The position numbers and the translations under genes are program-made. A stretch of DNA of 62,296 nt, counting the filler, from Globobulimina sp. (lineage: Eukaryota), in the NCBI GenBank assembly GCA_003354225.1. It is 36 parts of 36 records of this genome, joined end to end, with 100 filler letters (N's around TTAATTAATTAA, not from the genome) between each part and the next. Parts side by side here need not be neighbours in the genome. Positions count along the whole stretch, not along the records: positions 3,471 to 5,105 come from PIVH01013820.1; positions 5,206 to 6,840 come from PIVH01013821.1; positions 6,941 to 8,575 come from PIVH01013822.1; positions 8,676 to 10,310 come from PIVH01013823.1; positions 10,411 to 12,044 come from PIVH01013824.1; positions 12,145 to 13,778 come from PIVH01013825.1; positions 13,879 to 15,512 come from PIVH01013826.1; positions 15,613 to 17,246 come from PIVH01013827.1; 28 more parts are not named here. One strand, given 5' to 3'. Of the stretch, positions 1 to 62,296 are shown one piece after another. The notes under the pieces were generated by a model. It was not told the DNA's origin. It searched no databases and was given only the letters and a program-made list of their open reading frames with translations. Positions within the stretch are counted from its first letter, which is position 1, and the number at the start of each line of letters is the position of its first letter.

Positions 1-22
1 CATACACAAAAAAAAGTATCAA

Positions 23-1635
23 TTAATGACTTCTATGTTTATCATCATCAAACAATGATTTATAAAATGCTTCAAATTTGGCATCTGCAGATTTCTTTTT
101 GCATTGCACATACTTCTCTGCAAAACTCCTATCCTTCGATTTTGTAAAAGCAAACTCCAATTTATCCCTCTCACTTTCTACAAAAAACAATGGCAAAAAA
201 TACTTAATGTCCTCAATAAAAAACCTAACGCCCCATCCGTTGTTACACAAATACGCTCGAACATTATTCGCAGCAAAGCAATGGAACGAAAGTGTTAATC
301 CAAACGGTCGATGGGTATTCACATTGATATTTTCCATTTCATTGTCAACCTTCGGCAACACACAAATCCTCAAATTCTGTATCAACGCCTCCACCAACAA
401 CTTATTCTCATCCCCTTCAAAACAATGGCACTGTTTTTGTTGATTCTTATCAACATTTGGTTGAAACCCATACAATTCATCTTTTTTAAAATTGCTCCTC
501 CGATCAATGACCAATATTCCTCGTTGACAGCGTTTATAATGAAACAACTGATTTACTGACTGTAACATCGTTCGATTCGCTGTGCCATACTCAATATCCG
601 TGCATTTAATCCTATTCTTCTGCAAAGCCAATCTTTTACTCATATCCCCAATGTACAATGGCTCGTTATCCCGAATCTCCTCATCACCAAAAGTGTCCAT
701 ATCCTTTTCATCCTCACTGCTCACATCGCTTCCCTTCGAATTAACATTTCTGATATCTTTGGCGTCCCAATCTATCATCTTATACTTTTTCGGAATGATA
801 AGCACGTCAATCTGCGCAGGCAGCGGCGCATTCTGCTGCTGTACAAACTGTTCAATAAAGGTGAAGCACTGCAATATGTACGTACTGATACCAATAATAC
901 TGTCATCAATCCACGCAGTCAAAGCAATGTCATTTATGGGCGGCTTATGTAACAACCTCCGGGGAAACACACTGATCGCTGCTTGGCACATTTCCAAGAA
1001 TTTGGCCTGTTGCTGCGCTGTATATTCGTCCCGCAGCCAGTTTTTAATGCCGGTACACTTTTTGGTGATAAATTGAGCGGGATTGGGGTCACTGAATTTG
1101 TTGTTGAACTTTTTCAAAGCGTGCTTGGTGTCATATGCTGTTTTTTTTAACTTTTGAACCATTTTCTTGCGTTTTTGTATGCGATATCTGTTGAACGCAT
1201 CGACTAAGTAAGTTAATAGAGGCTGGTTTCCGTTTTGTTTTCCAATTTGTAGAATGGAGTAGGTCGCGGTGTCCTGATCGGAATTGGAGGTGCCGCGGGG
1301 TCGCAAGTCATTGCATTGTTGCATTAATTGTTGTTCTATGAAATATAGATCGTCATCGCGTACTGTGATGTTGTAATTTGTGAATATGTTCATATTTTCT
1401 TTTATATCGTCTGCAGCTTCGATAATTAAATGTGGATCGCTTGGGTTGTTGTGGTTATTTGGCGCTTTGTTGTGTTTATAGCAATATTTAATTATCTCGA
1501 AAATTGCATTTGCGTCGGTTTGTTTATGTGCTTTGGTTAATGGGAAATCATCATCCATGTCAGTATAGGAGCAATCATTGGCATTGACATCCTCTCCTAA
1601 CTCATCATCAAAATCATCAACCTCAAATTCGTGCT
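23..1635 (-). CDS. Hypothetical protein, 5'-partial (>511 aa)
   Basis: Long ORF that stays open upstream of the annotated ATG to the contig edge (HEFEVDDFDDELGED...). No family recognised. Confidence 0.7.
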
Positions 1636-1735
1636 NNNNNNNNNNNNNNNNNNNNNNNNNNNNNNNNNNNNNNNNNNNNTTAATTAATTAANNNNNNNNN
1701 NNNNNNNNNNNNNNNNNNNNNNNNNNNNNNNNNNN
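1636..1735. other. Artificial contig linker (first of 35): N44-TTAATTAATTAA-N44
   Basis: The same 100-bp spacer recurs every ~1733 bp (1636, 3371, 5106, 6841, 8576, 10311, 12045 ... 60565). It encodes stops in all six frames, and the contigs between are length-sorted (1635 to 1632 bp). Confidence 0.99.
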
Positions 1736-3370
1736 CTTTTCAAATGTGCTTCTCTTGCAATTTCAGATGGCAATTCCGGACAAATTGATGTATTTACAGC
1801 AAAATTAATTTCTTTCATTAAATGATTTACTTTTTGGCATGAATTAAATTTGCAACCTCCAATATCATATCCAGTTGGAATTGAATGTGATTCACCATTT
1901 AATGTGAAATACGACATAATATTTAATTTAATTTTTTTATTTTTATCAATTTCATCTAAAATGGACCATATTTTTGTTTGTATTTTATTATAATTATATT
2001 TGACGGCAATTCGATGCAATCCAATTAATTGATCAATGGTTAAATCTGTATTCAAATCAAAATTCTTTTCAATAATAAAAAAAATATCATCCAATCTATT
2101 ATGCTTTGAATGTGTTGCTAAAAGTATTAATGCATCAATATTATGTTTACCATTCTCATATTGTGTGATAAAATTATTGTAAAACAACCACATTTTGTCA
2201 TATTGTCCAATATTAGAATAACTATTTAATGTTTGAATAAATTTTAAATCTTTGCTTGTCAATAATGATAACATTGATTCACTTGTTTCCAAATCACACA
2301 ATAATTTAGATGCCATATTGCGGTTTTGTTGGTGATAAGATTTGGAAAATGAAAACATAGCTAAACAATAACAATCTATATTTAATTTTATTTTCTCTTC
2401 ATTCACCACAAAATGCCACACATTGAGCAATATATTTTCATTGTAATTTGTTTTGTTTATACATAATATCAATAATTGGAAAGATAATGAGTTTAATTTT
2501 ACAGCTTTTTTATGGTTTAATATATCATTCCAAATATCATACACATTTTCAGGCTCATCATTGCGGAGTAAATGTCGTAACAAACAAATTAATATTTCAT
2601 TATTTATTAACCGATTTCCTTGAGCTGAACATAACATATTTGTATATTGTTTCAGCATTGCTTTTGCATTTCCGATCAAACCATATCCATCAATAATGCT
2701 TAAATATTCTTTTTGTTTCATTTGGTGTGTCTGTAATTTGTTGATTAATGTATTTATATATTGCTTATTTTCGAGATCATTATTATTGTTCACTAAAATC
2801 ATAATCTCTTTGAAATAATTGATTGTATTTATTCCAGATTTATATTTTATTGGAAAGGCATTGTCTTTCCATTTGATACCAACACATAAATTAAAAATAT
2901 TAAGTGTAGCTAATATTTGATCTCGTGGCATATTGTCAACATCAATGGTAATATTAATTGCTGTTTTATGATCATTGCAATATTCATTAAATATTTGATG
3001 AATGTTATCAATTAATTGCATGTCATCACAAAAATTGCATGAATTTAATAAATACATAATTGTATATTCATTCGGTTCTAATTTTGTTTCAAAAATCATT
3101 TTATTAAATGTTTCAATCACTTTATTTGTTTTACCATTTCTTCCATACGCATTAATCATATGGTTCCATAGTTTTATTTCTTTCAAATATTTGTCATATT
3201 CCATTGCTTGAATTCCATCGAATATTTCTTCACATAAATCTAAGTGATTTGCTTTGCCATAAATGCATATCAAATTAGTTTGAACATCCAAGCTTTTTAA
3301 TATTGCTCTAAAATCTTTATTTTGTTTTAAATATTTATTAATATCCCTTGCTGTGTTTAATGCTGTTTCA
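1736..3370 (-). CDS. Pentatricopeptide repeat (PPR) protein with E+/DYW-like C-terminal region, partial at both ends
   Basis: PPR motifs (VQTNLICIYGKANHLDLCEEIFD; LWNHMINAYGRNGKTNKVIETFNKM..EPNEYTIMYLLNSC). The end of the ORF, SYFTLNGESHSIPTG...LMKEINFAVNTSICPELPSEIAREAHLK, aligns by eye with the start of DYW domains. Confidence 0.85.
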
Positions 3371-3704
3371 NNNNNNNNNNNNNNNNNNNNNNNNNNNNNN
3401 NNNNNNNNNNNNNNTTAATTAATTAANNNNNNNNNNNNNNNNNNNNNNNNNNNNNNNNNNNNNNNNNNNNATGACAACGCTATACTCAGACAGAAACAAG
3501 ATAAGGTCAAATGGAAACAGTATTTGTAGACTTGTACATACAACAGTATATTGTTTCAGTTGTACATACAACTTTGTTTTAGATTTATTGGATGGCTCCG
3601 AAATTTCTTGCCATATTTTAAATATTCAATTTACTGGTTATGAATGGAATGCTATTTATAAACAAAACAATGTGAACAAAAATTAGAACAGTCACACCCA
3701 AACA

Positions 3705-4883
3705 TCATTTATTTTTTTTCTTTTTTTTTGATCCTTTCTTTGAGTTTGGACTGTTTAAAACCACAATACTTTCTTTGCAATTCTCATCATTTATATTTTT
3801 ATTCACATTTTTATTTTTATTTTTTTTCACTGCCGCTTTACTCACTTTCTTCAATTTCTGGCTTAATCGATTACATTCCTTTTCTAACTCTTTTTGTGTA
3901 TCGTCACCAACCTGCAATAATATTTTTTTCTCATCCAATTCCTCATTTTTGTCAATTAATTCCCGTTCCAACTCTTGTTTTTCACTTTCAATTCTTTTGA
4001 TTTTCAAACTCAAATTGGAAATAATAAATGTCTGTTCATTTAAATCCAATTTAAATTGATCCAAAATTGATTGTTTCGCAAATAATGTCGCCTTCAAAAA
4101 ATTTACTTTCTCTCTCAATTCCATAATCAATGACGCATCGCTACGTTCATTGGTTCTCGGCGATACGAGACCCGATTGGCCCGAACCAATGCTACTCGTC
4201 CGCGTAAATAGTAAACTCGGCGCCAAATCACTCTCTGAACGGGACCTCTTGCGCTTGCCGCCCCGTTCCAATCTGTTGACAATATTTGAGTGTTTAACCA
4301 CATCCTCCATCTCTTGCTTGCTATCATCCAATGACTTTCTATACACTTTGTTTGCTTCGAAAAGTGAGTAATGTCTGGAACTATATTCATCCAAATCAAT
4401 ATTGGATGGTTTTGGTAGATGTTGTAAGTCGGCTGCGGCAGCACTGTGAGCTTGCTTTTCTTCTTCGACTTTTTCGTCGGGTACTACACGAACATGTTGT
4501 TTTTTACACTTTTTTTTATGCTTTTTTCTATATTTATTGACTTTTAAAGTGGCGATATCAGCATCATTGTGCGGATTATAGTCCTTGTAATTGAAGTTAT
4601 TGATATTATGAACGTCTTCAAGTGTCATGATAGAAACAGTTGCTTCAGTGTAGATATTGGAGTATTTTGAAGAATTGTCACTGACAATGGATTTGATTAA
4701 TTTATTTATATGCATTACACCCAAATCATTTCTCTTTTTTTTGTCATATTCATAGCCGTGTTTGAATTCTTTTTTATGTTCATCACTTTGAGTCTCTTCG
4801 AATTCCTTTAAATTGGCAGATGTAAAATGCACAGTCATGGTATTATTTTGCAAATTCACATTCATGGTTTGATTAGACTCAAT
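3705..4883 (-). CDS. Coiled-coil, lysine-rich hypothetical protein (terminal exon)
   Basis: 386-aa ORF with a heptad-rich region, preceded by a CTGAT branch-like motif and a TTTAG acceptor at 4884. Confidence 0.65.
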   Translation of the reverse strand: MESNQTMNVNLQNNTMTVHFTSANLKEFEETQSDEHKKEFKHGYEYDKKKRNDLGVMHINKLIKSIVSDNSSKYSNIYTEATVSIMTLEDVHNINNFNYKDYNPHNDADIATLKVNKYRKKHKKKCKKQHVRVVPDEKVEEEKQAHSAAAADLQHLPKPSNIDLDEYSSRHYSLFEANKVYRKSLDDSKQEMEDVVKHSNIVNRLERGGKRKRSRSESDLAPSLLFTRTSSIGSGQSGLVSPRTNERSDASLIMELREKVNFLKATLFAKQSILDQFKLDLNEQTFIISNLSLKIKRIESEKQELERELIDKNEELDEKKILLQVGDDTQKELEKECNRLSQKLKKVSKAAVKKNKNKNVNKNINDENCKESIVVLNSPNSKKGSKKKKKNK

Positions 4884-5248
4884 CTAAAGTAATCCAGAGA
4901 TAATTATCAGTCCAACACATGTACAATTTCAACAATTGAGTCTTCATAGAAAACGACCTAACGCTATAATTCCATTCGAAAAAGTTTATTTAATTTCGAA
5001 TGGAATCAGCGTTGTTGCCATGCTGCAAACTCATTTTTACTTCAAAAGTTTTTTACTCCAAACAATGACTCAACACCATGGGCAATATTGAAATTGTACA
5101 TTTGTNNNNNNNNNNNNNNNNNNNNNNNNNNNNNNNNNNNNNNNNNNNNTTAATTAATTAANNNNNNNNNNNNNNNNNNNNNNNNNNNNNNNNNNNNNNN
5201 NNNNNATAATGATTTCCAGGGGTTTCTGAGCGTTACCGCTCCCATAGG

Positions 5249-5539
5249 TTGCATGTTAATGTATTTGGACAAATATTCATTTATAACAAGATGACAAATC
5301 AGCAATTCCATGGTGGTTTAATAACAGATTTACCGAAGGATGCGACAGTTGGGCAACTTTATGAAGCTGTTCAATCCGCATTAAACATCAGAAATCCTCA
5401 ACACATTCAATTATATTATCCGGAGAGTGAACCAATCAGAAAAACAGAATTGTCGCTACCTTTGGCAGATAGAAATCCACCAATTAGTACAATGGCTGAA
5501 GATCCCACAATAATTTATCTACCAACAGTAATCAGTTAA
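5249..5539 (+). CDS. Ubiquitin-like domain protein fragment
   Basis: QIFIYNK...DLPKDATVGQLYEAVQSALNI..IQLYY...LSLPLAD resembles a beta-grasp Ubl fold. Confidence 0.4.
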   Translation: MHVNVFGQIFIYNKMTNQQFHGGLITDLPKDATVGQLYEAVQSALNIRNPQHIQLYYPESEPIRKTELSLPLADRNPPISTMAEDPTIIYLPTVIS

Positions 5540-5595
5540 GCATGAAATAATTGAATTTGAATATTTTATTAATATTATAATTGCACGCTACACAG

Positions 5596-6121
5596 CTACA
5601 ACAAGTCCATGGTTTGGTGGTAGTAGTTTTGGTTTTTACCAAAGGAAGGCCGTTGACATGGATCAAGGCCTAAAATTAACAGCAATAGGTACCGAAAATG
5701 GTAATGACATTGAATTCCAGGTAAATGGTACATGGGAGGTAATGAAAGGCCGCCTGAAACATTAGAATTTGATGACGATGAATTTATCAATAAAGTTTCT
5801 TTAGCTGTAGCTACAGTTTACTATGTTGAATTCATAGAGTTCTTCACCAACAAAGATCGTAGTATTCAATTTGGAATGTTAGCTGATAGAAATGTATCTA
5901 TATCGAGTGGTGGGGAATTAGTAGGCATGAATTTGAACTCAGAGTCCTGGATCGATGGTTGTTCATTTGAATGGAGAGCAAACATTTTTGATGCTGATAA
6001 ACCAGACTGCTCAGAATGTCCGGCGATGAGTACAACATTAACAACAAAGCCTGCACGAAGGATACAAAAAAACGACAACACGCACTTCAAAACTTTAAGA
6101 AATCAATACAATGTTAATTAA
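5596..6121 (+). pseudogene. Jacalin-like lectin domain with an apparent 1-nt frameshift
   Basis: TTSPWFGG...IEFQVNGTW in one frame continues as GGNERPPETLEFDDDEFINKVS...IEFFTNKDRSIQFG...LVGMNLNSESWIDGCSFEW in another. Adding one G to the run at 5734-5736 joins them. Confidence 0.5.
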
Positions 6122-6166
6122 AAACTTGATATGATATAAGATGTGAATGATAACATAACTTTTGAC

Positions 6167-6840
6167 TTATGTTATTTTTTTTAATTTGTTGGGGCATCTC
6201 TGCCGTTGTTCATTCTCAAATTGTTGGTGTGCGTTATATAAATATATATGGAAATGTTCAATAAACTCTTTTCTTGTTAAAACATGTCTTCTTTTTTCTT
6301 TTTCATACTTTTTCTTTTCACACAATTTATGTTTTGGTAACATTTTGTATATTTTATTTGTTAGCAGTTTGATTGGTTGAGACGGTGGTTTGTTATTATT
6401 ATTCCTTCGATTCCTCAACGTCAACACAGTTAAACCATAAATAACTTTCAACAAATCGTGCATCTTTGTAATTTTATTTTTGTTCACCCATTTATCCCAT
6501 AATAGCGCCAATTTATTGTTCTCTTTCAATGTCTGTAAACTATGCGCAATCTCATCCACTTCACATCCAATTTTCTCACTAAATTTCGTTAAACAAACAT
6601 CTGAATTCCGTAACGATATCTCCATATATTTTTTATTGTATATTTCCTCATTTTCGCAGATCATTATCATATTATAATCATCGCCTGATTCGCTTTTATC
6701 ATCAACAATATCACTCATTGAGTCTTTCAACACATTTTGTAATTCCATGTTTGTCAAATCAGAGATTAGCATCCCACCAATTGACGTATCCAAATGTTGT
6801 ATCAGCTTTCTATTTGTGTCTGTTTTATGATATCTGTTGT
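6167..6840 (-). CDS. Hypothetical protein, 5'-partial
   Basis: 208-aa ORF that is open to the contig edge, with a protein-like composition. Confidence 0.6.
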
Positions 6841-6940
6841 NNNNNNNNNNNNNNNNNNNNNNNNNNNNNNNNNNNNNNNNNNNNTTAATTAATTAANNNN
6901 NNNNNNNNNNNNNNNNNNNNNNNNNNNNNNNNNNNNNNNN

Positions 6941-8365
6941 CATTACATATTTCCGGCTGGGTTTGGGATTTAGCAGCACGTAGATATTGGAAAAAAGATC
7001 ATTTTGCGCACTTTATAACTTCAACATTCATCCCATACTATGACAACATTGACCAATTTGAACGAAAATATAATATATCTGATACATTTGGCATTGATTA
7101 TGATATTAATGATGACAACGAGGAGGAGAACAATGCTGGAGATAATAATACAACATCATTAAAATCTGGTTTTCTAAATCGATATGCAAAGGATAACAAG
7201 AAACGGAAAGTTGCAGCGGAGAGAAAGTTCCATATTCATAAATTAAATGAAATTGATACATCATCACTCGCCGATATTGCCTCATCCACAAATAAGTTGT
7301 CAATGAGTTTATTTTACGAAGGAATGCAAAGATTGTGGTATGTAATGCATTTTGGTCGGATATGAGTTTGAATTCATATTACTTTAATGACTCATATCCC
7401 ATCCAAGTGGCTGTATGAAAAAGGTATAGATTTTGGATTTTAACGGGGGTGGTAACCATGCCAATTTTTGTAATATTACTGACTGAAATTATTGTACCTT
7501 CGCTGCATTCGTCCATTGATTCGTCGCATGGCGGAATACACTCGCAACTCTTCGCAGATATGTTTGTGCCGTTTAATACAATAATTATATTTCTGCGAAT
7601 ATTTTATGTAATTTGCAACTTTGTATTCATGCTGTTTTATTTTAAATTCATTTGTGAATGTCATCGGGGCGATGTCTTAATACATTTGCATTATTTTGAT
7701 ACATCGGATATTATAAAGAAATATAATCGTAATCAGATGCAGTATTACAAAGAAATGGAGAGTAGATTAGCTGCGATTGTTTGGAATTGGGATCGAGTCA
7801 TATCAGTTACACAAAAAACAAGCTTTGCATTTAGGTATGTTATATTCGTATTGTTTTGGAAACACATTGTTTATGTCATTTCTGTTGCAGACATTGGATA
7901 TTTGTCACATTTGTAATAAATTTTATGGCTGCGGTGGTTGCAATAGTTAACTTAGCAATACATTTGGAGCAATTTCCACAACATTTGGAAATGTATATAC
8001 CTGCTTTGGTTAATGTTGTTATCTCATTTTATGTGATGTTTGTTGGCGCTCAAATAGCGCACATGAATACGACTGTGGATAAAAGAACATATTTCTTGTT
8101 AGCCACTGCTCATTTCGCTCATGTTGATGTGCATATAAATAGAGATGAACATAAAATTAATGAGGATGTGGATGCAATGATGTTACTTCAAATAAGACAG
8201 CAGAATCTATACTCGCAAGCGCAAGCTGTCGCAAAAACAGCAAAAACAATGCCACTCGGAATTGCTGTATATGGACTAGTATTGCATCGCAATTTATTCT
8301 TGGCATTTTTTGCGCCATTTATAACATTTTTAGCTTTGTGTTTGAATCAATGGCTACCAAAATAA
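6941..8365 (+). CDS. Multi-pass membrane protein, gustatory-receptor-like (7TMIC/GRL/DUF3537-like); exons 6941-7337, 7424-7834, 7891-8365
   Basis: Removing two GT-AG introns gives one open frame. The C-terminus PLGIAVYGLVLHRNLFLAFFAPFITFLALCLNQW resembles the TM7a/7b signature of GR/GRL/DUF3537 proteins. Confidence 0.55.
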
Positions 8366-8829
8366 CAACTACTTTTTGTATTTTTTATTTTCAGAACTTG
8401 ATTTATGACTATAGATCATAAGAAACTTGATCTGACTTTGTGCTGGATTTGCAAACCCAAGACAAAGTTATAACAAACCCAGTACAAATCCAAGACAAAG
8501 TTATAGCAAACTGTTTCTGGATTTGCAAAGCGTTTCTCAGATAATTGAAAAAAATGTATACAACTTATCGACCAGNNNNNNNNNNNNNNNNNNNNNNNNN
8601 NNNNNNNNNNNNNNNNNNNTTAATTAATTAANNNNNNNNNNNNNNNNNNNNNNNNNNNNNNNNNNNNNNNNNNNNTAAAAACAAAAACAAAACACAGAAA
8701 AAAGATTAAATTGGCAACTGTTTTAACAAGTGTTTCTGAATAATTACAACAGATTTCGAAGTTTGAACTTTATATAAATATTAAATACCAAAAAGGGGTG
8801 GAAACAAAACAAAGTACATATGTATGTTT

Positions 8830-10310
8830 TTACGATCTGTTCTTTCTTCTATTCTTAGTTCTCGCTTTCTTATCATTCTCCTTCTTCTCTTTCTCCTCCA
8901 TATCATGCTCAGACCTATGAATCAATTGCTTTTTCTTCTGATTATAATAATATTCGCTAAAAAACACCTCCATATTGTTCTCCTTATTACGTCCTCCATA
9001 GTGTTCCATCTCCTTCTTGCTCCCAAACACTTTGAATCGTTTACTCGTAATTATCAACGCCATGTGATTTATATCCGGTGCATGACCATCACTCATAAAC
9101 ACCTCATTCGCCTCATGCCGATGCTCCCGGTTCCTCTTAATCGCTTTCTTGATCTCATCATATTTCCAATACCACATATTGCCCATAAACACGTCTCCGC
9201 CCTCATCCTCAAACAGCTCCACGATCTGCGACATCCACGCATCGTCCACAGATTCCTCCGCATCCGTCGCCACAAAGCATTCGCCGCCAATCAAATACTT
9301 GACATTGCTCACAATGATGCCGCCATAGTATTTATTCCCATTCATCTCTCGAATGGGCGAACCAATCCAATTATAATCGATATCCTCCTCATCGCTGCCG
9401 GTCCCGATACTGCTCTGTTCCTCGTCGTTCACAGTCTTGCTCTTATTTTTGTGATTAAATAAAGTCGTTACTAACGTTTCCTTCTTCCCATACATTTTCA
9501 AGTCATGTTTTTTCAATTTCGCCTTCAAATCGACGCACCGCAACTGCCGCAATCCAGTCTTTGTGATGGGAGTCGGCGGGATTTGCAATCTAGATTTCAT
9601 AGATTTGGATTTAGATTGTTTGGTTGCCGGCGTTCGCATTAACTGGAATTTCTTCCTTTTTTTCCGCTCTTTCTTGCGGACCGACAATTTGCACTTTTTC
9701 GGCAACGGCTCGTCGCCTTCACTCAAATGCGACAATGCCGGCGAGAATAAGTTGCGGTTTAGTTTGGATTTTGAGATTGGAATTGCTGACTTTTTAGCCT
9801 CTTTCAATGGGGTCTCTGGCATTAAATCGTTTAATAAATGACGCGGTTCAAGCGAGTTGCTGTCCGGTTGGTTAATATTAGTGTCAACGAGCACTGTCTC
9901 GCTGTCCTCGTCCACCGCAAAGATTATATTGTCGGTGAGTTTACGCTTTTTATTCGGATGGGAAACGGCGTGGTTTTTGTGGCCGCTTTGTTCCATATCA
10001 CTCCTTTGTCGCTTTCGCGAGGATTTATTGGATTTGTTGGCAGATTGAGGGAGGGATCGTATTCGTAATAACGTCAATTGTTCTTGTAAGGATTTTAATT
10101 GTTTTTGTAAGTCGTCTTTTTCATAATTTTCATGCTCGTTTTTGTTGATTAATAATTTATTTTTGCTTTCTAACTCAACGGTTAATTTCTTCCATTCACT
10201 GATCTCGTTTTGTTGCTTAATATATTCCTCATCGGCTTCGCGTAGTGATATGGTATGAAACTCACATTTTTGAGTGTATTTGCTTTGTAATGCATATAAT
10301 TCCCCGTTGA
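8830..10310 (-). CDS. Chromatin protein with coiled coil, SAP domain and BAH domain, 5'-partial
   Basis: SAP-like LRQLRCVDLKAKLKKHDLKMYGKKETLVTTL; BAH-like YYGGIIVSNVKYLIGGECFV...WMSQIVELFED...NMWYWKYDEI...NEVFMSD; several NLS-like basic tracts. Confidence 0.75.
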
Positions 10311-10550
10311 NNNNNNNNNNNNNNNNNNNNNNNNNNNNNNNNNNNNNNNNNNNNTTAATTAATTAANNNNNNNNNNNNNNNNNNNNNNNNNNNNNNNNNN
10401 NNNNNNNNNNGTTAATATGGAGAAAAATAGGGAGAGTTTAAATTGGTAAAATTGGAAAAAGATTGAAAAATAGAAAATTTATTAGCAAGTAAATGTTGGT
10501 CATTATCAGACAGCCTGACGTTTTTTTGTTATGTACACATTCGCAGAATA

Positions 10551-12044
10551 ATGATCATGTTCATGTCGAGAATATTTTGTATTTATGGTTGCGTAGTATT
10601 AGCTTTGGTAACATCGCATTTCCAGACATCGATAGAATTGTGCAATCAAATTGTTTCTGAAATATATAATAACAACACCACGATATTAAGCTTGTCAGCT
10701 CAACAAACATTGACTGAAAGGCCTGAATTATTTTTGTGGAATTTTTGCCAGCAAAAGGTTTATCCGTTTGATACAAAATGTGATTGTCGTGGCTTTAAAT
10801 TTAATTATTACCGCGGTTTTTTTGATAACGACGAATTGAATGAATATTTTGATATCGATTTACTAGATATTATATCCAATGTATTTAAATCGTTCAGAAT
10901 GTTGCAAAAAATTCGCGTAGTCCGTATTATGGATGCATATGGCAATAAAAAACAGTATACTTCAATAAATTTTACATCGGATATGTTCATTGCAATAAAA
11001 TTACAGGTTTTGCTGATTTCGGAACTAAATATCGGTTATATTGCTCCACAAATATCAAATTTGAAGGATTTGCAGTATCTTTCGATTGAAAATTGTGACA
11101 TTGGTGAAATGCCAGACACTCTTTCCCAATTATCAGAGCTGCAATATCTCGAGTTCAAGAATGTCAACGCCCAAAATGGCTATCTTCCCCCAATTTGTTC
11201 ATTTACTAAATTAAAAGTATTGAAATTATATAACAGCGCCATCAGTGAAATACCACATTGTGCCAAACATCTGAAAGCATTGGAAATTATTCATTTGATC
11301 AACTTAACTAAGCTGAAATATATTCCATTGGAACTGTTAAATTTGGAATATTTGAGTGATCTGACGATTGAACGCGCATTGCAACTCACTATGAATTCAC
11401 TTATGGAATATAGCAACATTCGTAATATTGATGAATTTAATTAATAATTTATTCGAGTATAATCCGAATGCAAAATTTCAATTTCAAGAATCCGGGTTGT
11501 GTGACAGCGTAATTTCTGACACGTTTGGCGCATTTATAAATGAAACAAAATCATGTGTTGCAGTATGCAGTCACACTGTGAATGCGTTTGGATGCCGTGT
11601 ACATGATTGGAAGGATGGTTTTTGTGGCGGAGCCTGTAACTCTGCGGCTTGTTTATATGATGGTGGCGATTGTCATCAGTTGTGTGAATGTGATAATTAT
11701 TGGCACTTTTTAGGGAATGGTGAATGCGATTTGTTGTGTAATACTACAAATTGTAATTGGGATGAAGGTGATTGTATAAGCACTATAACTTTTGATGCAA
11801 ATCGTTGCGAGTTAGCATATGAGGAACATGGCTGTAATGTAACATGGGTCTATGATGGTTGGTGTGACTCAAACTGTAACAATTTAGAGTGTGCTTTTGA
11901 TGGTGGTGATTGTGAGAGTGCCTGTGATGAGTGGCAGTTATTCGGTTTTGTTGAGAATTCAGATGATGCAGACAATAAAATATCACAATCTGAGATATGT
12001 GCAGCATGGATATTCATTGAAAGTGATCCGAGCGTTACAATAAA
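10551..12044 (+). pseudogene. Secreted or membrane LRR + Notch/Lin-12 (LNR) repeat + EF-hand-like protein, split by a 4-bp insertion at 11437-11444
   Basis: Signal-peptide-like N-terminus, LRRs (ISNLKDLQYLSIENCDIGEMPDTLSQL), three LNR repeats (WKDGFCGGACNSAACLYDGGDC) and DADNKISQSE. Deleting one TTAA copy fuses the two ORFs. Confidence 0.8.
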
Positions 12045-12398
12045 NNNNNNNNNNNNNNNNNNNNNNNNNNNNNNNNNNNNNNNNNNNNTTAATTAATTAA
12101 NNNNNNNNNNNNNNNNNNNNNNNNNNNNNNNNNNNNNNNNNNNNATGACAGACATGCAAACAACACCAATAATACAAACTTCATGTCAGGAACAGAAGAA
12201 ACAGGAACACACCACTCAGCAGTGAGACAACAAGAATGAATGAACAGAAAGTAACTAATGTTTGTTTGTTTGTTTAGTTCTGGCATTTCCGGTTCAGTCT
12301 ATTTCTAAAATTTGCATATCTCGTTGCCAAAGTATGTACGGTAAGGGATACTTAGTAAGTAACAGCTTTTTGCCAGTTTTTACGGAATTTCTCAGACA

Positions 12399-13173
12399 AT
12401 GGACCAAAATCAACCAGGTTTGTTTTGTTCTTAATACTAGTATTAAAATAATCATATTGACTGCACATATATAATTCAAAGATGAAGCAGATGCAAAAGA
12501 GCAAGATAAAGATGAAAAGGAAGTAATTCAAGATGAAGAATTTGAATTATATTATTGGAAAGGCTTTGGTGGCAGAGGCACTCCAATACGATTGTGTTTG
12601 GCCATATGTGGAGCAAAATGGGTAGAAAAGAATCAAGATAATGCAGCTGCTGTAAAAGGTGCAGACATTAAAGGCTTTCCAAATTTTGCATTTCCAATAT
12701 TAAAATGTGGAGATATTGTTATATCACAAACACCGGCTGTCTGTGTTTATGTGATGGAAAAGTATGGATTTGTAGCCTCTAATTCATTGGATAACATTTA
12801 TGCATTACAGGCGGCTTTAACTGCAGCAGATGCAGTCGGTGAATGGTTTAGTAAAATAAATAAAGCAGTTGGTTTTGGGAAATGGATTACAAATCGAATT
12901 GGAAAATTTTTAAATGTATTGGAAAATCAATTGAAACGGAATAATGATGGAAAAGGATGGTTTTTTGGTGATAAGCCAACTGTTGCTGATGTGTTTGCGG
13001 CTGATCTTATGCGGAGATATAAATTTTGTAAAGGTGATCATTATAATAACTGTAGATTTTCAGTTTTGAAGGAACATTGCCAACGATTTGAAGAATTTCC
13101 ACAAATTAAGAAATATATTGAATCGGAGCAATATAAAAAAGTCTGTGGTCAGAGCGGATTTGGTGCATTATAA
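12399..13173 (+). CDS. Glutathione S-transferase; intron 12418-12481
   Basis: ELYYWKGFGGRGTPIRLCL, FAFPILK..ISQTPAV and GWFFGDKPTVADV motifs. Splicing the 64-nt intron supplies the ATG at 12399. Confidence 0.9.
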
Positions 13174-13201
13174 ATTTAAAAATTGTAAATAAAATTGTAG
13201 C

Positions 13202-13778
13202 TCATTTCTTTTTTAACCACGATCGCCATGAATTATTTGCTTCGTTCCAGTACAAATCCTTTAATTTAATATTACAAAACTCAACAATTTTAGCAATAAT
13301 CTCCTGAGGCACATGTTCTTCCATTGCCCATTTATTCGCAACCTTTCTCCAGCCCATAATGACTTGATTTATCTCTGTATAAATCTTTAGTGCGCAATGT
13401 ATTGCATTTTCAATCTGTATCATATGCTCTTCCTCATAAATCATATCCTTACAGATTTGTTTCGCGCCATATTGAGAAACACCACCCTTGAAATACGTAT
13501 ATTTCTTCTCCAAATATGGAATACAATCTTTATTTGATCCAATGGCAATATGCCAATTTCCATGTCTTGTCCCACCTAAAAAACAATTAAATTTGAATTG
13601 ATGTTTTATGGCAATGTGTTTGATCCAAATCCAATCATTCACATCTTCAATTTCTTCCTTTCCAACATCATTTTTTAAATAATGGACAGCACGGACATGC
13701 CATCTGATTTCGTGTGCATGCAATGGCGCCGCTTGTCTGTTTCTTCTTTGTCCTCCATTGATAGGCACGACTGTATGG
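13202..13778 (-). CDS. Hypothetical protein, 5'-partial
   Basis: 188-aa ORF ending with a VPQEIIAKIVEF motif, convergent with the GST gene. Confidence 0.6.
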
Positions 13779-14155
13779 NNNNNNNNNNNNNNNNNNNNNN
13801 NNNNNNNNNNNNNNNNNNNNNNTTAATTAATTAANNNNNNNNNNNNNNNNNNNNNNNNNNNNNNNNNNNNNNNNNNNNAAACAACATAATTATTATAATC
13901 TTTATATTTTTGGGGCGCAGTGCGCTATTGTCGCGCAGATTGTATATTATACGCTATATACATTGATATATTCCTTCGGTTCGGTAGAGATTAGAGAACA
14001 AAGCTATTATTTTCTTCGATTTTGTGTGATACTTGGTGGATTTATATCGGTTTGTAAGTAAACATATATTGATCCTTATGTTTTTTACCATTTTTGATGT
14101 GTTACAGATTACGTTATTTGGACTTGAATTTGATCCATAGATTTTTTATGTCATC

Positions 14156-15139
14156 ATGGCGTCTTCGTCGTCTTTCAACACAAATAAGGGATATCAATAT
14201 GTGCTTGAATGCTTAGAGGACACCGACGAAGCAGTACAAATCGAAGATATATGGAAGGTAAACTGAAATAAATATACTTTTTACTGCATAGTAAGTACTA
14301 ACAAATAGTATTGTATAATGTACGCAAAGCTAGCAAAGTTATACTAATTTCCTTGTATTTGCCCGATTTCAGGCGATGTCTGATGGAGATAAACTATATT
14401 TTGAAAAACGTTCAAAAGTCTGGAGTACTGAGAAGTTGGCCATGTTTTATGACAAACAACGTATTCGATGCATACATGATCAGAGTTTTAAGAACATTTG
14501 TCAAGCTGTTGGATTCGATGAACACGTATGTTTAAATATTATAGATACATATATGTACGGTTTGTACATACCGGGCACATTTTCTGTGAAAATAATATCA
14601 AAATAACACTAAAATAGGCTTATCAACTGTTATTTTATAGTTTTTAATACTGATATCACATTAAATGTGTGTTATTTTTATGAAGATAATTGAACTTTTT
14701 GCTGAAAATTGCAGTTTTCGAGAATTTATGAACTTTTTGACTTTTCCTTGAATAAGCCTATGGGCTTATTTTAAGATTCGTTGTGAGAAGCCGAAAAATG
14801 CCAAAACTTAAAACAAGCCCATGGGCTTATTTACGGAAAAACCCGGTACTGACACCACATACAGTACTGCATGTCTATATATACTTGGTGTAATACTATT
14901 ATACTATTAGTACAGATATAGTAGGTATTATATGTTTTTTATTTAAGATGGACGAGGACTCGACAACAGAAAGTTCCTCTGGTGATGATGATGATGTATT
15001 CTTGTGCAAGTTTCGTCTACATGGACGTGTGAAGGATAATGAATCGTTGTCCACTTATCTTGAACGTGTCTATGTGCCAGAGCCGGAGTCGGATGATGAG
15101 GATGAATTGTTATCCACTTATTGTTATCCACATGTACGG
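14156..15139 (+). CDS. Hypothetical spliced gene; exons 14156-14257, 14373-14525, 14948-15139 (3'-partial)
   Basis: Three exons join in frame through phase-0 GT-AG introns. Confidence 0.45.
14571..14846. mobile_element. Degenerate Tc1/mariner/pogo-like MITE inside an intron
   Basis: TA-CCGGG ... CCCGG-TA termini (TA target duplication) and two copies of the palindrome ATAAGCCYATGGGCTTAT-like at ~14752 and ~14813. The left TIR is decayed. Confidence 0.55.
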
Positions 15140-15330
15140 GTACGTCAAATTTTGAAAAAAATTGCATATTTGAACACAATTTTGGAAAAAAAATTTTACC
15201 CCCCCCCGGAAATTTCGGGGAAAACCCCCCCAGGGCAATCGAGCTTGAGCACCTATGTCTCCAATTGAACCCTTGAGAGAGAGTCAGCAAATAAATTCTG
15301 ATTGAAACCAACTGCTTTTATTTCTTAACA

Positions 15331-15410
15331 CTAGCGCGTGGTCGGGCGCTCCGCGCGCGCCCGTCGCACTTGCCTCCAGAAGGACACGGGCGCGCTGCGC
15401 GCGCTCGCGT
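15331..15410 (-). mobile_element. Helitron-like 3' terminus
   Basis: The minus strand reads a GC hairpin CGGGCGC-N7-GCGCCCG, then 8 nt, then CTAG followed by T. A second GC-rich hairpin lies at ~15387-15408. Confidence 0.5.
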
Positions 15411-15771
15411 TACTGGCATCAATATGCAGTTTGAATTTCCCGCCTACAGTATCCCATTTAGATGTTCACCCCTGAGAGCTTCGAGACCACAGGCCACGCC
15501 CACTATGCTACANNNNNNNNNNNNNNNNNNNNNNNNNNNNNNNNNNNNNNNNNNNNTTAATTAATTAANNNNNNNNNNNNNNNNNNNNNNNNNNNNNNNN
15601 NNNNNNNNNNNNAAGTTCTCACCAGCAGTCAGTTTATCGTCATGCGTGGTTCGTGTATCTGGCAAACATTCAATGTCGAGTTTCGACCTCTGGATAGTAT
15701 TAATCCATTATTTCACCCTATACTAAACCTATAGAAGAAAGAAATTAAAGAAAAAACACACATATAATTAC

Positions 15772-17246
15772 TCATTGCATAGAATTGCATGTTTGCGGTG
15801 CAAAACATTGACATGTCGCATTTACAATTTGGGCCCAGAATGGGATAGCAGGCAAAGTATTGTTAGCCACACCAGTTTTAATCGGACATGAATTTGGTGG
15901 ACACGGATAATAATCCCGATTTAATTTGCCACAGCACGGATAATCAGACCATGCATATCTTACACCACTTATTTTAGTTACATCAATATTCCCCTTATTC
16001 ACAGAGTTTAAATCCACCACAACACTCAAACCATCTGTGCCTTCTTCTATACTTTGCGCAAAATACCAAACTTTTCCGATTTCCACTTCCAACGCAGTCC
16101 AATCCTGCACAATTGTATAATTTACAGATGTATTATACCACGCCACAAATGGATAAACATGAACTTTGCCATCATTCCCTGGCAAAATACTTAATGTTTT
16201 ATTAAATTGGATCACTATTTGCTTGGTTGCATTATTTAATTTACAACCAGCCAGTGCTGGCCCTATATTCTGACAGTTATCAATTGTGCTCGAGCCTTTA
16301 TATAATATGGGATAGCCAGACTGCGCTAACCTTCTTCCAACAATTAATTTAGGTCTGGGATGTATTGGCCCCATATAGAAATTTGTTTTATTCCACGAAT
16401 AGGGAGCATCGCCTTGACACGTTGGCGGTGTTAAATAAAAACAATTTTTATTCCATGGCTCACCAGTATCATAGGCTTGAGCTGCAAATGTATTTACTAA
16501 TTCTGCGTTGGGCAAATAACCAAAATTGCCCAATTGCGACCATCTAATTAACATATTAAACATACAAAGAATTTGTACACAGAACTGGAGATGTTTTGGT
16601 GTGCTATCAATTGGAATATATATAGAGCTTGAAAACAATGATAAACATTTGCGATTTGCAGAAACATTTAGGACATTGTTTTCCAATTTGCAGCAATTCC
16701 AAAAAACAAAGATCGAACAAGAAACATCTCCGTATGAACTGTACAAATTAAAGCATTATCATAACCTGAATCTTCCCATATTAATGCCATGGCCTTCTGA
16801 AGTGCCCCCAGCTAATGTGACTAATCCAAATGGAGCAGTTGAAGACGTCGTATTTGGTTCCACTGACCACTGCGATCTCCATTGTCTTAACATGAATGGT
16901 TCCATGCATCCATAGCCTGTGAAATTTAACCAACTGCCTGGTTCTTCATATACATTATTTTCACCCTGATACCATAGAAATGCTTTGACCGTCATATTTA
17001 AATAGGTAGCTACCAATCCATTGTATAAACCGCCACATTTCATATCGGGACACACTGAATCTTTACAAAATAACTGTACTGTTTGGTTTTGGATCCAAGC
17101 TTCAATCATACTGCCACCGACACTCACATCAATTAAGCCTACATCATGACAGCATATATAACATAAATATGATAAAATAATACAAATAAGACACACCTAT
17201 ATTGATATCAGTCATATTGTACACTCCTACAACTACCAGTATCTTG
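15772..17246 (-). CDS. Sialate O-acetylesterase (SASA/SIAE-like), 5'-partial; introns 17139-17196 and 16544-16765
   Basis: IGLIDVSVGGSMIEAW, LYNGLV, FLWYQGENN, IHPRPKLIVGRRLA and VRYAW motifs. Confidence 0.9.
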
Positions 17247-17346
17247 NNNNNNNNNNNNNNNNNNNNNNNNNNNNNNNNNNNNNNNNNNNNTTAATTAATT
17301 AANNNNNNNNNNNNNNNNNNNNNNNNNNNNNNNNNNNNNNNNNNNN

Positions 17347-17545
17347 GTTCCGAAATTCAAGGACTACCGACGGATGCTCGAGAAGCTCGACAAGCAGATC
17401 GACGCCGTAACGATCAGTACGCCCGACCACACCCACTACCCCGCCGCGATGATGGCCATCGAAATGGGCAAACACGTCTTTGTGCAAAAGCCGATGGCGC
17501 ACACCGTTTGGGAAGTCCGCCAGCTCATGGCCGCGGCAAAGCGGA
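17347..17545 (+). CDS. Bacterial Gfo/Idh/MocA oxidoreductase fragment
   Basis: GC-rich segment encoding FKDYRRMLEKLDKQIDAVTISTPDHTHYPAAMMAIEMGKHVFVQKPMAHT, followed by an abrupt switch to AT-rich DNA. Confidence 0.9.
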
Positions 17546-17720
17546 TGCTCCAGAAGAGGACCATCCATTATTGTAAATTGGATCAAGAAAGCAAAACTAA
17601 ATTATCAATAACTGAATCAATTGGATTCTGAAATGCAACTGCATTGATACATAATCGTCGGACTAAAATTATAAACACAAATTCTATTATTAGCCATTAC
17701 AACTTATAAACAAATACACA

Positions 17721-18980
17721 ATGTCAATCAACGTACTGTTTGCATTTTCATGCTTACAGTTTATTGCAATTCACTCATTTTATTTACCGGGTGTTCCAGC
17801 CATTAGATACAAAAAAGGCGATCCAATAACAGTAACTACAAATTCTTTAGAATCCACAGATACGCAGTTATCTTATGATTATTATTCATTACCATTTTGT
17901 GAGCCAAGTGAAGGGATTCGACACGAATATGAAAATTTAGGCGAACGACTATCCGGAGATTCAATTGACAACACACCATACAAAGTAAACATGTTAGTAA
18001 ACAAACAATGTGTGGTGTTATGTAAAAAAACTTACTCAAGAGAGGAATTAGATGCATTTGCAAATAAAATTAAAAACAATTATAACGTAAACTTGCAAGC
18101 AGATAACTTGCCCGCAGCTAAAAAAATATTAATGTTCAGCTCACAGAGGAAAGCAGTTCAGGTCGAGAATGAGTTACAAAATGGCTCCGTTGGTTTGGAT
18201 ACAAAGGAAAAGCTGGCATCAGAACAAGATTATATGTATGAGAAAGGCTATCGATTAGGTCAAATAATCCATAAACGTGTTGCCTTGAATAATCATTTAA
18301 ATATTGTTATGTTATACAATTCGAAAGGAATGATTGTTGGCGTTGAAGTTGGCGAAGAGTCTATCAATCATAATCCAGGAAATAATAACAATACATTTTG
18401 TAATTATAACGGGGATGATGGTGCCATGATAATTGACGGCCCAGATGGTTTTAATAAAATTAAATCAATGGATATCACGTGGACATATTCTGTTAGTTTC
18501 AAGCAGTCTGCCAAGAGATGGGCAACTCGATGGGATCCATATTTAAAGATGCAACATTCGCAAATTCAGTGGTTTCAGATATTTAACTCTTTTATGATTG
18601 TAATAGTATTGGCATCGTCTGTTAGTATCGTATTAACGCGTGCTTTAAAAAAGGATCTATTAAATTACACCGAAAAACAGCAGTTACTGAATGAATTTGA
18701 AGAGTCGGAGAATGATTTTGGATGGAAAATTGTATCTGGAGATGTTTTCAGAACACCAAAATATCCGTTTTTATTTAGCATCCTTATTGCAAGTGGTTTG
18801 CAGACATTTTTGATGGTATTAATATCAATTTTGCTGTCTGCATTAGGATTGTTGTCGCCTGCGAGCAGAGGGTCATTGATTAATTCATCAATCTTTTTTT
18901 ATGCTGTATTTGGATGGTTCAATGGGTATTATTCCGCACGTTTGTTTAAATTATTTGGTGGTACACCAGAAGAATTGAAC
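17721..18980 (+). CDS. TM9SF: Transmembrane 9 superfamily (EMP70/nonaspanin) protein, 3'-partial
   Basis: Signal peptide, FYLPGV, YDYYSLPFC, ENLGERLSGD, WATRWDPYL, IQWFQIFNS and GWKIVSGDVFR. Confidence 0.95.
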
Positions 18981-19080
18981 NNNNNNNNNNNNNNNNNNNN
19001 NNNNNNNNNNNNNNNNNNNNNNNNTTAATTAATTAANNNNNNNNNNNNNNNNNNNNNNNNNNNNNNNNNNNNNNNNNNNN

Positions 19081-19340
19081 GCCATTTTTATTTATGCCAA
19101 AGCAGGAATGGAATGTTGGAAAGTTTTTCTAGTGAACGACTAACTGTAAGTAAAGGAAATGGACTTATGATTCGAGAAAAGGATTTAATTGCAATAGTAT
19201 TGAATTGTACTGATTGGACAGTGACTTTCATGCAGAATGGTAACAAAATTGGATGTTTGGATTTGGAAAGAAATAAATCATATTACCCAATGGTATATAG
19301 TTGTGCTTGCAAACGAGTGCAATATAAACTTATTGCCTAA
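19081..19340 (+). CDS. SPRY/B30.2-like domain C-terminal fragment
   Basis: EKDLIAIVLNCTDWTVTFMQNGNKIG..LERNKSYYPMV pattern. Confidence 0.55.
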
Positions 19341-19665
19341 TGATTATAAGACAAGTTCGTTTGGATTTGCCATCCCAAACTGTATTGGTTTTGGTGTATG
19401 GTACTTTCTGTCATTTTCCCTTTCTATATGTGCAGTATTCCAGCAATAACTATCATCCACGTAGCCGTTTCTGTTTTTATATTTTTATTTGTTCCCATTT
19501 CGGTTGTATCTGCAGTTGAAGCAATGGTGTTTTTGTTTTTATGAATGATATACTTCTGATGATTTCCTTGAGGCGAAGTAAAATGCTAAAAACAAAATAA
19601 TCAAAACAACAATGCACATCACAAAAACATTTGTTTTGACATAAGGTAGCAAATTAAACATGAAT

Positions 19666-20714
19666 CTACAACTGGGAGTCAGCAGGGATAGTTTTCATTT
19701 TATTCACCTTTTCAACTGTATGTTTATTTGAATTTGAATGTCTCTTCTTTTGGCTATGAATATGTGGAAGAGGCGGCGTAGCACTCTTTGTATGACTTTG
19801 GCTCTCAATATGGAAATTGGAAGATTTTAACTTTTTTGACACTCTCTTTTGATTTAAATCTTGCAAATCATTTGCCGATATTCTCCTTCTTTGATATTCA
19901 ATTTCCATATCTTCGATATCCTCAATAACCGCATTCTCATTCTTATTATTCAATAAATTGGGAATAGTCCCTTTTTTTGCTAATATCTTAAACAATTGGT
20001 TGTATTGTGGCGTTCGTAGGAATCTAATAAATGAATCCCGTTGCAATAATCGCCAAACTTCATTAAATGTTGAATCAAATACATAATATAAATCATAAAT
20101 ACTCTGCTTATTATTTGAAAATTCATGTTTATCGCGGTTCGCTTTATTGAAAAACTGCGTAATTTTATACCTATTTTCAAATGATATATTGATGGAATAT
20201 TTTGTGCCAACATCGTCGCCAACATATTTCTGATGTATATACATTCCATGTCGATATGGTGACAAATCATATATTTCTTCAGCCAATGGCAACCACGACA
20301 CGTTTAATATATTATTATCTAACAATATCTCATCATAACGCGCATTCGCTGTGTTATTATTCGCATTCTCGATCGTTTGTAATGTCACTGTAAAGGAATA
20401 ACGATCTGTTTCTCGGATTCTTGTCTTCAATTTCTTGCGTATTATTGCCTTAAACTGTGACACTTCGATCAAAAATAATAAATGTTCCAATGTTAATTCG
20501 CTCATTAAATATCTGGCAAATTCTTCAAAGCCTTCCTTCGATTTTAATAATAATTTGAGAGTTAATATTTGCGATTTCTTTAGTGATTCGGATGACCGCT
20601 GGTTATTATTATTGTTATAGGCAGCGATCGAATGTCTATTTATGTCGTTTATTAATGACGATTTTATTTGTAATTTGTACCATTTATTTAATACCCATTT
20701 GCATTTAATATATG
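19666..20714 (-). CDS. RGS-domain protein (probably the C-terminal half of a 7TM-RGS), 5'-partial
   Basis: GFEEFARYLMSELTLEHLLFLIEV, IHQKYV..SINIS and VFDSTFNEVWRLLQRDSFIRF. Confidence 0.85.
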
Positions 20715-20854
20715 NNNNNNNNNNNNNNNNNNNNNNNNNNNNNNNNNNNNNNNNNNNNTTAATTAATTAANNNNNNNNNNNNNNNNNNNNNNNNNNNNNN
20801 NNNNNNNNNNNNNNTATTAGCATTAATATAAATTTCCATAAAATGTATCAATTA

Positions 20855-21547
20855 TTAACATTGAGCGTCGACATGACCGAGATATGAAGCCAGCGCTAGA
20901 AATATTGATGATAATCTGTTGTAAACATCGATAGATTTTGATTGATTGCTTATGTCGTAATATAACATTCCTATTTCATACAATGTGTTGATTTCAGTCT
21001 CATTGTTTTTATATTTATCCAAGTATTTTGTATCCATTATGTGCATTAAATCATTATCAGATAATATCTTGGTGATTTCTGCTGCTTTTTCATCATTTTC
21101 TGCCTGTTTTTTATCAATATCGACATAATTAACGTCTTTTTGTAATTGTTTTAATTCAATTTGCAATTTATCATCGTCATCAACAGTCCAATGATTTAAT
21201 AGGTTTGCAAATGGCATTAATGAATTGGCGTTTGATTGCAATAAATTATACAATTCATTCTTTGATATTCGTGCTAGAATCGGTTTTTCAAAATCTTTGG
21301 TTAACTCATTTAATATTACTTGTGGTAATTTATTGTCTGTAAATTCTTTTTCTTCATATTCTTTTTCCAATAAATCAACTATTCTCTTTTCAAATGTTTC
21401 TCGATTTGATGTTGCTGCACAAAAAGAATAATTACATTTTTTTATAAATCCATTGTAATTTTTCTTCAAAGTGAATGCAGACGAATAACAATGAACAAAT
21501 CTTTTCGTCTCATTCCATTTCAATATCTTCGCACTTATTGCTGTCAT
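20855..21547 (-). CDS. Hypothetical protein with a TPR-like helix pair
   Basis: 230-aa ORF containing TLYEIGMLYYDISNQSKSIDVYNR, with a basic N-terminus; may continue after an intron. Confidence 0.5.
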   Translation of the reverse strand: MTAISAKILKWNETKRFVHCYSSAFTLKKNYNGFIKKCNYSFCAATSNRETFEKRIVDLLEKEYEEKEFTDNKLPQVILNELTKDFEKPILARISKNELYNLLQSNANSLMPFANLLNHWTVDDDDKLQIELKQLQKDVNYVDIDKKQAENDEKAAEITKILSDNDLMHIMDTKYLDKYKNNETEINTLYEIGMLYYDISNQSKSIDVYNRLSSIFLALASYLGHVDAQC

Positions 21548-21685
21548 ATTATATTATTTCAAAAAGCAATATCATATTGTTTCAAAATGCAATATTATAT
21601 TGTTTCAATACTTACATTTCCTGGTTATTTTTATCATTCTCGAAATTGAAGCCATGATCGTTTCCGAAATATACACAAAGTATTG

Positions 21686-22423
21686 ATGACTAGTTCACCT
21701 AAAAAAGATTTTTGGCATCGAAGATCTCACGAATATAAGCGCGCAGTGATGGATGTAGAAATCTCTGAGCAAGACGAAGACGACAGCAATAGTGATGACA
21801 ATGTCGCATCAGGTAATTTTGTCGAAGACTTCATGGACAAAGTCTCAATAAAAACAATAATGAGCGGTTCCCGCTGTATTGGTCGTCACGAAGCACGATT
21901 AATGTTAGCCCAATTTCGGGACTGTAACATCGAGACTGTAACCTACGACGATCCAGGCGTATTAATGTTGGATGGTTTACCCGTCTCAGAATTGGAAGAA
22001 TTTTTAGTATCCGGTGGCGAATCATTAGAATGTGCCATCCGTGGCCCCCAAGAGGACGATTTAGTATTAACAACAGCTCAAACGGGCTATGGCAATGGCA
22101 CCGTCGCTCAAAAACAAAGCACCGCCACACTGTCTACCTCCTCCTTGCCAGTATTACGTATCATATTATCCAATTTTCGCAAATCTACAGATATCAAAGA
22201 TAAAAACAGATACCGTGTCGAATTTTTTATTGCCTATGGCACTTTGGATAAGGTGCCGAAACTGGCCATTCAAGCACAGATTCGGTCGCGAATTGAGAAT
22301 GCAATGTATTTAGATGCTGCACATCAAGAGACCTTATTAATGACTTTGGTATTACCCACAGAAGACGAGGAGGACAAACATGTGCGAAAATATAGCGAAA
22401 ATAATCCCTGGACGCAAGCATAG
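21686..22423 (+). CDS. Hypothetical protein
   Basis: Complete 245-aa ORF followed by AATAAA motifs. Confidence 0.7.
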   Translation: MTSSPKKDFWHRRSHEYKRAVMDVEISEQDEDDSNSDDNVASGNFVEDFMDKVSIKTIMSGSRCIGRHEARLMLAQFRDCNIETVTYDDPGVLMLDGLPVSELEEFLVSGGESLECAIRGPQEDDLVLTTAQTGYGNGTVAQKQSTATLSTSSLPVLRIILSNFRKSTDIKDKNRYRVEFFIAYGTLDKVPKLAIQAQIRSRIENAMYLDAAHQETLLMTLVLPTEDEEDKHVRKYSENNPWTQA

Positions 22424-22547
22424 TTTGTTGTTATTAAATAAAATAAANNNNNNNNNNNNNNNNNNNNNNNNNNNNNNNNNNNNNNNNNNNNTTAATTAAT
22501 TAANNNNNNNNNNNNNNNNNNNNNNNNNNNNNNNNNNNNNNNNNNNN

Positions 22548-23759
22548 ACCATTCATAAATTTCATTGCTGTATTTTCAACAATTTCAATATTTTCACCTA
22601 GGCCTTTTACTAAAATATGATCAACAATTTCGTTATTCGGCGTATATGGGTTATCTGCACATCGCGTACATTGAACAGAAACATCTAATTCTTCATCGCT
22701 CCCAAACACATTCTTTAATCCTGACTCATTCAATAAATTATCATAAATATCCTGTCTTGAATTAATACCAATATTCAAGTCACCCAAAACAATTACATTC
22801 CCATTTGTATTTTTAACAATATCCACCATTGCAGCAACATCTAATTGTGTAATATTTGCTAATTCTGTGACTCCGTTATCAATATTAAATTGTCTCATTG
22901 TTGTAAATGGAGATAAGGCAAAGGTTGGAGTCTCAAAATGAGTGCAAATAATGGTCATATTAATTGGATCCGTTACCGTGGCAATAATAGCACCTCGAGG
23001 AATAAATACAGCTTCAGGAATTTCTACAAATTGTACAGATTCAAATGCGTATTTTGACCATAATATAATTCCTTCATTTGGTTTATAATCAAAAGGTTGC
23101 GAATTGCCACAAATATCATACACATCACTTACGGCGTCAGTGCTATTCACGTCATAATCACTCCAAACTGATTTGAGTTGATTGACATAATAAGATTTCC
23201 ACAAACAAACCAAACACGCACTTAATTCAAACGTTTCCCCGAAGTCAAATAAAGTTGGATTTAATGTGCGATTTGTAATGGAAGTCGTCGGATCTCTTAA
23301 TTCTGCAAAACAGTCCCAAACACAAAAGATAAAACCAAAGATAGATCCAGGCAATGCTGCTACAGCACAGCTTTGCGCACATTCGAACATTACACCATCG
23401 GACTCCAAAAAGGAAGCAATTTGCGCGGAATCACACGCAATATCAGAAAGTGACGGGTTTTCTTTGTAAAATGAATGTGGAAATAAATCAGCAAATGCAT
23501 CTGAATAATCATCGATTGAGGCAAAGGTATGGGCTTCCTGCGTGCACACAAAATCTAAATCGCCAAATAAGGAATCCATGTTCGAAAATACATAATCACG
23601 ACGAGCTGTGTACGCAATATATACAGATGACAGATGCTATATTTTTTAATTTTTTGGATGTTTTTGTATATTTTGTATACCTGTTCTATCGCCACCATAA
23701 TAGACGTCGAATGAGTTCCATGTCCCGATGCTAAATGTCGTATCAGTATCACTCAACAT
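22548..23759 (-). CDS. Endonuclease/exonuclease/phosphatase (EEP) family protein, 3'-partial; intron 23606-23680
   Basis: SIGTWN, DFVCTQE, GIILWSKY, IICTHF, VIVLGDLN and VDHILVKG. Confidence 0.85.
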
Positions 23760-24280
23760 TGGAATCACTGAGTGACATATTAATATAACCAATGAATATA
23801 AAGTCAGAGTCATTAGCGTCAATTTCAGGTTATCCTAGGTCTCAATTTATATTGCGCAATATATTAAAGAACCCCGTTGTAGTCTGACAATGAACAATCT
23901 TCAAAGAACTTCTAAAAAATAAAAGCTTTTATCACATTAACCCACCCCCCTTCACTGCAGTCACAACTATTGACCTATCTTCATTGTGGTATTTCAACTT
24001 TCGGAGTTGAATTTGTTATAATAATTTATGCGATTTCTAAGCGAATAAAGCTATGTTAAACGAATAGAATCCACTAAATACAGCCCAATATCATGAAAAA
24101 CGAAAAAAAAAAACAATGGCACAAAGGATCAGATAAAAATAAAATAAATACAAAAAACTATTTTCTGAACAACACTCCGANNNNNNNNNNNNNNNNNNNN
24201 NNNNNNNNNNNNNNNNNNNNNNNNTTAATTAATTAANNNNNNNNNNNNNNNNNNNNNNNNNNNNNNNNNNNNNNNNNNNN

Positions 24281-25600
24281 GTTTTTTTCTCCAAAGACGG
24301 CACCATGTTGTTTCAATCGTTCATATAAGGGACTGGTCCGCAAGGGGCGGCCCCAAGTGAAATCATCCAAAGGGAACTTCAGGTAGTAATAATATTTATA
24401 ATTTTCACGGCAGCGGTTGGCAACATAGTCCATATTTCTGAAATGGTCACCAAAACGGCGCACATCATATGCAGTCATATCCAAATTCGGAAGTCCATTG
24501 ATAATCCAATCGGCCAGCTCTTTACCCATACCACCACCAGTGGCAAATCCGTTAATGCTCATGCCTGCGGCAGCCCACAGGCCTGGAACATCAGGGCAAG
24601 GCCCGACACATGGAATCGCATCCGGCGTAAACCCATCAGGATGGTTCACCAGCTCTTGTGCATCCGCCTGTCCTAGAATCGGAACACGGTTCATTGCACC
24701 TTTAATGACCGGTTCGTATAAATCCCAATTGGAACTGATGGACTCTGCGTTGTGCTCCCATGGAACACCGTCTTCGTGCCAGGTATCCGGGTTTAATTCA
24801 AACCCGCCTATTAGGACACCGCCGATTTCCTCTCGAATATAGACCAGATTGTCCGGATCTCGCAACACCGGTGTGGTTGGTTTAAATAGTTCGTTTTCCA
24901 TGGGAATAGTTGTCATGTGTTGGTGTTGTACAGGAACGATGGGTAGAAAGGAGCCGGCCATCTGAGCGATACGTCCGGCCCACATACCTGCTGCATTTAC
25001 AACAATCTCACATTCTATGCGCCCCTTATCGGTAACCACCGCTTGTATCGCACCGTTGTCATTTAGTTCAATATCCGTTACCCGGGTGTTGGTGGAAACC
25101 GTCACTCCCATTTCTCGTGCTTTATTTGCCATATAGGTGGTTACCGTATGCGGATCAACCCACCCGTCCATGGGTAGATGAATACTACCGGCAACCTCAT
25201 TTAGACTGATCTGCGGCCATAGCTTTTGGGTGTCCCGAGGGCTCAGGAGTTCAATATCCAGGCCAATACCGCGGGCCTTACTCACCGCCTGTTTGAGGCT
25301 CATTAACTGATCAGGACTCGATGCCATGCGAATGCTGCCGGTGTGATGCCAGCCAGATTCGTCTCCGTCTTCAGCGTGGAAACCCTTGTACAAATCCACA
25401 CTGTACTGACGCATACGCATCATTGTCAGGTTTGTATGAAACTGCGTAACCATCCCGGCGGCATGGCAGGTACTACCGCTTGTCAGATCATGTTTTTCAA
25501 CAAGAGCAACATCGGTTTCACCATTTTTGGCCAAATGATAGGCTGTGCAGCAACCAACGATGCCGCCTCCAATAATTACAATTTTTGAGCGTTCTTTCAT
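24281..25600 (-). CDS. Bacterial FAD-dependent dimethylglycine/sarcosine dehydrogenase (DAO + GcvT family), 3'-partial
   Basis: IVIIGGGIVGCCTAYHL, LTSGSTCHAAG, VVNAAGMW, VLRDPD, FTPD and RPLRTSPLYERL. No introns, AAGGA Shine-Dalgarno-like motif 7 nt before the ATG, higher GC. Confidence 0.93.
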
Positions 25601-26290
25601 TGTTTCATCCTTTATTTTTTTAATCATGATTGGGTTTAATTCCAAGCAGCATCTGGCCGGAGGATATTTATGTAATAAATACCTACAAGGCTTGTAGCGG
25701 GGTAGTTGATTAAAGTATACATATTTTGAGCCTCTCTTATAATACTGTTATCAAAGGTTTTTCGTGGCAAGTCAATATACTAATTGTTATTATTTATAAC
25801 TTCAGATTATATTTTTTATATGTATTTATGGGTTGAATTTTTTAAAACAGATCAGTAAAAAATAAATTTTTGGTTCCTGTCAATGATATGATGTTGTACC
25901 TGTCTCTTTATATNNNNNNNNNNNNNNNNNNNNNNNNNNNNNNNNNNNNNNNNNNNNTTAATTAATTAANNNNNNNNNNNNNNNNNNNNNNNNNNNNNNN
26001 NNNNNNNNNNNNNCCTATCACCAAATATATCGATCGGAACTCATCGTTAATACAATAAACAACTCGACAATGATTATGGAAATTAATAAAACAACACACA
26101 GAAAAAGAGCGGAGTTTGATGTCCAATACGACATCAAATATATATATCATTCATTTATCACATATATATTTAATTAATGCATGCAAATATTCAACGAAAA
26201 AAAGGCACACAAGTAAACTACAAATATTAGTACAAATATTAGACGTAAGTCCGATTTGAGGCTCACAAGCCTGTGGGAGACAAATTTATC

Positions 26291-27510
26291 TTAATTATCA
26301 CATTTCTGTTGCTTTTTAAAACATATCATGTTTTGAAAAGAGTTCCAAAATGGATTACAAAACGAAAACATCAAATGATTACAAATTGCATTCATAATAC
26401 AATCATAGACCAACAAATTGGTAAACATCGGTAAAATGTAGACCCACGCAGTTGTGCATAATGTAGTAAATAACGTCACAGCAATCAAAATAGACTGCTT
26501 CCACATTAAGACATGGAGATCCACTGCAAATACTTTCTCTGCAGTTAGTTTACTGTTATTTTGCTCTTCCTCATGTCCATTATCTCCATTATGTGCTGTT
26601 GCATTTGCAACAATAGTGACTGTCGAACAACGTGTACTCATTTCCATGTCCATGGTAGTATCGTCATTTGTTTCCGGCTCCGGCTTACAGCCAGGTTTGA
26701 TATAAGTTGCCTGTCGAGTTCCTATCTCAATCACCATTGCTCGAATAGCTTTCAATCGAACCATAAAAAAAATGCCCAAAGCACCGCATAACAATACGTC
26801 TAAACAAGGAAACGCTTTCAATGTCGTTGGTGTTAAAAACGGAGCTGGCTGCTGTGGGATAACACACATTTTGATGTTTCCTGCATGGACCCAAGCCCAT
26901 TTTTCATGTTCTATGGGCAGAGCAAGAAAGGCCACCACATTGTTTATCATATAAACTGTGGTGCCGCCTATTAAGACGAATTGGAGTGAGCGACGGACTG
27001 CGAATGCGGTGCCTTCGAACGCATATTTTACGCGGAATGCAAATAACAAATAGGAGGCGCATTTACCGAGGCCGTATACACAGATTTCAAAATAGAAACC
27101 AATAAAACATCCAACTTCGGTAAAATCGCCCTTAATTATGGCATCACATCGACCCAATGCCAATCCCAGACACGCCTATATACGGTATATATGTACATAC
27201 GGTATATATATGTACATAAATTAGTATACATAGAGTGCAAACATACACATACCATCATGTACATTATTTGGATGCAAATCTCAGCGTAAAGAAATTTAGT
27301 GCGCACTTTACCGTATTGTGATTCATCATTGTTTTCAATTATCTGACTTTTGATGAGATGATATATTGTATGGATGGCTAATGCTAAAATGACAAAAAAT
27401 CCAACAAAACCACCTATAGCATAGGTCCAAATCATTGTGTTCGTTCCTTTCGAACCTAAGATGTTGTTTGGTATATCACCTGCGTTTACTTCAAAATACC
27501 AGTCAGGCAT
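26291..27510 (-). CDS. Seven-transmembrane GPCR-like protein; intron ~27176-27252
   Basis: Seven hydrophobic segments after splicing; last helix YDCIMNAICNHLMF. Confidence 0.65.
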
Positions 27511-27746
27511 TGTTCCGATTTCAAACACCACCAATATTCAAATTTTGCTTAAAAAAAAATCCTTTTATCATAGCAGCAACACTTAAAACGTCCTACTGTT
27601 ATTTTGCTTGTGTGACGTCACACTTTTTGAATATATGTGACGTAACNNNNNNNNNNNNNNNNNNNNNNNNNNNNNNNNNNNNNNNNNNNNTTAATTAATT
27701 AANNNNNNNNNNNNNNNNNNNNNNNNNNNNNNNNNNNNNNNNNNNN

Positions 27747-29350
27747 GAATAATATAAATAATCATCAATTTGATAGTATGAACCGGACTGCAGTTCAAAG
27801 GGAATCGGCGCTTTTTCTTCACTAATGGCAAATGCATTGGTCACCAAATCAAACACAATCACATTATCCGACAGAAAAGAATTATTTGGATATGGACTGG
27901 CTTGATCTCCAACTGCACCAAGTTGCGTATACACACCGCCAATCATATACAATTTCTCATTATATGTACCATAGGCCATACTTGACAAATTTTGTGGCAT
28001 TAAATTGTCAGTTTGTAACTGAAATGTCATTGAATTAATTGATACATTACCTGTTAATACGCCCGGTACTAAATTTTCGATATACTGCTCATTACAATTA
28101 ATACAGCCAATTTGCAGCGCATTTACCGGCGTCAGCGTCCAGCTCTGTCCTCCTACCAAATAAATTAAACCGGTCTCGTGGTCGTAACTAATCGCAGCAG
28201 AACTTGTATTCAAATGTAACTTATTCACAGAACGCGTCAAAGTATCAGTGCTGATATGATACATTTGGATCCAATCCAATGTCTCTTCCCTATAATTGAA
28301 AAAAATGGAATCTTCCGCTACATTACCACCGAATAAAAATATCATATCATATGCTTCAATCAACAAAGGCATCACATTCATAACAGAAACACCCATTGAC
28401 TGCGTAGACACAGACCATCGATTGGTGTTATAATCAAAGATCTGTATTTGTGTAGTTTGCCGTCCACTGAATACATATAAATGGTCATTATAACCAACAC
28501 ACGTTGCTTCAGAAACAGGTGTTCTTAAATCCCTCATTGCCACCCAAGTCAGAGCTGTTTCGTTATACAAATAGGTGTGGCGTACTCCTACGCCTTCCCA
28601 CTCATTGGTTTGTCCTCCGACATGAAATAAATACGTCAACCCATCAATGGTGGATATGAAGCCACATAATGAGCCTCTGGCAATTCCGCGAGCGATATCT
28701 GCAGTGGCGGTGGGTAGCGCTGCTGCTAATTTTGTAAAGGATAAATCAGCGAAATGCATTTTCCAAACCGAACAATCGTCATTGTAACAATAATGGCATG
28801 AGACTCCCGCGCAACTTGTTGGTAAATAATAGATATATTCACCAATTTGACATTGGCCGCTCACAAATCGCAATTCAAAATGGAATGGTGCTGTGGAGGC
28901 TGCTCTGTTGATCGAATGAGATGTCATGTTATATGATAAAATTTCATTAATGCTTTCCTGATTTGGCAATAGTCCGCCAACCATAAATAAGCTCCTGTTT
29001 TTTGTTTTTGTTTGTAATTTAAACAGTATACAATATTATATTAATGAGGGCATGGAATGGCAGATTACAATCCAGTGTAATGCGTAAATGTTATTGCTAA
29101 CATTTTTATTGACGACATATACAGTGTTTGTATTGATATTTGACTGAGCGAATATAATATCAAAATTAGTCTGGATGACTGGATGTAATTCGTTATTCCA
29201 TACCCTCATATATTTCGATACGAACCTGTCATAAGTACCATACGCCATTCTCTGCGTTGTTTGAACTGATGATTCATGATAAAAAGTGATGTTTTGTATC
29301 AGTTGGGCCATGCCAATTGATATTAATGTTGTAAATACCAAATAATGCAT
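27747..29350 (-). CDS. Secreted kelch-repeat beta-propeller protein, 3'-partial; intron 28995-29225
   Basis: Signal peptide and repeated LFMVGG, LFHVGG, LYVFSG, IFLFGG, IYLVGG and LYMIGG blades. Confidence 0.85.
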
Positions 29351-29587
29351 GATTCGATTGTTGTCTGTTGGCTGGATTANNNNNNNNNNNNNNNNNNNNN
29401 NNNNNNNNNNNNNNNNNNNNNNNTTAATTAATTAANNNNNNNNNNNNNNNNNNNNNNNNNNNNNNNNNNNNNNNNNNNNTTTGTCTGCATTGTATTGTAT
29501 TGTATTGTATTCTCATTATAATTAACTTGTATCATTGTCCTTGCACAGTTATAGGCTTTATATAGTTTATTGTGTACAACTGAACTA

Positions 29588-31112
29588 TTAACTAATGATC
29601 AGATTATTTTCTACAAGATCAGTATACAAAGTTTCATCAATTTCGATATCGGTGTATGTCTGAGTTAACGTCTGAGACAACGTGGTATCATCAAACGATG
29701 TCTCTGTTGGTGTATTTGTGACAGATCTATTTGTTCTTGATCTGTTATTAAAATTTATAAATTTATGAAGTTTCCCATTAATTCCTCGAAATTCTTGTAT
29801 ATTTAAATAAAAATATTTGTTGACATTTCTTACATATTTATCCTGATCCTTAATCAATAAAATTGTCACTAAAGATCCAATAAATGAGAAAAACGCAAAT
29901 GCTACAAACGTAGCCCGGATATTGAATATATTTGAAAACGAATCATAAAATACTTCACCAAACGCTGCCCCTATTTTGCCAAATGCTGATGATATCCCAT
30001 AACATGTACATCTAATCGCTGTCGGGAATAATTCCACCGGCAATATAAACGTTGTTATGTGTGCACTGCAATTTGCTACAAATAGAGACAGATAATACAA
30101 TATAATAAACGTCGCATTATAGCCTTTATTATTGGTATTTTGCAACTTATCCCAACTTATACCTAACAGTAAAAAGCAAAATATACTTTGATATCGATAT
30201 TGCAATAATACATGCTGTTAAATCGTAGCTCGCACACTTTTGTATACACCAAAGTTTATTTCGCTTTTTACCTAAAATGAAAAACATAATGCCCATAAAT
30301 ACAAAGCCAAATATCTGCAGTCTACGACAGCCAAACATCTTCAAAACAAAATAGAATCCAAGCAAGTATGCCGGAATAATGGCAGCAGAAACAATCACAT
30401 TCTGCAGAGAAATGTCGTCAATGTTCTCAAAGCTTTTATTAATAATACTGCCATCACACACTCTCTGTGCATATATGATAGAGTCCAATGTGAACCATGC
30501 AATAGACGTCGCACATATGGTTTTGAAATAAAATTTGTAAATCACAAATAATTTAGCCTTGACTGCAAATGGATTGCTTTCTTTTGGATTTTCATTGATT
30601 GTGTTGCTCGGAAAAATGGTAGAAAGCATATTCTCCAAAACAACATTTTGTTCATTTTTATCAGAAACATATAGCTCAGGTTCAACGTTTCTAAATTTAT
30701 ACCGTGGATACAAAGCAATGCAAGCTGGCAAAATACCAATGACAAATAATAAACGCCACACTAGATCCAAGTTTTGAGGGTCATAACTTTGTTGATTGGG
30801 GATCAATAATTTCACCAAAATATAGGTGATTATTGATGCAAATAAAGAGCCACAAATTGTATACATAAATTGAATACATAAAACGTAGAATAATTGTTTT
30901 TCATGAAATGATTCAGAGTGAGATTCATATGCTGATGTTGGAGCTAATGGATATTCGGCACCAATGCCAAAACCCAGTACGACACGACTTATTATTAATA
31001 AATATATCATTACCTTTAGTATAGAAGTGTTATATTAATAATTTAATATATATTATAAGTTTATACAGACCTTTCCATTATTGGTATAGACCGAGGCACA
31101 TAAAATACCACC
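29588..31112 (-). CDS. MFS transporter, Pho84/PHT1 phosphate:H+ symporter-like, 5'-partial; introns 31014-31070 and 30163-30271
   Basis: RVVLGFGIGAEYPL, LDLVWRLLFVIG, RRLQIFGF and TTFILPVELFPTAIRCTCYGISSAFGKIGA. Confidence 0.9.
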
Positions 31113-31264
31113 NNNNNNNNNNNNNNNNNNNNNNNNNNNNNNNNNNNNNNNNNNNNTTAATTAATTAANNNNNNNNNNNNNNNNNNNNNNNNNNNNNNNN
31201 NNNNNNNNNNNNATTGAAACAGAACGAGAAAACGATAAAGAATCGAGATGGGAACGAAACTAAA

Positions 31265-32287
31265 ATGCACAAAACTGCAAAACCAGCTGAACTTGAAAAT
31301 GATCAGAGCTCAGAAACAGAGACTGATGATAATCCTAATATGGATACAAAATGTAAAATTAAGTTATGTGTTACTCTGACATCGCTATGTTGTTTAACTT
31401 GTTTTGGCGTGATCTTAGCAGTGATTTTACTGCCATTATCCATAAAAAGAGTGGAATTTAATGAATCTGCCATACGATATAATGATCTTACAAAAAAGAC
31501 AGAGGATGGCGCCTATACTGAAGGACGATACCTGTTTACACCACAAACAAAACTATTTACATACGACACTATCATACAAATATTGAGTTTGGAACTGGAT
31601 TGTTTGACCAGCGATGGCATTGTAATGGGTATTAATGTCTCCATACAATATTCAATCGCACAAAATAATATTTATAAAATATGGAATGAGTATGGCAGAG
31701 AGGGGAATTTATATAGTTATTTTAGATTAATTGCAGCTGATTCTATCCGTGATTCTGTTGGTTCCTTTGAAGCCGGTTCCTTTTATCGAAATAGATATGA
31801 TATACAAAATAAAATTGAACATGATTTGTTTGATGCAATTAAATATGGCCATACATATATTAATATGACAGCAGCGATTCTCTCTGGTTATGCGTTTCCC
31901 GAATTATTGAAAGAAACGATTCGAATGAAAAGAAATGCGGAAAATGATATTGATCTGGCTAAAAATGAACGGAATGGCAATATTACAGATGCGGAAACTA
32001 CACTTTTAATTTCAAAAATATATGCAAAACAATTAGAGATTCAGGCTAAAGCGGAAAAAGAGAGTATTTTAGCTGAGGCGTATGCAAAACAGAGAGCTGT
32101 AAGGAAGGAATTTGAATATCGGAAACAGTTAATGACAAATGCCATGACAATGTTTAATATGACAATAAATGAGTTTGTAGAAGGATGGTTATCTGCATTG
32201 GTATTGTTGCATGCGCATCAACCTTACACTACAACTCTTGTAAGCAATGGAAATAAAAGTAGATTGATGTTGGGCATGACATTTTGA
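31265..32287 (+). CDS. SPFH/band-7 (prohibitin-like) membrane protein
   Basis: N-terminal TM helix, SIKRVEFNE, EGRYL, CLTSDGI, FYRNRYDI and an AE-rich coiled coil. Confidence 0.85.
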   Translation: MHKTAKPAELENDQSSETETDDNPNMDTKCKIKLCVTLTSLCCLTCFGVILAVILLPLSIKRVEFNESAIRYNDLTKKTEDGAYTEGRYLFTPQTKLFTYDTIIQILSLELDCLTSDGIVMGINVSIQYSIAQNNIYKIWNEYGREGNLYSYFRLIAADSIRDSVGSFEAGSFYRNRYDIQNKIEHDLFDAIKYGHTYINMTAAILSGYAFPELLKETIRMKRNAENDIDLAKNERNGNITDAETTLLISKIYAKQLEIQAKAEKESILAEAYAKQRAVRKEFEYRKQLMTNAMTMFNMTINEFVEGWLSALVLLHAHQPYTTTLVSNGNKSRLMLGMTF

Positions 32288-32691
32288 AACTTGTTTGGTT
32301 CCTCTTTATTTTCGTGTGTATTATATACAAATTATAATAATTGCTTAAAAGCGTGTACATTTCGATATTAATATTGCTCATATCTAATAAAGGAGAGATA
32401 TTTTTGTTTGTGGTATAGTTATTATTGTAAATTCAGACTACATAACACATATAAATGATAATTTTCAAATGTTTATTGTCATCTTTTCATTCGTTTGTTT
32501 ATTTCGGTGTGTTGTCTTCGAATTCAATTTATATTCAGTCTTCATCAAATTGCTCTGCTGGTATAACGAGAGGAAATTAACTTTTTTCTCTTTAATACTC
32601 AAAAAAATTAAAGTAGGTTTTTCGATCATTTTTATACAATCACGGCAGTGGCGGAAGTGATCGATAATTACTTCCTTTTAATTGATAGTAT

Positions 32692-32845
32692 ATGGACAAG
32701 AAAGAGAATGAGAATGAGTTGAAGGCATTATTGCAGGTTGAAGGTAGAGGTTGGAGAGTTGAATTATTTGCAGATGAAAAGAGTATATTAAATGTGTTGT
32801 GTGCATACTGCGGTGCTGTTTGTCGAGAAGCGGTGGAATTAGGCT
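32692..32845 (+). CDS. N-terminal fragment of a RING/TRAF-type zinc-finger protein
   Basis: LCAYCGAVCREAVELG, truncated at the contig end. Confidence 0.55.
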
Positions 32846-32945
32846 NNNNNNNNNNNNNNNNNNNNNNNNNNNNNNNNNNNNNNNNNNNNTTAATTAATTA
32901 ANNNNNNNNNNNNNNNNNNNNNNNNNNNNNNNNNNNNNNNNNNNN

Positions 32946-33227
32946 AAGGTGGGTGATGACTCTCCGCTTGATGAAAGAATAAACTATGTTTTGGTTACAG
33001 AGATTAACCCTGGTCTTTCTGCCCATGGTGGTGATGTTTCACTGGTCGAAATTACTGAAGATAATGTTGCTATATTGAAATTTGGCGGTGGTTGCCAAGG
33101 TTGTAGTGCCGTAAGTATCACACTAAAAGAGGGGGTAGAGAAAACGCTAATTGAGCGTATCCCTGAGCTCAGTTCTGTAAGAGATGTTACTGATCATACA
33201 GTTACGGATAATGCTTATTTCCAGTAA
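32946..33227 (+). CDS. nfuA: Bacterial Fe-S biogenesis protein NfuA, C-terminal NifU domain
   Basis: [16 protein letters not shown]...[23 protein letters not shown]...VRDVTDH, typical of gammaproteobacterial NfuA. Confidence 0.92.
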
Positions 33228-33329
33228 GTAATCCTGTGTTGAATGTTTAGATGAGTGCTGCTCATTACCATTCACATTTGCTTGGATCGTTAATACACAG
33301 CAAGGCATTGACTAGTAGATAAGCTATGC

Positions 33330-34049
33330 ATGCTGTGTATTATTTGTGGTTGTGCGGTATTCGTTATATTCCTCATTCATTACCATTACAAACGAAGGCA
33401 TAAAGAGATTAAAAAACATCGTTCCAACTCAGACGCTCAACACGAAGGAGAGGACACACATACAATTCCTGTGGAAGCCACTGCTGTGGCGGCTGATCAA
33501 TTTGAAGGTGGGCAGTTTTTGCAGACATTGACACTAAAAGGTTTTCCAAGCGGGAGCTTACCTCAGATCCCAGACTCAATGCCATCCAAAGCCCAGGGGC
33601 CTGGCCCTCTGTTAGATGTTAGTTCAGCCACTGATATGGAATCAATGTATGGTTCTGTGCCTCGGGTAACCTCTGGATTCGCAAAATCGCCCCCGCATAG
33701 CAATAATTTGAATGGCAATTATGAGAGTGGGGGGCTACCAAAACCAGACGATCTTAATGAAGACCATGAGTATGAGTATTATTATGAGGATGAATGCCAA
33801 GTAGATGCAGAAGAGCCTGAGTATGAGTATTATTATGTGGACGAAGAAGTGAGTGTGGCAGAAATGATATACTTGCAATACTTTCAGAAATTTGGGTATC
33901 CTCCAAAAGAGGCTGGTCATTTGCTAAGATTTGCTAAAGAAAAGAATGAATCAATGACATGGAAGGAGGCCAGTAATACGGTGAAAAATCCTCCGTCAAC
34001 AAATGTCGACGAATCAGCCAGTCAACAAAATAGTGCTTATCGCGAGTAA
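33330..34049 (+). CDS. TM helix plus cytoplasmic tail of a eukaryotic single-pass membrane protein (fragment)
   Basis: Hydrophobic segment, basic stop-transfer residues and a duplicated EYEYYY motif. Confidence 0.6.
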   Translation: MLCIICGCAVFVIFLIHYHYKRRHKEIKKHRSNSDAQHEGEDTHTIPVEATAVAADQFEGGQFLQTLTLKGFPSGSLPQIPDSMPSKAQGPGPLLDVSSATDMESMYGSVPRVTSGFAKSPPHSNNLNGNYESGGLPKPDDLNEDHEYEYYYEDECQVDAEEPEYEYYYVDEEVSVAEMIYLQYFQKFGYPPKEAGHLLRFAKEKNESMTWKEASNTVKNPPSTNVDESASQQNSAYRE

Positions 34050-34911
34050 TCAAATATTATTCAATGTGAATTTATATAATATTATATATTTAGTATTATG
34101 TTGTATTTGTCTTTCTTTTTTGTTGTCGAAATTATGGTAATCGTGCTGCTGAAAACAAAACGTGTGTGGAATATATTGTTTTATTGTATTTTTGCATTGT
34201 TTTGAGCAGCATACTATATTTATATTATTCATCTGTTTTGCTTTATTATTATTGAATTACTTATCATTTCTTTGTTTTTTAGTTTTTTTTAAAAGTCAAT
34301 TCAGCTCTTTCATATTTTTATCAATTCGAAATTGTTTCACTATGTTTCAGCCAATGCTTCAAATCGATGTTAAATTCTTGATATTGGTCAATCATAAGCC
34401 AATGGCCCGCATCATATCCTTTATAGAAAAATTCTCACCAAATCCAAAAAATATATTTTCATTTTGCGGCATATTGGAAATGGCCAAATCGTCACAATTC
34501 ACATCATATCCGCCAATATTTAATCGTCTGCGCCATAAATGAAAATATGAATAATTTGCATAATTTGAAATTTCATTTNNNNNNNNNNNNNNNNNNNNNN
34601 NNNNNNNNNNNNNNNNNNNNNNTTAATTAATTAANNNNNNNNNNNNNNNNNNNNNNNNNNNNNNNNNNNNNNNNNNNNGATTAACCGCCAAAAGGAATTC
34701 AAACATAAACACGTACCGTTTTGGTTGGTTCATGTTGATGTTCGCCGAAGACTGAAGAAGGAAGAGAGGATGGAGAGAGGATGAAAGTGGTTTTTCGAGC
34801 ATTCATGTTTTCGAGCTTATTCGCAGTATTCAAGGATTCGAGGATTCAGATTCGAGGATTCGAAAAACTTTAAGATTCACCGAGTCAATTCAAGGGATTC
34901 AGTGTTCATCA

Positions 34912-36311
34912 CTATGTGGAGTTATTCGGAGTTATTTCATATCTCAGTGTCGCACTCCATTCTTGTAATAAAAGGAAGTCGATTTGTCGAGATTGCATTA
35001 TTTGATATAGTCTCCGACATTTATCTTCTTGTGACATATTAGTTGGGCCTATTAGCCCACTTACGTTATATTGCAATATATTGTATTTTACCATTTTGAG
35101 AGAGTGTCTAGTGGCAAATTGTGGGTGTAATTATTTTTACTTTGTGTTCCTTTTCGTGAATTTAAAACTGTGCCGTCAAAACTAAACAATTGCAATTGAA
35201 ATATTATTTGATAGAATGAATTATTGGGGGGCTTAAAATAAAAGTCATATACAGGTAAAGTAGAGTATTTTGCAGATATTATCAGATTGCAATGGGAAAG
35301 AATCACAATTAGCAGATCTGTAAAAGCAAAATGGTCTCTGTCTTTTTTATTTTCAATCACAAAAATAACGGAATTGTATAGTGGAGAATAATAAAAAGGA
35401 AAAACTAAGAAAATTATTAAGATAATTAAGTGAAAATAGAGTAAATTATTATATATAATACAAATCGGACATTGACTGGTTGCTAATTTTAGTGTGGTAA
35501 TAAACAACTTTTTAATCATTTTTTAATTCTTTTTATCGGTACTTTGGAGGTTCTTCTTTTTGGGGTTTTATCTTTTCGTTTTTGTCGATTGTTTTTGAAC
35601 GGTAAAATATTTGCGATCTTTTTCTGATTGGTAGATTTCTCCATTTTCTCACTTTGCATATTTACACCAAAAGTCTCCGCTGTTTTGCTTCTTTGTTTTC
35701 TGAATTTCGGTGCGGAGTTAATAAAATGTCTGATCTCAGTTTGTAATAAAATGTCTGATCTCATCGGTGCGGAGTTATTATTATTGGAGGGATTTGGGTT
35801 ATTATCTCGTTGGGAATTATTATTTTTGTTATTGGTATTATTTTGGAGGGCCGCTTCGCAAAAAGTCTCTTGTTTTTTCTCTTCGTTTTGATTATTTATA
35901 TTTAATATTGTTTGATTGTTTGAATTGGAATCAATGATTTTAAATAACTCCGATAACTCCAATGAACTGTTAACTTGGCAATGTATTAATTTATAATGAT
36001 CAATATTCGCTAAATTAATATCATTCCAATTTGAAATAATATTATTCAAATTTTCAAATAATTTAACCAAATTGAATGAATCTGAGCAAATTAAAATATT
36101 TAAAGTCCGAATATGCCGCGATTTATGGCAGCAAATACACGACGGCTCATCGCATTTAAATCCATAATAACATGTCCCCAATGGCCACATTTAATGCATT
36201 TAATTGATTTAATTTTATTTATCTCAATCTCCGCCTGTTTCTGCGTAATTTTCCCTTTTTTGCATCGCTGTTTAATATTAATTATATTTTGCCTTTTTTG
36301 CATCGCTGCGT
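34912..36311 (-). mobile_element. Truncated non-LTR (LINE-like) retrotransposon: zinc-finger ORFs, an intervening ORF and the start of an APE-endonuclease ORF
   Basis: ORF 35094-34912 begins NILQYNVSGL...IDFLLLQEW (APE/EEP N-terminus). Upstream overlapping intronless ORFs carry CIKCGHWGH and CYYGFKCDEPSCICCH. No RT domain is in view. Confidence 0.6.
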
Positions 36312-36411
36312 NNNNNNNNNNNNNNNNNNNNNNNNNNNNNNNNNNNNNNNNNNNNTTAATTAATTAANNNNNNNNNNNNNNNNNNNNNNNNNNNNNNNNN
36401 NNNNNNNNNNN

Positions 36412-36656
36412 CCACAAATAATATATTGGCATTGGCTTCATTTGATAAAACCATCAAATTGTTTGATGTCCGGACATGGCAAATATTGTACTCAGATACA
36501 TTCAAATTGCAGCCATATTCATTGCATTTGACTTCCGATGCTAAGTATGTGACTATCGGAGGTGGCTACGGTGAGAGTTGTCTTGTATGGAAAATTGAGT
36601 CAACAGATGGAGTAAACAAATGGAGGCAATTGAGTCAACAACTCGCTATTTCGTAA
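36412..36656 (+). CDS. WD40-repeat protein C-terminal fragment
   Basis: LASFDKTIKLFDVRT motif. Confidence 0.75.
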
Positions 36657-37309
36657 ATATTAAACAAAACAAATTACTTTTTATGTTTAATTTAGGATTG
36701 AATGAATTTTTTTTTTTTATTCACTGTAATTTATTGCAGTGATCGGATTTCAACTTTTGCAGTTAATCGCTCAATAGTATGTCTTTTAGACTGGACATTT
36801 TGTAGTCTATTGATCATTTATAATTATAATGACAATAACAATACACATTAATTGTATGTCTTGCTGATTCATTTTTTTGTATTCTTTGTTTACTCATTCA
36901 GAGACAAGCAACGTTGCTGTACTTATTTTTCTGTGTTGGGAGAATGTGCATTTCTTGGCGAACAAAAAGATCTATTTAAGCTGGTTTTAATCTTAACGTG
37001 TTTCCGAAAACAACGTTTTTGATCGAGGAAGCCTCCCCGAGATCAAAAACTTGTTTTCGGAAACACGTTACTCGCCGAGAAATCAAAACAATTGGAATAC
37101 AACTTTTTATTGCAAAAAATGACCATACAATGCTAGAGCTTTTAGTAACAAATACACCTTCCTTTGCACCAATATTATATCCAACCACTGAACCATCCAT
37201 AAATCCAACTTGGAACCAACAGTCAAATTCCATCCTTTTCACCTAATTCACAAATCCAAGCATCCTACTTTAATATATAAATTGCGGCATTTTCAAGAAA
37301 TAATTTATT

Positions 37310-37665
37310 TTACAAAATATTTAACATCACTTAATGAAATAGGACCACATTCGCGTTGATATGGATCCTTATAAAGCCATTGTTTTAATATTTTCTAAAT
37401 TATTTTTTGTTAATTTAATATTTTTATCATTCATATTTTCTATGTGTTGAATGGTTGCGTTTCTATCAATAAATGGAAAAACACCGCGTAGTTCGCCGCA
37501 CATTTTTAAATATCGGAATTCTTTGCTTCCATTTAAAAATATTATCGTGTTTTGATTAATTTTATTTTCATTGAATTGTTTGACTAATTCCCATCGAGTG
37601 TAGGGACCGTTGGTGTTGCTGTCGCATAAAATAAACCATTCTTCATCAAATTTTTCATCTTTTTC
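37310..37665 (-). pseudogene. Degenerate tandem GYF-like domains with several frameshifts and stops
   Basis: EEWFY/LCDSNTNGPYTRWELVKQFNENKINQNTIIFLNG and KQWLYKDPYQRECGPISLSDVK are readable only across frame changes. Confidence 0.55.
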
Positions 37666-38144
37666 AATGTGTTATTATTGACAATATTAATATTATTATT
37701 TGTGGGTTGTGGCTCTGCATTGCCATTGTTTGTATGTTGGATTTTATTCGGATGGTCTTATTTTGAATGTTATTGTTTTTGTTATTATTCGATGTTATTA
37801 ATATGTGTCATTATCGTATTACTTTATTGGTATTAGTTATTATGAATAAATAAAATGGATACAAGATATACAATGGATAGAAAATATCAGAAACAAAAGT
37901 GGTTAAAACAACAAAAAATAGACAACCAAATTATTTACATTTTTATAATTAATTTACGAAACAATCATTTTATTAATGCTTGCAATTCATTCTGTTTATC
38001 AGTATCAGTTCCATCTGTTCCTTCCATTACATTCTTATTTCCCTNNNNNNNNNNNNNNNNNNNNNNNNNNNNNNNNNNNNNNNNNNNNTTAATTAATTAA
38101 NNNNNNNNNNNNNNNNNNNNNNNNNNNNNNNNNNNNNNNNNNNN

Positions 38145-39777
38145 TTGATGGAATTTATTCAAAGATAATCCGATGGGACTACGAAGAAAAAAACGCAAAT
38201 AAAATATCAATTATTATCCTATCCGATGATGAAATTAAGGCGGAATCAAAAATAAATGATGAAACACATTCAGTCATTGGTAATATAGATATTTGTCCAA
38301 TATTTGATATGAATTATCATTTAATAACTTGGTTATCATGGAATAGGAAAGCAAATATGTTTGAATATGATTTATATTCAAAAGTATTCCATAATTACGG
38401 CAGTCAGTCCCCACATGAATTTATTGTAAATACACCAACATCAAAATTAATATCATCACCCAGTACAACACCAATTTATTTATCCGGTGCAGCAGATGGA
38501 GCATCAATGTTTTTTATCGCAATCTGGTCGGTTTATGACGATATAAGTGAGGTAACCGGCATATATGGCAAATTATTAAATGGCTCTCAATGTATCATCA
38601 ATGAAACAGTAATGGATAATGGTATCGATGTATATGATTATAATCCATCGGCGGGTGAATATTTAAATAAATATAAGAACGAAGAAGGAGATGTAACATA
38701 TTTAATGAATGATTATATGCTTTTGGTTTGGAATGCAAATCAAAAGGAAATCCATTGTGTCATCTATTATGTTGATATGATTAATGCACAATTTGTAAAT
38801 GTTTATGATTTACAGGTAACCGACGGAGGAGAAGAAAATGTTATTTATACTTACAACAATCCGAAAGTTGATACAGTTTCTTGTTATGACTCGGATATAA
38901 ATTATAAGGATATTAGAAATATAGAGAATGAAATAAATATAAATCAATGTGATATTTCAATTTGTTATCAAAGGAATTCAAAAACAGTTTGTTCATTTTG
39001 GAGTATTCATTCCCAAAAAGGGAATATTTCCGTGGATAAATATTATAAAAATGATGTGCAAATTACCGAAGCGGAAGATAGAAATAATAATAATTCGACC
39101 ATGGTGCCAGATATGTGTAGTTGGAACAGATACTATCAAGATTTGAGTAATCCGTTAAATGGGAAATTATTAATTGTGGAGCAAGTGTTTGAAGGAAATA
39201 ATGGATTTGCTATTTATGGCACAGTTATGAAATATGATAATTGGAGTCTTGAAAATCCAGATACAAAATATGCGGCACATCATAATCCACCGTCTATCGG
39301 TATAATAATTGTCTGTATCATTGTATTTTTAATATTTGGCGGTGGGGTATTTTATGCAGTTTATTATAGACAGTGTAAAAATAAAAATGTGGGAATAAAA
39401 AATGAAATTGAGGCAGTAAATAAAAAAATTGTAAGTAAATTAAGGAAATTAAATCCTATAAATAAACATAGACATCATATGGAAGTGAGTGGTGTTGATA
39501 CAGATGATGAGGTGAATGATGATACGGATAATTTAGAATTGGGAAATAATGCTAATACAAAAACAGTGAATGATAAAAAAAGAAATGAGCAGTTTCAAAT
39601 CAGTAATGACAGCGACAGCGATACTGATAGTTCGAGTGTTGGTGGTATTGGAGGTGGTATTGGCGGTGCTATAAATATTGGAGATTTATCAGATGACAAT
39701 AATGCAATTGCAAATATTAATAATGACCTGAATCAACAAAATGATGATAGTCCAAGTGATTTACATGATAGCTCATT
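38145..39777 (+). CDS. Type I single-pass membrane protein, partial
   Basis: Frame open across the whole contig, with TM helix IGIIIVCIIVFLIFGGGVFYAVYY and an acidic low-complexity tail. Confidence 0.75.
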
Positions 39778-39877
39778 NNNNNNNNNNNNNNNNNNNNNNN
39801 NNNNNNNNNNNNNNNNNNNNNTTAATTAATTAANNNNNNNNNNNNNNNNNNNNNNNNNNNNNNNNNNNNNNNNNNNN

Positions 39878-40100
39878 GACATAGAGCATTTGAAGGAGGA
39901 TTTGATGGAATGGAGTGACTAAGGTTGCCTTTCATGGCGGGAGTAAGCCTGACATCGCTGATCTGATGTGTTTTGTGATTTTGAGAACGTTTAAGGATAT
40001 TCCGCTGATTCAAGTCTTGATTAAAGAGCCAGGATTGCAGGAGTGGTATGATACTGTCGAGGAAATGGTTGGACCTCATTCTTGTGTTACACATGCTTAA
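39878..40100 (+). CDS. GST C-terminal / prostaglandin E synthase 2-like fragment
   Basis: FHGGSKPDIADLMCFVILR...WYDTVEEMVG; a frame break appears near 39915. Confidence 0.6.
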
Positions 40101-40268
40101 ATTTAATTTGTTTTTTTTTTGTTTTTGAAGTGACAAAGCCTGATCTGTGCAAGTCTGAAAGCGTAAAAGAGAAATGCGCGCTGTGTCAACAGCTACTGAC
40201 TCGATTATGATTCGGTGAATGCATATTTATAGATCTTTATCTCACGAAAACCTCTCAAAAAACTCTTT

Positions 40269-41102
40269 TTGTCTCTTTACGAAAAGCACCTGAGTATTCT
40301 CACTTCTCATCTCGTTATTGGACCGCTAACTATGGATCTAAAATTGACAACGTTGTCTTCGTTGATAAGTCAATTATGTCAATCTAAAATCTCATTTTTA
40401 TTCGTTTCAATTTCTATTACAATGTATTCATTCTCATATCAATACAGTATTTATCAAACAGCAGCATTTATAAATTGCTTTGGTGCAATATTAATTCTCA
40501 GTTTTCTTTGTTATTTTTTATTAAATACAGACGAGTTGGTCGAAGTTCTAATCAACAAAAGAAGAGATTCAATCATTTCGACATTGATAATACCAAAATC
40601 CGTACAAAAAACACGTAATCCCTTGGGTTCATTTTCCGAAATCATTGGTCTTGATGCAATTTTAACTTTATCCAAAATATTCGAATATTCAGAAAATGAA
40701 CAAAATGACTTTTCAATATTTAATCATCTCGATTTACTGTGGATGGTGATTGGGTTATGTGGAACGTGGATCGTATTCACGTACAGTTTAGAACAGAATT
40801 CATTGGACACACAACAAAATATAATGCATTTTTTCGGTGCTTTACTATATGTCTTAGGTTCGATTTTATCTCTTTTGTATCAACATAATTGGAGCATACA
40901 ATGTTTATTGGTATCAGCAATTATTGTCATGGCAATTATGGCATTTGTTATACTATCGGCGAATTTCAAATATTCAATCATAGATCTCTTCAACATAAAG
41001 AGTGTCAGTGTTTATCATCAAAGTATATATTTAATTATCTCCGAATGTGTCGCTTTGTTTCTCTGTATGGGATGCACTATTGTCGTGTTGTATAATATGT
41101 AA
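40269..41102 (+). CDS. Multi-pass membrane hypothetical protein
   Basis: 277-aa ORF with about 6-7 hydrophobic helices and an MHFFGA motif. Confidence 0.65.
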   Translation: MSLYEKHLSILTSHLVIGPLTMDLKLTTLSSLISQLCQSKISFLFVSISITMYSFSYQYSIYQTAAFINCFGAILILSFLCYFLLNTDELVEVLINKRRDSIISTLIIPKSVQKTRNPLGSFSEIIGLDAILTLSKIFEYSENEQNDFSIFNHLDLLWMVIGLCGTWIVFTYSLEQNSLDTQQNIMHFFGALLYVLGSILSLLYQHNWSIQCLLVSAIIVMAIMAFVILSANFKYSIIDLFNIKSVSVYHQSIYLIISECVALFLCMGCTIVVLYNM

Positions 41103-41250
41103 ATATTCCTGATGATGGCAAATTGTTCTCCAAAAAAACTTTGAGCTTAATTTCTAAAGTCTGAAAAGGTAAATGAATCTTTCCCCGTTGATTTCTGACT
41201 ATTTTTCACAAGAAACTATTAAACTCTATTTAAATACATCAGATTCAAAG

Positions 41251-41347
41251 CATTGTTTACCAATGGAATTGATCGGAATTGTGAATCGATTGCCGTGCAT
41301 GGGAAATAGCCATAATCATTGTTTACCAATGGGATTGATCGGAATTG
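41251..41347. repeat. Two 31-bp near-identical direct repeats, period 66 bp
   Basis: CATTGTTTACCAATGGRATTGATCGGAATTG at 41251 and 41317. A second pair, AATTATATCAGTTTAATCG, lies at ~41435 and ~41492. Confidence 0.8.
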
Positions 41348-41641
41348 AATAGTTGTCTCTATTGCCGGTCTCATACTCTTTACATGACTTTGAATCCATC
41401 TTTTTTTTTGTTTGTCATAGTTTGCTTTACGCTGAATTATATCAGTTTAATCGGAATTTACTCCGACCTGAATAATTCACTCTTTTTCAATAATTATATC
41501 AGTTTAATCGNNNNNNNNNNNNNNNNNNNNNNNNNNNNNNNNNNNNNNNNNNNNTTAATTAATTAANNNNNNNNNNNNNNNNNNNNNNNNNNNNNNNNNN
41601 NNNNNNNNNNTAATATTATAAATAAGAAAAAAAAAGAAAGC

Positions 41642-42913
41642 TCAATTCGCTAAAACAGTTTGTATTTCTGACCAAAATTGCGGATCAATATCCAATGTAT
41701 TTGTTTGATGTTTGTTTGTTTTGATTTTAAAAAGGAACTGATTAATTGTGCCAGTAATGTCTTTCCCAAAATGTTTGTTTAACATAGCAGTAATAAATGG
41801 AGCCTGCATTTTATATTTCCAAACTTGATAAAACTTATCACATTCAATTAATAGGTGATCGTAAATAAATTGATTTATTGGTTTATAGTTTGGCGATTTT
41901 AAGACGATGTAATAAAACCTTGTTCGTAATTCATTTTGTTTGATTTTATTGATTTTTGGATCAAAATAACACATCGCACAAATAATTAAACAGCCAATAA
42001 ACTCAATGAATAATTTACAAAAGAATGCATAATAAATAACAGTATGATTATTGTATAAATCTAAGCCATCACTAAAGAATAATAATCGTATCATTGATAA
42101 ATTTATTGCAATCGCATAGCATCGAAATGTAAATCGATGATAAATGCGTTGTTTATTTAATTCTGACTCAACACATGAAAAATAAATCGATTCCGCGCGA
42201 AATCCATAGTTTTTATTCATTTGTAGGCCATGGTCCAAATTCAATAATTTCTTATCCAAATTTATTTGTAGTTTATCGTAAATTGTTACATTATTTACCT
42301 TTTTATTTTGTTTTTTTAGTGAATAAAGCTGTAATTTATAACATAATTTTGATAAAAAATGATTAATGGCCAGCAAACGTAAATATTTATCATTTGTATC
42401 AGCTTTTGTATCATATGTTGATATTATGTTATTTATAAAATATGTGATTCGCGATTTGAATCGATAATAATATGTGTAATTTAGTAAAGTTACAATAGGA
42501 TACATGATGGCGATGCTATTTATTGTTCCAAATAAATTTAATAAAAAAAACATTGAAACTGTCCTCATTATACATTTAGCACTGATATGCATCTCTTGTA
42601 ATAATATCTGACTCGTTATCACTGATATTAGCAATAACCAGTTTATTGTATACACAATCAACGAAACAGTATCTGTTTTTAGATCAAAATATAAATATTC
42701 AGTGAGAGGAAAGAGGAATACCCGACCGATTACAACGCAGTACACCATAAAAAAAATAAAATTCAAAAAAATAACAAACGCAAATGCCACAAAAGCATGT
42801 TGGTTTATTTTTTTGCTGTATGCTAATAGGTCATTATCTATTTCATGATCAAATGTTTTATCCTTTGTTTCGATCTTTTCTTTGACGTCTATAGAACCAT
42901 TATCATTATCCAT
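41642..42913 (-). CDS. Multi-pass membrane hypothetical protein
   Basis: Long ORF with about 6 TM segments and a C-terminal FGKDITGTINQFL motif. Confidence 0.65.
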   Translation of the reverse strand: MDNDNGSIDVKEKIETKDKTFDHEIDNDLLAYSKKINQHAFVAFAFVIFLNFIFFMVYCVVIGRVFLFPLTEYLYFDLKTDTVSLIVYTINWLLLISVITSQILLQEMHISAKCIMRTVSMFFLLNLFGTINSIAIMYPIVTLLNYTYYYRFKSRITYFINNIISTYDTKADTNDKYLRLLAINHFLSKLCYKLQLYSLKKQNKKVNNVTIYDKLQINLDKKLLNLDHGLQMNKNYGFRAESIYFSCVESELNKQRIYHRFTFRCYAIAINLSMIRLLFFSDGLDLYNNHTVIYYAFFCKLFIEFIGCLIICAMCYFDPKINKIKQNELRTRFYYIVLKSPNYKPINQFIYDHLLIECDKFYQVWKYKMQAPFITAMLNKHFGKDITGTINQFLFKIKTNKHQTNTLDIDPQFWSEIQTVLAN

Positions 42914-43343
42914 GTACTTGCAAAAAAACCTTGTTGCTAAATAGTAACTAAAAAGACGTGTTAGAAACACTGCGTTAGAAAACATTTGGAAAAATGAACC
43001 AGCTCCAACAAAGCGACTAGCTTTCGAATGTGCGAATTTTTAAAATGAAGTGTTTCTAACCGTCTTTTAGGACGGAGTTTTGCGGATATATTAATTGGTT
43101 CAATTTTGGTGTTTTTGAGAGTTAAGAAATTGAATCTGGATATTAATAGTTTTGGAAAAATAAAGCAAATAATATTCATATTGAATTGAAAAAAAAATAT
43201 TGGCATAATAACAATCATTGTGGATAAAAATCAGAACTAACACNNNNNNNNNNNNNNNNNNNNNNNNNNNNNNNNNNNNNNNNNNNNTTAATTAATTAAN
43301 NNNNNNNNNNNNNNNNNNNNNNNNNNNNNNNNNNNNNNNNNNN

Positions 43344-44976
43344 ATCCCCGCCACAACGCCCCCATGCAATTCATCCCTCCGCCTCCCCATTATCAGCACC
43401 TACACCCTCACCCTCACCGTCACCCACATCCGCATCCATTGCCACTACACACACTCAACACTCTAAACAACACCAACCATACACCGGATTACAACCCAAT
43501 CCCCAACACCTCCCATCCACCACCTTTAACCCACGAAAACGACATCGTGTCGCAAGACTTAAACGACATCAATACCTCCACCGGCACCTCCAACGACGAC
43601 AGTGGCGGCATCGAGTCAAACTCAACCAACTCAAATCCAAATAAAACGCATCCACATATCCCATCCTTGCACGGCGAGAAAACCACTGCCACAGTGGATG
43701 CCGATGGCGATGAAGATATAGATTTAAACGATGCAAACACAAATAGACGCAATACACATAACACACATAACACGCATGGCCCATTTGGCGGGATCTATGC
43801 CGATACGTTGAACAATGTGCCATCGGGTAATCCGCATACATTGCATACTCCCTTTGGTGGCAATATTGGCAATATCAACGGACATGACATGGATAGGAAA
43901 GTGAACAAATTGTCCTATTATGGAATAATGCCTTCTCCGTTTATGCCACCACCGCCACCGACACAGCATGCCGTATATAATGAGCACCATCCGCAGGAAG
44001 TTAAGGATCCGGCGAATAATGGAGGCAATGGCGGCCATGCACATGCACATAGTCACAATCCTGGGCCTGGTCCCGGGCCGGGACTTGGTTGGCAATTCGC
44101 ATTGTTACCACAGCAAATTCCAAATATAAACCCTATGTTCGGGCATCATCCGGCGTATTTACCCAACGATGCGTATTTAAGACGAGTATGTCAAACTATT
44201 TTATGTTGTTTTTGATCTTCGAGTGCAAGGATCACCAAATTATTTGTGAGTGTGTTTCAATTTGAAAGTGTCATCGTTTTTCAGTTGGAAAACACATTTT
44301 TTTTTTGTTTCAAACTCATTTTATGCACAGAAATCTTAAATATTTTATGTTTTTGTGTGTTGTTTTCAGCCAAATTATGGGGAACAAGGAATGGTGGATG
44401 TACCTCATGTAACTGCTCAATTATCGGAAGATATGGATACAAACAACAAACATCCATCCATATCAATGTTACTTGCGAGCTCAAACCCAAATAACAGCAA
44501 TATGGCTCCCACCCATTCGAACCAGCCAGCTTTGAATATCCAACATGGCCTAAACACCAACAACCACATAAATCTCAACAATACGCACTCTCCATCCAAG
44601 TCAGATTCGTCGCACAGAGAATCGTCCAATCACAAAAAAGACGCACATGGACATCACAAGAAAAAGCGCAAACATCGAAAACATAGGGAACATAAACGCG
44701 ATCGAAAGGAAAAAAGAAAACACGGTCACAAAAGCAATCGGGAAGACACCAAATCAAAATATGTGTCCATCCGCGGCAATGCAGGTACTGTAACTGTGCG
44801 CGACATGGCCAGCATGCATTTTTGAGTGTGGCTTTACTTTGAAATGTTTTGAGTGAAAAGCACTTCGCCATTTCATTTCTAGCCTTGCACTTTTTTCTGA
44901 GCTCAAAAACACTTTAAAACACACACAAAAATAGGCCACGATAACGAACAGAGTGTGAAAGGTGGCGCCGGCAATG
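43344..44976 (+). CDS. His/Pro/Asn-rich low-complexity protein, partial; introns 44186-44369 and 44785-44934
   Basis: Exons join in frame through GT-AG introns; basic NLS-like tract. Confidence 0.7.
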
Positions 44977-45076
44977 NNNNNNNNNNNNNNNNNNNNNNNN
45001 NNNNNNNNNNNNNNNNNNNNTTAATTAATTAANNNNNNNNNNNNNNNNNNNNNNNNNNNNNNNNNNNNNNNNNNNN

Positions 45077-46708
45077 TTGCCTTCAGTTATAAAAAGGTGG
45101 AACGCAATCAATATGCACAAAGTGTGAAGAAAATAACCCGGGAAAATCGGTATTGGAATAAATTCCGTCCGAAATACGAAGATAAATTACATTTAAATGT
45201 ACCGTTTTTACGTTTTTTATCAACGTCGCCTTACGATTGCGTGGTCTGCAGTCATTTTGACGTTCGTCTATTCAAAAGTGACACATTTAGGTCTTACAAA
45301 AGATTGGGTTTCAACAATCAGCCATTGGTTGCCGACATTCGCTCAGACAGCCAATTATTGGCAGTGGGTGGCAAAAACGGTTTATTGCGAATCTATAATA
45401 ATTCAAATTCAACCGGTTTAGCGGCCATGCGAGGGTTATACGGCCATAATGGCGATATCCATCAAATTAAATTTGATCCATTCGATACCACCAAAATTGT
45501 CTCATTTTCCAATGACAAAACCTGTGGTTACTGGGATATTGCTAGTTCTTCGAGAATCGCCACCATTAAAGACGCACATCAAGATTTTATAAGAAGCGGT
45601 GATTGGATTCATAACCAACGCTCATTGATAATCTCTGCTTCTTATGATCATTTATGCAAATTATGGGACTTGCGAGATGTGGATGGAAATGATCGGTTCA
45701 CTGCGTGTTTCAACCACAACCTCCCGATCGAATCCTGTCTATCCATTCCAAACAGTGATTTAATTGCCATTGCAGGCGGTCCAAATGTGAGTATTTGGTC
45801 GATTCGTAAAGCAGATAAACCCTTAAAAGTGATCAACATTCATCGCAAATCTGTAACGTGCCTCGCTGTCAACAAAGAGGGCACTCGATTATTAAGTGGA
45901 TGCTTGGATAATTACATTCGTGTATTCACCATCAATGCGTCCGCCAGCAATGCACATTCATTCAGTAATACACATTCATTTAGTGCACCGTCAGCAATTC
46001 TAGCACTTGATATGAGTAATGATAATAAAATGATTGCTGCCGGCACATTAAATGACGGAATCATCGTTCGTTCATCAGTAAAGGAACCGGCATTGGAAGG
46101 TATTACGCCGTTGGGAGAAAGAAAAGAAATGAGACGTGGTTCAGCGGCGTGGCTTAACCGTGGACAAAACAAGAAAAAGTTGCGTGGAAATAAGACTAAT
46201 TCGATGTTTGTTGAATTTAAAAGTAAAAAGTCATTAAAAAAATATGACATCGCGTTAAAACAATTTCGATACAGTGATGCCTTGGATTGTGCGCTATTAT
46301 GTGGCGACACGTTGACTGTGGACAGTGTGTTTGAAGATTTATGGAGAAGGAATGGATTGGAAATTGCATTGGGTGGGAGGGATAATAAACGGTTATTGCC
46401 AATTTTAGAATATTTAGTTTACTCATTGCCGCATCCACATTTAACACAAATGTCATTGCATATTACTGCCATTGTTATTGATTCGTATCAAAGTATTATT
46501 GGTTTATCAAATGATATTGATCATTTATTCCAACTTATCTCGCAAAATATCAATAATATGATTATGAAATATAAAATATTATTAAAATTACAAGGGAGCA
46601 TAGAGATGATATTATCTTCACAGGATATTATCGCAAATCCGTTACCACAAAAAATGCTAAATTTAGCTTGTAAAATAAATAAACAAATTGATGCTAAAAT
46701 AAAGACAA
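45077..46708 (+). CDS. UTP15: U3 snoRNA-associated protein 15 (WD40 + UTP15_C), partial
   Basis: ENRYW N-terminal motif, WD40 repeats (IRSDSQLLAVG, AHQDFIRSG, HRKSVTCL) and LKKYDIALKQFRYSDALD...LWRRNGLEIALGGRD. Confidence 0.93.
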
Positions 46709-47110
46709 NNNNNNNNNNNNNNNNNNNNNNNNNNNNNNNNNNNNNNNNNNNNTTAATTAATTAANNNNNNNNNNNNNNNNNNNNNNNNNNNNNNNNNNNN
46801 NNNNNNNNTTACATTGTACAACATTTATTTAATATACCAATTCATGAACAAGGATGGATTGTTAATTCACAAATTATTGATTACTTTGACGAACATGCTG
46901 CCAAAAACATTTTTCAATCTCAATCAAATCTCATATTGTACTCTAAAGTGAAATAAACGCATTTTCATATATTTGCATGCACGGATACACACTGCTTGTG
47001 ATCTGACATTTTTATTCACGAAGCAGACTTTTTTTTTCTGTTAGTTATAGCCATAAACAATGTCAACTTTTTTTTTCCCTTCGATTTCAGTTGTTATAAA
47101 ACATAAATGA

Positions 47111-48440
47111 ATGATGGATACTGTGGATATATTGCATACTTCCGATAAAAAATCCAATACATTAATTTGCTGGGAATATGAGCAAGCCATTCCAACTCAA
47201 TTTAAAGACATTGATAAAATGAATTATGCGCATTTAAGTTGCCTTCAAGAGCATCCATCCAATGTTAAAATGGAACTAATAAATGTGAAATCGTGGAATA
47301 AAAATGTATTACGAATTAAAAGTGACAATAAAAAACAATTATCAGCACTCAAACATAGCATGACCCAAAAGTTTAAATATGTAACGTACCAACGCCAAGA
47401 AAATGGCAAGCACAATAAATTGGTTTATAATGCAGAGAATCATAATAATGCCGAGAACAAAAGTGATTTTTATAGCAATTATTCAGATGATGCAGATGAA
47501 GATAGTGAGCATTCGGCATCTCACAAAACCAAACGATATAAAAAAAGTCCAAAAAAAATAAGAAAGGAGAGAGAAATCAGAGAACACAAAAAGAAAAAAC
47601 CAGTTAAGTTAATTTTGAGTGCTTGGTTTGAAAACTTTGACCAAACAAAATGACAGACACCGCCACTTCCCGCCACTCCTTCCAGTCAATCCTATTCCGG
47701 TTCACCTAAATCCAATTCGATACAAACCGTTCCTTCACATTTTGCGCCACCGCCAAACTTTGCAATTGATGATTACGACCCATCTCATAACCATATCATT
47801 AACGAGAAACATTCTTCGCCGCCAAAACCAAGCCTTAATTTCCAACAACAAATTGAGCCAAATCTACAAAAACAGCAACCGCAAATTGTAGAAAATAAAG
47901 AAAATAAAGAAAATAAAGGAAATAAAGAAAAAGAAATGCGACCATCATTACCCGTGTTTGATTTCGGAGTTGGTATTCAATACAATGATGATGGCGTATC
48001 AGAGAATAAATCGTCAATGGATTCTTTTGAAACTAATCCACATTTTGTTGACAATCAATATTTAAGCAGTCCTCCACCGATACCTATAAAATATAAAAAA
48101 CCCCAAAACCGTTACAATAAATATAGTAACAACCGATATAATAATAATAATCATCATGATAATAAATATAATAATAATAAATTTAATAACAACAACGTTA
48201 ACAGATATAATAACAATAATAATTATAATAAATATAGTTATAATAACAACAATAAATTAAATAACAATAATAATAAGCATGATATCAATAACAACAACAA
48301 TAATTACAATAAACCGCAAAACAAAAAAGCGCGCAGTGGGCCAGTATTAAGTGGATTATTTGGTGATTGTCAATCCCATGACGAATATTTAACATTTCAT
48401 ACAAATGCTCGTCGTCAATACTCGGAAAAATTAAAAACAT
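47111..48440 (+). CDS. Asn-rich low-complexity hypothetical protein, 3'-partial; intron 47603-47656
   Basis: Removing the 54-nt intron (which holds the TGA) joins ORF 47111 to ORF 47936 in one frame. Confidence 0.7.
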
Positions 48441-48540
48441 NNNNNNNNNNNNNNNNNNNNNNNNNNNNNNNNNNNNNNNNNNNNTTAATTAATTAANNNN
48501 NNNNNNNNNNNNNNNNNNNNNNNNNNNNNNNNNNNNNNNN

Positions 48541-50172
48541 GTGAATAAGCATTTTATAAATGTGCAGGATGTGTTTGCTGAGATGGAGAGGGAGAACGAA
48601 CAATACATATTTGATTTGAATGACGAGATGAAAAATCGTGAGACGGAGTGCAGTGAATATGAGAGGAAGTACGAAAAAGCCAATAAAGAGTTGCGACATT
48701 CGCAGAAAACGGTGTTTGAGTTTAAAGAATATATTCGAAAGTTGGAGGACACCAAACGAAGAATGAATGTGTCATTTAGGTATAATCAGGATTTTGTGTT
48801 ACATTATGGAGCTACTTTTAGTTTGAAACTGACCAAAATCACTCGAATTAGTTTCAAACTCAGACTGAGAAACAAATTTCGATCAGTTTGAAACTGAGAA
48901 ACATTTCGTTATTGTTTCTCAATTTTAAACTGAAACATTTTTGCTATTTGGAATATATATGATTTGTTTGTATTTTGTAATAGCAAGAAATCAGAGACCA
49001 GCAAAGATTTAAAATTAGAAAAAGAAATGTTGGTACGATGTAATGTAGAATTGCTGGACCGGATAAATAATATCAAAAAGGAATTGATTCATTATACAAA
49101 CATCGCAGCCAAAGGTTTCAGTGATTCTATATATTGCGAGATATTAAAACAACATATTCCCGGCCAAATAAAATGCGATTATGGCTGTATGGAATTGTTG
49201 GGATTCTTACAACGCATCTCCTTCAAAGCACAATTTGCGAAGAAAATATTAGATTCTTTTTACATTTCGTTTGAACGGCAAGAAAACACCATGTTAGGCG
49301 TGCAAATGTTTGGCGATAATATAGATATTCGCGATACATATAAGGTGCTAGAAATATGTCCAATGTTAGTCAAACATGATAGGTTCATCGATTGTGTGTT
49401 TCGTGGACTAATCACGGCGTATAATATGGAGAAATTCAATGACAGCATCAATGACTCTGCGCGATTACTAGATATCGAAGAGAAATATAATAAGTTATTA
49501 CAATCTGCGTCGAGTAATAACATTCGTGGCGGTGACACATCAGTGTCTATATCGGATATATTTAGCTGTAATGATCTATTTCGTTCGTTTATTTGTAAAC
49601 ATTTCCCGCATGTATGTATGAAATATTTTGATTGATCAGACTTTCAGTTTCAAAGTGAAGAATAGACGTTTATGTATTGATATTTTTCAGTTTTGAAACT
49701 GGAATCAAGTGTTTTTCAGTTGTGCCAAGCTGCCATGACATGAGGACTTAAGGTTTTCACTTTTCAGTGAAAATAATGTTGAGCATGGCACCCATGAAAA
49801 ATGGGACACAGTCACTCATAAATTCCATACATTCTAAACAGTTGAATCCAGAACAAAAATATCGACCAAAAGAGAAGATTGACAAATGGGCAGTGTATCA
49901 GGTTGTGCAAGAGTTGAAATATAATTTATATAACATGCAGTTGAAAACCAATCAAATGAATGATATGATAATTGCAGAGAATGAGGATGGTGATGATGAT
50001 GACGACCATGGTGATGATGGGGAGCGTGGTGGAAAGCGGATGTGTATGGTTGGGGTGTTGCAAAAAATGGAAGAATATCAGGCCTATTTAACACAAATAA
50101 TCCGACGAGCATTGCAGCACTGTGAGCCAGTGAGGTGTATGAATTTTGGTAAGCGGCATAATGTAAATATGA
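48541..50172 (+). CDS. Dynactin p150Glued-like coiled-coil protein, partial; introns 48780-48983 and 49612-49841
   Basis: Coiled coil (QKTVFEFKEYIRKLE) followed by HIPGQIKCDYGCMELLGFLQRISFKA, resembling the dynactin domain by eye. Confidence 0.55.
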
Positions 50173-50272
50173 NNNNNNNNNNNNNNNNNNNNNNNNNNNN
50201 NNNNNNNNNNNNNNNNTTAATTAATTAANNNNNNNNNNNNNNNNNNNNNNNNNNNNNNNNNNNNNNNNNNNN

Positions 50273-51904
50273 CAAATGTATCATATTATACACAACCGCA
50301 GCAACAACAACAATCACATATTATTCCGAGAGCTATGGTAAACGGACAACCACCACAAACCCAACAACAGTCACAGTCACATTCACATTCACAATCAATG
50401 TCACCCCATATAGCCTTGCAACGCAATCGATCATTGTCATTAAATCCCGACGAGAGACAAATACGTCCAATGAAGCGAAATTATAATACAGTCGCAATTG
50501 ATGCGTCCAATGAAAATGTAAAGGCAAACCCTTTTGGTGATGATAATAACATTAAGATGCTAGAAAATGAAAATGAAAATACAATGCCATTGGCAGCGGC
50601 AGAGCCAGAGACGGAGGCAAATGATGGACAACGACCCCGACCGCCGGCATTAAAAGCATCCGTTAAAAATGGATCGGAAAAATCGATAGAAATGTTTGGC
50701 GAATATACAATCTGTTTATTACATTCACGAAATTGGAATCACAGAGATGAGGGATTAAAAAAAATGATGACATTTTTAAATAAGAGAGAACATCCCGATG
50801 GCCGACAAGTATTCAGATTGACGGCAAAGACCATCCATTCATTGTTACAGGATCGCGTCGCTGGCGTTGTATTGTCAGCCATTGATACATTAAATGCATT
50901 GGTAAATGTGTACGATGGCGAGAATGATAACAGTATTTCTGGCGAGGAGTGCTGCAAATCCTTGCATTCCATCATTCAAATATTAGTAAACATATTAGGT
51001 AATAATAACAGTCGATTGATTGATGGCAGTGGCTCGATATTAATATCATTGTGCCACCACAATGAGTTGTTGTGCCGATCAGTATTTCAAGTGTTAGTTA
51101 AGAGAATGAAGAAAATATTGCCCGGGCATTTGCGTGGAAGAGGACTTATTTTGTTGCAATTAATTCCGCAGTTTAATATTCCAAAAGGCATCGATGTACA
51201 CATGATGATGGACAATTTGATCCAGCCGCAATTGCTGAATAAGAATGGTGATATTCGTGATATTGGCATCCAAATTACGTGTTTAATATACCAAATTGGG
51301 GATATTCGAAATAAGATCGTACATTATTTAGAAAAAGCAAATTTAAATGATTTTATTAAAGAGTCTTTGAACAAAGCATTTAAACAAGTTTCTGGTAATT
51401 GTAATGTATTGGAGAGAGAGGCAAAATCCATCAAAGAACAATCGCGTCCGTCAAAAACTATGAATCAAACCAAACCGAAACCAAATAATAGAAAACCAGC
51501 ACCGAAGAAAAGGAAAAAGAAAAAAATAACCAAAAAAAATGTAAATATGGATGACCATAATAAGCAGCAACAGCCACAAGAACCAGAGGCAGAGCCAGAA
51601 GAAGAAGAAGAGGACGTTTGTAATTTTTGTGGTTTACGGGATATTTCTTTTATTGAAAATGAAGAAAATTTAGATTTGCATTATTGGCAAAGTTGCCCAA
51701 TGCTGACCAGTTGTAAATTATGCGAACAGGTGATTGAAATTGCAACATTGCATGAACATATTTTGACGGAATGTGAATCTGGAGTCAAACATGAATTATG
51801 CAATAAATGTAATATTCCATATGAAATAAATCACCAACATCAATGTCCAGATAACATCAATTTATCGCTACCGTTGTGTCCATTATGTTTAAATAATATC
51901 AATT
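50273..51904 (+). CDS. CEP104: Centrosomal protein CEP104, C-terminal TOG domain plus zinc fingers, partial
   Basis: FGEYTICLLHSRNWNHRDEGL (TOG) and CNFCG...LDLHYWQSCPMLTSCKLCEQVIEIATLHEHILTEC. Confidence 0.9.
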
Positions 51905-52314
51905 NNNNNNNNNNNNNNNNNNNNNNNNNNNNNNNNNNNNNNNNNNNNTTAATTAATTAANNNNNNNNNNNNNNNNNNNNNNNNNNNNNNNNNNNNNNNN
52001 NNNNTTTAATTTTTCAATTTAAATTAAGCTGCAAACATTACACGCTCTTACATTTTTTTAATACTTTTGGAAACAAAAAAAATAAAGAAAAATAATTTAC
52101 ATAATTAAGCATTGTCAGACATATAAGTCTCACAACTACAATGCAAATGTGTTGTTTCTGTCGATGGTGAATGTGTTGTTTCTGGTAATTTTTGATACGT
52201 ATTAATACTATCGGCCATTCTGGCGTTTTTCATGATTTTACACTCTGATACAATGCTGCGAAATAACACAAAAAACAGACAAAAGATGCCAATTGATTAA
52301 ATAATGCTGCAATT

Positions 52315-53057
52315 TTAATACTGGCACTGTCTTTTTCTTCTAAATGAGAAGTAGTTGCATGACACCTTAACAACAACTTCTTCATAAAACTCAAATGAAC
52401 AGCCATCAACTTCCCGTTTTGATAAGCTATACATTGCACAAAAACCATCATTTAATATGATGCCTGTTCCAAATTCAGCAGAAGCACTATATCGGCCACA
52501 TTACTACTATGTATGAATAATTTTAAAAACATAAAGAAATACATACGCGACAATGACATCAACCCCACAGTTCCCATCATAAAAAGTGTCGTTGACATCA
52601 TGATATACACCAAATGGTCCAATTTAACGCAGCTCGTGGTACTGTTACCAAATCAGATCGTATGTCACCAAAATAACACCGTAAGACTGTGATTGATGAG
52701 GAGGCAAAGATTGAAGGCAAAGATTGAAGAGGAGCAATTGCTCCTGGACCTGGACCTGCTGCTGAAGCATATCCACTTCTTGCTGAAGCTGTGAACGCTG
52801 GGATTAATGTACAGTTAACAGTCGATACCACTGCAGCAATTGAGGCGGTGCCAGAGCTGTCTTGATTGAACATATTGTAAATTTGTGTTGCAATCAATAC
52901 CCATCGTATTGGAAACAAATAGGAAAATGATTGTGTCATTGGTTTCTTGAGGAAAATCGACCCATTTACCTTGTTTATAATTGAAAACAGCAAAGAGTGC
53001 TAATATTAATACACTGACAGTAATGCACCAATAGCCTCTGACATCAAAGTACGCCAT
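52315..53057 (-). pseudogene. Small signal-anchored hypothetical protein; introns 52861-52969 and 52487-52546; one apparent 1-nt insertion near 52621
   Basis: The spliced model reads through only if one T is removed (LN-GPFGVY). Confidence 0.4.
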
Positions 53058-53141
53058 TTGTTGCTATGACTTAAGTTGCTGTACGTAAAGAGTTTTTTCT
53101 TTTGGTTGTAACATCGTTTCTGATCGTTTCTGATCGTATCT

Positions 53142-53636
53142 AAATGGAAGTGTAACGATAAGAATTTGTCTGATTTCTTAGAACTATTATCCTACGAATT
53201 TATGGATAATTATATCCGCCAATATGTAGTGCCGAAACTGGACCAAATGACCGACGACGACCTACAGATTTACTTATATCTCCTTTAAATTTCACTTTGT
53301 GCGCTTTCCGTTGATTGACGACTGTAATATATTACGCAAAGGCCAGTATTCGTTGAATCTGTGGCCCATTCCATTGTTTGTGAGCTATTACAAAGGACCC
53401 AAATGTGACGCATTCGCAGATTTATCCTTCAAATACACAGGTAATACACAGGTAATTTTTTTTATTTTTATATTATGCTATTTTTATGTGACAGGAACTA
53501 CGGTGGATAGATACTTCAAAAAGTTCAAAGATAACAAAAAAAAAGAATTGCAAAACGTGTTCAAATTAGGGATCGAATTTAAGGAATATAACAACGGTGA
53601 GACCATCATCGCGTTGCCGTTGAATCATAGGTTTGA
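53142..53636 (+). pseudogene. Phosphoinositide 3-kinase fragments (helical/PIK piece followed by a C2 piece)
   Basis: FLELLSYEFMDNYIRQYVVPKLDQMTDDDLQIYL (PIK), then a stop, then VRFPLIDDCNILRKGQYSLNLWP (C2-PI3K). Confidence 0.6.
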
Positions 53637-53785
53637 NNNNNNNNNNNNNNNNNNNNNNNNNNNNNNNNNNNNNNNNNNNNTTAATTAATTAANNNNNNNN
53701 NNNNNNNNNNNNNNNNNNNNNNNNNNNNNNNNNNNNAAAACAAAGTGTTTGATAATATATATAACGATTTGTTGACATAACACAT

Positions 53786-55368
53786 TCATGGGACAAAATT
53801 ACACAATTTTCGGATATTACATACGGTTTGGTTTAGATGTTGCAGAGCACTGTGATTTCCATTGCTTGCTGGCGAGAAAAAATCCGCAAACACTTCATTC
53901 ATTATGGCTGCATCAATCAGCTCCTTGCTACTGATTATCGGCAAAGATTTACATCGTTGCTCTGAATGTTTGACCATATTATTATTCACTTCGCATGGCG
54001 TAATATCATCATCCTCCACACATTCTTGTTTCTCTTCTGCATCATGCAACTCTTCGCGACCATCAATATCCATCACATTCATATCCTTAATCTGCGCGCA
54101 ATTTACATTCAGAGTTTGTTTTTGCTGCTTATTATTACTATGATGCATCAGCGGAGTATTAAAAGCATTGTCGCACTGCTTCGGTGTAAATATTTGTGAC
54201 GGTGTAATATCACAAAACGATCGCTTTTTCGGTGTAAATTTCTTTTGCTCCAACAACCTGTCATTGTGCGTATTTAATAAATTTGACGGTATCTCTTTAA
54301 TCGCTAACTGTGTATATGGCCGTTGTGTATGTAAATTATTATGAAATAATCCATCAATTCTTCCTTTCGACTTCTTCCGTACATTACTTTTGTAGCCATG
54401 GTTTTGGTTATATTGTGTTGGTGTTATGTCCGCATTTGAAGCCTTTTGAAAGCCAATCTCTGTCATTGCATTATCCCTTTTCTCCAAACGCTTTTGCAAC
54501 GTTTCAGCTTTAACCTGCACAAATTTATTCGCACAATATACCAATTTCATACCCAATCGAGGGTCGATTCCATCCCTCCTGCGATTGGAGTGTTGTTTCA
54601 GTTGAAAGGGCGTCGATTCAGATAGCATGCTTTGTATATCGTCTTTATTCTGCTTTGCCAACTTCTCCACAGTGGTAATCTCGTTGTCATACAAGACTCT
54701 GGCAATGGTTTTGGTCATTATGCCGTGTCCCAATTTGAAAAATGGTTTCAATTTCTTCTCTTCGTGTTTGCTAATGAAACCAAAGCGTACTCTCTCCTGA
54801 TATTCGGAGACTAATATCCGCAGTTCCCACCAATTTAACTTCTCGCAAAATATATTCACCATACCGGCAAAGGTAGAGACGCCGGCTTGTATGGACTGGA
54901 CCACTCCGTGATCGACACCAAATTTGTGTGCAATTTGCATGGAGGATATCTCCAGAACGATGTCGCAAATTATCAACGCGGCCCAGAGGCGTTGGGCAAT
55001 GACCACTTTGTGGTCAAAGGTCAATCCATTTGCATCCACTCTGGGCTTTAATACTTTTTTATTTCCATTATTTTTGTGCTCATCGTCCATTTTAAGCGAC
55101 TTGTCATTGTATTGTCGCACTCTCTCTTTCACTTTGCTTATGGAAGGGTTTCCTGTATGACACAACGTATTAAAAAACGCGACATCCAAACCCAACAATT
55201 TCACCACCTCTCTGCGAGTACCGTCCATTCGCTCATACACTTCGATCAAATTCTGCCACGGCGGAGTTATGTAACACGGCAACGGCGTGATATGCCACAA
55301 AATATGCAAAGCATCGACAATTACCATCTCCTTTTTCGTCATTGACAAATCGCGATACAATCTGATGG
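53786..55368 (-). CDS. HELQ/POLQ-type Ski2-like helicase, C-terminal part
   Basis: LHILWHITP, RLWAALIICDIVLE, IAHKFGVDHGVVQSIQAGVSTFAGMVNIFCEKLNW and YQERVRFG, then an HhH-like segment. Confidence 0.88.
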
Positions 55369-55468
55369 NNNNNNNNNNNNNNNNNNNNNNNNNNNNNNNN
55401 NNNNNNNNNNNNTTAATTAATTAANNNNNNNNNNNNNNNNNNNNNNNNNNNNNNNNNNNNNNNNNNNN

Positions 55469-55700
55469 TTGGGTTAAGTACTCTAACTTAGAGTTAAATA
55501 CCAGACAGATTAAAGTATTAAACAAGTTGTTAGATACTGGAAAAAGTAACCTTGTAGGTGGATTAACCACACGAAAATACATGGGTATTACTAAAACTAG
55601 TAGAATGACTGCTGTTCGTGAAATTAAAGATCTTTTAAGTAAAGGAACTTTGATTAAAAATGAAGGTAAAGGTAGAAGTGTTAGCTATGATATCGATTAT
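55469..55700 (+). CDS. Bacterial Fic-family protein C-terminal winged-helix fragment
   Basis: LNTRQIKVLNKLLD...GGLTTRKYMGITKTSRMTAVREIKDLLSKG...GKGRSVSY. Confidence 0.8.
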
Positions 55701-55779
55701 GCAAACAACTATAACTTGGAATATATGCGACAAGTAAATAAAACACAAACACATTATTATGTATATATTACACAGTGAT

Positions 55780-56755
55780 TTACCGTGTGAATGCCACAAT
55801 GTTTGCAATTGTACTGTTCAATTCATGCTTAACCACATTGCTTTTATCATTCCCAGAGAACATTTGTTTTACAGTCCGAAATATCGATAGTGATAATACC
55901 AAAATGATTGCCCAAATAACACAATTCATAGCACCCAATATGGCAGACACTGGCAACCCACTCAAGAAGCAAGTGATTGTAAAAAATATTCCAGCGCATG
56001 GATACCATGGACAGCCGCTTAAAACCACCACAGTAAACAGCATATGACAGGCAAATGCGACTACAAATACCAACCAATTCTTTGTTGTAAATCGCTGTGC
56101 AATGCGATATAAATTCATATACCACAATAAAAATCCAACAGGAGCTGAGATAACGACCCATATCAATGATGTAAACATCGCCTGGTTGCTCGCTAAACCA
56201 GATTCGTAATAATTGTCATGGAATGCAGCAAATCCAACGGTGACCATATTCAAAATAGAAGCGCATACCGTTAACTTCCATGTGGTGTAACCTGTGTACA
56301 TTAAATCTTTTATATTTTCGGGAATATCTTTCTCAATGTCATGGTATAAATATGCTGCATAGTTTGGATGCGGCCAATTTGCTTCTTTGCTAATGTTATT
56401 TGTTGACATTTCTCCGGCTGAATCTCCGTATTTTGCTCTTAACATTTGTTCCCTACATTTATTTTGTACATTGTTGGGTTATGGAATTGTGATATAAGTT
56501 AGAGATAACATACATTTGTTGTAATTTAATTTCTTTTTCTTTTAATTGTTGTTCTTTGGCAGATAATGAATATGGTGGTATTGTGGTTGATGTACTCGAG
56601 TCTGCCCCAATTTGGCCATCTTGCTGTGATTGAAGTTCGTTAATGTCTAAAGACACAAATTGAGTGTCTGATAACTGTGATTCTTGAGATCTAACATCAG
56701 TTTGCATTTCTTGAATGGAAATTAAGTGTACTGGTTCTTTGTGAGTGCCGTTCAT
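55780..56755 (-). CDS. SCAMP: Secretory carrier membrane protein; intron 56453-56513
   Basis: Coiled coil, ANWP...YHDIEKDIP, four TM helices and the FLLWYMNLYR E-peptide-like motif. Confidence 0.88.
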
Positions 56756-57274
56756 ATCAGCTGAGGGTGTTTGGATTGTGGTGATTGGTGAATTGTAGAT
56801 TACAAAAATGTACACAACAATGTGATTATGAGTGAATAAAAAGTGAATAAAATTCTCATAATCGCTTGTTTGGGTTGATATGCAATTAATTTGTTGCAGC
56901 TACATTCCCATAATTGGATTAAAAACTCACTGTAATAATGGCATAATTTGTCGAATCCAAAATGAGTTGCAATTGATATCATTACCAAAATAGGTTTACA
57001 ATTCCGATATATAGTTGTTTAAGAGCATATCCCATACAAGCGTTTGCCGAATCCCCTTGGCGATGGGTGACCCACATTTTACGATCTAGAATTTTTTTGG
57101 NNNNNNNNNNNNNNNNNNNNNNNNNNNNNNNNNNNNNNNNNNNNTTAATTAATTAANNNNNNNNNNNNNNNNNNNNNNNNNNNNNNNNNNNNNNNNNNNN
57201 AATTGAGCTAGGTGTCCATTTTTCTTATTTGTAGCATTTTCCATTTTTGAAAAAGTAAATCTGGAGAGGCGATT

Positions 57275-57367
57275 TTTAGATTGCTTTAAATCGGTTTCAT
57301 ATGAATTTAATACTAAATTCGGTTAAATTCATTAATGGGAAACCGATTTAAAGTTGGCAAACTAAAG
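57275..57367. repeat. Nested inverted repeat (fold-back)
   Basis: CTTTAAATCGGTTTC (57284-57298) pairs perfectly with GAAACCGATTTAAAG (57339-57353); inner perfect 10-bp ATGAATTTAA/TTAAATTCAT. Confidence 0.85.
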
Positions 57368-57538
57368 CGGAAGTGACATGTAATTGAACTTTTAAGTTAT
57401 AGCTCACAGAAAAAAGTTAGTTAGCAGGAGTCTAATGGATATGTAAAAATATTTTTGTCCTCCAGATGAATCTGAAACCCTTCATTGATTTTTTGATTTT
57501 TTTTATTCAGAAAAATTATTTTTTTTATTCAGAGGTCT

Positions 57539-57636
57539 CATGTACCTCCATGTACCTCTCATGTACTTCATGTACCTCCATGTACCTCCATGTACCTTCA
57601 TGTACTCCATGTACCTCTCATGTACCTCATGTACTT
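57539..57636. repeat. Minisatellite, 10 copies of a 9-11 bp CATGTACCTC unit
   Basis: Directly visible tandem array. Confidence 0.95.
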
Positions 57637-58932
57637 GTAAGAAACTTTCACACTAATTACAGAAGGGCTTTAGCAGCAAGCGTTCTAAAAAGTGATTCAC
57701 GTCCCTTCTAAACATCTATCAAGATATACATATCCAAAAATTCATTTCAAAATTACCTCTTACATAAAATTATTATACTCATAAATAACAATAAAAAGCA
57801 TGGGGAATCCACAATACAGCATAATATATATATATTCTTGCATGTTATATAATTGTTTGTTTATATTATGAAAAATATATACAGTATGTTTTTTTATATA
57901 AAATTGCAAAAGTATACAAACATATACAACAGCAACAGAAACACAAACACAAACACAAATAATAAAAGGTGATGATCGGGATTTGAACCCAAATCTTATA
58001 CTATTCCACCACATGAGATCGCACACCAAATCTCTTTTATTTTTTGTGTTTTTTGTTTTTATGGCGCACCGTTTTTATGATGCCACCATAAAATGATATC
58101 TAAATCTTCATCATTTTTCTCATTTTGTTGTTGATTTAAATATGTATTGGCATTATTTGCATTTCTTTTATTTTATTTATTTGTTTATTCACGTAATGTA
58201 AACACAAAAAATAGTTACAATAAAATAATTGATTAATATATCTTAATATAGTTTTGTTTTTGCAGTGTGATGGAAAGACATAATTTCTGTTGGATGCTAA
58301 TGTGAAACACGAACATATGCAATTTATCATTATATTAATATTAGCGATAAACCACATACAGTCCGGCGTATTCTGTGCGAAATAAATAAAATGAAGATAT
58401 TGTAAATAATGGCGGTAAAAATGTATCAAATTTACATTGTTCGTCGACTAAATTGCCACGAAAATATAGCGAAATTGTGATTGAATGGGTTACAAAATAC
58501 AAAAATAAATAAGTGGGTATTGCTTTTTTCATAATAAATGGCGTTTTTAGTTTGGACTTTGGATACAGACATTATACTCATTTCATATAATAATTCGTGT
58601 TTAAATGTACAAAATGATATATCAGAATGATTTAGAACTATAATCAGAAAATCTATGTTGTAAATATTTATGTTAAAACAGCTCGTTCTAATAATAGCGT
58701 TTTGATTTTGAGATTATTGGATTGGATATTTTATATTTGGTGAATGGCGTGGTGTATTCTGTTAATTTTAATAATTTTAAATCTTATATTCCTTTTCATC
58801 CATTCCAATATGCTCCACACGACGTCCAATGGNNNNNNNNNNNNNNNNNNNNNNNNNNNNNNNNNNNNNNNNNNNNTTAATTAATTAANNNNNNNNNNNN
58901 NNNNNNNNNNNNNNNNNNNNNNNNNNNNNNNN

Positions 58933-59931
58933 GAGCACCATGGCATCAACAAAACCGCCTATTTATACCCTCGCACGTTCACACCCGACGATCCCTCCTC
59001 TTCTGTACACCAATACGGCCCAGATTTAGCCGTCAAAATCACATTATACCCAAAATACGCACATATCACATCGATGAACGACAAAAAATCTTATAACATC
59101 AGCACAAGTCCGACGTTTAAGATAATGGACGAATATTACACACCGCAATTGCACGGCGGCCACGATCCATACAAGCATATCATCGATGATTACGAACTAA
59201 TCAAACAGTGCAAAGGCGGGGCCATATCTGTGAGCAAAAACGCGTACAAACACATTGATAAACGCATTGGCGGCAATCGCTTATCTTTGCAAGAGTTTAA
59301 GCACAAAATCAGGAAATATAGCGGTGGCAAACACGACCGGCAACACAATGCGATGAAATTTACCAATTATCGCTGCGTCGATATCTGTAAACGACTGAAT
59401 GGAATCAATAGTAAGCCGCCGGGCAAACATTGCATTCAATGCCGTTTATCATTGCAAGTGGTCCCATTGTTTTGTATCGGTGAAGGCGTCATATTTGTGG
59501 TGAATGACGGCGAGAAGCGCAAATACCGCGTTTATATCTATATCATTGCATTGTTGTGCGAGAATTATCCGATTTGTACGTTTCCGCGTTGCCGCAAAGG
59601 GTTTGATAAATATTGGGTGAAATGTGCGTGGTTCAATGATATCAATGGTAAGGAATATAAGCGACGCATGGAAAGGGGGCAAAGATTAAAGTCAAAGGCC
59701 AGGAAAAAACGTAAATATGTGGCTGTGGAGAATAAGGACATTGACAGTGTGGGTTTAAGTGATGTTTTGTGTGACGGTGCGGCCGAACCGGCGGTGAAGA
59801 AACAGAGAGTTGATATGGATATTAATATTAATATGGATGATATGGAACATGTAGAACCGGCACAGGTTGTACCAGAAAAATATTGTATGGAGGCGTATGG
59901 CAACGGATTGCTTAATTTGCCGATGATTTGA
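58933..59931 (+). CDS. Cys-rich basic hypothetical protein, 5'-partial
   Basis: Frame open from the contig edge; CIQC...CENYPICTFPRC motifs and an NLS-like KARKKRK. Confidence 0.65.
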   Translation, partial: EHHGINKTAYLYPRTFTPDDPSSSVHQYGPDLAVKITLYPKYAHITSMNDKKSYNISTSPTFKIMDEYYTPQLHGGHDPYKHIIDDYELIKQCKGGAISVSKNAYKHIDKRIGGNRLSLQEFKHKIRKYSGGKHDRQHNAMKFTNYRCVDICKRLNGINSKPPGKHCIQCRLSLQVVPLFCIGEGVIFVVNDGEKRKYRVYIYIIALLCENYPICTFPRCRKGFDKYWVKCAWFNDINGKEYKRRMERGQRLKSKARKKRKYVAVENKDIDSVGLSDVLCDGAAEPAVKKQRVDMDININMDDMEHVEPAQVVPEKYCMEAYGNGLLNLPMI

Positions 59932-60664
59932 AGTGGTTTATAACGAAGCAAATAAGAGAGAATTATTCGACATTGTTATGATTTAATGGAAACGAATAAA
60001 ATCGATGCGATTGTTATTGTGTTGATACATATTTTTATTACATTGAAAATATACATATTAATTATAATAATATGTAATTTTTTTATAGATAATATTGAAT
60101 ATATTTGGTATGAAGATACAAATGGATTTATTTTTCAATTTGAAAGGAATTCGTTTGACACACAACACAAATATATTAATATTAAATGTTGCACTCGTTT
60201 CAAAATATATTAAGCATTTATATTAATGTTGAAATTGTGATTTTATTTGTTCTTCTCGTTATTTATGTTTTCTTTAATATCATTACTGTCCATTCCACAG
60301 CCTTTTTTTTTGTAATAAATTATAAATAAACATTTCTATGTTATATCATCAATATATAATCAGCATTTTACAATCACTATACAGACACAGAATAATTATA
60401 GCGTTTCTGTGCTGTTTTCCCAAATATCTCCGTTTTTTTTATTTGTTATATTATATGCAATTTAAACCTTTAGATCCATCGCTAATAATTTCATTTTACC
60501 ATAATATCTCCAATAGTTCCATCCACGTCACATCACAATCACAGCATTGATCCACATAATCTTTNNNNNNNNNNNNNNNNNNNNNNNNNNNNNNNNNNNN
60601 NNNNNNNNTTAATTAATTAANNNNNNNNNNNNNNNNNNNNNNNNNNNNNNNNNNNNNNNNNNNN

Positions 60665-61702
60665 CATAACATTCCTATTTTGGCTATTTATGCCATTATC
60701 AAACTCTGCTTCAATCTTACGGAAATTTATAAAATCACAAAATGAGTGCATTACATGTAATTTATTTGTGTGTTTTTGTTTTTGTTTTTTATATGTATTC
60801 AATTGACGTTGTTTATTAATAACCCAATGATTGGATATAAACACTTGAATGAAATGAATTATTATAATAACAATTCTCTGCATTAAATCCGGAATGTTTC
60901 CAGGTTTTGCCCAGTACATAAGCAGCAACCATATGGCACCAAATGAAATATCAAAAGTCAATAACAATTTCATTTCTTTTTTAATGAAAAATGTGTCTTC
61001 AAAATGTGGCATTTTCCACCAAATCAAAGCAATAAGAAACGATAACATGAGTAAGAAAAAAATATGCATTAAATGAGATATTGTATGGGAATGAGATGAG
61101 TTTATAGAATGTGATAAAATGATAGATATTGTTAAAAAACACCATGAAAATATAAATATTTTTGTGAGCCATCTCCAGTTTCCCCATTTATGTTTGTTGA
61201 TTGAATACCAATCATTTTGGTTTGCTTATATATATTTTGCGATTTTGCGATTAAAGAACCCAAGAAACATAGAAACGATACAAATATATATACCTGACGA
61301 TGATAAAAGTAACTGCCAATCGTGTATAGATTTAGCTAATGCATGTTTTATATCATAATTTACCAACCATATACGAAGGAGAGTAATAATAGGTATTACT
61401 AATACAAAGATAGGACATATAATAGTTGTAATCCATGAAATATTATCACTGCGCAATATCAATGGAAAAATAGCATGTGAGAGTAACATGTATTGATCAA
61501 TTACAAATATGTGAAATATATTAAATATTGATGATGCTATTATGATAATTGGATAACGAGCGGCAATTCCTTGAAAATGACGAATACGATAAAATTTTAA
61601 TGTTACTATGACCATAAATGGTATAATAAATATGTATATTAAACATAGGATAATGTTTGAGGCTATACACATTACAATGTTATCTGTGCAAACAGTGCCC
61701 AT
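60665..61702 (-). CDS. Seven-transmembrane protein of the 7TM-RGS type, N-terminal part; intron 61225-61293
   Basis: FYRIRHFQGIAARYP, LRIWLVNYD, WYSINKHKWGN and DTFFIKKEM motifs resemble the membrane domain of plant and protist 7TM-RGS proteins. The RGS domain is not in the contig. Confidence 0.75.
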
Positions 61703-61898
61703 TAGTCTAGAGCTAGGTACCTGAGCAATTAAAAAAATGTTTTTTTTGTTTTATGATATCACAAGTCACGTATATAATATGTACAGTAAATTCATGTTTG
61801 TTGAAAGTTGAAATGATGAAAATTATATAAGGGAAAAAGTTAATGACAATAACGATAAAAAAAAAGCGTAAATAATAAAAAAAAAATGGAATATTAAA

Positions 61899-62296
61899 TC
61901 ACAAAAATATTTTAATCATTCTATTTTTTTGAATTGTTTTCTTACAAAGCGGACAACATCGCATTTTATGGATACATTGTCCGCAAAATATATGACCACA
62001 TCCTAAAGCAAATTGTTTTTGATTCGCGATACAAATTCCGCAAATTTGATTAAACTGATTTTTATTGCATTTATTTTTTAATCTTTCCATTTTGGTCAAT
62101 TCTTGAATTTCACCAAATAATTTTCTACAATCATCACCACCTAAAAAATTAAATAACTCCTTAACATCTAAAATATCAAAAGATGAAATATGTTTTCCTT
62201 CAAATAGTTCAAATTGTTTATTTTTATCAAAACGATTAATTATTATATTTAATTTATTTCTAAATTCTGTTTTATCAAATTTCATATTATTATTTT
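61899..62296 (-). CDS. C-terminal RING-HC finger protein (possible SAM-like domain upstream), 5'-partial
   Basis: CGICIANQKQFALGCGHIFCGQCIHKMRCCPLC. Confidence 0.85.
   Translation of the reverse strand, partial: NNNMKFDKTEFRNKLNIIINRFDKNKQFELFEGKHISSFDILDVKELFNFLGGDDCRKLFGEIQELTKMERLKNKCNKNQFNQICGICIANQKQFALGCGHIFCGQCIHKMRCCPLCKKTIQKNRMIKIFL

What the first reader, a model, noticed from the sequence alone, without database searches (positions are those of the whole stretch)
4884..61293. Long spliceosomal introns are systematically folded into RNA hairpins
Seen: in unrelated contigs, nearly every intron longer than ~65 nt contains long nested inverted repeats (4884-5105, 7338-7423, 14258-14372, 16544-16765, 23606-23680, 28995-29225, 30163-30271, 44186-44369, 44785-44934, 48780-48983, 49612-49841, 61225-61293). 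Several 54-61 nt introns (7835-7890, 14054-14107, 17139-17196, 56453-56513) show no comparable stem. The arms differ in sequence between genes, and most imperfections are G-U pairs on the transcribed strand, which would be A-C mismatches on the other strand. Subtracting the stem from the 222- and 231-nt introns leaves 42 and 65 nt, close to the short-intron size class. Inference: selection acts on pre-mRNA structure, for example a spliceosome that needs a short effective donor-to-acceptor distance, or introns born from fold-back elements and maintained as RNA. I do not know of this being described as a genome-wide rule in this kind of protist.
Basis: partly seen in the sequence, partly recalled or inferred. 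Interest (0 to 1): 0.8.

Follow-up and report, generated by a model that had tools for sequence, protein, structure and literature searches.

The report
Fold-back hairpins in long protist introns
In this AT-rich, foraminifer-like protist about half of the long introns, but none of the short ones, contain strong inverted-repeat hairpins, a pattern already described in Giardia, Trichomonas and yeast, and it is not yet shown that the RNA fold is selected.

Summary
The window is 36 unrelated ~1.63-kb contigs of a ~33% GC eukaryote. Its best named protein relative is a foraminifer.

The hairpins are real but the finding overstates them. Of the 12 listed long introns, 7 fold far better than dinucleotide shuffles (z -2.65 to -5.9), 1 is marginal and 4 are no better than chance. 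All 4 listed short introns are unstructured. With my six extra introns: 8 of 14 long and 0 of 8 short are structured.

Controls of 200 nt: 6 of 63 other non-coding segments and 0 of 45 coding segments are structured.

Five hairpin introns have independent junction support: two from spliced contigs, two from homologues, one from Pfam continuity.

The RNA-selection reading is not established:
- The antisense strand folds nearly as well.
- Sense G·U against A·C is 13:8 (p=0.38).
- Lengths after collapsing the stems run from 3 to 65 nt, not about 57.
- In four or five introns the 5' splice site lies inside the stem.
- The two strongest hairpins lie outside every intron I could define.

Best reading: unique fold-back DNA inserts that survive in introns because they loop out. 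The principle is already published for Giardia, Spironucleus, Trichomonas and yeast.

The parts
48780..48983 (+). 204-nt GT..AG intron with a chain of four local hairpins. The strongest stem is 48883-48903 / 48913-48933. The intron holds four copies of a palindromic 13-mer.
   Evidence: Skipped exactly in contigs of 4 runs. z -3.7 / -3.24. Stems, motif.
49612..49841 (+). 230-nt GT..AG intron. The outer stem 49614-49635 / 49812-49832 joins position +3 to 9 nt before the acceptor. Inner hairpins at 49642-49664 / 49681-49704 and 49712-49731 / 49782-49801.
   Evidence: Skipped exactly in contigs of 4 runs. z -2.65 / -3.08. 5' splice-site pairing probability 0.91.
16544..16765 (-). 222-nt intron. 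Long stem 16722-16749 / 16570-16596 (23 Watson-Crick pairs of 26), inner stem 16674-16683 / 16631-16640. Leaves 16 nt at the 5' end and 26 nt at the 3' end unpaired.
   Evidence: 4 of 4 homologues align contiguously across the gap. z -3.9 / -3.67. Stems.
28995..29225 (-). 231-nt intron. Long stem 29178-29209 / 29044-29076 (27 Watson-Crick pairs of 32). Leaves 16 nt at the 5' end and 49 nt at the 3' end unpaired.
   Evidence: Homologue P0129 residues 7-49 and 46-324 flank the gap. z -5.6 / -5.34.
30163..30271 (-). 109-nt intron that is almost wholly one hairpin. Stem 30250-30271 / 30169-30190 (20 Watson-Crick pairs of 22) starts at the first base of the intron. The 3' tail is 6 nt.
   Evidence: Sugar_tr profile positions 102-334 and 342-436 on the two flanking exons. 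z -4.4 / -5.03. 5' splice-site pairing probability 1.00.
4884..5105 (-). Incomplete intron at a contig end. Acceptor at 4884, possible donor at 5099. Outer stem 5083-5099 / 4921-4938 and inner hairpin 4994-5008 / 4967-4981.
   Evidence: z -5.9. The pairing runs to the last base of the contig. The donor is unverifiable.
7338..7423 (+). 86-nt intron with stem 7352-7367 / 7390-7406.
   Evidence: z -3.0. Junctions rest on ORF logic only.
33224..33397 (+). Perfect 12-bp core 33291-33302 / 33331-33342 inside a longer fold.
   Evidence: Found by a structure-blind exon model and joins two coding ORFs. z -3.6.
23606..23680 (-). 75-nt intron with a terminal stem 23665-23680 / 23610-23625. Marginal.
   Evidence: z -2.3, 2 of 100 shuffles fold as well.
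14258..14372 (+). Listed long intron without structure above chance. The same holds for 44186-44369 (+), 44785-44934 (+) and 61225-61293 (-).
   Evidence: z -0.7, -1.5, -0.07 and -0.9.
7835..7890 (+). Short-intron class, 54-61 nt, unstructured. Members: 7835-7890 (+), 14054-14107 (+), 17139-17196 (-), 56453-56513 (-). My candidates: 11356-11413 (+), 47626-47685 (+), 36082-36140 (-), 31014-31070 (-).
   Evidence: 0 of 8 have z <= -2.5; mean z +0.24.
36944..37126 (.). The strongest hairpin of the window, and not in an intron. It lies between the 3' ends of two convergent genes: a WD40-like exon at 36414-36653 (+) and a GYF-domain ORF at 37372-37671 (-).
   Evidence: (z about -9).
14739..14843 (.). 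Second-strongest hairpin. It lies 136 nt after the stop of ORF 14373-14603 and before an ORF whose first ATG is at 14948. Whether it is intronic or intergenic is undecided.
42948..43070 (.). Hairpin upstream of, or at the 5' edge of, ORF 41645-43039 (-). A similar one at 57284-57353 sits in a contig with almost no coding signal.

Best explanation
The long introns of this organism are ordinary GT..AG introns of the about 55-60 nt class that have taken up fold-back (palindromic) DNA of unique sequence. Some of it is nested or in series.

Such inserts arise throughout non-coding DNA. They persist preferentially in introns because a self-pairing insert is looped out of the pre-mRNA. That keeps donor, branch region and acceptor close together. 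A non-folding insert of the same size would more often spoil splicing. The hairpin is therefore both the cause of the extra length and the reason it is tolerated. This is the same logic as the folded long introns of Giardia, Spironucleus and Trichomonas, and the zipper stems of yeast.

Shown here: the hairpins, their excess in long introns, and the reality of five of these introns.

Inferred: the insertion origin, and any effect of the fold on splicing.
For: 1. 8 of 14 long introns have sense z <= -2.5, against 0 of 8 short introns. Spearman rho for length against z is -0.76, p=3.5e-5. Five of these were re-folded with 200 shuffles and agree.

2. Matched 200-nt controls: 6 of 63 other non-coding segments and 0 of 45 coding segments reach z <= -2.5. 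Fisher p is 0.00026 and 1.4e-6. In sliding 160-nt windows, z < -3 occurs in 18% of 44 intron windows, 4.0% of 323 other non-coding windows and 0.5% of 811 coding windows.

3. The introns are real. Exact GT..AG skips appear in contigs of 4 runs from 4 studies for 48780-48983 and 49612-49841. Homologues bridge 16544-16765 (4 of 4) and 28995-29225 (1 of 3). Pfam Sugar_tr is continuous across 30163-30271.

4. The repeats are DNA-level palindromes. Both strands fold (mean z -2.81 against -2.22). Similar hairpins lie in intergenic DNA and 3' flanks.

5. Three introns fit 'short intron plus insert' geometry. Their unpaired tails are 14+17, 16+26 and 16+49 nt. Introns 48780 and 49612 are chains or nests of separate hairpins, as expected if each insert must fold on its own.

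6. No two hairpins share sequence (0 inter-contig blastn hits). That argues against one active transposon family.
Against: - There is no significant sense-strand signature. G·U against A·C is 13:8 (p=0.38). G·U pairs in the minimum-energy folds number 65 of 632 on the sense strand and 48 of 573 on the antisense strand.
- Six of 14 long introns are below the cut-off (five unstructured, 23606 marginal). They include unstructured introns of 150 and 184 nt, so this spliceosome may not need a short distance, if those two unverified introns are real.
- Collapsed lengths are 37, 31, 42, 4, 65, 6, 11 and 3 nt. They do not cluster at the short class.
- Exterior-loop lengths of the minimum-energy folds do not differ from shuffles.
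- In 4884, 23606, 30163 and 49612 the donor region is itself in the stem (pairing probability 0.82-1.0). That should compete with U1 binding. Published yeast modelling needs stems to begin at least 10 nt from the donor (PMC12350175).
- The sample is only 22 introns, and 17 of them have no evidence beyond ORF logic.
- The 'other non-coding' class may hide unannotated introns or exons.
- No orthologous introns were available, so there is no covariation test.
Confidence: 0.4

Rival explanations
1. Neutral DNA palindromes. Fold-back duplications or insertions arise by a DNA process such as template switching or hairpin-primed repair. They sit wherever they do no harm, in introns, UTRs and spacers. 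The RNA fold has no role in splicing.
For: - The antisense strand folds almost as well.
- There is no significant G·U excess.
- The two strongest hairpins lie outside the introns I could define. One sits between convergent genes.
- 6 of the 11 hairpin clusters in 'other non-coding' DNA lie within about 300 nt downstream of an ORF stop (my reading of the context).
- Five of 14 long introns have no hairpin.
- Donor sites are buried in stems.
Against: - Long introns carry hairpins about 6 times as often as equal-sized other non-coding segments (8 of 14 against 6 of 63, p=0.00026).
- Per kb of presumed original intron the excess is larger still.
- A neutral process should not favour introns, unless the non-coding class is badly mis-assigned.
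Confidence: 0.25
2. Introner or MITE-like elements. Short non-autonomous transposons with terminal inverted repeats insert into genes and are spliced out. The element supplies the GT, and a duplicated target supplies the AG.
For: - In 23606, 30163, 49612, 61225 and probably 4884, the inverted repeat begins within 0-2 nt of the donor (GTA...TAC) and ends 2-9 nt (37 nt in 4884) before the acceptor.
- Direct repeats abut the arms in 23606 (ACAG/ACAG), 16544 (CTTT/CTTT) and 30163 (5 of 6 bases), among 18 hairpins examined.
- Introners with this logic are published (PMC9860276, search listing only). Symmetrical proliferating introns with 45-55 nt terminal repeats are known in Hypoxylaceae fungi (PMC8469720, abstract read).
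Against: - No two hairpins in the window resemble each other (0 inter-contig hits). The terminal motifs share nothing on inspection.
- The flanking repeats have no constant length. Two of them contain the AG expected from the splice consensus anyway.
- 15 of the 18 hairpins show no flanking repeat apart from a 3-nt TTG/TTG at 57284-57353.
- 62 kb is too small a sample to see families with fewer than thousands of copies.
Confidence: 0.17
3. Purpose-built RNA elements. The stems evolved or are kept for a function other than spacing, such as mirtron-like small-RNA precursors or regulators of splicing or decay.
For: - Introns 30163-30271, 23606-23680 and 61225-61293 are 69-109 nt and are almost wholly one hairpin, with ends at the splice sites. 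This is the shape of tailed mirtrons (recalled; PMC3431481 seen in a search listing only).
- The trend towards better sense-strand folding (p=0.078).
Against: - No small-RNA data were available.
- There are no Rfam matches in the window.
- Most structured introns are 174-231 nt, which is too long for mirtrons.
- Two of the three mirtron-shaped introns are not above chance in fold energy.
Confidence: 0.08
4. Chance or artefact. AT-rich low-complexity sequence, selective reading by the first reader, or assembly fold-backs.
For: - Four of the 12 listed introns are not above shuffles.
- A loosely scored stem search gives high scores in shuffled contigs too (null median 30 against real median about 31).
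- One hairpin sits at a contig end (4884-5105).
- No laid run covers the intron sequences themselves.
Against: - Seven listed introns beat all of 100-200 shuffles.
- A structure-blind exon model recovered 7 of the listed long introns exactly, and a further hairpin intron.
- Genome-wide background z has mean 0.
- 7 of 36 contigs exceed the 95th percentile of the null even with the loose score.
Confidence: 0.04

Closest known systems
Folded long introns of Giardia lamblia, Spironucleus spp. and Trichomonas vaginalis (Hudson et al. 2019, PMC6679479; passages read)
   Same: - There is a uniform short intron class plus longer introns that can form extended stem-loops.
- The proposed role is to bring the splice sites to the spacing of the short class.
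- Long inserts are tolerated only if they fold.
   Different: - Those organisms have a handful to a few dozen introns. Here introns are frequent (22 in about 59 kb).
- Their folded lengths cluster (35-45 nt, 41 nt, 25-44 nt). Here they spread from 3 to 65 nt.
- Here 6 of 14 long introns are below the cut-off.
- Here the donor is often inside the stem.
- Neither case has mutational proof on a genome scale.
Zipper stems and downstream stems of Saccharomyces cerevisiae introns (PMC12350175; passages read)
   Same: - Stems between the donor and the branch region shorten the effective distance.
- They are enriched over shuffled controls.
- Their sequence is poorly conserved.
- Introns 16544, 28995 and 7338 have a 14-16 nt free 5' tail, compatible with the '10 nt or more from the 5' splice site' rule.
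   Different: - Yeast stems are mostly 6-20 bp within 300-500 nt introns. Here the stems are 16-32 bp and take up most of the intron.
- Four or five stems here start at +1 to +3, which the yeast model forbids.
- The branch point could not be located here.
Introners / transposon-derived introns (PMC9860276, PMC12130899; search listings only)
   Same: Terminal inverted repeats lie at or near the intron ends. There are possible short flanking direct repeats that include the AG.
   Different: No sequence families are detectable in the window. The flanking repeats are inconsistent.
Internally symmetrical (stw)introns of Hypoxylaceae fungi (PMC8469720; abstract read)
   Same: Canonical introns with long terminal inverted repeats that could make the whole intron double-stranded. 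They have no target-site duplications.
   Different: Those are sequence-similar sister copies that proliferated. Here every hairpin has its own sequence.
Euglenid nonconventional introns (PMC3935182, PMC12501133; search listings only) and mirtrons (PMC3431481; listing only)
   Same: The intron ends are brought together by base pairing. The hairpin ends coincide with the splice sites in the 69-109 nt examples.
   Different: All introns here are GT..AG, whereas euglenid nonconventional introns lack these borders. There is no small-RNA evidence for mirtrons.

Membership tests
Length-constraining folded long introns (diplomonad/parabasalid type) | A uniform short intron class beside a longer class | tested here: met
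   8 short introns of 54-61 nt against 14 of 69-231 nt. The sample is small, and 17 of the 22 rest on ORF logic alone.
Length-constraining folded long introns (diplomonad/parabasalid type) | Long introns form stable stem-loops beyond chance | tested here: met
   8 of 14 have z <= -2.5, against 0 of 8 short introns, 6 of 63 non-coding controls and 0 of 45 coding controls. Not met for the other 6 of 14.
Length-constraining folded long introns (diplomonad/parabasalid type) | The folded donor-to-acceptor length equals the short-class length | tested here: not met
   Residual lengths are 37, 31, 42, 4, 65, 6, 11 and 3 nt. Minimum-energy exterior-loop lengths are no different from shuffles.
Length-constraining folded long introns (diplomonad/parabasalid type) | The stems are needed for splicing | not testable with these tools
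   Needs mutagenesis or in-vivo structure probing.
Yeast-type zipper stem | [quoted passage not shown] | tested here: inconclusive
   Met for 7338, 16544 and 28995 (5' tails of 14-16 nt). Not met for 4884, 23606, 30163, 49612 and 61225, where the stem starts at +1 to +3. No branch-point motif could be defined.
RNA-level selected structure (any) | Strand asymmetry: sense G·U exceeds A·C, and the sense strand folds better than the antisense strand | tested here: inconclusive
   G·U against A·C is 13:8, p=0.38. Mean z is -2.81 against -2.22, p=0.078.
RNA-level selected structure (any) | Compensatory changes in orthologous introns | not testable with these tools
   The related runs hold only spliced contigs. 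The metagenome scan found no relatives.
Introner / MITE | A multi-copy family of similar elements | tested here: not met
   0 inter-contig blastn hits at E <= 1e-3 among the 36 contigs. A 62-kb sample has low power, and no whole genome is held.
Introner / MITE | Terminal inverted repeats flanked by target-site duplications of fixed length | tested here: inconclusive
   Inverted repeats are present. Abutting direct repeats of 4 nt occur in 2 of 18 hairpins, 3 nt in 1, and 5 of 6 bases in 1. Their lengths differ.
Mirtron | A hairpin of about 55-110 nt whose ends are the splice sites, giving small RNAs | tested here: inconclusive
   The shape fits 30163, 23606 and 61225. Small RNAs are not testable here. 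No Rfam hit.
Euglenid nonconventional intron | Non-GT/AG borders with the ends paired | tested here: not met
   All 22 introns are GT..AG.

The most novel reading that the evidence does not exclude
In an intron-rich, free-living rhizarian the spliceosome tolerates long introns mainly when they collapse into hairpins, so intron growth proceeds almost only by acquiring self-pairing inserts. This includes a class whose donor and acceptor are zipped together by a terminal inverted repeat while keeping canonical GT..AG. That would extend a rule known from a few dozen introns of reduced parasites to thousands of introns. It would also give a system where the rule could be tested statistically, through G·U asymmetry and covariation between the 95-99% identical relatives seen in the runs.
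Probability: 0.25. Interest if true: 0.7.

Novelty: new member of a known kind. Interest (0 to 1): 0.45.

Why it matters
If the fold is what lets these introns be long, this organism would show that a spatial limit on donor-to-acceptor distance is not a peculiarity of intron-poor parasites and yeast. It would operate in an intron-rich lineage of another supergroup. It would also point to a concrete route of intron lengthening: only self-pairing inserts survive.

The organism has many introns, and close relatives exist (95-99% identical exons in two runs). The standing question of whether intron secondary structure is selected or incidental could therefore be answered by counting, which the few introns of Giardia or Trichomonas do not allow.

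If instead the palindromes are neutral DNA or transposon remnants, the finding is ordinary genome texture.

Tried and rejected
- No whole genome is held for this window, so nothing genome-wide could be computed.
- The look-up of sequencing runs: no RNA holder listed. The kinds of the runs are '?' or a guess.
Only one contig could be laid. The intron bins have no cover in any of the 4 runs, so the intron sequences are known only from this assembly.
- My first home-made exon/intron model predicted 271 introns and was discarded. The stricter version gave 25, several of them clearly wrong (for example 7342-7770 and 26849-27252). I used it only as a structure-blind check and as a source of six extra candidates.
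- Enumerating all ORF-joining GT..AG pairs was too noisy to use.
- A loosely scored inverted-repeat aligner gave long, sloppy alignments and a high null, so I did not use it for counts.
- 'Effective length' from minimum-energy exterior loops does not separate introns from shuffles.
- A regression stand-in for shuffles (R2 0.94) was used only for the broad scan.
- Rfam gave 0 matches and ARAGORN found 0 tRNAs, so my impression of a tRNA near 58000 was wrong.
- The metagenome scan with exon 48985-49611 found no relative. I did not use the second scan.
- Pfam gave no hits for the exons flanking 7338 and 23606, or for most ORFs next to the non-intronic hairpins.
- Earlier notes of this scan held nothing on this genome and nothing relevant by keywords.
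- Searches for a description in Foraminifera or Rhizaria found no paper on hairpin introns. The library lacks many subscription papers. That includes the foraminiferal genome paper cited in PMC13746701, which I did not see. Supplements were not consulted.

Full report
**What the window is**

The window is not one locus. It is 36 contigs of 1632-1635 nt, joined by spacers of N runs around a 12-nt linker. GC is about 33%. The standard genetic code gives long ORFs with eukaryotic domains: PPR, EMP70, WD40/UTP15, CEP104 and POLQ-helical. The EMP70 ORF has as its best named relative a transcript of the foraminifer Elphidium margaritaceum (44% identity), ahead of about 38% for other eukaryotes. I therefore call the organism a foraminifer-like rhizarian and go no further. 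No whole genome is held, so every count below comes from about 59 kb.

**Are the listed intervals introns?**

All 16 have GT..AG ends on one strand and join ORFs in frame. The exception is 4884-5105, which runs into the contig end. Only 6 nt of possible exon remain, so its donor cannot be checked.

Independent support exists for five of the structured introns:
- Contigs of four runs from four studies skip exactly 48780-48983 (204 nt) and 49612-49841 (230 nt), with GT..AG ends. Two of these runs are 95-99% identical, with differences spaced like third codon positions. The kinds of the runs are not on record. An exact GT..AG skip in all four is best read as spliced mRNA.
- Four of four homologues of the SASA-type esterase align contiguously across 16544-16765. 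For example, P0121 residues 213-338 end at 16765 and residues 337-605 start at 16548.
- One of three homologues of the Kelch protein bridges 28995-29225: P0129 residues 7-49 and 46-324.
- The exons around 30163-30271 match Sugar_tr profile positions 102-334 and 342-436.

The remaining junctions rest on ORF logic. A structure-blind exon model of mine reproduced seven of the listed long introns exactly. It also yielded six further candidates, including a 174-nt intron at 33224-33397.

**Is the structure more than chance?**

I compared each intron with 100 dinucleotide-preserving shuffles. Among the 12 listed long introns:
- Seven have sense-strand z between -2.65 and -5.9, and none or one shuffle folds as well: 4884, 7338, 16544, 28995, 30163, 48780, 49612.
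- One is marginal (23606, z -2.3).
- Four are ordinary: 14258, 44186, 44785, 61225 (z -0.07 to -1.5).

The fold tool with 200 shuffles gave -5.34, -3.67, -3.08, -5.03 and -3.24 for five of the seven, and the centroids keep the long stems. The four listed short introns, and four more that I added, are unstructured (mean z +0.24).

Over all 22 introns, 8 of 14 longer than 65 nt and 0 of 8 shorter reach z <= -2.5 (Fisher p=0.018). Length and z correlate at rho -0.76 (p=3.5e-5). 'Nearly every long intron' is therefore too strong. 'A little over half' is what the sequence shows.

**Controls**

The window as a whole is not structured. 160-nt windows have mean z -0.04.

| Class | Non-overlapping 200-nt segments at z <= -2.5 | Sliding 160-nt windows at z < -3 |
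|---|---|---|
| Long introns | 8 of 14 (whole introns) | 18% of 44 |
| Other non-coding | 6 of 63 | 4.0% of 323 |
| Coding | 0 of 45 | 0.5% of 811 |

The difference from long introns is significant against both control classes (p=0.00026 and 1.4e-6). So hairpins are about six times commoner in long introns than in other non-coding DNA.

They are not confined to introns, though. The two strongest hairpins of the window are elsewhere:
- 36944-37126 lies between a WD40-like exon on the plus strand and a GYF-domain ORF on the minus strand. That places it between convergent genes.
- 14739-14843 lies after an ORF stop and before an ORF with its own ATG.

By my reading of the ORF context, six of the eleven hairpin clusters in the 'other' class lie within about 300 nt downstream of a stop codon.

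**Anatomy**

The stems are 10-32 pairs with 80-100% Watson-Crick pairs. They are often nested or in series. Two geometries occur.

- Internal stems. In 7338, 16544 and 28995 the long stem starts 14-16 nt after the donor and ends 17-49 nt before the acceptor.
- Terminal stems. In 4884, 23606, 30163, 49612 and 61225 the stem begins at +1 to +3 and ends 2-9 nt (37 nt in 4884) before the acceptor. In four of these the donor has a pairing probability of 0.82-1.0 with the 3' part of the intron. Intron 49612-49841, whose junctions are confirmed, is of this kind.

Intron 48780-48983 is a chain of four hairpins and holds four copies of a palindromic 13-mer.

Lengths left after removing the outer stem are 37, 31, 42, 4, 65, 6, 11 and 3 nt. 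They do not cluster at the 54-61 nt short class. The exterior loop of the minimum-energy fold is as short in shuffled sequences as in the real ones. 'Effective length' is therefore not a usable statistic here.

**RNA or DNA?**

- The reverse complements fold nearly as well: mean z -2.22 against -2.81 (Wilcoxon p=0.078).
- I aligned the stems with both kinds of transition mismatch penalised equally. The 35 non-Watson-Crick positions are 13 sense G·U, 8 A·C and 14 transversion-type (binomial p=0.38).
- G·U pairs in the minimum-energy folds number 65 of 632 on the sense strand and 48 of 573 on the antisense strand.

The direction favours the sense strand, but the sample cannot show it. The statement that most imperfections are G·U is not correct.

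**Transposon signs**

- No hairpin resembles any other (0 inter-contig blastn hits).
- Direct repeats abut the arms in 23606 and 16544 (4 nt each), in 57284 (3 nt), and imperfectly in 30163, out of 18 hairpins examined.
- Their lengths differ. Two of them include the AG that the splice consensus would give anyway.
- Rfam and tRNA scans are empty.

**Explanation**

The reading I prefer (0.40) has three steps:
1. Fold-back DNA of unique sequence arises throughout non-coding DNA.
2. It survives preferentially in introns, because a self-pairing insert is looped out of the pre-mRNA and leaves the splice signals close together.
3. Long introns are therefore short introns plus one or more such inserts.

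This accounts for the tie between length and structure, the excess over intergenic DNA, the folding of both strands, the nested and serial hairpins, and the lack of families.

It does not explain the buried donors or the five unstructured long introns. Its functional half is inference.

Rivals:
- Neutral palindromes with no role in splicing (0.25).
- Introner or MITE-type elements (0.17).
- Purpose-built RNA elements such as mirtron-like precursors (0.08).
- Chance or artefact (0.04).

**Comparison with what is known**

The principle is in print.
- Long introns of Giardia, Spironucleus and Trichomonas can fold so that the donor-to-acceptor distance matches their short introns (PMC6679479, passages read).
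- Yeast zipper and downstream stems shorten effective distances and are enriched over shuffles (PMC12350175, passages read).
- Symmetrical introns with long terminal repeats and no target duplications are described in Hypoxylaceae fungi (PMC8469720, abstract read).
- Introners, euglenid nonconventional introns and mirtrons I saw only as search listings.

I found no paper describing hairpin introns in Foraminifera or Rhizaria. A recent rhizarian genome paper tabulates intron statistics without mentioning structure (PMC13746701, passages read). The library lacks many subscription papers, and no supplements were seen.

**Verdict**

This is a real, statistically solid association of strong inverted repeats with long introns. 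It is overstated in extent. The evidence for selection at the RNA level is not yet there. It belongs to a known kind of phenomenon, in a new lineage.

It deserves a genome-wide test, which the full assembly and the closely related strains would make straightforward.

Noticed in passing
36944-37126: The strongest hairpin of the window (about 35 near-perfect pairs at its core) lies between the 3' ends of two convergent genes: a WD40-like exon at 36414-36653 (+) and a GYF-domain ORF at 37372-37671 (-). It could work on both strands, for example in 3'-end formation.
   Followed up: partly
8427-8509, 14739-14843, 15279-15438, 34144-34211, 61880-61930: Hairpins lie within about 300 nt downstream of ORF stop codons. 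With 36944-37126, that makes 6 of the 11 structured clusters in DNA that is neither coding nor in a listed intron. They may be a 3'-flank signal or simply tolerated palindromes.
   Followed up: partly
15279-15458: A strongly GC-rich palindromic block with runs of GCGC sits inside an AT-rich contig, just after ORF 14894-15265. It has the most negative fold energy in the window (-66 to -76 kcal/mol for 220 nt).
   Followed up: no
48819-48932, 49645-49657, 44258-44270: A palindromic 13-mer (CAGTTTSAAACTG, up to 2 mismatches) occurs 4 times in intron 48780-48983, once in intron 49612-49841 of the same gene, and once in intron 44186-44369 of another contig. In total there are 10 matches against 2.05 expected.
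   Followed up: partly
57538-57634: A tandem array of a 10-nt unit (about 9.7 copies, with a 30-nt super-period) sits in a contig (57201-58832) with almost no coding signal. The same contig also holds two hairpins (57284-57353 and 57945-58058).
   Followed up: no
48541-50172 (runs X6, X7): Contigs of two runs match the exons at 95-99% identity, with differences spaced like third codon positions. Close relatives therefore exist. Their genomic DNA would give orthologous introns for a covariation test.
   Followed up: no
26454-26613, 26814-26993, 43824-43983, 54937-55096: A few windows inside apparently coding ORFs also fold unusually well (regression z -2.8 to -4.9 on at least one strand). I did not check whether these are small unrecognised introns or coding palindromes.
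   Followed up: no
17347-17600: A GC-rich stretch at the start of the contig that carries the EMP70 gene is unlike the rest of the contig in composition. It stood out in the 120-nt fold scan (robust z -3.1). It may be another gene or a join of unlike sequences.
   Followed up: no
27176-27252: A probable 71-77 nt intron on the minus strand is built largely of GTATAT-type low-complexity repeats. Its donor has a pairing probability of 0.99, but its overall fold is not above chance (z -1.2).
   Followed up: partly
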